64,000 nucleotides of DNA from a virus. The notes below the pieces were generated by a model, which saw only the letters and a program-made list of their open reading frames with translations, was not told the DNA's origin and did no database searches. Below, in pieces: positions 1 to 64,000 of the stretch; position 1 is the first letter of the stretch, and the number at the start of each line of letters is the position of its first letter. Position numbers and translations under genes: made by a program. The DNA is taken from the UHGV virus genome UHGV-0332176. One strand, 5' to 3'.

Positions 1-2
1 AA

Positions 3-1238
3 TATGTATATCCTGATGATATTATAAAAGACCCTGATTTAGGAGATGATGTTGATTCAAACTATTTTTCTTATTTAAATTGGTATGATGGTCATTATAA
101 AGAAGGAGAACCAATTATTTTAGAAGAACATCAAGTTAGAGTTATTAATACTTGTTTAAAAAATCATCGTTGCATTATTGATGCTGCAACTGGTTCAGGA
201 AAAACACTTATTTCAGCAGTATTAGCTAAAAAAGTATTACCTTTTGGAAAAACAATATTAATTGTTCCATCTAAAGATTTAGCATTTCAATCTGCTAATG
301 AATTTAAACAATGGGGGTTAGATGCTGGTATTGTTGGTTGTGGTATAAGAGATTTTGGACACGATGTAACTGTTTGTACTTGGCAAACAATTAATTCAAT
401 GGAGCGTTCAAAAAAAGAGAAACCATTAACTATGGAAGAATTACAACAATTAAAAGATGGGGTTATCTCATTAATTTTTGATGAATGCCATCAATGTAAA
501 TCATATCATATTCAACAAGTATGTGATTCAACTTTTAAAAATGTTCCAATTAAATGGGGTTTGACAGGTACAGTTCCAAAGGAGAAATCTGATTATTATT
601 GTTTATATACTTCATTAGGCGGTGTCGGAGCAGTTGTTGAAGCAAAGGAATTACAGGATAAAGGATTTTTAGCTAATTGTAATATTAATTGCATTCGTTT
701 AGAAGATAATACATTAAGTTCAGATTTTACAACTGAAATTAAATATTTAGAATCTAATGATGAAAGAACAACATTTATTGCACAATTATTACATTCAATT
801 GTACAATCATCAGGAAATACATTAGTTTTATTAAGTCATATTAATTATGGTGAAAAATTAACAGAAAAATTAATAAATTTAGGTACAAATGCTATTTTTC
901 TAAATGGAGAAGTTAAATCAACAAAACGTTTTGAAGAATATGAAAAAATTAAAACTGAAAATAATAAATGTATCGTTGCAATTGATAAGATTGCTTCAAC
1001 AGGTTTAAGCATTTCACGTTTATTTAATTTAGTTTTTATTGATTATGGAAAAGCATTTACTAAAACTATTCAATCGGTTGGTCGTGGACTACGATTAGCG
1101 AAAGATAAAGATTTTGTTGAAATTTATGATATATCTTCAACAACTAAATATTCTAAAAAGCATTTTAATGAAAGAATTCATTATTATGATGAAAAAAAAT
1201 ATCCATTTAGAATTTTGAATATTGACAAATGGAAATAA
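3..1238 (+). CDS. uvsW: SF2 DExH-box helicase, UvsW-like; 5' end lies outside the window. The frame is open from nt 3.
   Basis: Walker A AATGSGKT, motif II DECH, motif III TGT and motif VI QSVGRGLR, read in the in-frame translation from nt 3 to 1238. Confidence 0.8.
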   Translation, partial: YVYPDDIIKDPDLGDDVDSNYFSYLNWYDGHYKEGEPIILEEHQVRVINTCLKNHRCIIDAATGSGKTLISAVLAKKVLPFGKTILIVPSKDLAFQSANEFKQWGLDAGIVGCGIRDFGHDVTVCTWQTINSMERSKKEKPLTMEELQQLKDGVISLIFDECHQCKSYHIQQVCDSTFKNVPIKWGLTGTVPKEKSDYYCLYTSLGGVGAVVEAKELQDKGFLANCNINCIRLEDNTLSSDFTTEIKYLESNDERTTFIAQLLHSIVQSSGNTLVLLSHINYGEKLTEKLINLGTNAIFLNGEVKSTKRFEEYEKIKTENNKCIVAIDKIASTGLSISRLFNLVFIDYGKAFTKTIQSVGRGLRLAKDKDFVEIYDISSTTKYSKKHFNERIHYYDEKKYPFRILNIDKWK

Positions 1239-1271
1239 TTTTTCGTATAATTTTATAAAAAAGGAAATAGA

Positions 1272-1832
1272 GTGGAAATATTATTACCAGAAAATAAGCC
1301 ATTTAATTTGAATCAACCAAAAAATAAATTAATAGATTCAAAAATGTGTGTATTTGATTATTCTGATAAAGATGATAAAGATTTTTTATTTAAAAAAATC
1401 ACAACATTTTTTTCATATGGTTATCATATGGTTGAATTACAAATTGGTGAAAAATATAAATTAGAAGTGCCTTTAAATTGGAGAATAATGGTTATTAATG
1501 ACCACGATTTAATGTGTCAACTTATATCAATAGATGAATTATTGCATTTTGAGCATCAAACAGTTATTTTTAATCCTTTTTATGTTGGTATTCCAAAAAT
1601 TGTTGACATTAAAATAAATTCTGTTAATATAAATAAAGTTCAATGTTTTGTTCCAAAATTACCAAAGAAAAATTTATTAGTTGTACCATTAGGAACTAAA
1701 CAAGATTGGAATAATAAAATCATTAATAAATCAACTGGTGAAATATCTTATTATCCTGATTGTATAATGATGTGTGATGATATAGATACATCAAAATGTG
1801 AATTAGATTTATATGATGATATAATTGTTTAA
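1272..1832 (+). CDS. hypothetical protein (GTG start per ORF track)
   Basis: Open frame in a dense phage gene array, with an AAGGAAA ribosome-binding site upstream. No recognisable motifs. Confidence 0.5.
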   Translation: MEILLPENKPFNLNQPKNKLIDSKMCVFDYSDKDDKDFLFKKITTFFSYGYHMVELQIGEKYKLEVPLNWRIMVINDHDLMCQLISIDELLHFEHQTVIFNPFYVGIPKIVDIKINSVNINKVQCFVPKLPKKNLLVVPLGTKQDWNNKIINKSTGEISYYPDCIMMCDDIDTSKCELDLYDDIIV

Positions 1833-1857
1833 TTTTTATTTTTGTGGGAGAAAATAT

Positions 1858-2355
1858 ATGTCAGTATGTGCGGTAAGAAAAACAGCCGATGCAATTACAG
1901 TAAGTTGTGATACACAATTAACTTGTGATACAACAATTTCATCTCAATTTTTAGAATCTACTAAAATGTTTGAAAAACACGGTATTATTGTTGCTGGTGC
2001 TGGACCAATTAGAGAAATAAATCTTTTAAAAATTTTTTTAGAAAAGAATTTAATTGGTGAGCCATCAGAAGAAAATATTTTGATGTTTATGTTTGATTTT
2101 TCTCAATTTAAACAACAAATGGGTTTACCAGTTGAAATAGAATGTCAATTTATTTTTGTTATTGGAGATAAAATTTTTAGTGTTATTCAAGGAGAAGTAT
2201 TAGAAATTCCCGAATATTACGCAATTGGAAGTGGACAAGATTTTGCTCAAGCAGCATTATTTTTAGGTCATTCAACAGAAGAATCAGTTAAAGTTGCTTG
2301 TAATTTAAATGTTTATTGTCACGAACCTATCAAAACGATTGTAAGGCAACTTTAA
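1858..2355 (+). CDS. HslV/proteasome beta-like Ntn peptidase; start adjusted to the ATG at 1858, preceded by a GGGAG RBS
   Basis: The N-terminus M-SVCAVRK aligns with HslV TTIVSVRR. IIVAGAGP matches VIAGFAGG, and AIGSGQDFAQAA matches HslV AIGSGGPYAQAA. The N-terminal residue after Met is Ser rather than Thr. Confidence 0.55.
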   Translation: MSVCAVRKTADAITVSCDTQLTCDTTISSQFLESTKMFEKHGIIVAGAGPIREINLLKIFLEKNLIGEPSEENILMFMFDFSQFKQQMGLPVEIECQFIFVIGDKIFSVIQGEVLEIPEYYAIGSGQDFAQAALFLGHSTEESVKVACNLNVYCHEPIKTIVRQL

Positions 2356-2360
2356 AAATT

Positions 2361-2400
2361 AAAATCCTTTCAATAAATATCCATTGAAAGGATTTTTTAT
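2361..2400 (+). terminator. rho-independent terminator hairpin
   Basis: Perfect 14-bp inverted repeat aaaatcctttcaat / attgaaaggatttt with an 8-nt loop, followed by ttat. Confidence 0.6.
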
Positions 2401-2950
2401 GGATATTATAGATTCTCGTAGAGTATTTGATGATGACTATGCTAAAATGCGTTATACATTATATATAAAGAAAATTAATACATTATTAGAAAATCATCAA
2501 AAGCCCCATAATAAAAAATATAAACAAGGATTTTTTATTCCAAAACGCCCTTTAAAAGTTATGAATATTATGGAAACAACTGAACCTCAACCAATTGTAT
2601 GGAGAAGTGATTGGGAAAGACAATTATGTGAATGGTTAGATTCTACTGATGCTATTACTAGATGGGGTTCAGAAATTGTTCAAATATTATATCGTGACCC
2701 AACAAAAAATAAAATGTCTTTCTATACTCCTGATTTTTATGTTGAATATTTGGATGCGAATAAAGTTTTAAAAAAAACTATGATTGAAGTTAAACCATTA
2801 AAAGAAGCATCTTTAAAAAAAGCATCAAATGGATGGGATAAAATATTAGTTGCAAAAAATGCTATGAAATGGGTAGCAGCAAATGAATATTGCAAAAAAA
2901 GAGGGATAACATTTAAAGTTATGCACGAGCATAATTTAGGAATTCTTTAA
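2399..2950 (+). CDS. hypothetical protein, possible PD-(D/E)xK nuclease fold; ATG start at 2399 rather than the TTG at 2384
   Basis: AAAGGA RBS 8 nt upstream. The stretch YTPDFYVEY...MIEVKP resembles a D...E-x-K nuclease core. Confidence 0.5.
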   Translation: MDIIDSRRVFDDDYAKMRYTLYIKKINTLLENHQKPHNKKYKQGFFIPKRPLKVMNIMETTEPQPIVWRSDWERQLCEWLDSTDAITRWGSEIVQILYRDPTKNKMSFYTPDFYVEYLDANKVLKKTMIEVKPLKEASLKKASNGWDKILVAKNAMKWVAANEYCKKRGITFKVMHEHNLGIL

Positions 2951-4447
2951 TGAAACCCAATATTTATATGCTCTTTTAGCTAATCTTTCTTTATTTTCAT
3001 TAGTTAATTCATTAAAACTACCACTATATTGGCGAATAAAATCTTCAAAGAAATCTTTAAAATTTTTCCAATCATTAATATTGAAAATATTTTTTCTAAT
3101 CCATTCATCAAAAGAATGTGTTGTTTCTTGAAAGAAAGCATTTTGTTCAATTGGACTGTTCCAATATGATTTCATTCCTGATTGAGTAAATAAATTTTGT
3201 TCTTTTGGTTTATAAGTTTCAGTTCTTCGGATTTCATCAATTAAATGAATACATTCGTGAACTAATGATGTTATTGCTAATTCACCTTGTGATTTTAAAA
3301 ATTTAATAAAATCTTTTTTAGCCCAATCTAAAATATATTTTGATAATTCAACTCTATATTCTTCATCATTATCTGCGTATGTTGATTTTAATTTTGAAAT
3401 AATTTTATTATTTTTATTAACTAAAGTTGTTATATAATCCCATAAATCTGAAGTCATTGCTGGAATAGCAATTATACCATAATAATCATCAATAGTAACA
3501 CCAAATGAAAATGTTGTTTCTTCATTCATATCAGTAAATTTTATAAGATACCCTTTATTTGAAGCACTTATAATAGGTGAAGTATTTTTGAAATCATTAG
3601 TAACATCAATAAAAAATCCATCTGAACCTGTTCTTAATTTTGTATTTTTATCAGTAATTTTTTTAATAATTATTTTAGTTAATTTATATGCTAATTGTCT
3701 ATATTCTTTGTCTTGTTCAGCACTTTCTTTAATTAAATGTTCTTCTAATGATAAACTTTTGTCATAATTTTTATTAATATAATCTCTAAGGTCAGCAATT
3801 AATCCATTGCTTCTTAATTTTTTAAATATTAAATTTTCTTCTGATAATTCTCCGCCTGAAGATAAACCATTTTTTCTCATATCATAAAGTTCATCTAAAA
3901 CTAAATTAGCTTCATTAGAATTATATTCTGATGAAAGAATATCTTGAATTTTATTAACTAATTCTTTATATTTTGGAGAATCTTTAACATCTTCAATTTT
4001 CTTAGTTATTTTTTCAGGTTTTTTTAACCATTTATCATATTTAATAGAATATTTTCCACCTGCTTCAGCTGGTTTTCCTGCATCTTCTACATATAATTCA
4101 ACAGGATGTCCATAAATTGTAATATCGTGATTATTATTAAATACCGTTTTTTTAGCATTAAAATAATCTTGTAATAAATCACTATTTATATCATAATCAT
4201 CAAATTTAACAACAATATGTAAATCAATATCAGAATCTGGATTAAAATTAAAATTTGCCATTGACCCTGTAAATTGTATGTCAGTAATATCTAAATTCAA
4301 ATCAAGATATTCAATGAAAGCTGATGCAATTTGATTAAGTTTATTATAAACTTGAGGTTTTAATTCTTCACCGTTCCAAATGTCTTTATTTAAAGTTTCA
4401 CTAAATTTAATTGTATCTTCTTGTAAATTTAAATCTTCAAGTTTCAT
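2936..4447 (-). CDS. Pol-beta superfamily nucleotidyltransferase-fold protein of unknown substrate
   Basis: The signature G-S-x9-D-x-D (FTGSMANFNFNPDSDIDLHIV) is followed by a downstream acidic ELYVED. The rest of this 503-aa protein is unrecognised. Confidence 0.55.
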   Translation of the reverse strand: MKLEDLNLQEDTIKFSETLNKDIWNGEELKPQVYNKLNQIASAFIEYLDLNLDITDIQFTGSMANFNFNPDSDIDLHIVVKFDDYDINSDLLQDYFNAKKTVFNNNHDITIYGHPVELYVEDAGKPAEAGGKYSIKYDKWLKKPEKITKKIEDVKDSPKYKELVNKIQDILSSEYNSNEANLVLDELYDMRKNGLSSGGELSEENLIFKKLRSNGLIADLRDYINKNYDKSLSLEEHLIKESAEQDKEYRQLAYKLTKIIIKKITDKNTKLRTGSDGFFIDVTNDFKNTSPIISASNKGYLIKFTDMNEETTFSFGVTIDDYYGIIAIPAMTSDLWDYITTLVNKNNKIISKLKSTYADNDEEYRVELSKYILDWAKKDFIKFLKSQGELAITSLVHECIHLIDEIRRTETYKPKEQNLFTQSGMKSYWNSPIEQNAFFQETTHSFDEWIRKNIFNINDWKNFKDFFEDFIRQYSGSFNELTNENKERLAKRAYKYWVSLKNS

Positions 4448-4497
4448 AATTTTTCCAATATAAATATGTTATATTAATATTTATTTAAGGTATAATA

Positions 4498-5016
4498 ATG
4501 ACATCTAAAGCAAAAGTTAAAGGAAATTCTTGGGAAAGAGAATGTGCAAAAGGTTTAAGTAAAATTTTTGGATATAATTTTGAAAGATGCAAAGGTTCTG
4601 GGGCATTTGTCGGTGGGAAAAATAGTATTAGAAAAATTAAATTATCAGAAACACAATTAGTTTCATCAATGGCTGATATTATTCCGCCAACAGAAATGAA
4701 GAATATGGTCGTTGAATGTAAATTTTATAAAGATTTTCCATTTTATATGTTTTTACAAAATAAATCTATTCCTTTAATTGATTCTTGGATTGAACAACAA
4801 TTAGATGTTGTTGATGATATGAATTTTTGGTTTATTGCATTTAAAATAAATCGGGTTGGGAGTTATATAGTTATCCCTGAAAAAATATGTAATTTTATTG
4901 ATGATAGAATTGGAAATCATTCAATATATTATTATAATAATGAAAAATATATTGTTTCTGAATTTTTCCCATTTATAGAATTATATAAAAATGAAATATT
5001 AAAAAAGTCGGCTTAA
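4498..5016 (+). CDS. hypothetical protein, possible Hjc/PD-(D/E)xK-type nuclease
   Basis: GNSWERECAKGL...ADIIP...VVECK resembles the E...D...E-x-K pattern of Holliday-junction-resolvase-like nucleases. This is a weak call. Confidence 0.45.
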   Translation: MTSKAKVKGNSWERECAKGLSKIFGYNFERCKGSGAFVGGKNSIRKIKLSETQLVSSMADIIPPTEMKNMVVECKFYKDFPFYMFLQNKSIPLIDSWIEQQLDVVDDMNFWFIAFKINRVGSYIVIPEKICNFIDDRIGNHSIYYYNNEKYIVSEFFPFIELYKNEILKKSA

Positions 5017-5027
5017 ATACCGACTTT
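5004..5027. terminator. bidirectional hairpin shared by convergent genes whose stop codons overlap
   Basis: aaagtcgg / ccgacttt 8-bp stem flanked by A-run and T-run. The + gene stops at 5014-5016 and the - gene stops at 5013-5015. Confidence 0.5.
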
Positions 5028-7070
5028 AATTTTTCCATAATATCCATTTAAAATTACTTTGATAGATTCTTTTGAAATACTATATCCATCATAAGAACTA
5101 ATTTTTTTCTTAATTAATTCATCAGTACCTTTTATTTTATTTCCAGTAAAACGATATAATAAACTTCTGCATAAATTCATAAATGTTGGTCTATTTTTAT
5201 AGAAATTAAAATAAAAATATTCTGGTTTTTGTCCTTGTTTTAAACATTTTAACATAAAATCATATGTTGATGGGTCGCAACTAAATAATACGGTATCTGA
5301 TGATAAAATATATTTAATATCTTCTTGTACTTCACTTAATTTATTTTCATTAATATTTTGTTTTGATTCATTAAATGATATTGGATAATTATATTTGTCA
5401 CCTGTTGAAAAAACTTGATTAACATTATAGCGTTTTTTAGTATCTTTATTAATAATTTTAGTAATTCTTATCGGAGCATTATTTCGTAAACGAATTTCAT
5501 TTTCATCTTCATTAACCATTCTTAATAATATTGAATCATACCAACTAATATTTTTATCAGTTGCTTGTCCAACAAAAATATATGATGTTCCATTATAATC
5601 ACTATTATATGATTCAGCTTTATCATATTGTTTAGCCCAACAATTACCTGTTCCATATTCTTTAAGATGTTGTAATAATTCATTAATAGACAATTTTGTA
5701 TCAATTTCTCTATAAATGTTATTATCAATTAATTCATTTTTAATATTTTGTAAAATATGTTCTGCAGAATTACGATAAATGTCGTCAGTAATTTTAAATG
5801 CTAATGAATTTTGATTGTTCATATTCTTGTATATATAATTTATTGCTTGATTGTATATTTTTTCATATGTATTTTTTAAATGTATTTTGTTATTTTCCAT
5901 TTCATCAATAATAGCATCAAGATAATGGCTATAAGCAAGTTCCGTAAACAAAATGTAATTATTGATTATTTCACCAGTATCCCATCTGTTATTCCTAATA
6001 GCATTAATAACTTTATTAATGACTTGATTTTCTGAATTATCAGGAAGATTTAATTTTTTTCTGTGTTTTGCTTCTACTATAACATTTTCACCATTAAACA
6101 TTTTAATAACTGATTGTTCCATATTCATTCTTGGAAAATATGTTCTTAAAATTTTATTATTATCTAATTTTTTGGCTTGTTCAAGATACCATTTTTTCAT
6201 ATCATTATCAAAATCTTCAGGAATTAAATCATAATCTTGAAAATAAACATTATCATTAAAAGCAAATAAATGAGTTGCATTTTTTACATCATATTCATCT
6301 TCAACATACATATGTAATAATGGAGTGTCTGCTGACCAAATTGCAAATCCTGTTTTTGATAATAAAATACGATACCATTTATTTCTTTTAACAAAATCAT
6401 TAAATTCTTTTTTAGTTGGATTTAATAAAACTTCTGTATCGTCAATATAATCATAAGTTTCATATATATTATTTGAATTGGAATTCCATTCGCCATTATT
6501 ATCAATAGATTTTATTTGATTTGGTTCAAATGCAACCCATACATTATTTTCAGAAAGGTAGATACCATCAAATCCTAAATTTTTTAATATTGCAGTTGTA
6601 TCAATTGTATCATAACCTTTAACATTACGTTCTGGTCTTGACATTTGTAATCCGAAAAATAATTCATATCCTTCAAAGGTTTCAGAATTATTTCCTTCAA
6701 AAATTTTTTGTAAATCTTCATTAGAAATATATTTTTTTAATATGCTTTTTTTATATTTAACTTGATAGCCATAAAAAGGATTTTGAATAGAAAGATAGCA
6801 TTTCATTATTTTATTACCAAATGAGTTTTTCATAAATAAATCATCTTTTGATGAAAAATAAAATCCTTTTCCTTGTAAATTCATTGGATGTGATTTGGTT
6901 ATATCAAATGTATTAAAATCCGATTTTGTTCTGTGAATAACAACTAATGGATTGCCATTTTCATCTACAACCTTGCTATTATTAAACCATTTCCAAAAAT
7001 TATCATTTAATTTATTTTTAGATTTTTGTTTAACTTCTTTAATTAAATTACTATATTTTCCACGATACAT
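5013..7070 (-). CDS. large ART-like paralog family protein (685 aa), Alt-like candidate virion/injected protein
   Basis: The N-terminal block IHRT...GFYFSSKDD...LGFDGIYL is shared with ORFs 32202, 34546, 55930 and 7649. The internal NPTKKEFND motif is shared with ORF 55930. It is last in the minus-strand operon that follows the gp25-like gene. Confidence 0.6.
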   Translation of the reverse strand: MYRGKYSNLIKEVKQKSKNKLNDNFWKWFNNSKVVDENGNPLVVIHRTKSDFNTFDITKSHPMNLQGKGFYFSSKDDLFMKNSFGNKIMKCYLSIQNPFYGYQVKYKKSILKKYISNEDLQKIFEGNNSETFEGYELFFGLQMSRPERNVKGYDTIDTTAILKNLGFDGIYLSENNVWVAFEPNQIKSIDNNGEWNSNSNNIYETYDYIDDTEVLLNPTKKEFNDFVKRNKWYRILLSKTGFAIWSADTPLLHMYVEDEYDVKNATHLFAFNDNVYFQDYDLIPEDFDNDMKKWYLEQAKKLDNNKILRTYFPRMNMEQSVIKMFNGENVIVEAKHRKKLNLPDNSENQVINKVINAIRNNRWDTGEIINNYILFTELAYSHYLDAIIDEMENNKIHLKNTYEKIYNQAINYIYKNMNNQNSLAFKITDDIYRNSAEHILQNIKNELIDNNIYREIDTKLSINELLQHLKEYGTGNCWAKQYDKAESYNSDYNGTSYIFVGQATDKNISWYDSILLRMVNEDENEIRLRNNAPIRITKIINKDTKKRYNVNQVFSTGDKYNYPISFNESKQNINENKLSEVQEDIKYILSSDTVLFSCDPSTYDFMLKCLKQGQKPEYFYFNFYKNRPTFMNLCRSLLYRFTGNKIKGTDELIKKKISSYDGYSISKESIKVILNGYYGKIKVGI

Positions 7071-7079
7071 TTAAAATCC

Positions 7080-7649
7080 TTAATAGCATAACATAATTTT
7101 TTCAACATTTCCTAAAACAGATAATGACATTCTTCTATCATATGCTTGAGTATAATTTGGTGTCCAATTTTCATAATATGCAGGGTCGTATTGTGGATTT
7201 AAATTTGATGTTGGATATGGAGCGTGAGTATAATCTACATTATCAACTTTTGAACTCATTATATATTCAGTTGATTTAGTATCAAATGGAGCAAATGGAG
7301 AACGAACCAATGGAAGATAACTTCTATCTAATTTTGCTCTTAACCAAACATATGAACCATCAACATTATAATAATCAGCTTGTCTTTTAACTAAAATAGG
7401 ATTATAATTAGAATATTCAATATAAGGAGTATTATTGGTTAAAGGAATAGTAAACCAATCTAAATCAGTTTTTGGTTCAGTTTTTAAAGACCCTTCCAAC
7501 CATATTCGTCCTGTAAAATTAGTTGTATGAATAACAATTGTATTACTTCTTTTATTTGTTTTATGCGAATTATATGCAACAGCTTTAATAGGTTTTCCAA
7601 TAAAATCTGTTTTACCGCTCATATTATCTAAAAGAACTTGTGTCTGCAT
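7080..7649 (-). CDS. hypothetical protein, possible virion/baseplate-associated
   Basis: ORF in the minus-strand operon with the gp25-like gene. No motifs recognised. Confidence 0.5.
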   Translation of the reverse strand: MQTQVLLDNMSGKTDFIGKPIKAVAYNSHKTNKRSNTIVIHTTNFTGRIWLEGSLKTEPKTDLDWFTIPLTNNTPYIEYSNYNPILVKRQADYYNVDGSYVWLRAKLDRSYLPLVRSPFAPFDTKSTEYIMSSKVDNVDYTHAPYPTSNLNPQYDPAYYENWTPNYTQAYDRRMSLSVLGNVEKIMLCY

Positions 7650-9403
7650 TATAAATTTACTCCTGAAAGTTTTAAAACTTCTTGAATTTCATCGTCATTA
7701 TCTTCATTATCTTCATCATCCACAAATTTATTATATTCTAAAGTTGTCATAAAAATATCAATAATTTGACTTGCATCTTCTTCAGAATGGTCGCTTTCGT
7801 AATCATAAAATTCAGCATACATAGGATTAATATCTCCTTCTTCTTCACGAAATGAAATATCATTAACTAAATCCATATAAGATTTTTGACCATTATCAGC
7901 ATATTCTTCATAAAATTCTCTTACACTATGACAATCTTCAAATTCATATAAAAAAGCTCCTTTAAATTGTTCTAAATAGTGTGTATAATTATTATTATGA
8001 TATGTAGAATAATAATCATTATAATTTGGTTTAGGTGGATTCCATCCTAAATCTTTTAATTTTTCATATATATAATTTCCAATTAAATCAAATGCTGGAA
8101 GTGGGTTCAATTTTTCATAAACTTCTTTTTGCCAATATTCATTTTTAGAAGTAAACCATTTATAAACATCATAAGAACTATAATCTGCATTATTGGTTTT
8201 AAATAAAACATATAAAAATGTAGTAAAATCCATTTCCGAAGCAGAAGTATTAGAATCTTTTAAATAAAATTTATATAATGTTAATAAATCAGTATTTTCC
8301 CAACTAATTTCATTAATAAATCCTTCTGTTTGAGCAATTTTTTCCATTAATTTAGAAGTATCACTATATCCACCTTCATTATATCCAGTTGATGCAAATT
8401 CTTCAAAATCTTTAATATCTAAATATATGGTACTTTTAATTAAATCACGATAATCAATTAACATACAAATAATACCATCTTCATTATATGTTAAATTATA
8501 TTCATTTATAACATTATCTTCTTTATCATCATCCCATTCATCATCAATACTGTCATCTTCAAGAGATTCATATGAATTGGTTACGTTTTCTTGGGTTAAA
8601 AAGAAATCTAATAATTCTGGATTATCGTGAACAAATTCTCTAAATTTTACAGAATCATTTTCAGCATCTCTAAATTCTCTTGGTCTGTTACTATCACTAT
8701 CATTGGGAACAAATAATTGTAATTTCACTTTTTGATTTTCTTTATTAATAATTACATATAATTGACCATCAGCAGTATATGCATCATAATAATAACAGTT
8801 ATCTCCACCTGTACACCAAGAAGCTCCTCGTCTTAATGCTTTTGAACCTTCATATGTATGTGGTGTCCAAACTTCCCATTCATCTTCATTAAATAATAAT
8901 TCAACAGCTCCGTTCATATATAAACCAGGTTTTTTCTCACCTTGTAATTCTTTTTGGTTTCTTTTTGCATCTTTATTTTTTTGATTTGCTGTTAAATTAT
9001 TTTTGGCATCTTCTAAAGCATTTTTTAAATCTTCAATAGATTTATAACTGTTAATATCATTATTTGGTAATAAATTTTTTCTATTTTTTGCTTGAGTAAA
9101 TGCTTTAAGATATTGTTGCATTTTTTCAGGAGAAATATTTTTTAATTCTCCCAATTTATTCATTTTTAATAGCCAACGAATATAATTTTCAGGAGTTGAT
9201 GCCATTACTTCATTAGATAAATTTTGTATATTATTTAATACTGGGTCAAATGATATTAAATATTTAAATTCTTCATCAGATAAATTTGAAGCATTTTTTT
9301 GTCTTACATCTAATAATGATTCATTTAATAATGTGCTAAAATTAATATTATTAATATTAACTTTTTTCCCTTCTTTTATAATGTTAAAATAATCTAATTT
9401 CAT
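7649..9403 (-). CDS. hypothetical acidic protein carrying the paralog-family motif and a C-terminal EVLK linker motif
   Basis: SWCTGGDNCYYYDAY resembles the family's aromatic-W-[ST]-[ST] block. The C-terminus DDEDNEDNDDEIQEVLKLSGVNL matches the acidic-EVLK-AG motif of ORFs 32202 and 34546. Confidence 0.55.
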   Translation of the reverse strand: MKLDYFNIIKEGKKVNINNINFSTLLNESLLDVRQKNASNLSDEEFKYLISFDPVLNNIQNLSNEVMASTPENYIRWLLKMNKLGELKNISPEKMQQYLKAFTQAKNRKNLLPNNDINSYKSIEDLKNALEDAKNNLTANQKNKDAKRNQKELQGEKKPGLYMNGAVELLFNEDEWEVWTPHTYEGSKALRRGASWCTGGDNCYYYDAYTADGQLYVIINKENQKVKLQLFVPNDSDSNRPREFRDAENDSVKFREFVHDNPELLDFFLTQENVTNSYESLEDDSIDDEWDDDKEDNVINEYNLTYNEDGIICMLIDYRDLIKSTIYLDIKDFEEFASTGYNEGGYSDTSKLMEKIAQTEGFINEISWENTDLLTLYKFYLKDSNTSASEMDFTTFLYVLFKTNNADYSSYDVYKWFTSKNEYWQKEVYEKLNPLPAFDLIGNYIYEKLKDLGWNPPKPNYNDYYSTYHNNNYTHYLEQFKGAFLYEFEDCHSVREFYEEYADNGQKSYMDLVNDISFREEEGDINPMYAEFYDYESDHSEEDASQIIDIFMTTLEYNKFVDDEDNEDNDDEIQEVLKLSGVNL

Positions 9404-9792
9404 TAATTTACTCCCAATGGAAAATATCCGTTTGATGGATTATTAAATTTATCTAATGTTATATCTAATTGCCATTCTTCAGGAATACCATCTAAATAAC
9501 TTATAGAACAATAGAAAACCCAACCTTTATCAATATCTACTGGTTCAATGCTTAATAATGTAAAACGGGGGTCTTCAAGAAATGTTTCAATAAGTTCATT
9601 TTGTATATCATTTCTAACTTGAATGGTTTTTGGTTGAAACAATTTATTTTTGATTGTTGTTCCAAAATTAGGGTCCCAATCACATTCACCTTTTGTTGTA
9701 TAAATTCTTAATAATAAATCGTGTTTAGCTAAATCTTTATCAATAAGAATCCCCCATTCATCATTTATTGTTGTATATCCAGTAATTGTCAT
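9403..9792 (-). CDS. baseplate wedge protein, gp25/GPW-like
   Basis: TTKGECDWDPNFGTTIKNKLFQ matches the T4 gp25 pattern TTRKGSRPFDPEFGCDLSDQLFE. Size is 129 aa. Confidence 0.6.
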   Translation of the reverse strand: MTITGYTTINDEWGILIDKDLAKHDLLLRIYTTKGECDWDPNFGTTIKNKLFQPKTIQVRNDIQNELIETFLEDPRFTLLSIEPVDIDKGWVFYCSISYLDGIPEEWQLDITLDKFNNPSNGYFPLGVN

Positions 9793-9820
9793 AAAAAATC
9801 CTTATATATAAAGATATTTA

Positions 9821-9849
9821 TTGACAATTTTAATGTTTAATGATAACCT
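9821..9849 (+). promoter_or_regulatory. sigma70-like promoter TTGACA-17-TAACCT in the divergent intergenic region
   Basis: TTGACA at 9821-9826, a 17-nt spacer and a weak -10, upstream of the gene at 9875. Confidence 0.4.
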
Positions 9850-9874
9850 TTCATATGATTAGAGGTTTAAAATT

Positions 9875-10900
9875 ATGAAATATATACTATTAACAGATAT
9901 ACATTTTGGTAATCACGGAAATAGTGATGAATTTAATCAAGAATGTAATAATTTTTTAAAATTTGTTGAAAAAACAATTGAAAATAGAGAAGATATTGAT
10001 GGAGCAATTTTTTTAGGAGATTGGTTTCATAATAGAAATTCTATTAATGTAAAAACATTAAAAGCAGGAATAGAAGGTTTATATACATTTGGTTCTATTG
10101 GTCGTGGAAATTCTTATATGATTATTGGCAATCACGATTTATATTATAAAGATAGACGTGATGTAAATAGTATTATTATTCCTGAAGGAGAAATTGGTGT
10201 TAATCTTGTAGAAGAACCAATTTATTTAGAAGAACAAAAATTTTTATTTTTACCTTGGTTAATTAATGAAGAAAAATTAGAAGATTATATTAAACAATAT
10301 AATCCTGAATATGTTTTTGGACATTTTGAAATTCCTTCTTTTTCTTTTAATAAATTAGTTAAAAAAGAAGGTGAATATAATCCTGAAAATTATAAAGGTC
10401 CAAAACGAATTTTATCAGGTCACTTTCATTTAAGGCAAGAAAAAAATAATATTACATATATTGGTAATTGTTTTTCTCACGATTTTTCTGATGTCAATGA
10501 TTGGCATAATAAAGGATTTGCTATTTTAGATACTGATAAAAATTCTTTAGAATATATAGAATGGAATGATGCTCCAAAATATTGTACATTTTCTATTAGT
10601 AAATTAAATAATATTAATTTAAGTAATAATATGTATTTAAAATTGGTGAATGATGTTCAAATGAAACAATTTGAAATTAATCAATTAAAAGAAGAATTAG
10701 AAAAGTTACCAAATATTAATGAATGTTTTATTTATCCAAATGAATTAGAATTAGCAAAAACAATTATTGATAATAAAAAATTAGAACATATTTCAGATAT
10801 TGAAACTTTAATAATTTCATTATTAAATGAATTAACAATGGAAAATATTCAAAATCAAAAATTAGTCAATATATATAAAAATTTACAAATAAATTCTTGA
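9875..10900 (+). CDS. Mre11/SbcD-like recombination nuclease subunit (T4 gp47-like)
   Basis: Calcineurin-like phosphoesterase motifs DIHFG, GDWFH, GNHD and GHFH. AGAGG RBS. Followed in the array by a Rad50/SbcC-like gene. Confidence 0.8.
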   Translation: MKYILLTDIHFGNHGNSDEFNQECNNFLKFVEKTIENREDIDGAIFLGDWFHNRNSINVKTLKAGIEGLYTFGSIGRGNSYMIIGNHDLYYKDRRDVNSIIIPEGEIGVNLVEEPIYLEEQKFLFLPWLINEEKLEDYIKQYNPEYVFGHFEIPSFSFNKLVKKEGEYNPENYKGPKRILSGHFHLRQEKNNITYIGNCFSHDFSDVNDWHNKGFAILDTDKNSLEYIEWNDAPKYCTFSISKLNNINLSNNMYLKLVNDVQMKQFEINQLKEELEKLPNINECFIYPNELELAKTIIDNKKLEHISDIETLIISLLNELTMENIQNQKLVNIYKNLQINS

Positions 10901-10924
10901 CAATATAAATTTAATTTTTATAAT
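10897..10924 (+). promoter_or_regulatory. sigma70-like early promoter TTGACA-16-TATAAT overlapping the gp47-like stop codon
   Basis: tcTTGACAAtataaatttaatttttATAATg. The TGA stop at 10898-10900 lies inside the -35 element. Confidence 0.55.
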
Positions 10925-10959
10925 GTTAAACGTTAATTATTATAAGGAAATTACTATTT

Positions 10960-11484
10960 ATGTATATTAATAAAAAAGACTATACAGGAGAATCTGCTCG
11001 TATGGGACAAACAGCAGAAGATTTATTTGAAAATTGGCTAAAATTAAATAATAGAAAATATAGGAAAGCAACATTATCTGAACAATTTAAACATATTGAT
11101 TTTATTGTTAATAGTGATAAATTGAAAAAAGAAATTAAAATAGATGTTAAAGCATCAAAAAAAGTTAATAGAAAAGACGAAGCTGAAAATACTAATTTTT
11201 TATGGGTTGAATTTAAAAATGTTCAAGGGAAAAATGGTTGGCTATACGGTGAAAATGATTTTATAGCTTTTCATAAAATAGATGAAAATTGTTTTTATTT
11301 AGTTGAAACAAAAGAATTGGCGAAGTTATGTGAGAAAATTTGTAACCAAGGAAATGCATTATATTCTAAAGATGCATTATATCATAGATATACCAGAAAT
11401 GGAAGAAAAGATGAATTATCAATGATATATTTTGATGATATAAAAAAATGTAATTATAGTATTATAAAATTAGGAGAAAATTAA
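10960..11484 (+). CDS. hypothetical protein, possible PD-(D/E)xK fold
   Basis: AAGGAAA RBS. HIDFIV...EIKIDVK resembles D...E-x-K. This is a weak call. Confidence 0.5.
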   Translation: MYINKKDYTGESARMGQTAEDLFENWLKLNNRKYRKATLSEQFKHIDFIVNSDKLKKEIKIDVKASKKVNRKDEAENTNFLWVEFKNVQGKNGWLYGENDFIAFHKIDENCFYLVETKELAKLCEKICNQGNALYSKDALYHRYTRNGRKDELSMIYFDDIKKCNYSIIKLGEN

Positions 11485-12611
11485 TGACTCAAATCAGAGA
11501 TAGTATTGAATTAGATTTTTGTGATGTTTTATTTAGACCAAAAAGAACAACATTAAATTCAAGAAGTGAAGCAGATGTTATTCGTGAATATAAATTTAAA
11601 TATTATCCAAAAACAATTAAATCTTGTGGTATTATGGCAGCTAATATGGCTACAACAGGAACATTTGATATGAATGATGTTCTTCAAAAATATAAAGCAA
11701 TTACTTGTTTACATAAGCATTATACAGAATATGAAATAAAAAATTATATGACCATAAACAATATGGATGATTATTCTGACCATAATTCATTTACATTTAT
11801 TTCAACAGGTTTGAAAGATGATAAAGAACAGTTGTTTAGATTATTACAAACTGGGTCGCAGATTGATAAGATTTGTATTGATATTGCTAATGGTTATATT
11901 CCAAATTTAATTAATTTTGTTAAAGAAGTTAGAGAAAAATTTCCAAAATCATTGATTATGGTTGGTAATGTTGTTACAGGTGATATGACTCAAGATTTAA
12001 TTCTTAATGGAGCAGATATTGTAAAAGTTGGAATTGGACCTGGTTCTGTATGTACTACTCGTAAATTAACTGGAGTTGGAAGACCTCAATTGTCAGCAAT
12101 TTTAGAATGTGCAGATGCTGCTCACGGTGTTGGTGGTTTAGTCTGTGCAGATGGTGGGTGTACTTGTGCAGGTGATGTTGCAAAAGCATTTGGAGCAGGA
12201 GCAGATTTTGTTATGCTTGGTGGTATGTTTGCTGGTACAGATGAATCTGCTGGTGAAATTATAGAAAAAATGTATAGAACTAATGAATATAAATATCATT
12301 ATTTAACTGATAATTCTATTGAATCCGATAAACCAATTTTTGAGGTTAAGAAATTTAAACAGTTTTATGGAATGTCTTCACAACTTGCCCAAGAAAAGCA
12401 TTTTGGTGGTATGGCAAATTACAGAGCATCAGAAGGTAAAGTTGTTGAAATTCCTTATAAAGGTTCTGTTGAGAATGTCATTCAAGAAATACTTGGTGGA
12501 ATTCGCTCTACAATGTCATATATTGGAGCTAAAAGATTAAAAGATATTCCTAAATGTACAACTTTTTATAGAGTTAATAGACAATTAAATGAAGTTTTTG
12601 GAAAAAGTTAA
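11484..12611 (+). CDS. guaC: GMP reductase (IMPDH/GuaC family)
   Basis: Near-colinear match to E. coli GuaC: [84 protein letters not shown] and [15 protein letters not shown]. An insertion lies before FYGMSS. Confidence 0.9.
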
Positions 12612-12850
12612 TGAAAATACCGCAAATATCAAATGAATTATATAATACATTAAATCCACAAAATAAAGAAAAACTTTATATTGTAGAAAATCCATCTGAA
12701 TATTCTTTATGGTCATCAACAATAACATATAAAAAAGGTGATAAAGTAAATTATCAAGGTAAAGTTTATATTTGTAAAAATGATGATGTCAATGGTATAT
12801 TTGATATAAAAGATTGGAAAATAGCACCAACATTAAAATTAATTGTATGA
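12611..12850 (+). CDS. hypothetical small protein
   Basis: 79-aa ORF, translationally coupled (ATGA overlap with the preceding gene). Confidence 0.45.
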   Translation: MKIPQISNELYNTLNPQNKEKLYIVENPSEYSLWSSTITYKKGDKVNYQGKVYICKNDDVNGIFDIKDWKIAPTLKLIV

Positions 12851-12858
12851 GGTTAATA

Positions 12859-14973
12859 ATGGAATTAAATTTTAAAGAAATTAGAATTAGAAACTTTTTA
12901 TCATTTGGAAATGTTGAAGAAATTATTCCATTAAATAAGTGTTTATATCAAGTTATTATTGGTATGAATAAAGATAAGTCTAATTCATCATTAGATAGAA
13001 ATGGTGTTGGTAAATCAACAATTTTTGAAGCCATTCATTATGCTTTGTTTGGAAAATCTATTGGAAATAAAATTACATTAGGTAATTTAATTAATAACAT
13101 TAATAAAAAAAATATGGTTGTAACTCTTGTTTTTGAAAAAAATGGAGTTGAATATACTATTAAAAGAGGACGTTCACCTAATATTTTAATGTTTATGAAA
13201 AATGATGAAGAAATAAATGTTAATGAAGCACAAGGAGATTCCAGAGAAACACAAGTTGAAATTGAAAAAATTTTAGGAATGAATGAAGATGTATATAATC
13301 AAATTGTATGCTTATCTTGCAAAGTTCCAATTTTTAATGACCAAACAACAGCAAACCAAAAGAATATTATTGAACATATTTTAGGTATTAATATCATATC
13401 TGAAAAAATAGATGCATTAAAAGCACTTATTAAAGAAACTAAAAATGAATTTAATAATAAACAATTTGAGTATAATACTATTAAAACTCAAAATGATAAT
13501 TTAATGCAAACAATTAATAATCAAATTGCTGATATGAATACAGCTAAAGAAAAATGGGAAAATGAAATTAAACAACAAATTAATAATGTTGAAAATGTAA
13601 TTTCCCAAATGAAATTGATTGATATTGATACTGAAATTAAAAACTTTCAGTTGCTTGAAAATTATTTAACACAAGAGGGGGTGAATCAACAAAATCAGCA
13701 ACTGAAAGATTCTTTAAATAAACAAATACAAGAAAAAGATATTTTTATTAAAAATTATCAGATTCGTATTGTTGAATTATTGAAATATAATTTTATAGTT
13801 GAACGTCAAAATATTTTTTATAATGAGCAACTTAATAAAGAAAGAATTGCTTATGATATTGAAGAAAATAAATATAAAACTATTAAAAATTTTAAAGAAC
13901 AAAATCTTGATACTAATTTTAAACGTATTGCTAATGAAATTGAAAAAAAAGAAATTGAATTAGCAAATATTAAAGAAAATGTTTGTCCGACTTGTGGTCA
14001 ACCAATGGGAGTTGAAGAAGTTAATAAATTAAAAGAAAGTAAAAAAGAGGAGATTGTTCAACTTCAAAAAGAATTACATAGAATTGATATGGATATTTTA
14101 GAAGCAAACCATACTATTTCTTTATTTGTTCCAAAAGTATTTGAATTTAAACCAGTATCATTTAATGATATGAGTTCATTACTTGAAAAAGAAAATGAGT
14201 TAAATCAATTAAAATTACAATTAGAAAATATTGTTAAAGAAAAAAATGATTTAATTGAACAGGAAAATAAAATTGTTATTGTTGATTTAGGTATTAAACC
14301 ACAGACACATTATTCTAATATTCAAGAAGCATTACAACATCAAGCAACGTTAGAATCATTAGGAATTACTTTAAATAGTTTACAAAAACAATTATTAACA
14401 AATCCTTTTGAACAACAAGAAAAATCTATTGAAGAACTTAAAAAGAATATTCAAGTATTAGATGACGCACCAATTAAACAAATTCAAGATGATTTAAATC
14501 ATCAAGAAGTTTTATTAAAATTGTTAAATAGCCCATCATCTTTTATTAGAACAACAATATTAGAAAAATCATTAGAATTTTTAAATTCTAAAATTATGCA
14601 ATATTTAGCACAATTAGGTTCTTTACATATTGTATCATTTAATAGTGATATGTCATTAACAATTGAATATATGGGTATTCAATATGGTTATGTTTCAACA
14701 GGAGAAATGGGACGTATTACATTAGCATTAACATTAGCATTTAGAGATGTTTGGGAAACATTAAATAATTGTAAAATTAATTTATTTGCAATGGATGAGG
14801 TAATAGACCGTATTGGTTTAGATACTGCTGGAGTTGAAATGACAGTTCAAGCATTGCAAACAAAGGAAGATAAAAATGTTATGTTAGTTACACATAATGA
14901 TACATTAATTAATCAAGCACCACATTTAATGACACTTGTTAAAGAAAATGGGTTTACGGAAATATTAAAATGA
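12859..14973 (+). CDS. Rad50/SbcC-like recombination ATPase (T4 gp46-like); start adjusted to the ATG at 12859 with a GAGG RBS
   Basis: N-terminal Walker A NGVGKST, long coiled-coil regions, CPTCGQP zinc hook, and C-terminal signature/Walker B region LFAMDEV...D-loop. Confidence 0.85.
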   Translation: MELNFKEIRIRNFLSFGNVEEIIPLNKCLYQVIIGMNKDKSNSSLDRNGVGKSTIFEAIHYALFGKSIGNKITLGNLINNINKKNMVVTLVFEKNGVEYTIKRGRSPNILMFMKNDEEINVNEAQGDSRETQVEIEKILGMNEDVYNQIVCLSCKVPIFNDQTTANQKNIIEHILGINIISEKIDALKALIKETKNEFNNKQFEYNTIKTQNDNLMQTINNQIADMNTAKEKWENEIKQQINNVENVISQMKLIDIDTEIKNFQLLENYLTQEGVNQQNQQLKDSLNKQIQEKDIFIKNYQIRIVELLKYNFIVERQNIFYNEQLNKERIAYDIEENKYKTIKNFKEQNLDTNFKRIANEIEKKEIELANIKENVCPTCGQPMGVEEVNKLKESKKEEIVQLQKELHRIDMDILEANHTISLFVPKVFEFKPVSFNDMSSLLEKENELNQLKLQLENIVKEKNDLIEQENKIVIVDLGIKPQTHYSNIQEALQHQATLESLGITLNSLQKQLLTNPFEQQEKSIEELKKNIQVLDDAPIKQIQDDLNHQEVLLKLLNSPSSFIRTTILEKSLEFLNSKIMQYLAQLGSLHIVSFNSDMSLTIEYMGIQYGYVSTGEMGRITLALTLAFRDVWETLNNCKINLFAMDEVIDRIGLDTAGVEMTVQALQTKEDKNVMLVTHNDTLINQAPHLMTLVKENGFTEILK

Positions 14974-15713
14974 ATCAATTTGAATTATTAAATGATAATT
15001 GTTTACCAATATTAGATAAATTTATATCTGAAAATCGTAAGGTGGATTGTATTATTACTTCTCCACCTTATAATATGAATCTTAGAGTTATGAAAGGGAA
15101 ATATGTTTCTCGCTGTAATAATAAAAATCATAAAATAGAATTTTCAACAAAATATGAAAATTATAATGATGACCTTTCTATGGAATATTATTTTAATTTT
15201 CAAAAAGAATTTATTGAAAAAGCATTAAAAGTTTCCGATTTAATGTTTTATAATATACAAATGCTAACAGGTAATAAAATAGCTTTATTTAAATTAATGG
15301 GTTATTTTGCAGATAAAATTAAAGAAATTATTATTTGGGATAAAGGTTATGGTCAGCCTGCTATGCAAGTTGGTATGTTAAACAGCCAATTTGAATTTAT
15401 TATTGTATTTGATAATAATAAACCATACAATAGAGCATTTGATTGTGCTAATTTTGCCAGAGGAACTGAAACAAATATTTGGGAAATTAAGCGTGAGAGA
15501 AATAAATTCATTAAAGCTGGGTTTCCAACAGCATTAATTGAAAAAATTTTAGTAAATTTTACAAATGAAAATGATATTATTCTTGACCCTTTTATGGGAA
15601 GTGGAACTTGTGGTATTGTTTGTAAAGAAATGAATAGGAATTTTATTGGAATTGAATTAGATAAAAATATGTTTAAAATTGCAAAAGAGAGAATTGAAAA
15701 TATAAATAAATGA
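14970..15713 (+). CDS. beta-class amino-DNA methyltransferase (N4-cytosine or N6-adenine)
   Basis: Motif IV IITSPPYN precedes motif I DPFMGSGTCG, which is the beta-class order. SPPY favours N4C. Confidence 0.75.
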   Translation: MNQFELLNDNCLPILDKFISENRKVDCIITSPPYNMNLRVMKGKYVSRCNNKNHKIEFSTKYENYNDDLSMEYYFNFQKEFIEKALKVSDLMFYNIQMLTGNKIALFKLMGYFADKIKEIIIWDKGYGQPAMQVGMLNSQFEFIIVFDNNKPYNRAFDCANFARGTETNIWEIKRERNKFIKAGFPTALIEKILVNFTNENDIILDPFMGSGTCGIVCKEMNRNFIGIELDKNMFKIAKERIENINK

Positions 15714-15729
15714 AATAATAGGATTTAAT

Positions 15730-16359
15730 ATGAAAGTATCAACTTTTTATATGGCAGATATTTCTGAATATGATAATTTTATTGAAAAATTATATAATGA
15801 TATTCAGAAAAAATTTGTTGGAAAAGGTATAAATTCTATTTTAATTAGTCGTTTTATTTCTTATTTAAGAAAAGAATTTTCAATTTATGCATCTTTTAAA
15901 TTAAATAAAAAAACAAATATTATAATTATAATTCCTCGCATATCTACAAATCTTATTGAAAAAACAATTCATAATAATATTGAACAAATTAAAATTCGTG
16001 TTGAATATAATAAATTAAAAGAAATTTTAAGTGGTCAATGTGAAAATTTAGAAGATTATATTAATGAATTAGTTGAACAATTTAAAGAATATGTTATTGA
16101 TAAACCATCATTAAATTTTTCAAAATATCTTTATTTACAAATTGATAATTTAGTTGATATTTGTTATAATGAATTAATTAGTATATATCAATCAAAAATA
16201 ATTTATGAAAATTTAATGAAAAATAAAGGATGGATAATTTTATCCAGAAAGTCATCAATTTTTAATGATTATTATAATTTATTTCAGCAAAATAAAATTG
16301 AAAATAAAAATATTTTTCATAATTTTTTGTATAAATTAGCATTAAAATTAAAGGATTAA
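15730..16359 (+). CDS. hypothetical protein sitting inside the MTase cluster
   Basis: ORF with an AGGAT RBS. No motifs recognised. Confidence 0.5.
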   Translation: MKVSTFYMADISEYDNFIEKLYNDIQKKFVGKGINSILISRFISYLRKEFSIYASFKLNKKTNIIIIIPRISTNLIEKTIHNNIEQIKIRVEYNKLKEILSGQCENLEDYINELVEQFKEYVIDKPSLNFSKYLYLQIDNLVDICYNELISIYQSKIIYENLMKNKGWIILSRKSSIFNDYYNLFQQNKIENKNIFHNFLYKLALKLKD

Positions 16360-16361
16360 TA

Positions 16362-17255
16362 ATGAAAGTGTTGTCATTATTTGACGGCATTGGAACAGGA
16401 AGATTATCATTAGAACGAGCAGGAATAAATGTTGACAAATATTATGCTTCAGAAATTGATAAAAATGCTATAACAATTGCTAAAACAAATTATTCTGATA
16501 TTATTGAATTAGGTTCTGTATTAAATTGGAGAAATTGGGATATTGAATGGAATACCATAGATTTATTAATAGGTGGTTCTCCGTGTACGTCATTTTCTTC
16601 AGCAGGTAAACAACAAGGATTTAATGGAGAATCTAAATTATTTTTTGAATATAGAGATATTTTAAATTATTTAAAATCTATTAATCCTAATATTAAATTT
16701 CTTTTAGAAAATGTTATAATGAAAAAAGAATGGGAAGAAGTCATAACTAACGAAGTTGGTGTGAAACCTATTTTAATTGATAGTTCTTTATTATCTGCTC
16801 AACAAAGAAAAAGAAATTATTGGTTTAATTGGAAAATAGAATATCCTGAAGATAAACATATTGAGTTAAAAGATATTTTAGATAATAAAGACTTTTGTTA
16901 TAAAGCAACAATAGTGGGAAGAAGAATTAATAATAATGGACACAGAGAAGATTATAATAAAGAAATTCCTATCGTTCAATGTTTAGAAGTACGTAAAGCA
17001 AATAGTAATAAAAGTAATTGTTTAACAACTGTTGAAAAAGATAACGTTTTAAGTAATTTATCTTATGGAAGATATGTTGATGCTTTTGGAAAATATAGAA
17101 AAAATTGGACTTATTACTCTTTAAAAGAATATTGTAGATTACAAACTTTACCTGAAAATTATTGTGATTCTGTTCCTGAACATTTGGCTAAAAAAGCCAT
17201 TGGTAATGGTTGGACAGCAGATGTAATAACGCATATATTTAAAGGATTACAATGA
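16362..17255 (+). CDS. DNA (cytosine-5)-methyltransferase
   Basis: Motif I LFDGIGTG, motif IV GGSPCTSFS (catalytic PC), motif VI ENV, motif VIII QQRKRNYW, and a motif X-like GNGWTADV. Confidence 0.8.
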   Translation: MKVLSLFDGIGTGRLSLERAGINVDKYYASEIDKNAITIAKTNYSDIIELGSVLNWRNWDIEWNTIDLLIGGSPCTSFSSAGKQQGFNGESKLFFEYRDILNYLKSINPNIKFLLENVIMKKEWEEVITNEVGVKPILIDSSLLSAQQRKRNYWFNWKIEYPEDKHIELKDILDNKDFCYKATIVGRRINNNGHREDYNKEIPIVQCLEVRKANSNKSNCLTTVEKDNVLSNLSYGRYVDAFGKYRKNWTYYSLKEYCRLQTLPENYCDSVPEHLAKKAIGNGWTADVITHIFKGLQ

Positions 17256-17346
17256 CATTTATTTTAAGTTTATTACTTGTTTGCTCATTTATGATGTTTT
17301 GTATATATAAAACAATAAATGATGATGATAAATGGGGATTTTGATA

Positions 17347-18150
17347 ATGGTGAAAATTATTAATGATAAGTATTATACTCCTAAAGATTTGGCAAAAAGA
17401 TTAATAGATACAACTATTAAAGTATTAGTTTATAATGGAGTGAATGATATTGAAGATATTATTGAACCATCAGCAGGAAATGGTGCATTTAGTTCACAAA
17501 TAAAATGTACAGCATATGACATTGAACCAGAATTTAAAGATATTATTAAAGCTGATTTTTTAAAAGAAAATATTGAATATAAAAAGAATAGATTATGTAT
17601 TGGAAATCCGCCTTTTGGAAATTCAAATTCATTATCTGTAAAATTTTATAAAAAATGTTGTGAAATTGGTGATTATATTGCTTTTATTCAACCTATATCG
17701 CAGTTAAATAATAATTTACAAATGTATGAATTTGATTTAATATATTCAGAAGATTTAGGGATAATTCAATATTCAGATAGAAAATTACATTGTTGTTTTA
17801 ATATATATAAACGTCCTAAAAATGGAATTTTAAATGAAAAACCTGATTATACATTAAAAGATATTACTATTAAAGAATATCGCCGTAATGGTTCATATAA
17901 AAAACCTGAAGGATATGATTATGCAATATGTAATTGGGGTAATGGTTCATTGGGAAAAGTTCCTGAATATGTTGGACAATATGCACAAGAAGCATATTTT
18001 TATTGTCATAAATCAGAATTTACAGAACAAATGAAACAATTATTAGAATTTAATACTATTAGGGAATATGTTAATTCTATTTCGGCTAAAAGAATTTCAG
18101 TAATGAGATTGTATAAGTATTTAAAAGATAATATTAAAGGTATAGAATGA
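17347..18150 (+). CDS. gamma-class N6-adenine DNA methyltransferase; the alternative start at 17332 lacks an RBS
   Basis: Motif I IEPSAGNGAF followed by motif IV IGNPPFG. GGGGA RBS before the ATG at 17347. Confidence 0.7.
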   Translation: MVKIINDKYYTPKDLAKRLIDTTIKVLVYNGVNDIEDIIEPSAGNGAFSSQIKCTAYDIEPEFKDIIKADFLKENIEYKKNRLCIGNPPFGNSNSLSVKFYKKCCEIGDYIAFIQPISQLNNNLQMYEFDLIYSEDLGIIQYSDRKLHCCFNIYKRPKNGILNEKPDYTLKDITIKEYRRNGSYKKPEGYDYAICNWGNGSLGKVPEYVGQYAQEAYFYCHKSEFTEQMKQLLEFNTIREYVNSISAKRISVMRLYKYLKDNIKGIE

Positions 18151-19007
18151 GTGATTATATAAAATGTCCATTAAGATATACTGGTAACAAATATAAATTG
18201 TTATCACAAATTTTACCACTATTTCCAAAAAATATTAATACTTTTGTTGATTTATTTGCTGGAAGTTATACTGTTGGAATAAATGTTAATGCAAATAATT
18301 ATGTTTGTAATGATATGATAACATATCTTATAGAGTTTTTTGATTTCTTAAAAAATAATGATTTAAACAAAATTTTAGAAACAATAGATAATATTATTGG
18401 AACGTATCAATTATCTAAAACTAATTTAGAAGGTTACAATGCGTTAAGAGAAGTTTATAATCAGACAAAATATCCATTAATTTTGTTTATATTAACTTGT
18501 TTTTCATTTAATCATCAAATAAGATTTAATAATAATCATCAATTTAATTCTTCGTTTGGAAAATATAAAAGTTGTTATAATGATTCAATTAAAAATGATT
18601 TAATAAAATTTACAAAAATTTTAAAAAATCAAAATATTCAATTTTTTAATGGAGATTATAAGGATTGTTTAAATAAACTAGAATTAAATGAAAATGATTT
18701 TGTTTATTTAGACCCACCATATTTAATTTCAACTGCTGCCTATAATGATGGAAACAGAGGATTTAAAATGTGGACGGAAAATGATGAAAAAGAATTGTTG
18801 AATTATTTAGATGAATTAAATAATAAAAATGTTAAATGGGCATTATCAAATGTTTTAGAAAATAATGGCTCTAAAAATGATATTTTATTTGATTGGAGTC
18901 AAAAATATATAGTTCATCATTTAAATTATACATATAATAATTGTAATTATCATAGAAAGAATAAAGGTTCTAATGATAGTGATGAGGTGCTAATTACAAA
19001 TTATTAA
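18147..19007 (+). CDS. dam: Dam-type (alpha-class) N6-adenine DNA methyltransferase, T4 Dam-like
   Basis: RYTGNKYKLL, FVDLFAGS and FVYLDPPYLISTAAYN...ENDEKELLNYLDELN align closely with T4 Dam (FVYVDPPYLITVADYN...EDEEKDLLNLLDSLN). WALSNVLEN matches GQSNVLEH. Confidence 0.9.
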   Translation: MSDYIKCPLRYTGNKYKLLSQILPLFPKNINTFVDLFAGSYTVGINVNANNYVCNDMITYLIEFFDFLKNNDLNKILETIDNIIGTYQLSKTNLEGYNALREVYNQTKYPLILFILTCFSFNHQIRFNNNHQFNSSFGKYKSCYNDSIKNDLIKFTKILKNQNIQFFNGDYKDCLNKLELNENDFVYLDPPYLISTAAYNDGNRGFKMWTENDEKELLNYLDELNNKNVKWALSNVLENNGSKNDILFDWSQKYIVHHLNYTYNNCNYHRKNKGSNDSDEVLITNY

Positions 19008-19018
19008 GGATATATTAT

Positions 19019-19606
19019 ATGAAAATATTAAATTTATATGCAGGTATTGGTGGTAATAGAGCATTATGGGAAAATTGTGAAGTTACGGCTGTTGAATTAG
19101 ATGAAAAAATTGCAGATGTTTATAAACATTTATATCCAAATGATAATGTTATTGTTGGAGATGCTTTGAAATATTTAGAAAGTAATTATAACAATTTTGA
19201 TTTTATATGGGCATCACCACCTTGTCAAAGTCACGGGCAATATAGACATAATGTAGGTGTTTTAGGTAAAGGTTTTGCACCAATATTACCAGATATGAGC
19301 TTATATTCAATTATTATTTTTTTAAAGACCTATTATAAGGGAAATTGGTGTGTTGAAAATGTTATTCCATATTATAAGCCACTAATTGAACCAACAGCAA
19401 TTTTACAAAGACATTTATTTTGGAGTAATAAACCGATTGCTAATAAAAAATTTGAAAAAGATGCTATTAGAACAAAAAATAAAATCAGCGATTTTGACAA
19501 TTATGAAGTGGTTGTTAATAGCAAAATTAGTAATAAAAGGCAAGTTTTACGAAATTGTGTTAAACCTGAAATAGGTTTATATATATTGTCTGAAATATTA
19601 AAATAA
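19019..19606 (+). CDS. miniature C5-cytosine-MTase-like protein (195 aa) lacking a target-recognition domain
   Basis: Motif I LYAGIGG, motif IV ASPPCQSHG, motif VI CVENV and a possible motif VIII LQRHLFW are present. No TRD or motifs IX-X follow, and the frame ends cleanly before a promoter. Confidence 0.55.
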   Translation: MKILNLYAGIGGNRALWENCEVTAVELDEKIADVYKHLYPNDNVIVGDALKYLESNYNNFDFIWASPPCQSHGQYRHNVGVLGKGFAPILPDMSLYSIIIFLKTYYKGNWCVENVIPYYKPLIEPTAILQRHLFWSNKPIANKKFEKDAIRTKNKISDFDNYEVVVNSKISNKRQVLRNCVKPEIGLYILSEILK

Positions 19607-19612
19607 AAAACC

Positions 19613-19641
19613 TTGACAAATTAATATATTTAATTTATATT
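19613..19641 (+). promoter_or_regulatory. sigma70-like promoter TTGACA-17-TATATT
   Basis: ccTTGACAAattaatatatttaattTATATT, upstream of the gene at 19671 (AAGAGG RBS). Confidence 0.55.
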
Positions 19642-19670
19642 AAAATAGAAATCTTAAAAAGAGGTTATAA

Positions 19671-19910
19671 ATGAATAATGATTTATTAAAATTTATTCAA
19701 AAAAATAATATTATTCCAATGAAGTATTATTTTTTTGAAAATGATAAGTTAAAGGTTAAATATACTTTAATGAATGGTTCATATGATTCCGAGCTTATTA
19801 CAGAAAAAGCAAAAAAAGAGTTAAATATGGATTTTGAAAAATTAGCATATGAATCATATTGCTTGATGAATATTAAGTATTCACAAGAAAATGAATTTTT
19901 TATTGATTAG
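19671..19910 (+). CDS. hypothetical small protein
   Basis: ORF with a strong RBS, downstream of a promoter. Confidence 0.5.
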   Translation: MNNDLLKFIQKNNIIPMKYYFFENDKLKVKYTLMNGSYDSELITEKAKKELNMDFEKLAYESYCLMNIKYSQENEFFID

Positions 19911-19923
19911 GAGAAAATAAAAT

Positions 19924-20598
19924 ATGAAAAAAAATAAAAATATGAATACGAATGTGAATGATATGTTTGAAGTATTAGCAACATTAATTCCTGATTTAGT
20001 TGATACTATTATGGATGATACAAACGAAGATATTAATAAAGAAAATAAGAATAGAAAATGTAATTATAAATGTCATTGTTCTTGTTGTGATGATGATATT
20101 TCATTACAGGATTTACTTGGTGATTTACCATCATTAGATGAATTACTTGATGATAGTAATGATGAGGATATTGTTGCAAAAATTTCTCCTGAAACTAATC
20201 AGCGAATTAAAGAAAATGAAACTAAAATTAAAAATAAAACTAAAAAATTTTTAGTTGATTCTCCTGTTAAAGTAACTCAACAAGAAAATAGAAATTTATC
20301 TGAAAATAAAATTCTTATTACAGCTAATGATTTAAGAAATAAACAAGAAAAGTCTGCTAGATTATTTAAAATTAAAAATGCAGTTATTTCTATTGTAAAT
20401 GATAAACTTATGGCAAATTCTAATGATGCTGAAAAAACAGAAATATCAATAGTTTTTAATAATATTGTTTTTCCTGTTTTAAAGAATTTAAGTATTGATG
20501 AAATTAAAGATATTGTAGAATATGTAAGAATTGAATTGTTAAAAAATGGATTTGTTGTAGAATATACGACATCTTTATGTCTTACAATTAAATGGTAA
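19924..20598 (+). CDS. hypothetical protein (Cys-rich N-terminal segment CNYKCHCSCCDDD)
   Basis: ORF with an AGGAGAAAATAAAAT-ATG context. Confidence 0.5.
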   Translation: MKKNKNMNTNVNDMFEVLATLIPDLVDTIMDDTNEDINKENKNRKCNYKCHCSCCDDDISLQDLLGDLPSLDELLDDSNDEDIVAKISPETNQRIKENETKIKNKTKKFLVDSPVKVTQQENRNLSENKILITANDLRNKQEKSARLFKIKNAVISIVNDKLMANSNDAEKTEISIVFNNIVFPVLKNLSIDEIKDIVEYVRIELLKNGFVVEYTTSLCLTIKW

Positions 20599-20630
20599 TT
20601 ATAGGAGTTTTATACTCCTATAATTTAATA
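20599..20630 (+). terminator. rho-independent terminator
   Basis: ttataggagt / actcctataa 10-bp stem with a 5-nt loop, followed by tttaatat. Confidence 0.55.
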
Positions 20631-20654
20631 TAAAAATAATTTTGGAGAAACTTA

Positions 20655-21428
20655 ATGGATGATAAAAATTTTATGGTAGAATCAGATACACAACCAATAG
20701 ATAAACCAGTTATTATAACGGCTATTGAAAAAGAAGATGTCCAAACCTTTTTATATAATTATTTTTTTGTTAATGATATTCCAGAAGGAATTTCATATGA
20801 TATTAGTAAAGATTCATTAATTAATGAATTATATATTGATAGAGATAAAATTGTTAGATGCTATCGGAATAATAAAACTTTTAATATTGAAAATCATTAT
20901 GAAAAAACAAAATTTGGAGAAATTGTTTCATATATAACTAAAAATAATTTAATTATTGGAAATATTAAATGCGAATGCCATCAAATTTTTGATTTGGTAG
21001 ATTTTATTTCGTCTTTACCTCAATATAGTTTAGCTTATGAAATTAATAAGTTTAATATAACTCCTAAATATAAAATTGGTGATTCAATAAGTTATATAGA
21101 AATGCCTTTTGATTCTTATTTAAATACAAAAGGAAGAATTATGTTTGAAACATTAACGGGTTTAAGTTATGAGGATAAAGAAAAATATATTAAAAATTTC
21201 ATTAAATCCAATGCCTTGGAACAAAATTCTATAATTACAGGAGTTAAATTATTTGTGGATAAAATCTGTGATTTTTCAACAAAATATGTTTTTGCATATT
21301 ATGTTGATAGAAATTGTAATTTTGTTTATGAAGAATATATTTGGTTAAATGATGATGAAATTGGTCATAAAAAAGCATTAGAAAAATGTATTGATAAAAT
21401 ATTTAATAATTTTTCAAATAATTCTTGA
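20655..21428 (+). CDS. hypothetical protein
   Basis: 257-aa ORF with a GGAGAAAC RBS. Confidence 0.5.
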   Translation: MDDKNFMVESDTQPIDKPVIITAIEKEDVQTFLYNYFFVNDIPEGISYDISKDSLINELYIDRDKIVRCYRNNKTFNIENHYEKTKFGEIVSYITKNNLIIGNIKCECHQIFDLVDFISSLPQYSLAYEINKFNITPKYKIGDSISYIEMPFDSYLNTKGRIMFETLTGLSYEDKEKYIKNFIKSNALEQNSIITGVKLFVDKICDFSTKYVFAYYVDRNCNFVYEEYIWLNDDEIGHKKALEKCIDKIFNNFSNNS

Positions 21429-21437
21429 CAAATTTAA

Positions 21438-21480
21438 AAAGTGCTTTATATTAAAAACGTATAAAGCACTTTAATTTTTT
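21438..21480 (+). terminator. rho-independent terminator (overlaps a TTGACA -35 at 21425-21430)
   Basis: aaagtgctttata / tataaagcacttt 13-bp stem with a 9-nt loop and a T7 run. Confidence 0.65.
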
Positions 21481-21495
21481 TAGAAAGGGATATTG

Positions 21496-22173
21496 ATGCT
21501 TGAAATTGCTCAATTGATTACCAAGGAAAAAGGGCGTGAATTAATTAAATCAATGCCATTATGGAAAATGGAATATTTGTCAAGAATTTCTATTAATTCA
21601 TTAAAAATGATAGATGAAATTCATAATCATTATGTTACAATTATGAATAATAGTATGAAAATCAATGTTTCCACACATACCGCATTATTGTCGTTATTTA
21701 ATGATATGTGTCCTTGTTGTGGTAAAGTTTTTACTCATTATGCTTTAATTAATTCATATAAATGTATAGATAAAAATGGTAAAAAAGTTTATCAATTAAT
21801 ACCGTGTAATCCAGATACTAATGGAGATTTTGTTTTTTACAATAAAGACCATATAATTCCTCAATCGTGTAATGGAGTTAATAAAATGATAAATTTACAA
21901 TTTATGTGTAAAAATTGTAATTCTAAAAAAAGTGCAATTATAACAGATGAAGAATTAAAATATGGTTATTATAGAAAAGGTATTTTTCATAATATTAAAA
22001 ATAATGATATTTTAAATATTAATGATATGAAAATTAAAATTTCTTCTGTTGAACAAGTTAAAGGTGGTTTATTTTATTTAATGAGTGATAATGTTAATAC
22101 TTATTTTGATTGTAATGGAAAAAGTATTGATGGTAGATTTAAAATTAAAGGAGTAAATTATGGAGAATATTAA
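21496..22173 (+). CDS. HNH endonuclease
   Basis: CPCCGKVF...DHIIPQSCNGVNKMINLQFMCKNCNSKK shows the HNH motif with flanking Cys pairs. Confidence 0.7.
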   Translation: MLEIAQLITKEKGRELIKSMPLWKMEYLSRISINSLKMIDEIHNHYVTIMNNSMKINVSTHTALLSLFNDMCPCCGKVFTHYALINSYKCIDKNGKKVYQLIPCNPDTNGDFVFYNKDHIIPQSCNGVNKMINLQFMCKNCNSKKSAIITDEELKYGYYRKGIFHNIKNNDILNINDMKIKISSVEQVKGGLFYLMSDNVNTYFDCNGKSIDGRFKIKGVNYGEY

Positions 22174-22450
22174 AATTAAATTTAAAAATTCAGGAATTAT
22201 TTTAATTGCTCCAACATATATTGATGATAATGGTATAAAGCGTTTTAAAGAAAGTTTTAAACCATACCCTTGGATTGATAAAGATAGAAATGAACAACGA
22301 CTAAGATGGTTACAAAATGAAATTTCCGATGAAGAATTAGTAATATTTGATATAGTATCAGGTGTTTCAGTAGAATTTTTAGAAGAATGTTTTTCGTGGG
22401 AAGGTAATTTAGATATAATTGAAATTATTGAAGATAATAAAGGAGAATAA
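22160..22450 (+). CDS. hypothetical small protein
   Basis: AAGGAG RBS 7 nt upstream. Overlaps the HNH gene's 3' end by 14 nt. Confidence 0.5.
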   Translation: MENIKIKFKNSGIILIAPTYIDDNGIKRFKESFKPYPWIDKDRNEQRLRWLQNEISDEELVIFDIVSGVSVEFLEECFSWEGNLDIIEIIEDNKGE

Positions 22451-22452
22451 AA

Positions 22453-23688
22453 ATGGCTAATTTTGAATGTAAAGTGGTTAAAATTGAAAAGAAGGCAAAT
22501 CATCCAAATGCTGATAGATTAACAATTTATAATATCGGCGGATATAATTGTATTTCTAATAAATTACCAGATGGTTCTGACCGTTATAATGTTGGTGATT
22601 TAGTCGTTTATATTCCTGAAAACGCTTTACTTCCTGAATGGTTGTTGAAGAAAATGGATTTTTGGAATGAAGAAAAGAACTGTGGAATGCTTGCAGGCAA
22701 AGAAGGGAATAGAGTAAAACCTTTGAAACTTCGTGGTATTTTTTCAGAAGGTATTTTGTATCCTGTTAAAGAATTGGAAATGGGAAATGATGCAGAAGAT
22801 AATTATTATCATACTATAAACATTATTGAAGGTGAACCTTATGGTACTGGTGATGAATATGTTGAGGAAAATTCTTATATGCCATATTTAGAAGTATATA
22901 AGGATGACAATGTTGCTGAATTTCTTGGTATTACAAAATATGAACCTCCTATTCCTGCAAAAATGGGTGGAGAAATTTTTAATGGTGGAACTGAAATTGT
23001 TGTTCCTTATGATGTTGAACCAATCCAAAAGTTTATGGATGCTTTTATTGAAGGTGAAATGTTTGAAGCAACTGAAAAAATTCACGGAACTCAAACTCGT
23101 TTTATTTTTACTAAAGGTGTTGTAAATGATGAAACTTTTGGTGAGAATAAGGATATTTATATTGCTTCAAAAGGACAGGGTGATAAAGGATTATTTTTTA
23201 AGAATAATTTGTCTAATGCTAATTCATATTATGTCCGTGCATTTAAGTTAAATGATATTGAAAATAAGGTTGTTAATTCTGAACTTTATAAAAATTCTGA
23301 TATGTTAACTTTATTTGGTGAAACTTATGGTATGCAGGATTTAAAATATGGTTTGGAAAATGGACATATTGGGTATCGTTTATTTGATGTTTATGTTGGA
23401 AAACCTCGTTATGGTAGATTTTTAAATTATGAAGAATGCAAAGCATTTGCTTCAGAACTTGGAATTGAACGTGTACCATCTTTATATGTTGGAGAATATT
23501 CATATGAAAAAGTTAAAGAATTAACTGATGGTAAAACAACTCTTGGTAAAAATAAAAACCAAATTCGTGAAGGTGTAGTTATTCGTCCATTAAATGAACG
23601 TTATATAAGTGAGCTTGGTAGAGTATTTTTAAAATCTGTTTCAGAAGCATATAAACTTCGTAAAGGCGAAACAACAGAATATAATTAA
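22453..23688 (+). CDS. RNA ligase (Rnl2-like nucleotidyltransferase) with an N-terminal tRNA-binding (Myf/EMAP-like) OB domain
   Basis: N-terminal VKIEKKANHPNADRLTIYNIGGY matches the EMAP/CsaA HPDADKL pattern. EATEKIHGTQTRFIF matches T4 Rnl2 motif I AREKIHGTNFSLII. AAGGAG RBS. Confidence 0.65.
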   Translation: MANFECKVVKIEKKANHPNADRLTIYNIGGYNCISNKLPDGSDRYNVGDLVVYIPENALLPEWLLKKMDFWNEEKNCGMLAGKEGNRVKPLKLRGIFSEGILYPVKELEMGNDAEDNYYHTINIIEGEPYGTGDEYVEENSYMPYLEVYKDDNVAEFLGITKYEPPIPAKMGGEIFNGGTEIVVPYDVEPIQKFMDAFIEGEMFEATEKIHGTQTRFIFTKGVVNDETFGENKDIYIASKGQGDKGLFFKNNLSNANSYYVRAFKLNDIENKVVNSELYKNSDMLTLFGETYGMQDLKYGLENGHIGYRLFDVYVGKPRYGRFLNYEECKAFASELGIERVPSLYVGEYSYEKVKELTDGKTTLGKNKNQIREGVVIRPLNERYISELGRVFLKSVSEAYKLRKGETTEYN

Positions 23689-23697
23689 GGTGTAAAA

Positions 23698-24369
23698 ATG
23701 TTATTACCATTAAAAAAAGAATATGTTCCAAATTTTGATGAGTGGATTAAATTCAGTCCAACTTTTGAAGATATTAAAGAAATTGAAGAAATTATAAATG
23801 CCGAGCAACCCCAAAAAGAAAAAATTTGGGGTTGTCAGGATATTGAATTTTGTGGAATGCATTTTATATTGATTAGTCAAACAATTAATGATAATAATAT
23901 ATTATATACTTATATGGATGAAAGTAATCATTTAATTTTAAATGCTACGCAAAATGATTTAATATCAGTAGAAGAAAAAGATGTATTTTGTAATAGTTAT
24001 ACAACTTATTCGCAAAATATATATAAAAATGATTTATATTATAGAGGTAAAAAAGTATTTGAAGAACATCCAAATAAATGGAAACATAAAAATGCTTTAA
24101 CCGAGAATGAAGAAAATTTAATAAAATTAGTTGATTCATTGCTTGATGAAGACTTTATAGTTATTTTTGAAAAAATATCAGAATATAGAATTAAAATATA
24201 TCAATCTGGAATCATTGAAGATATTAAATTTCCTTTTAAAAAAGTATCTAAATTTAAAGATAATAAGAGAAATCAATTTTTCAAGAAAATTAAAGATAAT
24301 TATAATATGTTTCCATATTTTAAAAAATATTGTGATAAAGTATTTTTTTATCTTGACAATGAAAATTAA
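23698..24369 (+). CDS. hypothetical protein
   Basis: 223-aa ORF. Confidence 0.5.
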   Translation: MLLPLKKEYVPNFDEWIKFSPTFEDIKEIEEIINAEQPQKEKIWGCQDIEFCGMHFILISQTINDNNILYTYMDESNHLILNATQNDLISVEEKDVFCNSYTTYSQNIYKNDLYYRGKKVFEEHPNKWKHKNALTENEENLIKLVDSLLDEDFIVIFEKISEYRIKIYQSGIIEDIKFPFKKVSKFKDNKRNQFFKKIKDNYNMFPYFKKYCDKVFFYLDNEN

Positions 24370-24380
24370 TAATTTATAAT
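24353..24380 (+). promoter_or_regulatory. sigma70-like promoter TTGACA-16-TATAAT
   Basis: tcTTGACAAtgaaaattaataattTATAAT, lying inside the 3' end of the upstream gene. Confidence 0.5.
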
Positions 24381-24414
24381 AAAAACGGAATATTAATTTA
24401 TGGAGATTATAAAA

Positions 24415-25110
24415 ATGAATTTATTTAAAAAATTAACAAATAGTTTATTAAATCTATTTAACACAATTGTTTCAATTCTAACTTTTGGTTTTATTAAATT
24501 AAATAAATCTATTAGAAAAGAATTTAATGTTGAACTATTAAAAGCACAATTATCTGATTTTGAATTAAAAAGAAAAGAAAATTATGATAAGTTAGTTAAT
24601 GAGGTTCAGGAAGCAGCAGTTATTGAAAAGAAATTACAAACTTTGAATAATGAAAAAAATAATCTTTTGAAACAATTAGATGATGCTAAAAATAAAGATG
24701 ATAAAATTTTATTTACAAAATTAGCAACAAAACTTAAAGTTAAAAATGAAATTATCAAAAGCAGAGAAGATGCTTTATGCACAAGAAAAACAACTATTTC
24801 TGATATTGAAAAAACTAATGATAATCTTGAATTGGAAATTGAAAAAACTAAAGGGAAGATTGAAATTTTTGAAGCTAAAAAAGAAAATGTTGAAGTTAGA
24901 AAAGAAAGCAATAACATTAAAAGTACATTATATTTGCCCAATGGAACTGATTCATCCTTAAATATTAATGAAATTAACGAAATGTATGATGATGAGATTG
25001 TTCGTGAAAATGCTAAATCAGAGTTTTTAGAACAATTTGCTCCAACTATTTCTAATGAATCTTTTACTTCTATTGAAGAAATGGAAAAATTTTTAGAAGA
25101 AAACAAATAA
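24415..25110 (+). CDS. coiled-coil protein, possibly PspA/IM30-like; the alternative start at 24400 lacks an RBS
   Basis: N-terminal amphipathic MNLFKKLTNSLLNLFNTIVS followed by long heptad coiled coil. The architecture resembles PspA. Confidence 0.4.
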   Translation: MNLFKKLTNSLLNLFNTIVSILTFGFIKLNKSIRKEFNVELLKAQLSDFELKRKENYDKLVNEVQEAAVIEKKLQTLNNEKNNLLKQLDDAKNKDDKILFTKLATKLKVKNEIIKSREDALCTRKTTISDIEKTNDNLELEIEKTKGKIEIFEAKKENVEVRKESNNIKSTLYLPNGTDSSLNINEINEMYDDEIVRENAKSEFLEQFAPTISNESFTSIEEMEKFLEENK

Positions 25111-25115
25111 TAATT

Positions 25116-25139
25116 TTAGGGGAGTTTAAACTCCCCTAA
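25116..25139. terminator. perfect 24-bp palindrome, candidate bidirectional terminator
   Basis: ttaggggagttt / aaactcccctaa. GC-rich for this genome. No strong T-run. Confidence 0.4.
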
Positions 25140-25155
25140 ATATAAGGAATACAAA

Positions 25156-25572
25156 ATGTTACATAGAGAATTAATTTCCAAATTAGTTAAAAATTTAACA
25201 AAATCTTCTTTTAATGAAAAATATCTATATGAAAAATTAATTCAATATAAACTCGCCTGTGCAAAAAATAATTTTGATTTTAATGTAGATTTAACGAAAT
25301 ATTTTAATTCATATGAATTAAAAGAAATTTTTGATAATTATAAATTCAATCAAAATACATTTGAATTTAATAAGTGGTTTTCTAAAATTTTTAATATATC
25401 TATTGAAGAAAAAGAAAAACATAAATGGCAATCATATTTTATCATTACATTAATAATTTTGTTTTTTACTATTTTTATCGGATGTATGTTTTTATTTTCT
25501 GAATGGATTATAATTTTTATAGGAATATTTACAACTTTCTTTTTTATGATAATGGAGTGGCTAAATGAATGA
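25156..25572 (+). CDS. membrane protein (two C-terminal transmembrane segments)
   Basis: Hydrophobic stretches YFIITLIILFFTIFIGCMFLF and IIIFIGIFTTFFFMIM. Confidence 0.5.
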   Translation: MLHRELISKLVKNLTKSSFNEKYLYEKLIQYKLACAKNNFDFNVDLTKYFNSYELKEIFDNYKFNQNTFEFNKWFSKIFNISIEEKEKHKWQSYFIITLIILFFTIFIGCMFLFSEWIIIFIGIFTTFFFMIMEWLNE

Positions 25573-25936
25573 ATATGATTTTATAAAGAAATTAGAAGAA
25601 ATATCTTCAAAAAAAATAACAGAAGATAATAGTAATTTAAAAGATGTTTTAACTAATATTATTACTATATTAAAAGAACATTCAGAATATATGAATAATA
25701 TTAATTCAGCTTTAAAATGTTGTGATTTAATTGGGATTGATGATAAATTATATAAAGTAATTAGATATTTGTTAGATTATTTAATAACGCCTGAAGCAAA
25801 TGAATTAGTTGATTGGTGGCTTTATGAAGATGTTAATCACGTGTTATATTCATCGGAAACAAATGAAATTACTGATGATTTAAATAAAATTGAAGATTTA
25901 GTAGATTATATCTTAAAAAATTATCCAGTAAAATAA
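25565..25936 (+). CDS. hypothetical protein
   Basis: ORF translationally coupled to the preceding gene. Confidence 0.5.
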   Translation: MNEYDFIKKLEEISSKKITEDNSNLKDVLTNIITILKEHSEYMNNINSALKCCDLIGIDDKLYKVIRYLLDYLITPEANELVDWWLYEDVNHVLYSSETNEITDDLNKIEDLVDYILKNYPVK

Positions 25937-25944
25937 AAAATCTA

Positions 25945-25972
25945 TTGACAATTAATTTCTCTATGTTATATT
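25945..25972 (+). promoter_or_regulatory. sigma70-like promoter TTGACA-16-TATATT
   Basis: ctaTTGACAAttaatttctctatgtTATATT. Overlaps a terminator-like hairpin at 25954-25997 (atttctctatg / catagagaaat followed by a T-run). Confidence 0.5.
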
Positions 25973-26013
25973 TACAGCATAGAGAAATTATTTTTATATG
26001 AAAAGGATAAAAA

Positions 26014-26268
26014 ATGAAAGAGTTATTAAGAAAACTTAAAGAAATTGGTATTTATATTAAGAATGGAGCAGTATTTTCCATTAATCAGATTAAAAAACAA
26101 GATGAACCAACAAAATGGGCGATGGTAGGTGTTGATATTTATGTTTGGTTGATTATATGTGGGTTTTTTATGGAGTTTGTTAAATTTGTTTTTTGTGGTT
26201 TTGTTATTTATTTTTTGATTTATTATGCACTTAAATTAGGCGAAACACATTTTAAAAAGAAGGAATAA
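26014..26268 (+). CDS. small membrane protein
   Basis: Hydrophobic core WAMVGVDIYVWLIICGFFMEFVKFVFCGFVIYFLIYYAL. Confidence 0.5.
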   Translation: MKELLRKLKEIGIYIKNGAVFSINQIKKQDEPTKWAMVGVDIYVWLIICGFFMEFVKFVFCGFVIYFLIYYALKLGETHFKKKE

Positions 26269-26272
26269 AATA

Positions 26273-26569
26273 ATGGTGAATTCTTGGGAAGATTTTGTTA
26301 AACTTCTTGAAGATAATTGCGACAAATTTAATTTTACAATTACAAAATTTTGGTTAGATAAAGAACAAGGTTGGTATGAAGAATATATTGAAGTTTTTAA
26401 ATTAGGTTGTTGTCGTTTGTTTATTAATAATGAAAATAAAGAAGTTTGTGTTGTTGAACATATGGGTGATAGGATTACATCTTATGAATTACAAATAGCT
26501 TTTAATTGTGACTATAAAAGATATATTCAAATAATTAATGCTATTTTTGATATTGATTTGAAAGGTTAG
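26273..26569 (+). CDS. hypothetical protein
   Basis: ORF with a GGAATAAAATAATG context. Confidence 0.45.
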   Translation: MVNSWEDFVKLLEDNCDKFNFTITKFWLDKEQGWYEEYIEVFKLGCCRLFINNENKEVCVVEHMGDRITSYELQIAFNCDYKRYIQIINAIFDIDLKG

Positions 26570-26573
26570 TAAA

Positions 26574-26873
26574 ATGAAAGCAATTCGTTGTTATTTAATT
26601 GATAATGATTTAACTGAATTATGTGAATCACAATCAAAAAACTGGTTTGTTAGATATTGGGTGTACAACGGATATGCTTATAGTTGGACTAAATGGCAAT
26701 CAATGGGACAACTTAAAAATATTAAAAAATATTTGTGTATTTGGGAGAATCTAAATGGTAATGAAATTAAACAAAGAAAAATAGAATTAGAATTTTCTAA
26801 TAGAGAAAAGTTTTCTATTATGTTAAAAGATAAACAATTAGTTAAAAATTTTAGGTGTAGATTGCCTTTTTAA
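26574..26873 (+). CDS. hypothetical protein
   Basis: ORF. Confidence 0.45.
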   Translation: MKAIRCYLIDNDLTELCESQSKNWFVRYWVYNGYAYSWTKWQSMGQLKNIKKYLCIWENLNGNEIKQRKIELEFSNREKFSIMLKDKQLVKNFRCRLPF

Positions 26874-26890
26874 TAAAAGGGAGAAATAAA

Positions 26891-27592
26891 ATGTTACTTG
26901 TTGATAATTTTGATAAAGTTAAAAATGTTGTTCAATGGAAGCCTGAACAAACATATTATAAATTTGTTGCTTTAATAAGAGCAAAAGATTATAAAGATGG
27001 AGAAAGACCTGTTTTGCTTGATAAAGAAAAGCAAGAATGTTTTGTTCGTCAATGGCTTGTTGATAGTGAAGAATATTTTGACCGTGTTAAAGAAGATATG
27101 AAAACAGTTGTTGAAATGTTTAGGTGTCGTTTATATATGACATTAGATAGAAAATCAACAATGAAAACTTTAATAGCTGCTCGTGATGTTGTAAATCGTC
27201 AATTAGATTCTTATCTTGGAGTTAAAGAACCACAAGTTTCAGTTAAAATGTTTAATAAACTTGTTCCATCGGTAACTCAATTAGCTGAATCTTCTGACCG
27301 AGATGGTCGTAGATGGATGTTTGATGTTGATACAAAAGATGTTAATGTTTTAAATGTTGTTAAAAAATTATGCGGAACAGATTATCTTGAATCTTTTGAA
27401 ACGAAAAATGGTTATCACGTTGTTGCAGATAAAAAATTTGATGCTAATGGAAGATTATTTTGCTTAAAAAATAATGGAAAATTAGCAAAATTTAATGATT
27501 CTTTATTTAATGAAAATGAAAAAAAATTGTTAAGAGAATCAGAAGTTGAAGTTAAAGCTAATTCATTAGTTCTTGTTGCTATGGGGGCATAA
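26891..27592 (+). CDS. hypothetical protein, slightly GC-richer than its neighbours
   Basis: 233-aa ORF with a GGGAGAAATAAAATG RBS. Confidence 0.5.
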   Translation: MLLVDNFDKVKNVVQWKPEQTYYKFVALIRAKDYKDGERPVLLDKEKQECFVRQWLVDSEEYFDRVKEDMKTVVEMFRCRLYMTLDRKSTMKTLIAARDVVNRQLDSYLGVKEPQVSVKMFNKLVPSVTQLAESSDRDGRRWMFDVDTKDVNVLNVVKKLCGTDYLESFETKNGYHVVADKKFDANGRLFCLKNNGKLAKFNDSLFNENEKKLLRESEVEVKANSLVLVAMGA

Positions 27593-27963
27593 TGATAAAA
27601 CTTGGTAAAAAATTTCAAAAAATGATACCATTATATGAAATGTTTGCTAAAGAATTTGCAAGTGATAACATTGATTTTAGTGATAAAGCAAAGGAAGATA
27701 TGTATCGTTATGAAACATATGGAGAAGGTTTTGTTGATGAAAGAAATGGTTATTTTTTAGGAAAGAAAATTCTTAATTTACAAGTAACATCTTGGAAAGA
27801 AGATATGAGAAATGGGCTATTATATTTTTTTGAATTATATGAAGATAAGAAATATCCTCATTGGTGGCTTAATTCTGTATTAAAGGGAAGTATACAGGAG
27901 TTTTGGTTAAATAAAAATCCCAATACTCCTGTTTATAGATATATTGATGGATTTTTAAAATGA
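27592..27963 (+). CDS. hypothetical protein
   Basis: ORF with ATGA coupling. Confidence 0.45.
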   Translation: MIKLGKKFQKMIPLYEMFAKEFASDNIDFSDKAKEDMYRYETYGEGFVDERNGYFLGKKILNLQVTSWKEDMRNGLLYFFELYEDKKYPHWWLNSVLKGSIQEFWLNKNPNTPVYRYIDGFLK

Positions 27964-28289
27964 ATTTTGATAATGAACTTATTAAATTATATAAAATTAA
28001 ATTTGATATATCTATTTGGAAGAAAGAAAAATTAGTATGGTTAAATAATTTTATTATTCCTAAAAATTTACAGCATATGCACATTGGAACAAAAATAATG
28101 GAGCAATTCTGTCAATGGTTAGACATTAATCAATATGATAGTAAATTATTAGTATCTACTTGTTATGGAACACCTGAAGATATTTTAATTGCTTTTTATC
28201 AAAAATTTGGTTATATTATTGAAAAAAGTAAAACAAAAAATTTATATATGATACGGAGATATGTTAATGCCAATAGAAAATTTGTATAG
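27960..28289 (+). CDS. hypothetical protein, possible GNAT acetyltransferase-like fragment
   Basis: HIGTKIMEQFCQW...FYQKFGYII weakly resembles a GNAT acetyl-CoA-binding region. Confidence 0.4.
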   Translation: MNFDNELIKLYKIKFDISIWKKEKLVWLNNFIIPKNLQHMHIGTKIMEQFCQWLDINQYDSKLLVSTCYGTPEDILIAFYQKFGYIIEKSKTKNLYMIRRYVNANRKFV

Positions 28290-28683
28290 TTTTAAATCAG
28301 TTGTTAAATTTAGATTTTATGATAAAAAAGAAAATAAATTGTTATATCCTGAAAATACTTCAACAGGAAATGATATATTTTATAATGTTGATGGAGAACG
28401 TAAAACAATTGGTTTTTTATTTTTATTTCCAGAGAGATTTGAACCAAATCAATTAGTATATATTGATGGAAATGTAAATGTTTATGAAAATGATATTATA
28501 CGTTATATTGATGAAGATGGTGAAGATACTGATTTTGAAACAATAGTTAGAGAATTTGGTGAAGTTGAATTAATAGATGGTTATGTTGATTTTGATTTAA
28601 CTTTTATTAAATATATTAATGAAATGGGGTTAGGTTTTTTTGTTGCAGGAAATGTTTATGAGGTTAAAGATGAATTATGTTGA
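28261..28683 (+). CDS. hypothetical protein
   Basis: ORF. Confidence 0.45.
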   Translation: MLMPIENLYSFKSVVKFRFYDKKENKLLYPENTSTGNDIFYNVDGERKTIGFLFLFPERFEPNQLVYIDGNVNVYENDIIRYIDEDGEDTDFETIVREFGEVELIDGYVDFDLTFIKYINEMGLGFFVAGNVYEVKDELC

Positions 28684-29029
28684 TATGATTTATGCTATTG
28701 ATAAAAGAGCTAAAGAATTTATAAAATCTATGGAGTATTCTAATTGGGAATATCAACATACAACTATTTTAAATAATATGATTATAATTACTATTGGAAA
28801 ATCATTTTGTTCTGAATGGTGCGAAGAAACATTTGAAATTTTACCAGAAGAATTTAATTCTGAAAATGGTATTCAAATGTATATTGATAGATTAAAACAA
28901 GAAGAAATTGAAAAACAAAAAGAATTAGAAAAATCTAAAAAAGCTATTGAAGAACGAAATAAACAATTAAGATATGAAATGTATCTTCAATATAAAAAAG
29001 AATTTGAAAATGAGGAAAATAATGAGTGA
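28670..29029 (+). CDS. hypothetical protein (start adjusted to the ATG with a GAGG RBS)
   Basis: ORF. Glu/Lys-rich C-terminus. Confidence 0.45.
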   Translation: MNYVDMIYAIDKRAKEFIKSMEYSNWEYQHTTILNNMIIITIGKSFCSEWCEETFEILPEEFNSENGIQMYIDRLKQEEIEKQKELEKSKKAIEERNKQLRYEMYLQYKKEFENEENNE

Positions 29030-29405
29030 TTATAAAAGACATTATATGTGGAATAATTCAGATTGGAAAGAATTTTTAGATTATCAAAATGAAAGATGCC
29101 CTTATGCAGGTGATTTTTCACGAGTAGTTAGAAAAAATTTTGACCCTTTATGGGGAACAGGAATTTCAGAAGAAGATGAAGAAAATTTACCAGAATTTAC
29201 TGTACAGATTAGTGGTACAAAGACAATTGATTGTACAGGATATATTACAGTTAAAGCATTAAATGAAGAAATGGCTTCGGATATGGTTAAACAACAAAAA
29301 ATTAATTTTGATGATATTGATTGGTGTGATGATAATGGAACTGAATATTATAATGATATTGATGTAGTTAGTGTAGCAAGAACTTTATATAATGGAGATT
29401 TTTAA
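29022..29405 (+). CDS. hypothetical protein (start adjusted to the ATG with a GAGG RBS)
   Basis: ORF. Confidence 0.45.
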   Translation: MSDYKRHYMWNNSDWKEFLDYQNERCPYAGDFSRVVRKNFDPLWGTGISEEDEENLPEFTVQISGTKTIDCTGYITVKALNEEMASDMVKQQKINFDDIDWCDDNGTEYYNDIDVVSVARTLYNGDF

Positions 29406-29728
29406 TGAGTTATGAAATTGTCATTGGACAAACTAAATTATTTGGAGATAATCCTATTTTTAAAGAATTTAATCCATCAGTGGATATTACTGTTGATTTT
29501 AGAAATAGGGATATTTATGAATTTTTTATGCATAAAGTTTTTGCAGATTATAGACGGCAAGTTATGTCTAATATTATTAATCTTCAAACTAATCATCATA
29601 TTTTATTGAAGTTATTAGATAAGCATCCTGAATTAAATGATGAAGTTATTGATATTATTAATAAAATAGATAAAGAAGAATTAAGTGATGAATTTTTTAA
29701 TAAAATTTTGCCCAAACCTGAAATTTAA
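29405..29728 (+). CDS. hypothetical protein
   Basis: ORF with ATGA coupling. Confidence 0.45.
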   Translation: MSYEIVIGQTKLFGDNPIFKEFNPSVDITVDFRNRDIYEFFMHKVFADYRRQVMSNIINLQTNHHILLKLLDKHPELNDEVIDIINKIDKEELSDEFFNKILPKPEI

Positions 29729-29736
29729 TTATTTTT

Positions 29737-29770
29737 AAAGATGCAATAATATTATTGCATCTTTTTTTTC
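29737..29770 (+). terminator. rho-independent terminator
   Basis: 28-bp perfect palindrome aaagatgcaataat / attattgcatcttt followed by T8. Confidence 0.7.
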
Positions 29771-29814
29771 TTTGTTTCATAATGGATATACTTATTATGG
29801 AAAAGGAAAAGAGA

Positions 29815-30318
29815 ATGGATAAAGATAAGTTAGTAGAAAAATATAACTGGGATAATAAGTTTAGTACACGATTTAAACTTACAAATGGGCAGATGTTAAA
29901 GTATATTCCAGATAATATTTTTATGGTTGAATTGCCTGATTTAAAGGTGGAAAATTATGCAGATATGGGAAATGAAGATAATGTTGTATCTGATAAAATG
30001 TTAATATTAACATTACGAAGCACTAAAGATGGTTATGTTGAAAAAGAATTATATGATATATTAATGCATACTTCTTTTGATTTTGAATTATCATTATCAA
30101 ATCCAAATAAATGTCATTCAATTTATAAAGGTTGTTCAGTTGAAAAAGTTAAATTTTCACCTTTATTAAATAGACCAAATAAAGCAAACCCATTTAATTT
30201 AATTGTATATATTACTGTTGAACAAATTAATTATTATGCTTCTGATGATGTATTATCTTTTGGAACATTATCAAATCAATCTATTGGTAATGACAACGAA
30301 GGAGTTAATAATGGTTAG
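29815..30318 (+). CDS. hypothetical protein (start adjusted past the terminator to the ATG with an AGGAAAAGAGA RBS)
   Basis: The ORF track's start lies inside the terminator hairpin. The internal ATG at 29815 has an RBS. Confidence 0.45.
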   Translation: MDKDKLVEKYNWDNKFSTRFKLTNGQMLKYIPDNIFMVELPDLKVENYADMGNEDNVVSDKMLILTLRSTKDGYVEKELYDILMHTSFDFELSLSNPNKCHSIYKGCSVEKVKFSPLLNRPNKANPFNLIVYITVEQINYYASDDVLSFGTLSNQSIGNDNEGVNNG

Positions 30319-30823
30319 TAAATATAAAATTTTAATAAATGATGAAAAAGATACAATTTTAATCCAATTAGAAGACAAAGAATTTGAAAAAGTCATTGCT
30401 AAAGTTGGTAATATAGGTTTTAATTCTAATAAAGAATTAGAATTTGATATGGAATTACCAAAAGGTATGGAAAGTTATTATGAAAGTGAATCATTTTGTA
30501 ATAAAATTCAAGAAGTTGTTGGGGATATTGTTTTAAAATCTGTTAATTATGAATGGTCAGCTGCTGAAAAAGCTGTATTATTAGATTTGGAATCAAAAGT
30601 AAGACAGGCTTTTAAACCATATAACTTAGAACCAGAAGAAAATTCTTCTTTCATTGAAATGTTTGGAAAAAAAGGTTATGTTATTTCCGAAGATGATGAT
30701 GACCGTTTAACAGCTATTAAAATTAAAAATAATAAAACTTATTATTTTGATATGCCTGAACAATTGGCATTTTTAAAGAAAGAATTAACAGGAACGGGTC
30801 TTATTTTACTTGGAGAAAAATAA
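30311..30823 (+). CDS. hypothetical protein (start adjusted to the ATG with a GGAG RBS)
   Basis: ORF. Confidence 0.45.
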   Translation: MVSKYKILINDEKDTILIQLEDKEFEKVIAKVGNIGFNSNKELEFDMELPKGMESYYESESFCNKIQEVVGDIVLKSVNYEWSAAEKAVLLDLESKVRQAFKPYNLEPEENSSFIEMFGKKGYVISEDDDDRLTAIKIKNNKTYYFDMPEQLAFLKKELTGTGLILLGEK

Positions 30824-30824
30824 A

Positions 30825-30905
30825 ATGGTAGAATATATTTTAATTATTTTATTATTTCTATTTGTTATTGGTTTAGTTTTAGAACGTTGTTTAATTACAT
30901 TTTAA
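30825..30905 (+). CDS. candidate 26-aa hydrophobic micro-protein MVEYILIILLFLFVIGLVLERCLITF
   Basis: GGAG RBS 9 nt upstream. Overlaps the stop of the preceding gene. Followed by a terminator. Starts with the repeated 13-mer aaaatggtagaat. Confidence 0.35.
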   Translation: MVEYILIILLFLFVIGLVLERCLITF

Positions 30906-30915
30906 TTTCTGTTAA

Positions 30916-30953
30916 ATAAAGCATAATATTTTGATATATTATGCTTTATTACT
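30916..30953 (+). terminator. terminator hairpin
   Basis: ataaagcataatat / atattatgctttat 14-bp stem with a 6-nt loop. Confidence 0.55.
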
Positions 30954-31000
30954 ATAAAAATAATATAATAAATACTTTTATATTGATAAAAGGAAAATAA

Positions 31001-31510
31001 ATGAATCTATTTTTATTACAGCAATATCAATTTATTAATGATATATATAAAAATGAAAATTATTTAGATGTCTTAATGAATATTGATGATTTTTTTGATA
31101 TTCTTAATGTGTATGCTTTTCCAAATTGGTTTGATGCTGAAATAGTTGAAGTAAATTTTTTAAGACATTTTACAAATATTATTTTAAAAACACCACGAGA
31201 TAAAAAACCTCATACAAAAGGAAGTGTTTTATTATCTAAGTATGATTGTTTAGTAAAATATAAACCATCTTATGAATATTTGCCAAAAGAATATAAAACA
31301 GAAAAAGATATTAAATATAATACTCGTACAGGAAAATATGAACCAATAATGGAAAAAAAGGATATTTGGTTAGTTGACATATTAATTCCAAATAAACATA
31401 TTATTAATGATAACATTTACGATTTAGATGCAATTCAAAAGAAATTAGATGATGAAAATGAAACAAATGATAATGTTGAATCAGTTGTATCAAATGGTGA
31501 TGAAATTTAA
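31001..31510 (+). CDS. hypothetical protein
   Basis: ORF with an AAGGAAAATAAATG RBS. Confidence 0.5.
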   Translation: MNLFLLQQYQFINDIYKNENYLDVLMNIDDFFDILNVYAFPNWFDAEIVEVNFLRHFTNIILKTPRDKKPHTKGSVLLSKYDCLVKYKPSYEYLPKEYKTEKDIKYNTRTGKYEPIMEKKDIWLVDILIPNKHIINDNIYDLDAIQKKLDDENETNDNVESVVSNGDEI

Positions 31511-31519
31511 GGATATAAA

Positions 31520-32200
31520 ATGAAATTATATGAAGATTTGAGAGAAAATGATTTAGCTAATTTAATATCTTCTTATATAAGTATAGATGAATATACTTCT
31601 AAAATTGATGAAGATAATATTACTGTTGCTTTATTTGTAAATGAATTAGATGCAGCAGAAGAATTGGAAGATTTTATTGAAAAATATTATTATATTGAAA
31701 TTCGTGATATTGAAATTTCTGATTCATTAACTGATGATAACAAATATATTATTTTCGTTGAAGTTGAAAGGAATGATAATTTTCCCAAAATGATTTTAGA
31801 TATGATTGATACTATTAATTTTGTCGCAGATAATAAAGGATGGAATTTTTCAACATATCAAATGAATGAACCAGTTGAATTATCTGAAGAAAATATTAAA
31901 AAATATGTTAGATTGAATAAATTAAGAGATACGGCTAATATTGATACAGATGAAACAACAGTTGAAGAAAATTATAAACCTTTTTTAATTAATGACAATG
32001 GCTGGATACGTAAATATACTCCAAAACGTTATATTTCAGAAGATGAATTAAATAGAATCATTGAAAGCTCTAAAACTTTTAATGATAGAGATGATGGTGA
32101 AATTTATTTGTTAGAAAATGCGTTTCCAGGTTATGAAATTATTACAACTGATAAAAATGTTTTCTTAATTAAAAATAATAAAATTTTAATGATGGTTTAA
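31520..32200 (+). CDS. hypothetical acidic protein
   Basis: ORF. Confidence 0.5.
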   Translation: MKLYEDLRENDLANLISSYISIDEYTSKIDEDNITVALFVNELDAAEELEDFIEKYYYIEIRDIEISDSLTDDNKYIIFVEVERNDNFPKMILDMIDTINFVADNKGWNFSTYQMNEPVELSEENIKKYVRLNKLRDTANIDTDETTVEENYKPFLINDNGWIRKYTPKRYISEDELNRIIESSKTFNDRDDGEIYLLENAFPGYEIITTDKNVFLIKNNKILMMV

Positions 32201-32201
32201 A

Positions 32202-32963
32202 ATGAAATTATATAGAGGTTATAATAAAGATTATTCAAATTGGGGAATTAGACCAAATCAAAATTATATTTGGACGACTGATGATATTGATTATGCATTA
32301 GAATATGCTAAATTATTTAATAATGGCGGTTTAGTTGAATTTGATGTAGATGACAATCAATTAAATTTAGCAAATGATTATGATGGTGAAGAATTATTTG
32401 GCGATGAATGGTATGATTTTGGTGGTTTGATTGATGCTGATAATGATATGATTCAAGTTTTTATAGATAATGGTTTTAATTCAGCATTATTAGATAATAG
32501 TGGGATTGATTGTTATTTATTATTTGATAAAAAATTAATTAAATCCGCAAAAGAATTACCAATAGAATATGATGAAAATGCTATTAATGAAGTTTTAAAA
32601 ATTGCTGGTGTTCAAATAAATGAAAGCAAATATACTGTTAAAGGCGTTACATTTTATGAAGACCCATCAATAAATTGGATTAAATCACAATTAAATAATG
32701 GTAAAGAACTAAGAATTGCTATTGATGGTGATTTAAATGAGCCTTATTTTGGACAATGGTTGGTATGGGACGCAATGTCTGCTAATCATCAAAAAGCATT
32801 TCAAATACTTGGTATGGATGAAGAAGATAATATCTGTTTAAGATTATCAAAAGATGCTATAACCTATTGGGGATATTATAATCATCAAATAAATAAATTA
32901 TCTCAAGATGAAAAAATACAAAAAATATATCCAAATGGATACAAACTTATTAAGGAATGGTAA
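32202..32963 (+). CDS. small ART-like paralog family protein (253 aa), ModA/ModB-like candidate
   Basis: N-terminal LYRGY...NYIWTTDDIDYALEYA...NGFNSALL. The acidic linker then NEVLKIAGVQINESK is shared with ORF 34546. Confidence 0.55.
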   Translation: MKLYRGYNKDYSNWGIRPNQNYIWTTDDIDYALEYAKLFNNGGLVEFDVDDNQLNLANDYDGEELFGDEWYDFGGLIDADNDMIQVFIDNGFNSALLDNSGIDCYLLFDKKLIKSAKELPIEYDENAINEVLKIAGVQINESKYTVKGVTFYEDPSINWIKSQLNNGKELRIAIDGDLNEPYFGQWLVWDAMSANHQKAFQILGMDEEDNICLRLSKDAITYWGYYNHQINKLSQDEKIQKIYPNGYKLIKEW

Positions 32964-33344
32964 ATGAACATATTTTTAAAATTTCTACCATATTTGTTAA
33001 TAATTGCATTAGGTGCTGGTATCTATGGTGGTTTTAGATATATGTCAAATGAATTATCTATTACTAAAGAACAAAATCAAACTCTTATTATTAAAAATAA
33101 TGAATTACAAAATCAAATTAAAACAATTTCAACAACAGCTAATGTAACTGTTGAACAATTGGAACAGATTAGAAAAAATGAAAAAGAATCATTAAAATAT
33201 ATTTCTGAAACTAATTTAAAAATAGATGCGTTGGAATTAAATGAAGATTCAAACATTATACTTATGAAAATTAATAACTATGAAGTATGTATGGCAAAAA
33301 ATTCATTAAATCCTGAAATTAAATGTGAATTAAATATAAAATAG
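32964..33344 (+). CDS. membrane-anchored coiled-coil protein
   Basis: N-terminal TM segment FLPYLLIIALGAGIYGGF followed by a coiled-coil region. Confidence 0.5.
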   Translation: MNIFLKFLPYLLIIALGAGIYGGFRYMSNELSITKEQNQTLIIKNNELQNQIKTISTTANVTVEQLEQIRKNEKESLKYISETNLKIDALELNEDSNIILMKINNYEVCMAKNSLNPEIKCELNIK

Positions 33345-33355
33345 TTTATTTTCTC

Positions 33356-33383
33356 TTGACAAGTAATTTTTATATGTTATATT
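33356..33383 (+). promoter_or_regulatory. sigma70-like promoter TTGACA-16-TATATT
   Basis: ctcTTGACAAgtaatttttatatgtTATATT, upstream of the gene at 33420. Confidence 0.5.
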
Positions 33384-33419
33384 AACCTTATCAACAACAA
33401 ATAATGAAAGGTTAAACAA

Positions 33420-33788
33420 ATGATTACTTCAACTGAATTAGAAAATTTGATGGCTTATGCAACAGGTACAGAAAATTATTACAGATATAACTGTGGTAAT
33501 GAAATTCTTATTACTGATGGAGTAAAAATTTTTGCAGAAAATGCAGAAGCATTTTGGTTCTTAAATGATTTTTGTATTTTTATGCCTAAATGGATTAAAA
33601 AAACCGAAGAAGAATTCTTTTCTATTAAACTTATTGTTAAAAATGGTAAAGGTGATATGATTATTTCTGATGGTAATGATAAACCTCTTTATAAAAAACA
33701 TTATTCATATACCGATTGCCCAAATGGAGAATGGCTATTCTTTTATGATAATTATTCAAAAGTTCTTATGTGGCACAATGAATATTAA
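33420..33788 (+). CDS. hypothetical protein
   Basis: ORF with a GAAAGG RBS. Confidence 0.5.
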   Translation: MITSTELENLMAYATGTENYYRYNCGNEILITDGVKIFAENAEAFWFLNDFCIFMPKWIKKTEEEFFSIKLIVKNGKGDMIISDGNDKPLYKKHYSYTDCPNGEWLFFYDNYSKVLMWHNEY

Positions 33789-33794
33789 GATTAA

Positions 33795-33828
33795 AAACCT
33801 CTCTAATAAATATTTAGAGAGGTTTTTT
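33795..33828 (+). terminator. rho-independent terminator
   Basis: aaacctctctaa / ttagagaggttt 12-bp stem with a 7-nt loop and a T-run. Confidence 0.7.
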
Positions 33829-33841
33829 ACTTGGAGATATA

Positions 33842-34539
33842 ATGAAAATTTCAGAACATATGCGAAAAATATTAGAAATGGCTGGTATTGAAGAACCATT
33901 AGAAGAAATGGCATATCCAACAAATTTTAATTTAAATGAATTTTCTCAAATTCCAACATTTATTGGAAGAAAAAATATTGTGATGAACGTTTACAAAAAA
34001 TAGGTGCTGGTTCTTCAAGAATTGTTTATAGGGTTGATGATGAAAAAGTTTTAAAAATTGCAAAAAATAAAAAAGGATTAGCTCAAAATGAACACGAAGC
34101 TGATTGGGGAAGAAATAATTATGAAATTTTTGCAAAAATTTATGAAGCGGATACTAATAACTATACTTGGATTGAAATGGAATTAGCTACAAAAGCTAAA
34201 CCAACAGATTTTAAAAGATTAGTTGGTATTTCGTGGCAAGAATTATGTTTGACAATAGAATATATTTATGATATATATAAACCTAATAAAAATCCTTATT
34301 ACGTTAAAAGATATGATAGTAGATTAATGGATGAATTTATGGAAAAAGAAGTTTATTCAGAAAAGAATGATTTTCTTTATAATTTATATACTTATATGAC
34401 GGATTATCAACCAATGATTATTGGTGATTGGACGAGAATTACAAACTGGGGGATAGTTGAACGTAATGGAAAAGAATTGCCCGTTATTATTGATGATGGA
34501 TTAGATGAATTAATTTATAAAACATATTATGGATGGTAA
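33842..34539 (+). pseudogene. protein-kinase-like gene split by a -1 frameshift at an A-run near 33970-33976. This could be a programmed or transcriptional slip, an assembly error, or genuine decay.
   Basis: Frame A runs from the ATG at 33842 (GGAG RBS) to a TAG at 34003. Frame -1 is open from 33940 to 34539 and encodes IGAGSSRIVYRV (Gly loop), VLKIAK (beta-3 Lys), IGDWTRITNWG (catalytic-loop-like) and IIDDG (DFG-like). Confidence 0.45.
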
Positions 34540-34545
34540 TTGAAA

Positions 34546-35946
34546 ATGGTAGAATTTATTGCATATCACGGAAGTCAAACAAGTAAATTAAAAATGTATG
34601 AAAATTCAGCATTATATTTTACAACTAATTATAATCAAGCAAAATCTTATGCTAAAAGAGAATGGGATGAAGGACTAATTGAAGGACAAATTCCTGTTGT
34701 ATATAAAGCTAAATTAAATATTGAAAATCCTTATAAAATTAAAGATTATGATGAATTTATGATGGATTTTACTGATACAGGTATGTATGAATATTTTAGG
34801 GAAGAATTGATTGAAAAAGGATATGATTCAGCAATTTATGATGATAAAAAACATAAGTCACAATTAATAGTTATTTTTTATCCATCTCAATATAAAATTT
34901 TAGAAATGGAAAAATTACCACCATCTTTAGAATATTATTATAATGGTGAATTAGAAGACGATGAAGATATAAATGATTACTATTATGAAGATGATTATGA
35001 TGATGAGATTGATGAAGTTTTAAAAAGAGCTGGTATTCAAATTAATGAAGAAAAGATAGATGCTCCATTTCAAATTCCAGAAGTTATTAAAGACAATTTT
35101 AAAATTACTAATTCATTAAAAGATGCAAGTAAATGGAAAGCCAAAATTATTGAAAACAATAGTAATGGTGATGAATCAATTGGTATTGGTGATTGGAATA
35201 ATATTGGTTATGTAATGATTTCATTAAAAGATAATACAATTATTCCTATTGCTCGTGCAGATGAGCATAAACAAGGTTATGAACTTTTATATGAATTACA
35301 AGAGAAATATGGAATAAATGCATCAGATTATTATAGTGTTTGGTGCTTAAAAAATTCAGCAAATTATCCTTATAATAAAGAAGAAGGAGATTTATTGAAA
35401 AAAGCATTAATTAAATGTAAAAGTTATGGTATGGATTTATCAAAATCTTTGGTTTATATGAAATATATAGACCCACTTTATAGAGATAAATCTTATGATG
35501 ATTCTATGATTACAGCTGAAGATTTTATAAATGATAATTATCAAACAGTTGAAAAATTAAATACCTCAATTACAAATACTGGAAATAAATTAATTGATGC
35601 TTTTAAATTGTTAAGTGAAAGTTTTTCTAAAACAAATATTCGTGGCAAGTATTCAATTGTTAATATTAATAAAGCAATAAAGAATTTATATAATGTTGGA
35701 AGTAAAATAATTTTAAAAGATAATTTTAAACTGGTTAGTGATATGGATTTAGAACAAATGCAAGAATTTGTGCAACAGTATAAAGAAGGATATTATAATA
35801 ACAATCAATTGTCAAAAGTATTTTTTGGATTTATGGGATTTAGAAATAATTTTCATCAACGTTTAAGAAAAAACATTGATAATAAAATGCTTGAAAAACA
35901 ATTAGGGTCAGTTGAAAAAATTATAGAAATAATAGGAAGTATATAA
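34546..35946 (+). CDS. ART-like paralog family protein (467 aa); start taken at the ATG of the aaaatggtagaat repeat
   Basis: N-terminal AYHGSQT...ALYFTTNYNQAKSYA...KGYDSAIY. An acidic linker is followed by DEVLKRAGIQINEEK, shared with ORF 32202. Confidence 0.55.
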   Translation: MVEFIAYHGSQTSKLKMYENSALYFTTNYNQAKSYAKREWDEGLIEGQIPVVYKAKLNIENPYKIKDYDEFMMDFTDTGMYEYFREELIEKGYDSAIYDDKKHKSQLIVIFYPSQYKILEMEKLPPSLEYYYNGELEDDEDINDYYYEDDYDDEIDEVLKRAGIQINEEKIDAPFQIPEVIKDNFKITNSLKDASKWKAKIIENNSNGDESIGIGDWNNIGYVMISLKDNTIIPIARADEHKQGYELLYELQEKYGINASDYYSVWCLKNSANYPYNKEEGDLLKKALIKCKSYGMDLSKSLVYMKYIDPLYRDKSYDDSMITAEDFINDNYQTVEKLNTSITNTGNKLIDAFKLLSESFSKTNIRGKYSIVNINKAIKNLYNVGSKIILKDNFKLVSDMDLEQMQEFVQQYKEGYYNNNQLSKVFFGFMGFRNNFHQRLRKNIDNKMLEKQLGSVEKIIEIIGSI

Positions 35947-36275
35947 TGATGAAAAAAATATTTTTATTATTAATAGCATTAATGTTATGTGCTTGTGCAA
36001 CTAAAACAGAAGTAATTTATCAACCTGTTTATCCAAATTTGCCACAACTTGAATCACCATTAATTTTGTCAAATATTCCTTGTAAATTTTCAATGCCAGA
36101 AAATCAGACTGAACAAATTTTTATTGGTTTTAATAAAGAAAATTTTAAATGTTATTTAAAAAATCAAGAAATAAACCGTGAACAAAAATTATTATTTGAA
36201 AAATTTGTCAATGAAGTTAATAAAGAACGAAAAATTTGGAATAATGCAAATAAAAAGGTTGACAATAAAAAATAA
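35946..36275 (+). CDS. putative lipoprotein
   Basis: MMKKIFLLLIALMLCAC-ATK is signal-peptide-like with a Cys at the end of the hydrophobic segment (lipobox-like LCAC). Confidence 0.45.
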   Translation: MMKKIFLLLIALMLCACATKTEVIYQPVYPNLPQLESPLILSNIPCKFSMPENQTEQIFIGFNKENFKCYLKNQEINREQKLLFEKFVNEVNKERKIWNNANKKVDNKK

Positions 36276-36287
36276 ATGATATAGTAT
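36259..36287 (+). promoter_or_regulatory. sigma70-like promoter TTGACA-17-TAGTAT
   Basis: ggTTGACAAtaaaaaataaatgataTAGTAT, embedded in the 3' end of the lipoprotein gene. Confidence 0.45.
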
Positions 36288-36312
36288 AACCTTAATTTAA
36301 GAGGTATTATTT

Positions 36313-36984
36313 ATGTCATTTTTTAATTTAACTAAAATAAAATCAATAACAAAATTAAATAAAATATATAGATTACTTAGTAAAACATATCATCCTGACA
36401 ATAAAGAAACAGGTGATAAAGATAAATTTATTGAGTTAAAAGAAGAATATGATAATGCAAAAAAAGTAATTTCTTCTTCACCAACACCAATTTTAATCAA
36501 TATTTCAACTTCAAAAGCATTCACAGGCTGTGAAGTTAATTATAATAATTGTGGCGATTCTGCCATAATTAAAATTCCTGCTAAATTTTATGATACTATG
36601 GATAGTGCCCTTATTTGTGATAATAATGGAAAATCATATATTGTATCCGTTAAGATAAAACCAGAAAAAGATGAAGCAATTACTTATTCACGAAATGGTG
36701 ATATAATTATTACCAAATATATTGAAATTACACCATTTGATTTAATTGGAAATAATGTTATATCATTTAATTTATTTAATGAAGAAAAACAAATTTTATT
36801 AACAAATAAATTAATAAAAAATATTCAACAACCACTAACATTATTAAATATCGGATACCCTTTGAAAAAAAATAGAAAAAAACGTGGAATTGTTAGAATA
36901 AGATTTAAAATTAAACCTTTATCTATTAAAGATGAAGATAAAAAATTATTAAAAGTTATTGAGGAAAAATATAAATGCCAGTAG
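36313..36984 (+). CDS. J-domain (DnaJ-like) protein
   Basis: LNKIYRLLSKTYHPDN...DKFIELKEEYDNA shows J-domain helices II and III with the HPD tripeptide. AAGAGG RBS. Confidence 0.5.
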   Translation: MSFFNLTKIKSITKLNKIYRLLSKTYHPDNKETGDKDKFIELKEEYDNAKKVISSSPTPILINISTSKAFTGCEVNYNNCGDSAIIKIPAKFYDTMDSALICDNNGKSYIVSVKIKPEKDEAITYSRNGDIIITKYIEITPFDLIGNNVISFNLFNEEKQILLTNKLIKNIQQPLTLLNIGYPLKKNRKKRGIVRIRFKIKPLSIKDEDKKLLKVIEEKYKCQ

Positions 36985-39263
36985 ATGTATATGAAGAAAA
37001 ACTTTTAACCGAAATTGCTATTAAAGCATCGGATATTGCTAAAGAAACAAAATCAAAAATTTTATTACCAGAACATTTTTTATCAGTTATTTTACAAGAT
37101 AAATTTATAGTAAATCTTCTTACAAAAAAAGATACTGAAAAATATGAAAATGTTGTTAAAATGTTAAATGATTTTTGTATGAATTCAAATGATATTGACC
37201 GTATAACGGATGAAGATTCTTCTGATGAATTAATAATTAGTCCATTAATTAGTATATATATTTCATATGTAACTGTATGTAATAAAAGTTGTTTAGATAT
37301 TTTATCAAAAAATAAAGATTTTTATAAAATTAATTTATTGGGAGCTTTTTTATTTATGCATTCAACTTATGCTAATAAAGTTTTAAGAGATAATGGTTTT
37401 GATGTTAATTATATAGATGAAACAGTTGAAAATTTGGCATCAAATATTATTTTTGATGACCGTATTAAACCATTATTAGAAGAAAAAACTTCAAATACTA
37501 AAAATGATAATAATTTTGAAGAAGAATATTTAAATGCATTTACAATTAATTTAACAAATAAAGTTAAACAAAAAGATTGGATTCATATTGTTGGAAGAAA
37601 TGAAGAAATTGATTTAATTAAACAAATTTTATTAAGAAAAGATAAACCAAATGTTATTTTAGTTGGATATTCTGGTGTAGGTAAAACTAAAATTGTTGAA
37701 GGAATTGCGTTTGATTATATTAAAAAACATCCTGAAATTACATTTTTACAATTAGATACTCTTTCATTATTTTCTAATATCGGTATTAAAGGTGAATTAG
37801 AAAATAGAATAAAAAATATATATAATATTATTTCAAAAAAAGGTAATATTATTCTTTTTATTGATGAAATTCATTCTATTTGTAATTCATCTAACAATGC
37901 AAGTCAACCAGATGTTGCTAATTTATTAAAACCATTATTAACAGATGGTAAATTAAAAATTATTGGAGCAACAACTTTTGAAGAATATAGAAAATATATG
38001 GAAAATGATGAAGCATTTACAAGAAGATTTTATAAAATGATAATAAATGAACCTTCTATTGATGAAACGAGAAAGATTATTGCCCAAATTTCAACTAAAT
38101 ATGAAGAATTTTATCATATTAAATATTTACGGAGAGCAAGAGAAACTATTCTTGATTTAACAAAGAAATATATTTTTGATAAACATTTTCCAGAAAAAGC
38201 GATTGATGTATTAGATATGGCTGGTGCATATTGTAAATATATTGATAATTCTGTTTGCGATGTTTTAGAAATTCAGAAAACAATTTCAAGAATGTTAAAT
38301 ATTCCGTTATCTAATATTTCACAATCTGAAGAAGACATTTATCAACACCTTGAAGATAATCTTAAAAAAGAAATTATTGGTCAAGATGAAGCTGTTAACC
38401 AAGTAAGTGATGCCGTTATTATTGCAAGGTCTGGCTTACGAGAAGCAAATAAAACAGCAACTTCGCTAATGTTTAAAGGTTCTTCTGGTGTTGGTAAAAC
38501 AGAAATTTGTAAAGTGTTATCAAAAATTATGAATATTCCATTAGTTAGATTTGATATGTCGGAGTTTATGGAAGAACATAGTGTACCAAAATTAATTGGT
38601 GCTCCTCCTGGATATAAAGATGCGGGTGATGGAAAAGCAGGAAATGGTTTACTAATTAATGCAATTGATGAAAATCCATATTGTATTTTATTATTAGATG
38701 AAATAGAAAAAGCTCATCCAAAAATTCATAATTTATTATTACAAGTAATGGATAATGGTAAATTAACATCTTCAATGGGTAAAAGTGTTTCTTTTGAAAA
38801 TGTATTTTTAATAATGACTTCAAATGTTGGTTCATATAATAGTCATAAAATTGGAATAGGTTTTGGAAATTCAGAAACATCACCATCTGATAAAGATTTT
38901 GAAGATAGCTTTTTACCAGAATTTAGAAATCGTATAGATTCAGTCATTACATTTAACACATTGCCTGAAAGTGTAATGAAGAAAATCTGTAAAAAATTTC
39001 TTAATGAATTAAAAGATATGTTAAGAAATAAAAAGATTGATTTTAAATATAATGATGATATAATAAATTATATAGTTTCAAAAGTTGGTTCTTCTGAAAA
39101 TGGAGCAAGACCAATGAAACATATCATTACTAATGAAATCAAAAATAAAATAGCTAAAAATCTTGTATTTGGAAAATACAAAGAAAACAGTATTATTAAT
39201 TTAACAATGAATGAAAATATTATTAATTTTGAGGTTGAAGAAAAATGTTTGAAAGAAGATTAA
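36975..39263 (+). CDS. ClpA/ClpC-like Hsp100 AAA+ ATPase with two nucleotide-binding domains
   Basis: N-terminal Clp_N-like repeat. D1 Walker A GYSGVGKT and Walker B ILFIDEIH. D2 GQDEAVNQVSDAVIIARSGL...FKGSSGVGKTE, Walker B ILLLDEIEKAHP and sensor GARPMKH. Confidence 0.85.
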   Translation: MPVDVYEEKLLTEIAIKASDIAKETKSKILLPEHFLSVILQDKFIVNLLTKKDTEKYENVVKMLNDFCMNSNDIDRITDEDSSDELIISPLISIYISYVTVCNKSCLDILSKNKDFYKINLLGAFLFMHSTYANKVLRDNGFDVNYIDETVENLASNIIFDDRIKPLLEEKTSNTKNDNNFEEEYLNAFTINLTNKVKQKDWIHIVGRNEEIDLIKQILLRKDKPNVILVGYSGVGKTKIVEGIAFDYIKKHPEITFLQLDTLSLFSNIGIKGELENRIKNIYNIISKKGNIILFIDEIHSICNSSNNASQPDVANLLKPLLTDGKLKIIGATTFEEYRKYMENDEAFTRRFYKMIINEPSIDETRKIIAQISTKYEEFYHIKYLRRARETILDLTKKYIFDKHFPEKAIDVLDMAGAYCKYIDNSVCDVLEIQKTISRMLNIPLSNISQSEEDIYQHLEDNLKKEIIGQDEAVNQVSDAVIIARSGLREANKTATSLMFKGSSGVGKTEICKVLSKIMNIPLVRFDMSEFMEEHSVPKLIGAPPGYKDAGDGKAGNGLLINAIDENPYCILLLDEIEKAHPKIHNLLLQVMDNGKLTSSMGKSVSFENVFLIMTSNVGSYNSHKIGIGFGNSETSPSDKDFEDSFLPEFRNRIDSVITFNTLPESVMKKICKKFLNELKDMLRNKKIDFKYNDDIINYIVSKVGSSENGARPMKHIITNEIKNKIAKNLVFGKYKENSIINLTMNENIINFEVEEKCLKED

Positions 39264-39769
39264 GTTATGAGGAAACTTTAAAACTCATTGAAAGAGGGGT
39301 GTTATGTGAGAGTAATGTGCATATTTGCATTGATAAATTATCTAAACACTCAACAGATGAATATTATATCAATAAAATTGAAATTGAAGAAAGTGCGACT
39401 AAAAAAGAAATTTTGTTTGATGTGATTAAATGTGATGAAGCCGTAACGAATAATAGAGAACCAGTATGGATTCCATATAATTGGATTAAAGAAATTAGTA
39501 ATATGCCGATTGAATGTTTATTAGAAGCATATGATATGGCTGAAAGTAATAGAATTGTTGAAGTTTATTTAGAAACTGATATTGAAAAAGATATTATTGG
39601 GAAAGAGGAAGCAGAATTAGAAGGTTATGAATTATATGATGGTTTAAAGTTTATTTTTTATAAAGATAAAAATGAAAAATACTGTGGTAAAACATTAACT
39701 GTTAAAGGAGTTGGAGAATCAATTAGATTTGTTGCGAATAGGGGTCGTCCAAGAAAAAAGAGAAATTAA
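39245..39769 (+). CDS. hypothetical protein with a C-terminal AT-hook-like RGRPRKKR
   Basis: ORF. The GRP core of AT-hook DNA-binding motifs sits at the C-terminus. Confidence 0.45.
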   Translation: MFERRLSYEETLKLIERGVLCESNVHICIDKLSKHSTDEYYINKIEIEESATKKEILFDVIKCDEAVTNNREPVWIPYNWIKEISNMPIECLLEAYDMAESNRIVEVYLETDIEKDIIGKEEAELEGYELYDGLKFIFYKDKNEKYCGKTLTVKGVGESIRFVANRGRPRKKRN

Positions 39770-39789
39770 ACCATTAAATTAGACCTTTA

Positions 39790-39829
39790 AAATCCTTATA
39801 AATATAATTATAGTTTATAAGGATTTTTT
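39790..39829 (+). terminator. inverted repeat/terminator that contains a TATAAATA late-promoter-like motif at 39797-39804
   Basis: aaatccttataaa / tttataaggattt 13-bp stem with an 11-nt loop. TATAAATA lies 26 nt upstream of the structural gene at 39830. Confidence 0.45.
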
Positions 39830-41143
39830 ATGAGTAATATTGTTTATGAATATCGTACAGGTGTGTGTGCAATTGATTCTCCCTGCAAAGACCAAACTGT
39901 ATCTGTAAAAAAGCAGGCGATTGATGCATCAAATAAAAAACCTAAAACCAAGAATCCAACTCCATTAATACCTGTTCAGCCAACAAAACCAAGATATATG
40001 GGGGCAAATCATAGTCATTATGAAAGTTCAGTTACTGATAAAAGAGTTTATTTAAATGTTTCTCCATTAGCTAAAAATAATGAAGAATATTTAGATAGAA
40101 TACGTTATGTTTTAGGAAGTGAGAAAAGAGCATATAATGGTTCTAACATATATGGATTTTTATATAAATGTTTGAAACCTACCGTTGGTATTGTATTTCC
40201 ATATACACCAAGAATTTCAATAAATCATCAAGTTAATTATGAAAGAACTGAAATTATACATTCTAATTTAGCGGTTAGCCATTATAAAAATACTCCACCA
40301 CCAACATATAGTATAGATGCGGTATTTACTGCGGATTCAAAAGAAATGGCTCGTCATATGTTATCTGCAATATGGTTTATGAGAGCTGTTACAAAATGTG
40401 ATTTTGGTGAAGCTGCTAATAGTAGAAATGGAAAAGTTGATGGAATGAGTACAGCAGGTATGCCACCACCAATTTTATATTTGAATGGATGGAATAATTT
40501 ATTAGATAATATACCTGTTGTTGTAAAATCTTTTAGTTATACTTTACCAGATGACCAAGATTATGTTGGTTTAGGTTTAAATTTAAATCTTGCATCTTTT
40601 GAAAATATTAATCAATTATATTCAGATGCAATTACTGGTGATTTTTATGATACTGGATATGGGGATAAAATTAATATGAATAATACTTCAGAAACCAGAT
40701 ATATTAATGGTATTCCAGTAAATACATCAAATATTACAACAAATCCAACAACGATTGGTGTTAATAAAAATGATAGATTTTATTTAAAAAATTGGCTTCC
40801 AGTTGAATTACAAATGCATATAGAATTAGAAGTTCAACCAAATTTACAAAAATATAAAAAACGTTTTGATTTAGATTATTATAAAATGGGTGTTATGTAT
40901 TTAGATAGTTATAAAGGTGGTCAAACAATATTAGTTCCTGACCAGAATGGTTGTTTCCTAAGAGTTGCAAAGGATGCAACAACAGGAGAAATATTAAGTT
41001 CTGAAACACGTAGAACTTCTTTACAGGCAATTCAAAAAGAAATGAATGAAAATCCAAATGTAACCGCATCAGATGAAGTTAAATCAGGTTTTTCAATAAT
41101 GCCAACAAAATATACATTTGATAGAGCTGGTTGGACTTGGTAA
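39830..41143 (+). CDS. putative virion structural protein (baseplate/tail-associated)
   Basis: First gene of the operon that ends with the gp5-like hub. No specific motif recognised. Confidence 0.5.
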   Translation: MSNIVYEYRTGVCAIDSPCKDQTVSVKKQAIDASNKKPKTKNPTPLIPVQPTKPRYMGANHSHYESSVTDKRVYLNVSPLAKNNEEYLDRIRYVLGSEKRAYNGSNIYGFLYKCLKPTVGIVFPYTPRISINHQVNYERTEIIHSNLAVSHYKNTPPPTYSIDAVFTADSKEMARHMLSAIWFMRAVTKCDFGEAANSRNGKVDGMSTAGMPPPILYLNGWNNLLDNIPVVVKSFSYTLPDDQDYVGLGLNLNLASFENINQLYSDAITGDFYDTGYGDKINMNNTSETRYINGIPVNTSNITTNPTTIGVNKNDRFYLKNWLPVELQMHIELEVQPNLQKYKKRFDLDYYKMGVMYLDSYKGGQTILVPDQNGCFLRVAKDATTGEILSSETRRTSLQAIQKEMNENPNVTASDEVKSGFSIMPTKYTFDRAGWTW

Positions 41144-41153
41144 GGAATTTAAA

Positions 41154-41447
41154 ATGGTAGAATTTAGTGAATATAGTTTATATACAAATACTCCTGTTAA
41201 TCAATTTTATCGTGGATATTATCAACCGATTGATATTCCAAAAGATTCAAGTGATTTATTTATATTAATTCCATCTGAATATCATCATAAACCAGGTAAA
41301 ATGGCTTATACAATGTACGGAACAGCAAGATTAAGTTGGATTTTTTCATACTTTAATAGAGAAATTATATCTGACCCATTATTTGATTTTGAAGAAGGTT
41401 TAATTATTCGTTGCCCAACAAAAGAACGTGTTATGTCTTATTTTTAA
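41154..41447 (+). CDS. hypothetical small protein (start at the ATG of the aaaatggtagaat repeat)
   Basis: ORF in the structural operon. Confidence 0.45.
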   Translation: MVEFSEYSLYTNTPVNQFYRGYYQPIDIPKDSSDLFILIPSEYHHKPGKMAYTMYGTARLSWIFSYFNREIISDPLFDFEEGLIIRCPTKERVMSYF

Positions 41448-41458
41448 AGGTTAATTAA

Positions 41459-43606
41459 ATGGCATTTTATGATGAACAAGTAGAAAAAGAATTAAAACAA
41501 TGGAATTATCAGCCTAATTTGTTACAATTTTATGATAATGTAACATATAATATTCGTTGGTATATGATTCCACAAGATATACACGATTATATTGTTGAAC
41601 AAAATAAAAAAGGATTAAATTCTGTTTATGTTCCAGATAGTTCAAAAATTATCATTATGGAAACAGGAGTTAGTTCAAATTATTCTTTAAATAGCTTAAC
41701 AATGCGAAATGCATTTGGAGTTATTGGGTCAGATAATTCAATTAATATTAATATGGATATGTCTTTAATTGAAGTAAATGGTTGTTCATTATTTAATAAA
41801 ATTACTGCTATTTCAAAGTTATTAGGTTATGAAAATCCAATGCAACAACCTTTCTTTGTAGATATTTGGTTTTCAGGGTATGAACCACCAAAAAATACAC
41901 CAATAAATCCTATTGGTGGAATAATTACTTATAGCACAATTATTACATCTTGTAATTCAGATACTGTTGATTCTGGTACAAGCTGGCAAATTAAAATGGT
42001 TGGTTCTTCAATGGGAATTGTAACTAAAGATATTAGTTTATTAAATAATATTGCTCCAATTAAAGCAATTACTGTTGAAGATTTTAGAAAGAGTTTAGAA
42101 GAACAAATTAATTTACAATATTTTAATTTACATCCTGAATTAAGAAAATATTTTCCATCGGAAGATTTTGTAACAATTAAATTGTATTCTTCAGAAGAAT
42201 TTTTAAATGATACAACACAATATCAAGATAATCAAACTCATATTAATAATGAAAAAGATTTTAATTCAGTATATGGTTATGATTGGACTTTAAAAAATAC
42301 AAAAAATGGAACATTAGTTAATAATGGAGTAATGTATTCTACAACAAATGATGGAAAATATATTCCAATTGGTTCTGCTATTCCTCAAACAACTCCTGAA
42401 AAAGAAAGACAATACACACCTTATAATAATTTTAAAGAATGTATTTTTGATAAAGTTGGTGAAAATATTGATACTGCTAATAAAGGTCAATTAGTAATGA
42501 AAATGGATAATAACCAATTATTAGAAAATATTTTTCAAGAAGTTTGTTCATTATCTCCACAATTAAGAGATAGGGTTGCAAAAGTTATTTTTAATTCTAA
42601 ACCAATTGCTAATCGTGAAGGTCGTGAAATTTATAAATTAACAATGAATGTATTTTTTAAAAAAAATTATTGGTTAAAATGGTTCATTGAAACAAGTAAA
42701 CAATTTTCATATCAAAATAGTAATAATGCTAATGCTATGGCAATTGATGCATATAATAAAACTATACAACAAATGCAATTAGATTCTTTATCTGATATGA
42801 AAATAACTAATGGTTTAAAGAAAAGATATAAATTTTTATTTAATGGAGAAGATACAAGTGTATTAGAATTAAATACAAAAATTGATAAATTATGGTATTT
42901 AAATTCTTCACAAAATTACTTGGCAGATACAATTATTAATACACCAATTACTAATATTGCGTTAGATAATGTTCAACGAATTCAAGATTTAATTGATATT
43001 AAAAAAAATGAAAATGAAAAATTATCTGACCAAGAATCTTTTAAAAAAGTATTAGAAGAACATACTGCATATAAAAATTTAAAAAATATTCGTCAATTAG
43101 CAACAGATAAAAGATTATATGTTGATGATATTTACCATTGTTTAAGTGGTAAAGAAAAAATGAAATTATTAGGTTCTCGTAATGTAACAGTTATGAATGA
43201 CCCATTTGGACAAGCAACAACTGCTTCAAAAACTGGTTCAATTGATTATAATTGTGCAAAAGCAGGATTTGCTAATCTTTATAATACTGGTAATTTAATT
43301 AAATTAAAAATTAAAATTTTAGGAGACCCTTATTGGTTAGATTTATTTTCTGAAAAAAATATTAATGGTGATATAAAAACTATGATGAATTTATCTAATG
43401 CAAAATATTTTGTGTTTGATATGAAAACAGCTGTTGAACAAGATATGAAGGGAAATGGTTTATATGATTTAGAATCAGCCGTTGATATTTCAGGTATATA
43501 TCAAGTTTTATATGTAACAAGTTATTTTGAAAATGGTAAATTTACTCAACATATTGAAGGTTCAATACACGCATCATTTATGCATAGTAATTTTATGAAG
43601 GTTTAA
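41459..43606 (+). CDS. putative baseplate/tail structural protein (715 aa)
   Basis: Sits immediately upstream of the gp5-like hub and is translationally coupled to it. Confidence 0.5.
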   Translation: MAFYDEQVEKELKQWNYQPNLLQFYDNVTYNIRWYMIPQDIHDYIVEQNKKGLNSVYVPDSSKIIIMETGVSSNYSLNSLTMRNAFGVIGSDNSININMDMSLIEVNGCSLFNKITAISKLLGYENPMQQPFFVDIWFSGYEPPKNTPINPIGGIITYSTIITSCNSDTVDSGTSWQIKMVGSSMGIVTKDISLLNNIAPIKAITVEDFRKSLEEQINLQYFNLHPELRKYFPSEDFVTIKLYSSEEFLNDTTQYQDNQTHINNEKDFNSVYGYDWTLKNTKNGTLVNNGVMYSTTNDGKYIPIGSAIPQTTPEKERQYTPYNNFKECIFDKVGENIDTANKGQLVMKMDNNQLLENIFQEVCSLSPQLRDRVAKVIFNSKPIANREGREIYKLTMNVFFKKNYWLKWFIETSKQFSYQNSNNANAMAIDAYNKTIQQMQLDSLSDMKITNGLKKRYKFLFNGEDTSVLELNTKIDKLWYLNSSQNYLADTIINTPITNIALDNVQRIQDLIDIKKNENEKLSDQESFKKVLEEHTAYKNLKNIRQLATDKRLYVDDIYHCLSGKEKMKLLGSRNVTVMNDPFGQATTASKTGSIDYNCAKAGFANLYNTGNLIKLKIKILGDPYWLDLFSEKNINGDIKTMMNLSNAKYFVFDMKTAVEQDMKGNGLYDLESAVDISGIYQVLYVTSYFENGKFTQHIEGSIHASFMHSNFMKV

Positions 43607-43608
43607 TT

Positions 43609-45579
43609 ATGGCACGTTTAGATACACGTTTAACACAATCTGAAAAACAATCACGTGATAGAACATTTGATAAAAGTCGTATTTATATGGCAGAAGTGAT
43701 GGATACACGTTCTATTTTACGTGGTGGAGAAATTAAAGTTTGGATTTTAAGTTCAAATAATGATAAAGAAAATCCTGTTAATTGGGTAACAGCATATTAT
43801 GCATCATCAATTTATGGAACAACACCTGTTACACCAAATCAAACAAGTAATTATAAATCTGCTCCTATAAGTTTTGGTTCTTGGTTTCCAATGCCTTATA
43901 TTGGTAATTATGTATTCATTTTTTATCCTTGTATTTCGGGAGAAAATTCAAATCCATATTGGTTTTCTTGTCCTGTTAACCCAAATATGAATTTTATGTT
44001 GCCAGGTATTCCTGGTGCATATACATCAAATGAACACGAAACTTTATGTGAATTGAATATGAAATCATCAAATCCTGAAATTAATTCTGATGCATTAGCA
44101 TATCGTAAAGAACAATATCAAGCACCTTATAAACCAATGATAGATGCATTACAACGTCAAGGATTAGATAAAGATAGATTAAGAGGTATTTCAACTGCTG
44201 GTTCAAAACGAGAATCACCAAGTATGTCTTGGGGATATGTTTCACCAACAGGTCATACTATGGTTATTGATGATGGTTGGGTTGAAGATGATAATAAATT
44301 AAATTGGTTAACAGAAACGACCGATAAAAATATTTTAGGTTTGAAAAATGAAAATGGATTAGACCCTTCTCATATTGAAAATTCTAATAGATATAATTCT
44401 GGATTTAGACTTAGAACACGAAATGGTACACAAATTTTAATTTTAGATACTGGTAATATCTATATGATTAATCGTGATGGTACTGCTTGGTTAGAATTAT
44501 CTGATGATGGTTATATTGATTGTTTTTCTGAAAAAGGTATATCTGCTAATACAAATGGGGATATAAATTTTCATTCCGATGGTAGAATTAAAATGGAAGC
44601 GAAACAAGGTTTTACTTTTAAAACTGATGGAGATATATCAATTGAATCAGCAGGAAATATGAATATTTCATCACCTCGTATTGATACTGATAGTATAATT
44701 TCAGCTCCTGAAATAAATGCTAATATTGGTAATATCAAATCATTTATTTCTGCATTAGCTCAAATAAATGGTGTATTTTCGGGAACTTTACAAGGTACAG
44801 CTTTTTATGCAACAAATGCTGGTATTACTCCTGCTCCACAGCCACAGCCATTAACTCCTGAACCAAATGTTCCATATCCTTTAATTGAAGAAGCACAAGA
44901 ACAGATTGGTAAAATTGGTGAAACAATAGAAACAATTGTTTCAAGAATTCCAACTGCTGAACCTTATGGTGGTCACGATAGAAATGATACTATACCAGTA
45001 TTAGATACTTCTTTTAAAGTTCAAACAACAGAATATTATAATTTGGACACACCATTAATTACAAATCAAATTGAAACAACACCATTACCAACTGCATCAA
45101 CAAATAATATACCAATTCCATCAATGCAGTTATCAGAACATTTTACTTTACAAGATTTATGTTCTTCACAAACTGCAACAAAATATGGAATTAATAATAC
45201 TCCATCAAGTGATATTATTGAAAAATTAAAATTATTAGCTAATAATGTTTTAGAACCTATTTATAAACATTATGGAAAAGTAACAGTTAATAGTGGTTAT
45301 AGAGGACCAGCATTGAATAGTGTTGTTGGTGGAGCTTTAACCTCTCAACATTGTAAAGGTGAAGCTGCTGATATTGAAATACTTGGTGTAAATAATTATG
45401 ATTTAGCAGTATGGATAAGAGATAATATTGATTTTGACCAATTAATTCTTGAATTTGCAACTAATTTATCAAGTGACCCGAATAGTGGTTGGGTACACGT
45501 TAGTTATAAATCATCAAATAATAGACATCAATTATTAACAATTAATAATTATGGTACAAAATCTGGATTAATTAAATAA
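43609..45579 (+). CDS. gp5-like baseplate hub/tail-associated protein with a C-terminal M15 peptidoglycan peptidase domain
   Basis: N-terminal YMAEVMDTRSILRGGEIKVWI matches the T4 gp5 OB-fold FVGVVEDVMDKSYTGRVKVRVH. The C-terminus SGYRGPALNSVVGG...SQHCKGEAADIE is the peptidase M15 (VanY/D-Ala-D-Ala carboxypeptidase-like) signature. Confidence 0.6.
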   Translation: MARLDTRLTQSEKQSRDRTFDKSRIYMAEVMDTRSILRGGEIKVWILSSNNDKENPVNWVTAYYASSIYGTTPVTPNQTSNYKSAPISFGSWFPMPYIGNYVFIFYPCISGENSNPYWFSCPVNPNMNFMLPGIPGAYTSNEHETLCELNMKSSNPEINSDALAYRKEQYQAPYKPMIDALQRQGLDKDRLRGISTAGSKRESPSMSWGYVSPTGHTMVIDDGWVEDDNKLNWLTETTDKNILGLKNENGLDPSHIENSNRYNSGFRLRTRNGTQILILDTGNIYMINRDGTAWLELSDDGYIDCFSEKGISANTNGDINFHSDGRIKMEAKQGFTFKTDGDISIESAGNMNISSPRIDTDSIISAPEINANIGNIKSFISALAQINGVFSGTLQGTAFYATNAGITPAPQPQPLTPEPNVPYPLIEEAQEQIGKIGETIETIVSRIPTAEPYGGHDRNDTIPVLDTSFKVQTTEYYNLDTPLITNQIETTPLPTASTNNIPIPSMQLSEHFTLQDLCSSQTATKYGINNTPSSDIIEKLKLLANNVLEPIYKHYGKVTVNSGYRGPALNSVVGGALTSQHCKGEAADIEILGVNNYDLAVWIRDNIDFDQLILEFATNLSSDPNSGWVHVSYKSSNNRHQLLTINNYGTKSGLIK

Positions 45580-45588
45580 GGATAAAAT

Positions 45589-46737
45589 ATGGCAAATGGA
45601 AATGATTCTGCAATTGTTGAAAATGGTGGTGAATTAAATACAGATGATTATAGTGATATTAAATTAATTAATAAAATTGAATATGATTCTTTAGAAGATA
45701 CTGAAAAACCTTTATGGGTTAGATATTCTCCATCATTGCAAAGTCAAGCATATGCACAATGGATTGCTGCCCAAAATGAAATGGTAAAAATATTTGGAGA
45801 ATTAGGTCCAGTTTTTGATAAGTTAATGCCATTTACAAAAGGCGGAATGACATTACAACCAATTCCGTTAACAAATTTAATAAATGCTATTAAATCTGTT
45901 ACATCTATTGCTGAAACTATGGGAAGTGTTGTTGAATCAATTGCTTCTGCTCCAGTTATTAGTGTTGTAGCCGAACCTTTAAGAAATTTATTTGGATTAA
46001 TTGGTGCATTAGGTGGAATGATTTATGCCTTATATATGAATCCTTATCAATTTATTGAACCTTATGTGTCAGCTATTAAAGCAGTAGATTTATCAAATTT
46101 AAAAGAACAATTTAATGCAGAAACAACTCCTAATTTAGATTTATATACAACAAAAGTTGAAGAAATTCCAATTCCAGACCCTGATATTAAAGCAGAAATT
46201 GAAGCAGCTAAAAATCAAATTAAAAATTTAAAACCAACTGCTGAAGATATGCTTGCTACTGCTGAAGCATTAGATGAAGCAGCTAAGGCATTAGAAGGAA
46301 TTCCTGAAACATTACAAGCTGTGGCTACAATGGGATGTTCTTGGGCATTTAATGCTGCATTAGATGAATTTAATATTAAATTTGACCAAACAAAATTACC
46401 AAATGTTGACCCAAATAATCAAGCAATGCAATGGGCTAATAATGTTAATACTTTAGTTAATAAATTACCTGCAAAATATATTAAAGTATCTGATTTAGAA
46501 AAATTAAAATCGCAAGAAAAACCTCAACAAACTCCAATACCACCAACTCCAGATACAAATGAAGATTATTTAAATGGTATTAATGATGGATATATTATTG
46601 GTCGTGGGGGAAATGATGGAGCATTTTTAGAAAAAACTATTCAACAAATGTCATATAAAAGTGATGAATATATTAAAGGTATGCGAGAAGGTTGGAATGA
46701 AGGGTATGATGATTATTTAAAATATGGAAATAAATAA
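45589..46737 (+). CDS. hypothetical structural-operon protein
   Basis: ORF. Ala/Glu-rich. Confidence 0.5.
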   Translation: MANGNDSAIVENGGELNTDDYSDIKLINKIEYDSLEDTEKPLWVRYSPSLQSQAYAQWIAAQNEMVKIFGELGPVFDKLMPFTKGGMTLQPIPLTNLINAIKSVTSIAETMGSVVESIASAPVISVVAEPLRNLFGLIGALGGMIYALYMNPYQFIEPYVSAIKAVDLSNLKEQFNAETTPNLDLYTTKVEEIPIPDPDIKAEIEAAKNQIKNLKPTAEDMLATAEALDEAAKALEGIPETLQAVATMGCSWAFNAALDEFNIKFDQTKLPNVDPNNQAMQWANNVNTLVNKLPAKYIKVSDLEKLKSQEKPQQTPIPPTPDTNEDYLNGINDGYIIGRGGNDGAFLEKTIQQMSYKSDEYIKGMREGWNEGYDDYLKYGNK

Positions 46738-46785
46738 TTGACTTTTTAATTAAATTATTTTAAATTTAATTAAAGGAGAATATTT

Positions 46786-47088
46786 ATGGTTGATATTGAA
46801 AAAATTAAAAAATTAAGTAAAGAATATAATTCATTAAAAGCAATGGAAGACCAACTTGAATGGGTAAAAAATCATCAAAAAGATGTTAAATTACAATTAG
46901 ATAATGATATGACATTTCCTGTATTTGTTGATGAATATAATAATACAATTTGGGCAATGGACTATGAAGATTCTGGTTTAACCGATGAAGATATAGAATT
47001 AAATGAATTCACTTGGTATTTAGGCTGGAATGATGGGGTAAAAATTTTATTAGAATGTTACGGAATTAAAAATTGGGAAGAAGTATAA
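46786..47088 (+). CDS. hypothetical protein
   Basis: ORF with an AAAGGAGAAT RBS. Confidence 0.5.
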   Translation: MVDIEKIKKLSKEYNSLKAMEDQLEWVKNHQKDVKLQLDNDMTFPVFVDEYNNTIWAMDYEDSGLTDEDIELNEFTWYLGWNDGVKILLECYGIKNWEEV

Positions 47089-47550
47089 ATGTTAAAAATT
47101 ATTAATGGTAATATTTTTGATGGTAATGAAGATATAATATGTCATCAAACAAATTGTTTAGGAATAATGGGTGGTGGAATTGCATTACAAGTTAAAAAAT
47201 TATATCCTAATGTTTATAATGAATATAGTAATTTATGTAAAGATTATAAAGAAAATCCATCTCAATTATTAGGATATACACAATTTGTTAAAACACCTGA
47301 TGACAGAATAATTGCTAATTGTTTTGGTCAATTGGGAATTGGTGCAACAGTACAAACACATTATATGGCATTAGCTATGTCTTTAGCATCGGTCTATCGT
47401 AAAGCAATTCAAGAAAATTTATCAGTTGCTATTCCATATAATATTGGATGTGGTTTAGCAGGTGGTGATTGGAATATTGTTTATGAAATAATTTCTAAAT
47501 TATTTAAAAATACAGATATTAATTGTGTATTATATAAATTTCAGGGTTAA
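47089..47550 (+). CDS. macro domain (ADP-ribose binding/processing) protein
   Basis: IICHQTNCLGIMGGGIALQVKK matches the macro-domain N-x-x-N...G-x-GGG-I/V-A pocket motif. Confidence 0.55.
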   Translation: MLKIINGNIFDGNEDIICHQTNCLGIMGGGIALQVKKLYPNVYNEYSNLCKDYKENPSQLLGYTQFVKTPDDRIIANCFGQLGIGATVQTHYMALAMSLASVYRKAIQENLSVAIPYNIGCGLAGGDWNIVYEIISKLFKNTDINCVLYKFQG

Positions 47551-47556
47551 TTAAAT

Positions 47557-55931: not shown

Positions 55932-58890
55932 AATCATTTATACCCCATTTGATATTATCAAGATTTCCATATAATTGTTTTAAGAACCATCCAAATTTTT
56001 CTTTTGTTATTCTAACAGCATCTTCAAAATCTTCATCAGGTGAAATATATATCCATATTAAAACTTCATTATTATCACATAGTGTCCCTGCTATATCACC
56101 ATCAACGTCAAAATCATTATTAATAACACCGTGGACAGCTTCATCAGCATCCCAAATAAATAATGTTTTATTAAATGAATTGTAAAAAAATCTAAATGCA
56201 CCATATGCTGTTTTTGAAAAAGAATTTTTTATCCATTCAGCAGAAGGATTTTTCCAAATAGTTAAATATTTATTTTCTTCTGTCCAATCATCATAAAAAT
56301 CACCTTTATAAAAAATTGATTCGTTAATTTGTTTATCTTTATATATGTTATAAAGTTTTAATCCTGATTCTTTTGGCAATTCATTATATAATGAAAATTG
56401 ACCAACTTTAAATTCTGTATTTCCATCTTGTGAAACAATAAACCATTCTTTTCTTAAAGTTTTAATATCTGGTAAAATATATCTATCTTTATTATAAAGA
56501 ATAGCAACAGGTATATCTACATTAGGTTCTTTCCTTTTAACAGAAGCAACTCTATGTCTTCCTTCGTGATTTGTTACAATAAGTTTTTTATTTTTTTCAT
56601 CAACATCAACTTTTAAAAATGGAATACCATATGGTTTTCTTTCATCAATTTGTTTATCAAACCATTCATCATCGCCATATGAATATTTCGGACAAAGTTT
56701 TAAAAATTGAAATGGATACATAGTAGCAAATAAATTATGACCAATTGTTGCAGGAACATTACCTAATGCATCCATATTATTTTGCCAATTAACATTTCCA
56801 TACCAAGATGATTCATTAATTGAATTGTCCCACATTTTATGTAAAGTTTTATAAATCAAATTTATTTGATGTTTATCAAATTTCCATAATTTATTAATGT
56901 TTTCATCTGCCCATTCAAATGGAGTATTACCATATTTTTTAGACATTGCACACCAATCAGCACACATTTCAATTATTGCATCGTCAGGCATTTTGCCACA
57001 AACATCAGGTATTTGACCATCGTGTGTCCAAGATTTATCCCAAAATTGAGAATGATGAGATGCTTGCTTATAATGTTTATCTTGTGTATTTTTAAATTCT
57101 TTCCATTCATTAGGATTTAATGATTGCTTACCTATCACAAATCCTTTAACATATGGAATAAACATATCAGGTTTTAATTTATCTAAATCGTGATTTGGAT
57201 AATTTTTTCCAACTTTAGATGCATAATAATTAACTAATTGACGATGTTTAGCTAATATTTGTAAAAATTCTTGTTTATCTTCTTCTGATACAATAGTTTG
57301 ATTATATTTTAAATTATTTGATTCATCTAGTAAACCTAAATCGTCATCGGCATATAATTCTTCCCATTTTTCTTTTGGAATAGTATTTGTAGAATTATCT
57401 TTTGAATTATATCCTAATTTATTAAACCAATCACTAAATGTAAAACCCCAAATATCATAATCATTTTTTCTAAACATTACATTAGCAAAACCATCTCTGA
57501 ATTTTTTATCAACTGGATAAATGTATCTTCTAAAAATATCATCGTGAGTTCCGTAATATGCATCCCAAACATAAATATCATCATTAAAATGAGGACCAAC
57601 AATTGCTCTTAATTGTTTATTCTTGGAATTTTTTAATAAATCATTAAATTCTTTTTTAGTAGGATTTTTTAAAATAGTGAAAAAAACGTCATCACCTTGT
57701 ACATCTTTCCATTGAGTAGCATAAAAAAGACTTTCTTCTAAAAATCCATTATTTTTTAAATATTGAGGAATTAAAGTATTATAATAATTAAAAGTTTTTT
57801 TAAAATCTGATATTGCATCAAATTTATTACATTCATAAATTTTACGATAAATTTTATTTTGTGTATATATGACTATTTCAGATGATTCATTGATATTATT
57901 TTGTTGATTTGTATGAGCAATATCTTCTTTTTTGAAAAAACGCTCATCATAAATAGGATGTTTTATATCTAAATCAAAAATATCAATATTTAATATTAAT
58001 GATGAAATAATATCAGTATCACCAGTTTCGCTTTCCACTCTACAATATTGGTCTCCATCTTTATCTACATTGACAGCTTTAACAATCCATTTAATATTAT
58101 TTTCATCTATATATGCCATACCTGGTTCAAATTCAATATAATCATTATCAAACATTACACCAGTATTACCAAATTCAGATTTTCTTTTAACATATCCTTC
58201 ATCTAAATTTCTTGGTTGTTTTTTTATTAAATGAATAAGTTTATTATCTAAAATTGCAACATTATTTGTTCCGCCTTCAGTTAATAAAACTGAATTAAAA
58301 CTTTTTTTAATAATATCTAAATATTGTTCTGTAATTTCCCAATTATCAAGAAAATTAATATCATCATTTTTAAAATCCATCCAAGAATTATAATAATGAA
58401 TATTATACATATCATCATAATATTTAATTTTACCAACTTTTGATTCAAGCCATTCATAATGTGACTTGCTTGATAAATCAAAACAGTTGGATAAATCTAA
58501 TTGGGCAATATAAACCCATTTTCCATATTGTTCAGCAAAATTAATATCTGAAGACCAAAAACTTGGTGTTTTAAATTTATTAATATTATTGACGGGTGAA
58601 CCGTGATAATATACGTTAGAATATGCTGTTTCAAATATTGGTCTGGCAATTATTTTTACATAATCATTTTCAAATACTAATGAATTTTTAACATTTTCAT
58701 TAAGATTTTTAAAAGATTCTGATAAATTTTGAGGTTTATTAAATTGAATTTTTTGACAATTTTTTTTAATATCATCAAAAGAAAACCAATTTAATATGTT
58801 ATTATTATTTAATAATATATTATTATTTTTAATACATTCTACAATAAAAATTTGATGACCAAAACGTATTTTGTTTCCGACTTTTAACAT
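55930..58890 (-). CDS. large ART-like paralog family protein (986 aa), likely late-expressed virion/injected protein
   Basis: YYHGSPVNN...PSFWSSDINFAEQYG...KKSFNSVLL block. NPTKKEFND motif shared with ORF 5013. A TATAAATA late-promoter motif lies upstream. Confidence 0.6.
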   Translation of the reverse strand: MLKVGNKIRFGHQIFIVECIKNNNILLNNNNILNWFSFDDIKKNCQKIQFNKPQNLSESFKNLNENVKNSLVFENDYVKIIARPIFETAYSNVYYHGSPVNNINKFKTPSFWSSDINFAEQYGKWVYIAQLDLSNCFDLSSKSHYEWLESKVGKIKYYDDMYNIHYYNSWMDFKNDDINFLDNWEITEQYLDIIKKSFNSVLLTEGGTNNVAILDNKLIHLIKKQPRNLDEGYVKRKSEFGNTGVMFDNDYIEFEPGMAYIDENNIKWIVKAVNVDKDGDQYCRVESETGDTDIISSLILNIDIFDLDIKHPIYDERFFKKEDIAHTNQQNNINESSEIVIYTQNKIYRKIYECNKFDAISDFKKTFNYYNTLIPQYLKNNGFLEESLFYATQWKDVQGDDVFFTILKNPTKKEFNDLLKNSKNKQLRAIVGPHFNDDIYVWDAYYGTHDDIFRRYIYPVDKKFRDGFANVMFRKNDYDIWGFTFSDWFNKLGYNSKDNSTNTIPKEKWEELYADDDLGLLDESNNLKYNQTIVSEEDKQEFLQILAKHRQLVNYYASKVGKNYPNHDLDKLKPDMFIPYVKGFVIGKQSLNPNEWKEFKNTQDKHYKQASHHSQFWDKSWTHDGQIPDVCGKMPDDAIIEMCADWCAMSKKYGNTPFEWADENINKLWKFDKHQINLIYKTLHKMWDNSINESSWYGNVNWQNNMDALGNVPATIGHNLFATMYPFQFLKLCPKYSYGDDEWFDKQIDERKPYGIPFLKVDVDEKNKKLIVTNHEGRHRVASVKRKEPNVDIPVAILYNKDRYILPDIKTLRKEWFIVSQDGNTEFKVGQFSLYNELPKESGLKLYNIYKDKQINESIFYKGDFYDDWTEENKYLTIWKNPSAEWIKNSFSKTAYGAFRFFYNSFNKTLFIWDADEAVHGVINNDFDVDGDIAGTLCDNNEVLIWIYISPDEDFEDAVRITKEKFGWFLKQLYGNLDNIKWGIND

Positions 58891-58895
58891 ATTTC

Positions 58896-58924
58896 TTGAC
58901 TTTTCCTAAAAATTATTATATAAA
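58896..58924 (+). promoter_or_regulatory. sigma70-like promoter TTGACT-17-TATAAA
   Basis: ttcTTGACTtttcctaaaaattattaTATAAA, upstream of the gene at 58954. Confidence 0.45.
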
Positions 58925-58925
58925 G

Positions 58926-58933
58926 TATTTATA
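58926..58933 (-). promoter_or_regulatory. T4-type late promoter motif TATAAATA on the minus strand
   Basis: The reverse complement reads TATAAATA, 39 nt upstream of the 986-aa gene's start, with an AGGAAAAG RBS between them. Confidence 0.4.
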
Positions 58934-58953
58934 GATTAAATTTAGGAGAAATA

Positions 58954-59160
58954 ATGACATTAAAAGAAATTATGGAAAAATCAAAACAAGATAATCGTGG
59001 TTATATAAAGAGAAAATCTTCTTTGGAAAAAAATGATTATTTTTGTTTAGATAGTCATTTATCGGCAGTTGATAATAATGGATATTTAAAAGTATTTACA
59101 AATGAAGAATTGATAGCAACAGATTGGGAAATACTTGATTGGGAAACTTTAAATGCTTAA
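58954..59160 (+). CDS. hypothetical small protein
   Basis: ORF with an AGGAGAAATAATG RBS. Confidence 0.45.
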   Translation: MTLKEIMEKSKQDNRGYIKRKSSLEKNDYFCLDSHLSAVDNNGYLKVFTNEELIATDWEILDWETLNA

Positions 59161-59731
59161 ATGTAAATTTTGTAATAAAGAATTTAAAACAACTTCTGGT
59201 TATGAACGACATATGTGTGAAAAGAAAAATAGATATGTAAATTTTAATCATACAGCATTTTCGTATTATAATGATTTTTTAATATGGTCACATACTAAAA
59301 AAAGTAAAAATCCTGAAGAACAAAAAATGGGGTTTATTAAATCTTCTTTTTATAAAGATTTCGTGAATTTATCTGATTGGTTATCAGAAATAAATGCTTT
59401 TTCTCCTCATTTATATATTCAATGGGTAGTAAAAAATAATGTTTCAATTAAAGATTGGATAAAAAGTCGGACTTATCATAGTTTTTTATTTGAATATTTA
59501 AAGTTAGAAAATGATGATGAAGCTATTTTTCGTAGTCAACAATTTTTAGATAATAAAAATGAAACTCTTGAAACTATTGCACCATATGATTTATATATGG
59601 CATTATATTATGGACATATTAGTTTTAAATATATTAAAAAAAAGAATTTTGATTATAAAAATAAAATTGATATTGTTGTAACAAAAGAAGAATTAAATCA
59701 GCTTGAATTTTTTTTGGAGAGTTTATTATAA
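59153..59731 (+). CDS. hypothetical protein with an N-terminal C2H2-like zinc finger
   Basis: CKFCNKEFKTTSGYERHMC has a C-x2-C-x12-H-x-C arrangement. Confidence 0.45.
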   Translation: MLKCKFCNKEFKTTSGYERHMCEKKNRYVNFNHTAFSYYNDFLIWSHTKKSKNPEEQKMGFIKSSFYKDFVNLSDWLSEINAFSPHLYIQWVVKNNVSIKDWIKSRTYHSFLFEYLKLENDDEAIFRSQQFLDNKNETLETIAPYDLYMALYYGHISFKYIKKKNFDYKNKIDIVVTKEELNQLEFFLESLL

Positions 59732-59961
59732 TGTATGCTTTATTAAGTTTTATAATTTCAATGACATTATATGTATTAATATCTTATCCAGTAATGGCAT
59801 TTTTAATATTAGATATAAGTCCAGAAGATTTTTGTGCTTGGTTTGCATTTAATAATGAAAATCTAGCAAAAATATATTTTTATTTTTCTCCAATTACTTT
59901 ACCAATTTTATTTTTATATTTAGTTTATAAAGGAATATTAGATATAAAATGGAAGAAATAA
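59731..59961 (+). CDS. small membrane protein
   Basis: Two hydrophobic segments, LSFIISMTLYVLISYPVMAFLIL and FSPITLPILFLYLVY. Confidence 0.45.
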   Translation: MYALLSFIISMTLYVLISYPVMAFLILDISPEDFCAWFAFNNENLAKIYFYFSPITLPILFLYLVYKGILDIKWKK

Positions 59962-60548
59962 AAAAATATAATCTCCCTGACCTTGATATTGATATGGGTC
60001 AAACAACACGTGATGCAATTTTAAATAAATTGCATCACATTCCTGCATCTAAAATAAATGATAAAGGAATTAATCCGCACGGAGTGGGAATTTATTTTTG
60101 TAATATACCATATGATAGATTAACAGGTTTAGCTTCAATAGATTATAAGCACGCTGAAGAAGATTTAGGATATATTAAATTAGATTTTCTTCATAATACT
60201 GTTTATGATAAATTTACTTCTCGTCAACAAATTTTAAATATTATTAATAATGAACCAAATTGGAATTTATTATATAAAAAAGAAATTGTTGAACAATTAC
60301 CGCATATTAATAATTATTTTACTTTATTAAATCAATTACCGAAAATTAATTCTATTGAAAAATTAGCAATGTTTATTGCTATCATTAGACCTGCAAAAAA
60401 ATATTTAATTGATGAAGTTATTAAAAATGATTGGGAATCTATTAATGATAGAATATGGTTAAAAGAAGATTCAGGATATATGTATAAAAAATCACACGCT
60501 ATTGCATATGCGTTATCAATTATTGTTGCTCTTGGTCAAATTAATTAA
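59949..60548 (+). CDS. hypothetical protein
   Basis: ORF. Confidence 0.5.
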   Translation: MEEIKKYNLPDLDIDMGQTTRDAILNKLHHIPASKINDKGINPHGVGIYFCNIPYDRLTGLASIDYKHAEEDLGYIKLDFLHNTVYDKFTSRQQILNIINNEPNWNLLYKKEIVEQLPHINNYFTLLNQLPKINSIEKLAMFIAIIRPAKKYLIDEVIKNDWESINDRIWLKEDSGYMYKKSHAIAYALSIIVALGQIN

Positions 60549-60973
60549 TATCCGCTTGCATACCAAAATGAACCATTTGAAGTATCACCTGCTTTACTTC
60601 CTGATGAAAAATAAGTAAAATTATTTTTAGTTCTTGAATCCCATTTAATCCATCCATATATCCAACTACCAGAAGAATTATAAACTGTTATAACTGGAAT
60701 ATAACTTGTAGTGTTAAATGGAGTTAAAAAATTAATTGTTCCTTCACCAGCATTATTTAAATTAATAATAATATTTCCACCTTGTTCAATAAATCCATCA
60801 TTCCATTTACGATACCATCTATTGCCATCGGTTGAAGCATCAACAACATATTTCATTGAATTAATTTTTGAATCAATATTATTTAATAAATTTGTAAAAT
60901 TTAATGTTATTTCATTAAATTTATCAATTAATCCATTGATTCTTTCCATATCTATTTTACTTATATCAGCCAT
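60545..60973 (-). CDS. hypothetical protein, possible fibre/receptor-binding tip-like
   Basis: The C-terminal half is rich in G/S/N/Y/W (SGSWIYGWIKWDS...GSFWYASGY). It sits in a minus-strand cluster headed by a late-promoter motif. Confidence 0.4.
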   Translation of the reverse strand: MADISKIDMERINGLIDKFNEITLNFTNLLNNIDSKINSMKYVVDASTDGNRWYRKWNDGFIEQGGNIIINLNNAGEGTINFLTPFNTTSYIPVITVYNSSGSWIYGWIKWDSRTKNNFTYFSSGSKAGDTSNGSFWYASGY

Positions 60974-61032
60974 CTATATATCCTTTGTAAGATATTTAAT
61001 AAATATCTTACAAAATAATGTTTTATGCTGAA

Positions 61033-61341
61033 TTATTTTATTTTTGATAAATCAATAAGATTCATAAATTTATTTTTATATTTCCTATCACCATCAGTTA
61101 ATTCTTCATCTGTTTTTGATAAAAATTCATCAAAAACATAAGTTAAATAATTTTTAATTTCTTTTTCGTGGTCAACAATTGGTTTGCTGGAATATCCATC
61201 ATTAATAGATGGAATGCTAAATTCTGAAAATTTGGTTTTTAAATCATTGGCTAAAAAATCATTAATGTAAATTTTTAAAGGTTCTTTAAATTTATAAGTT
61301 TTTCTTTTATAAACAAATTTTTTAATTGGATATACAGCCAT
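61033..61341 (-). CDS. hypothetical protein
   Basis: ORF. Confidence 0.45.
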   Translation of the reverse strand: MAVYPIKKFVYKRKTYKFKEPLKIYINDFLANDLKTKFSEFSIPSINDGYSSKPIVDHEKEIKNYLTYVFDEFLSKTDEELTDGDRKYKNKFMNLIDLSKIK

Positions 61342-61349
61342 TATTCACC

Positions 61350-61694
61350 TCAATCTAAATGTATTATCTTTCTTTTTATACGCTTTTCTGAAAGATTTTT
61401 CAATTTGATTCCTTCAAATCCAGATGTTATAATATAATCATTATTAGAGAGGTGTTGTTTGCAATATTCAAATTGTTCAAAAATATTTTGATAATAAAGA
61501 GAAATAGGAATGTTAGAAGAATTTTTCCACCAGTTATCAGCTAATCTAAAAAATTTTTCAATGTCCATTGGTTTAAGTTCTTGAAGATTATAAAAAGAAA
61601 TATAGTTTTTAGAAACAGATTGAATTAAACATATTGTTTTTGTTTCAAATTTTTTATTATATATTTCAGTTAAATATGGATATTTTTCTAACAT
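61350..61694 (-). CDS. hypothetical protein (first gene of the minus-strand late cluster)
   Basis: ORF with an AAGGAGAAAAA RBS. Follows TATAAATA on the minus strand. Confidence 0.5.
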   Translation of the reverse strand: MLEKYPYLTEIYNKKFETKTICLIQSVSKNYISFYNLQELKPMDIEKFFRLADNWWKNSSNIPISLYYQNIFEQFEYCKQHLSNNDYIITSGFEGIKLKNLSEKRIKRKIIHLD

Positions 61695-61715
61695 TTTTTC
61701 TCCTTAATATGAAAA

Positions 61716-61723
61716 TATTTATA
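61716..61723 (-). promoter_or_regulatory. T4-type late promoter motif TATAAATA on the minus strand
   Basis: The reverse complement reads gggTTATAAATAttttcatattAAGGAGaaaaaATG, ending 21 nt upstream of the start at 61694. Confidence 0.45.
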
Positions 61724-61772
61724 ACCCAAAATCAAGGATTTCGTAATAGAAAAGTTTTTATAAAGGAATTTT

Positions 61773-62399
61773 ATGAATTGGAATATAGACAGAAATAAAA
61801 ATAAAATAATGATAGATTATTCATTATATTTAAAAAATATTAATAAACAAATAATTAGAAGAATTATAATTAAATCTATTAAAAGAATTTGTAATATTTT
61901 TCAAGTATCTATTAATCAAATAATATTTGACAATAATTTTATTATAGTTATAATAAATGAAGATAATGTTCCTGCGTTATTTGAATTTTTATATTCAATT
62001 AAAACAGCTTTAGAATTATATATTATTGAAAAGGAAAATAATATGAAAGATTTATATCAATTTAAATCTATGTCAGATTTAGAAAATGTAATTAATAAAA
62101 TGCGACTTAATTATGGAGATGAAGAAAATTCTTCGTTAACTGATACCTTTATTATTGAAGGAAATTCTGGATTAACTTATGGTTGGTTAAAAAATGTTGC
62201 TAAATATGTTGGTCCAACAAATGTATATATTGTAGAAAGTGATTATAACAATATTATGGAAGGTGATTTAGATTTCATTGATGAATTATATATTGATATA
62301 AAAAATATTGATTGGTTATCTCCGAAAAATTATGTTGATATTACTGCAAGTGAAATATCATTTGATAATAATGGTTTAATGAGATTATGGTGGGATTAA
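61773..62399 (+). CDS. hypothetical protein
   Basis: ORF. Confidence 0.5.
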   Translation: MNWNIDRNKNKIMIDYSLYLKNINKQIIRRIIIKSIKRICNIFQVSINQIIFDNNFIIVIINEDNVPALFEFLYSIKTALELYIIEKENNMKDLYQFKSMSDLENVINKMRLNYGDEENSSLTDTFIIEGNSGLTYGWLKNVAKYVGPTNVYIVESDYNNIMEGDLDFIDELYIDIKNIDWLSPKNYVDITASEISFDNNGLMRLWWD

Positions 62400-62779
62400 T
62401 GTGGTGGCAAATTTTTAAACGGTTTTGGCATTGTGATAAAACTAAATTAAGTATTCAAACTCAATTTAAAGCTGATATGCCTGATACAAAATATACTGCT
62501 GAAATATGTAACACAATAAAATTAGATGATTTATATTTTTCTGTTTATATATCTAAATGTTGGTATACTGATGGATATAGTGTTTATGGATATTCAATTA
62601 AATTTAATGATGAAGAAATTTGTATTTATGGAATAAAATATTTAATTTTATTTTCTTTAATAGAAATAGTTATTAATTATTATAATTGGAAAAAAGAAAT
62701 TATAAAAAAAATTAATCAAAAAAAAGAATATAAAAAAAGATTAAAAGAAATTACAAATAAAATTAAGGAAGGGGAATAA
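62387..62779 (+). CDS. hypothetical protein with a C-terminal TM segment and Lys-rich tail
   Basis: ORF. ILFSLIEIVINYY is followed by KKEIIKKINQKKEYKKRLKE. Confidence 0.45.
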   Translation: MVGLMWWQIFKRFWHCDKTKLSIQTQFKADMPDTKYTAEICNTIKLDDLYFSVYISKCWYTDGYSVYGYSIKFNDEEICIYGIKYLILFSLIEIVINYYNWKKEIIKKINQKKEYKKRLKEITNKIKEGE

Positions 62780-62781
62780 TT

Positions 62782-63174
62782 ATGGTATATTTAGAGGAAT
62801 TGTTGCCCGAGTTCAAAAAAGGGATAAAGATTAGACGGAAACCTTGGCGTGAGGGTAGATATATTAAATTAAAAGGATTGTACGCCAGAGATGAGTACGG
62901 CAACTGCTACTTTTTAGAACCTGATGAGATAGCAGCCGATGATTGGGAATTTTACCAAGAACCTATTGACTGGGACTACATCATCAAGAACAAGTGCTTA
63001 TGCTGGTTTTGGAATAATGATAATGAAGGTATTGGAAACGTTGGAATATTATCAGATGTTTGTCAAGAAATGGAGTATCCTTTTACCAGTTTTTATCAAG
63101 GAAATAAATTTATTTGGAAATTTTGTCGTCCTGTCTACCGAAACGAGGTAATTTTTTATAATAATAAACAATAA
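62782..63174 (+). CDS. DUF2829/Tad2-like small protein, with a GC-rich 5' half
   Basis: KKGIKIRRKPWREGRYIKLKG matches the DUF2829 N-terminal pattern (G-x-K-v-x-R-x-x-W-x-x-x-x-y-I). The first ~250 nt is visibly GC-richer than the surrounding sequence. Confidence 0.5.
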   Translation: MVYLEELLPEFKKGIKIRRKPWREGRYIKLKGLYARDEYGNCYFLEPDEIAADDWEFYQEPIDWDYIIKNKCLCWFWNNDNEGIGNVGILSDVCQEMEYPFTSFYQGNKFIWKFCRPVYRNEVIFYNNKQ

Positions 63175-63202
63175 AGCAATAAAAAGCTATCATTCTTTTT
63201 TA

Positions 63203-63210
63203 TATAAATA
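63203..63210 (+). promoter_or_regulatory. T4-type late promoter motif TATAAATA
   Basis: ttttTATATAAATAttatt ends 28 nt upstream of the start at 63238 (AAGGATGG RBS). Confidence 0.4.
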
Positions 63211-63237
63211 TTATTATTAAATAAGGATGGTAAACGT

Positions 63238-64000
63238 ATGCAAAAAATATATTTGTTTGTAAAAAAAGGATATTATTATAATTTATCATCTGGTCAAACA
63301 GGAGAAACACGTATGTTTAATGTTCCAATGTATAATACAGATTTTAAATTATGGAAAGGTATTGATAATAAAATACAATTTTCTATTCGTGACCACGACC
63401 GTAAAGCATATCCTTTAAGAGATAGAGAAATCTTTTTAAATATTATAAATCCAAAATTAAACACTAAATTAGTTAAAAAATTATGGTGTTTAGATGCATA
63501 TAAAGGTTTATATGAAACGACAATAACGGAAGTTGAATTAAGAGATTTTGAACCAACTGCATATCAAGCATCAGTAATTACTAAAGACCCAGAAGGGTGT
63601 GAAGATATGTTATATACTGGTGTTGATTGGAATCCAATATTTAATATTATTGTTGAAGAAGGATTTAGAGATGTTTTTAAACCATCTATTGAATTAGACC
63701 CTTCAAAATTTTTACATAATTTTTATATCAATAGAGAAGACGGACAACGTTATGACTATTATGTTTCTTCAAGAATTAAAGCTGATGAAACAAATTCTCA
63801 TACAGCATCTATAACTGTTAAGGATTATTTTTTAGGAACAATAACTATGGAAGGTTCAGCTGAAGTTAATCCACAAGAAAATAGTGATATAGATTGGTTT
63901 CCAATAGAAACAAAAGAATATACTGATGAAACAAAAGTTGAAGCTGAAACATTTCAATTTAATAAACAATTAAATTGTATGTGGGTACGTTTTAAATATA
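63238..64000 (+). CDS. hypothetical protein, 3' end outside the window; probably a late/virion gene
   Basis: Open frame from the ATG at 63238 to the window edge with no stop. Preceded by a late-promoter motif and an RBS. Confidence 0.55.
   Translation, partial: MQKIYLFVKKGYYYNLSSGQTGETRMFNVPMYNTDFKLWKGIDNKIQFSIRDHDRKAYPLRDREIFLNIINPKLNTKLVKKLWCLDAYKGLYETTITEVELRDFEPTAYQASVITKDPEGCEDMLYTGVDWNPIFNIIVEEGFRDVFKPSIELDPSKFLHNFYINREDGQRYDYYVSSRIKADETNSHTASITVKDYFLGTITMEGSAEVNPQENSDIDWFPIETKEYTDETKVEAETFQFNKQLNCMWVRFKY

Follow-up and report, generated by a model that had tools for sequence, protein, structure and literature searches.

In bacteriophage T4, the internal proteins and Alt are loaded into the core, and their short N-terminal peptides are removed by gp21 (PMC9958956, PMC5694885). 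Protein sorting into a T4-like scaffold core was still considered 'mysterious' in a 2023 review (PMC9958956). The polyvalent proteins described by Iyer, Burroughs, Aravind et al. in 2017 combine several effectors, ART-PolyVal among them, are encoded near virion genes and are predicted to be packaged, injected and processed (PMC5512222). The terms 'linker' and 'capsid targeting' are absent from the text of this study. In the giant phages phiKZ and SPN3US, the propeptides of ejection proteins are believed to direct these to the prohead (PMC5694885). These propeptides are N-terminal, comprise more than 100 residues and have A/S/G-x-E as their cleavage site; this group has no known scaffold homologue.

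In other phages and in herpesviruses, the scaffold is anchored to the capsid shell or core by its C-terminal part. Binding to the capsid protein occurs through the scaffold C-terminus in P22 (gp8), HSV-1 (pre-VP22a) and phage 80alpha; in HSV-1 this tail is cut off by the maturation protease. The SaPI1 protein CpmB mimics the tail of the 80alpha scaffold, which means that another protein can copy such a tail. The cargo-loading peptides of encapsulins are short and conserved, sit on a flexible linker, usually at the C-terminus and sometimes at the N-terminus, and load enzymes into an HK97-fold shell. To our knowledge, no enzyme or effector carries a scaffold tail of the P22, HSV-1 or 80alpha type as a label for loading, and the N-terminal CTS of T4 is the only known signal for sorting into a T4-like core.

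The window analyzed here is a stretch of 64,000 nucleotides from the virus genome UHGV-0332176. Its source is a jumbo phage of about 286.6 kb with 24% GC, to which the Pseudomonas phage PA5oct is distantly related. The window contains 19 PA5oct homologues in conserved local order and thus belongs to a real PA5oct relative. The relatives of PA5oct form a clade whose head module is of the T4 type and includes an S77 protease. EST35_0152 of PA5oct matches Peptidase_S77 (PF03420; E 5e-24, Pfam scan), a gp21-type protease gene is annotated in 121Q, RaK2 and SCTP-2, and the T4 capsid cleavage site FLTE/A aligns with FLVE/N of PA5oct. With more than 597 candidate capsid-gene matches in IMG/VR the clade is broad; it includes PA5oct, 121Q, RaK2, Atu_ph07 and the window phage. 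The head module of the latter is located beyond the window and its 10-kb flanks. Given its relatedness to PA5oct, this phage should likewise carry scaffold and S77 protease genes.

The pattern I-x-E-V-L-K-x-[AS]-G-[VI] occurs exactly three times in the window, and the looser expression [VIL][LIVM][KR].[AS]G[VILM] matches at the same three sites only, when ORFs of 40 aa or more in all six frames are considered. Based on rough amino-acid frequencies, about 3e-4 occurrences of EVLK.[AS]G[VI] are expected by chance in the approximately 20,000 aa of genes. The three copies are therefore not due to chance. All of them are present where the initial annotation had placed them, namely in ORFs 7649, 32202 and 34546. 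Their codons vary (TCA GGA GTA versus GCT GGT GTT/ATT), and they are therefore not one DNA repeat. The acidic run that was said to precede the motif is strong in two copies but weak in ORF 32202 (EYDEN). A fourth, diverged copy had been overlooked. It makes up the N-terminus of a gene with its start at 33842 (MKISEHMRKILEMAGIEEPLEE, 33842-33907, plus strand), is followed by P-L-E-E, and resembles the N-termini of P0009 and P0010 (MELFEELMRIAGVPVEE). The conserved core of this peptide, in the following called the tag, is x-[IV]-x-[DE]-[IVL]-[LRK]-[KR]-x-[AS]-G-[VIL].

ORF 7649 (7649-9403, minus strand) codes for a putative virion protein of 584 aa. It matches PA5oct EST35_0205, a 'structural protein, ESI-MS/MS', in tblastn and blastp searches, and shares a minus-strand operon with a gp25-like baseplate wedge gene (9403-9792; PHROG context). 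An acidic linker and the tag constitute its extreme C-terminus (DDEDNEDNDDEIQEVLKLSGVNL, directly followed by the stop codon; 7652-7720, minus strand), and about 30 of 72 homologues have the same C-terminal end. The mean pLDDT of the AF2 model is 84, with values of 57, 50 and 39 across the last 30 residues. ORF 32202 (32202-32963, plus strand; 253 aa) consists of an N-terminal domain without family match, the internal tag with an I-N-E site (AINEVLKIAGVQINE, aa 127-141, 32580-32624, plus strand), and a C-terminal 'WD...H' module. In its homologues P0099, P0101 and P0102 the tag is kept and the flanking domain on either side is exchanged. The gene with the fourth copy (33842-34539, plus strand) combines the tag with a module beginning MAYPTNF...YCDERLQKIGAGSS. 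A frame change of 1 nt within an A-run near 33965-33975 interrupts it; homologues that are intact or fused occur at 15590-16228 of L271 (MNIINE/MAYPSNF...) and in a 553-aa protein of L272 (...NLEE/MAYPMNF...). ORF 34546 (34546-35946, plus strand; 466 aa) contains an ART-PolyVal domain, an acidic/Tyr linker with the internal tag and an I-N-E site (GELEDDEDINDYYYEDDYDDEIDEVLKRAGIQINE, 34945-35049, plus strand), and a C-terminal domain of 290 aa. The ORF listing places its start at TTG 34540; the database cluster P0001 (466 aa), like the initial annotation, uses ATG 34546. The match to Pfam PF18760 (E 1.3e-6) reaches 29.7 bits, slightly below the cut-off of 31.2 bits, and PF18760 is precomputed for P0001. 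In the AF2 model, pLDDT is below 50 at residues 151-173, and an isolated helix (152-163) is located between two folded domains.

Among these proteins and their homologues, the tag is found at the extreme C-terminus (ORF 7649, P0015), at the N-terminus (33842 ORF, P0009/10, P0102, PA5oct gp203) or between domains (ORF 32202, ORF 34546). It is modular, as the same domain occurs with the tag before, behind or between (P0009/10, P0015, P0096, P0099-P0102, an 865-aa protein of L271 and a 519-aa protein of L272). The motif had been supposed to separate effector domains, and this holds: in the alignment of homologues it is conserved at domain boundaries or protein termini, and the separated modules include ART-PolyVal. 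The AlphaFold predictions, among them those for ORF 7649 and ORF 34546, place it outside folded domains, in low-confidence linkers or tails. The island of tagged cargo genes is flanked by a homologue of the PA5oct structural protein 0295 and by baseplate genes. It is situated directly upstream of a DnaJ-like (36313) and a ClpA-like gene (36975).

The core of the tag recurs as the C-terminal tail of almost all gp22-like scaffolding proteins from related jumbo phages, e.g. ...VVDIRRLAGLN at the stop codon. In six cultured relatives, the gene between those for the gp21-like protease and the gp23-like capsid protein ends in the motif; these are PA5oct (...VEELRRLAGIK), 121Q (...LKELDVLSGINKK), RaK2, Atu_ph07 (...INDLKRLAGIKK), SCTP-2 and XacN1. 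Of 78 scaffold ORFs located upstream of related capsid genes in IMG/VR, 76 end in [IV]-x-[DEN]-[IL]-[RK]-[RK]-L-A-G-[LI] plus 0-4 residues. Two further scans raised the total to 151 distinct scaffold tails from IMG/VR, besides those of the six cultured phages. The tails use every Leu, Ala and Gly codon, which points to selection at the protein level. A PSSM trained on scaffold tails alone was applied to the 34,410 positions of the window. The copies in ORFs 34546, 32202 and 7649 occupy ranks 1, 2 and 3, and the copy at 33842 has rank 5. With values of about 13, the scores are no higher than the best of a shuffled proteome (median 12.5), and only the coincidence of ranks is significant. Judged by these ranks, the window sites correspond in sequence to the clade's scaffold tail, defined as [IV]-x-[DEN]-[IL]-[RKL]-[RK]-[LI]-[AS]-G-[LIV] no more than 5 residues ahead of the stop codon in the gene that lies between those for the S77 protease and the capsid protein. 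The tagged window proteins are not scaffolds; they have the tail in common, not the family. A PDB search gave no scaffold or capsid structure from the PA5oct/121Q/RaK2-like clade, and full-text literature searches on the motif and on capsid targeting or scaffold tails gave no description of it. The first guess had been a processing or packaging signal. Because the core equals the scaffold C-terminal tail, packaging is the better half of this guess; the conserved core itself is not a cleavage site.

In PA5oct, scanning 156,234 positions with the scaffold PSSM yielded five top matches with scores of 18.8-21.8, the next one scoring 13.6. The five matches are the scaffold tail, gp203 (twice), gp235 and gp335. 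They are followed, in annotated genes, by gp227 and gp206; an unannotated ORF of 47 codons scores between these two. All five proteins (gp203, gp235, gp335, gp227 and gp206) were found in PA5oct virions by ESI-MS/MS, compared to a baseline of 93 out of 461 proteins. The match in the ATPase gp335 probably lies within a folded AAA+ domain and may be a chance match.

Like the T4 CTS, which is followed by the gp21 site [L/I]-x-E, the tag is followed at the sequence level by the gp21-type site [ILV]-x-E within 10 residues in 17 of 17 distinct non-C-terminal copies. I-N-E, which had been read as such a site, fits the specificity of the protease, but it is separate from the conserved core and occurs also without the tag. 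INES is found four times in the 89 window genes (shuffle mean 0.7), each time at the tag or at a module junction. For example, ORF 55930 (55930-58890, minus strand) codes for a polyvalent protein of 986 aa with a DUF5662 domain (Pfam scan), whose module junctions are I-N-E-S (57883-57894, 56809-56820 and 56317-56328). These sites are the exact insertion points of other modules in strain variants, and in strain L142 the counterpart carries an ART-PolyVal insert. The same pattern of junction sites is seen in a polyvalent protein of 1736 aa. ORF 5013 (5013-7070, minus strand) codes for an untagged multi-module protein with ART-PolyVal (PF18760, E 8e-19); its junction-type sites are NIYE/T (6456-6470), SFNE/S (5364-5378) and NINE/N (5343-5357).

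With respect to the polyvalent class, the window contains polypeptides with at least two effector-type domains including ART-PolyVal (PF18760 in ORFs 5013 and 34546; DUF5662 in ORF 55930). Their genes stand beside virion genes, as ORF 5013 and ORF 7649 share the operon with the gp25-like wedge gene. Processing of the polyvalent proteins was originally proposed to occur via embedded zincin-like peptidase domains (PMC5512222), whereas those studied here have gp21-type [ILV]-x-E-[ST] junctions and a subset bears the scaffold-tail tag. When the tagged or polyvalent ORFs were scanned against Pfam, no peptidase domain, and hence no zincin-like metallopeptidase, was detected. Zincin-like peptidases are common in polyvalent proteins, but not obligatory. 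Several polyvalent proteins with junction sites carry no tag. The tag is therefore not the sole way into the head, if such proteins are packaged at all.

The peptide common to three unrelated proteins probably serves as an address label by which effector enzymes reach the head, with protease-type sites next to it. On balance, it is plausible to assume that it acts as a portable prohead-loading tag, which mimics the scaffold tail and is trimmed by the head protease. Tagged proteins, whose tag is borne by a flexible and in many cases acidic linker, would assemble together with the scaffold core within the prohead, and either terminus or a site between two domains could hold the tag. Its binding partner might be the capsid protein, the core or the protease. 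The cargo would comprise ADP-ribosyltransferase-type effectors, a Gly-rich-loop module and the virion protein ORF 7649. The gp21-type protease (Peptidase_S77, with cleavage after the Glu of [L/I]-x-E) would act on the [ILV]-x-E sites behind all non-terminal tags and on equivalent sites between the modules of polyvalent proteins. Single domains would be released inside the head and later injected with the DNA, as are Alt and the internal proteins of T4. More tentatively, one position-independent peptide may hold the scaffold in the prohead and load changing effectors throughout this widespread, T4-related jumbo-phage clade, with protease sites as a punctuation that releases modules.

The proposed tag resembles the CTS of IPII and IPIII and the Alt propeptide of T4, which are short peptides that bring non-structural cargo into the prohead core, including a later-injected ADP-ribosyltransferase, and are removed by gp21 after Glu (PMC9958956, PMC5694885). 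However, the T4 CTS is exclusively N-terminal, has about 10 residues and another sequence, whereas the tag is also found at the C-terminus and between domains, is attached to long acidic linkers and also makes up the C-terminal tail of the scaffold itself. The T4 scaffold gp22, by comparison, ends in ...VYAKVASRF and not in the tag motif. Encapsulin peptides differ in sequence and system, and involve neither a protease step nor a scaffold. As for the ejection proteins of phiKZ and SPN3US, the likeness to the proposed system consists in giant-phage head cargo that is cut after Glu by an S77-related protease (PMC5694885); their propeptides are different in length, position and cleavage site.

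Alternatively, the peptide could be a docking element (exosite) for the gp21 head protease only, marking cut points without a role in loading. The constant [ILV]-x-E behind non-terminal tags and the I-x-E ahead of the VLK core in the window copies are in line with this function, and the T4 scaffold is a substrate of the protease (PMC9958956). We nevertheless regard it as unlikely. In scaffolds, the protein ends with the tag itself, and the residue ahead of the core is in many cases D or N instead of E. Furthermore, junction sites act as module boundaries without the tag, and a cut at the C-terminal tag of ORF 7649 homologues would free a peptide of just nine residues. Equally improbable is docking to a different partner, e.g. 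the portal or the chaperone/unfoldase set of the phage (DnaJ-like and ClpA-like), with the peptide as adaptor site or degron. The cargo island directly precedes the DnaJ and ClpA genes in the window, in L271 and in L272, PA5oct encodes ClpA, ClpX, ClpP and ClpS, and a terminal position on flexible linkers is typical of degrons. In contrast, the sole constant carrier of the peptide is the scaffold of the head, whose gene stands between those for protease and capsid in about 190 loci from many environments, and PA5oct proteins with the tag are stable parts of the virion.

It is very unlikely that the stretch is mainly a recombination linker at the DNA level, which provides microhomology for module shuffling and has no peptide function. 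Modules are exchanged exactly at tags and INES sites between strains and relatives. However, the window copies differ in their codons, and the scaffold tails keep their amino acids while all synonymous codons are used in genomes of 32 to 55% GC. Moreover, an essential protein with a single domain keeps the motif at its end, and no shuffling takes place there. One observation was counted against prohead loading: the two tagged ART genes may be transcribed from a sigma-70-like promoter upstream of 33420 and not from a late promoter, although such a prediction is weak in a genome of 24% GC.

If the peptide is a prohead-loading tag, a simple rule applies, according to which cargo binds wherever the scaffold tail binds. 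This rule is directly testable in the cultured phages PA5oct, 121Q and RaK2. The tag would then be a genomic marker, and in uncultured jumbo phages the set of injected effectors could be read from sequence. It would account for both the loading and the module-wise cutting of polyvalent ADP-ribosyltransferase proteins, and would offer a short portable handle for packing foreign proteins into large phage heads.

One tagged protein contains a module with a Gly-rich loop, for which a kinase-like reading is without database support. Finally, TATAAATA is located 36 nt upstream of the start of ORF 55930.

The short peptide common to ORFs 7649, 32202 and 34546 (the tag; core I-x-E-V-L-K-x-[AS]-G-[VI]) is present in each of the three proteins as described in the initial annotation. 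A loose regular expression applied to all six-frame ORFs of the window matched at these three places only. About 3e-4 matches to the core are expected by chance, as estimated here from the frequencies of the amino acids. An origin by chance or from low-complexity sequence was rejected. A single DNA repeat was likewise rejected, because the copies are encoded by different codons. In ORF 7649, the tag codons TCA GGA GTA (7649-7670, minus strand) read AGGAG, 10-14 nt ahead of the ATG of the next gene (7080-7649), which may be why this copy contains a Ser instead of an Ala. A fourth, diverged copy forms the start of the gene at 33842 (MKISEHMRKILEMAGIEEPLEE). In this gene (33842-34539, plus strand), the reading frame shifts at an A-run (GGAAGAAAAAATATTG, at about 33965-33975) through the change of one base. 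An intact homologue in one relative (L271, 15590-16228) and a fused one in another (within a 553-aa protein of L272) show that this is one gene. Possible explanations of the frame change are an error in the assembly, a pseudogene and programmed slippage. A kinase-like reading of this gene and an ART-like reading of the N-terminal domain of ORF 32202, both by-eye impressions, found no support from Pfam or hhalign and are not claimed.

The position of the tag varies among the homologues of all three proteins. Of the 72 homologues in the ORF 7649 family, about 30 (identity down to 41-43%) end with an acidic run and I-x-E-V-L-[KR]-x-[AS]-G-[VI] plus two residues; in a few others the tag is internal and followed by another domain. 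In the family of the ART-PolyVal protein ORF 34546, the tag is internal, N-terminal (P0009, MELFEELMRIAGVPVEE) or C-terminal (P0015, ending in NQINEVLKVAGINESI). Among the homologues of ORF 32202, P0099 has another domain N-terminal of the tag and P0101 another one C-terminal of it. P0102 begins with the tag, and its gene is located directly behind that of a 1736-aa polyvalent protein, i.e. a multi-module effector polypeptide. This variability indicates that the tag is a mobile unit found at termini and junctions. The AlphaFold2 models agree with this placement. The model of ORF 7649 is well folded as far as residue 555 or so, and pLDDT over the final 30 residues is 57, 50 and 39; in ORF 34546 the tag is an isolated helix in a linker of pLDDT <50 between two folded domains. 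A Foldseek search of the PDB with the ORF 7649 model gave no significant match. A further 29 of the 72 ORF 7649 homologues (P0035, P0038, P0062 and 26 others) end in [KE]-[IV]-D-E-S-L-F-E-P-D-W in place of the tag. This tail, which has no copy in the window, may be an alternative address label; it likewise has I/V-x-E ahead. Comparison of ORF 32202 with the ORF 34546 family by hhalign yielded a probability of 63% (E 7e-5). A recurrent module [IV]-W-D-x(4-12)-H (signatures LVWDAMSANHQKAF, YVWDAYYGTHDDIF and FIWDADEAVHGVIN) occurs at 32625-32960 and 35065-35943, in ORF 55930 (residues ~440-460 and ~915-925) and in the homologues P0016-P0021.

The 64-kb window has a GC content of 24% and no tRNA genes. 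Two ENA contigs (286,627 and 286,851 bp) carry the same sequence; on the shorter one (ERZ1314781, NODE_2) the window spans about 133,108-197,107, as calculated from an offset. Cultured phages gave no near match to the window, and protein searches of cultured phages with the ART genes were likewise empty. The Pseudomonas jumbo phage PA5oct (286,783 bp) possesses homologues of 19 window ORFs in conserved local order, which assigns the window phage, as a distant member, to the PA5oct/121Q/RaK2-like group within the T4-related jumbo phages. PHROG and Pfam scans point to the gene content of a large myovirus: a gp25-like baseplate wedge gene (9403-9792, minus strand), a baseplate hub with lysozyme (43609-45579), a DnaJ-like and ClpA-like pair (36313 and 36975), genes for SbcCD, RNA ligase and tRNA nucleotidyltransferase, and, immediately after SbcCD, four DNA methyltransferase genes in a row (14970-19007, plus strand). 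A ribosomal protein S21 gene lies about 9 kb beyond the right end of the window (19490-19711 of L142, a strain of the same phage). This gene also occurs in PA5oct and in the bS21 phages of PMC9723584. The head module of the window phage was sought in two ways: the 10-kb extension beyond the right end contained no head genes, and the loci returned from IMG/VR by AT-biased DNA patterns of the capsid gene all had 32-39% GC. Among cultured phages, ORF 7649 matches PA5oct-type phages only, and weakly; the match in PA5oct, EST35_0205, is a virion protein by mass spectrometry.

Two genes upstream of EST35_0205, PA5oct gp203 has the N-terminus MFNINDILRLAGVQAVKES, and the PA5oct protein EST35_0153 ends in VEELRRLAGIK. 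The latter is a coiled-coil protein whose gene lies between those of a gp21-like protease and the major capsid protein, the place that gp22 takes in T4. In 121Q, Serratia phage BF, Salmonella phage Munch and others, the homologues of EST35_0153 carry the annotation scaffolding protein. All of these homologues share the same ending, for example in 121Q (LKELDVLSGINKK), RaK2 (LEELSILSGIIKK), Atu_ph07 (INDLKRLAGIKK), SCTP-2 (MLINAGIKKN) and XacN1 (NMMKLAGIKG). In contrast, the C-terminus of T4 gp22 does not contain this motif. IMG/VR loci were gathered with the capsid protein as a handle; in 76 of 78 loci, the scaffold ORF upstream ends in [IV]-x-[DEN]-[IL]-[RK]-[RK]-L-A-G-[LI] plus 0-4 residues. 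After two more IMG/VR scans, 151 distinct tails were available. Every synonymous codon for Leu (six), Ala (four) and Gly (four) occurs among them, so that selection acts on the protein and not on the DNA. A tblastn search with a 21-aa scaffold tail gave no match at E values up to 10.

For comparison of the two peptides, a PSSM was made from scaffold tails alone, none of them from the clade of the window phage. Full-length scanning with this matrix replaced hmmsearch with an HMM of 11-13 columns, whose local alignments picked up fragments and could not be relied on for a motif of this length. Among 34,410 window positions, the tags of the three ORFs ranked 1, 2 and 3, and the N-terminal copy of the 33842 gene ranked 5. 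Each window site scored about 13, singly no better than the top value reached by a shuffled proteome (median 12.5); what counts as evidence is that the ranks coincide, not the height of any single score. In PA5oct, scanned with its own tail excluded from the matrix, five positions stood apart at 18.8-21.8 (next 13.6), namely the scaffold tail, gp203 (twice), gp235 and the ATPase gp335. The subsequent matches in annotated genes were gp227 and gp206. All five non-scaffold proteins are flagged 'ESI-MS/MS' virion in the PA5oct record, as are 93 of its 461 proteins overall. The match in gp335 (EST35_0335, PA5oct 234078-235193; VSDILQLAGINKD, score 20.4) appears to lie inside a folded AAA+ domain and may be due to chance. 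On this sequence evidence the tag is the same peptide as the very widely conserved scaffold tail, an element that the initial annotation did not contain. When I-x-E-V-L-K-x-A-G-[VI] was back-translated into a DNA pattern, IMG/VR yielded 49 hits, roughly the number expected by chance (about 30-60, own estimate); they fall into unrelated families (portal-like, baseplate-like) and none of the 49 has an acidic linker. Three unrelated IMG/VR contigs (L034, L038 and L049; 43-45% GC) contain ORFs of about 615 aa that start with the tag-like IKEVLKMAGIIERLTEG followed by L-T-E, which may mean that a second group of phages uses this device.

The consensus of T4 gp21 is L/I-x-E, and the I-N-E behind the tag had been noted to fit this specificity. 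All 17 distinct non-C-terminal tags have [ILV]-x-E within 10 residues downstream (for example QINE, QLNE, SLNE, PVEE, PLEE, AVKE, NVEE, KIDE and LKE). The element is found without the tag, too. INES occurs four times in the 89 window genes (shuffle mean 0.7), once after the ORF 32202 tag and three times in the 986-aa polyvalent ORF 55930-58890 (minus strand). Compared to this ORF, strains of the same phage (L142 3071-6109, L143 2720-6109) differ by whole modules, inserted exactly between INE/S and [IF]-x-E/SSYYGNVNW; one insert is an ART-PolyVal module, and the other, about 290 aa long, is an unrelated one. In ORF 5013-7070, which matches ART-PolyVal (E 8e-19), the ART module ends at NIYE/T. 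A 1736-aa relative contains at least five ART-like modules in series with the junctions NIDE/S, KLNE/S, LVDE/S, NIYE/S and TLTE/S. Cleavage after Glu is common to T4 gp21 and all its giant-phage relatives (PMC5694885). EST35_0152 of PA5oct is a Peptidase_S77 (E 5e-24), and the T4 capsid maturation site FLTE65/A aligns with FLVE42/N of PA5oct, which suggests that protease specificity is retained in the PA5oct clade.

The most economical reading would be mimicry of the scaffold tail for cargo loading, combined with trimming by the protease. The tail would keep the scaffold in the prohead; candidates for its partner are the capsid protein (on its inner face), other proteins of the core and the protease. 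Proteins that copy the tail would enter the prohead as cargo along with the scaffold, and the head protease would subsequently cleave at the Glu sites beside the tag. The scaffold C-terminal tails of P22, HSV-1 and 80alpha/SaPI1 and the loading peptides of encapsulins are precedents. The capsid targeting sequence of T4 and Alt are further precedents (PMC9958956, PMC5694885). Polyvalent proteins have been predicted to be packaged and processed (PMC5512222, from 2017); no linker motif is described there, and full-text literature searches with motif strings and related terms found no description of the tag. Less probable alternatives are that the tag serves as an exosite for the protease, or that it docks onto the DnaJ/ClpA proteins encoded nearby or onto the portal. 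A recombination linker acting at the DNA level is a weak alternative because the codons are diverse. The earlier proposal of a packaging or processing signal is supported in part, by the match to the scaffold tail and by the Glu sites downstream of the tags. The finding itself is real, and broader than initially seen.

The tagged genes 32202, 33842-34539 and 34546 form an insertion (32202-36275) between the homologues of PA5oct 0295/0296 (31520-32200) and the DnaJ/ClpA pair (from 36313), in a backbone syntenic with PA5oct. At the same spot, the relatives L271 and L272 carry other tagged genes, in gene sets that differ but always include a DUF6876 gene, and the region looks like a fast-changing cargo island. 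An 865-aa protein of L271 (12428-15025) consists of an ORF 7649-type domain (TRWCTTSRNHNYYDRYTKDGPLY), an acidic linker, the tag and an ART-like domain (LYHGSPFF), and thus ties together two protein families of the finding. Promoter evidence for the tagged genes is ambiguous. A sigma-70 scan of 30.5-36.5 kb gave 64 sites with 58 expected, which is chance level. Overall, the window contains fewer copies of the T4 late-promoter octamer TATAAATA than expected (19 against 35.5). Several copies nevertheless precede a gene start by 20-40 nt, among them the starts of a virion gene and of the polyvalent protein ORF 55930-58890 (sites at 39797-39804, 58926-58933 on the minus strand, 4459-4466, 15701-15708, 48007-48014, and 61716-61723 on the minus strand), and AATAAATA variants precede the operons at 9792 (minus strand) and 31001. 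A small ORF (35946-36275, plus strand) with a lipoprotein-type start (MMKKIFLLLIALMLCAC) separates the tagged ART gene from the DnaJ-like one.
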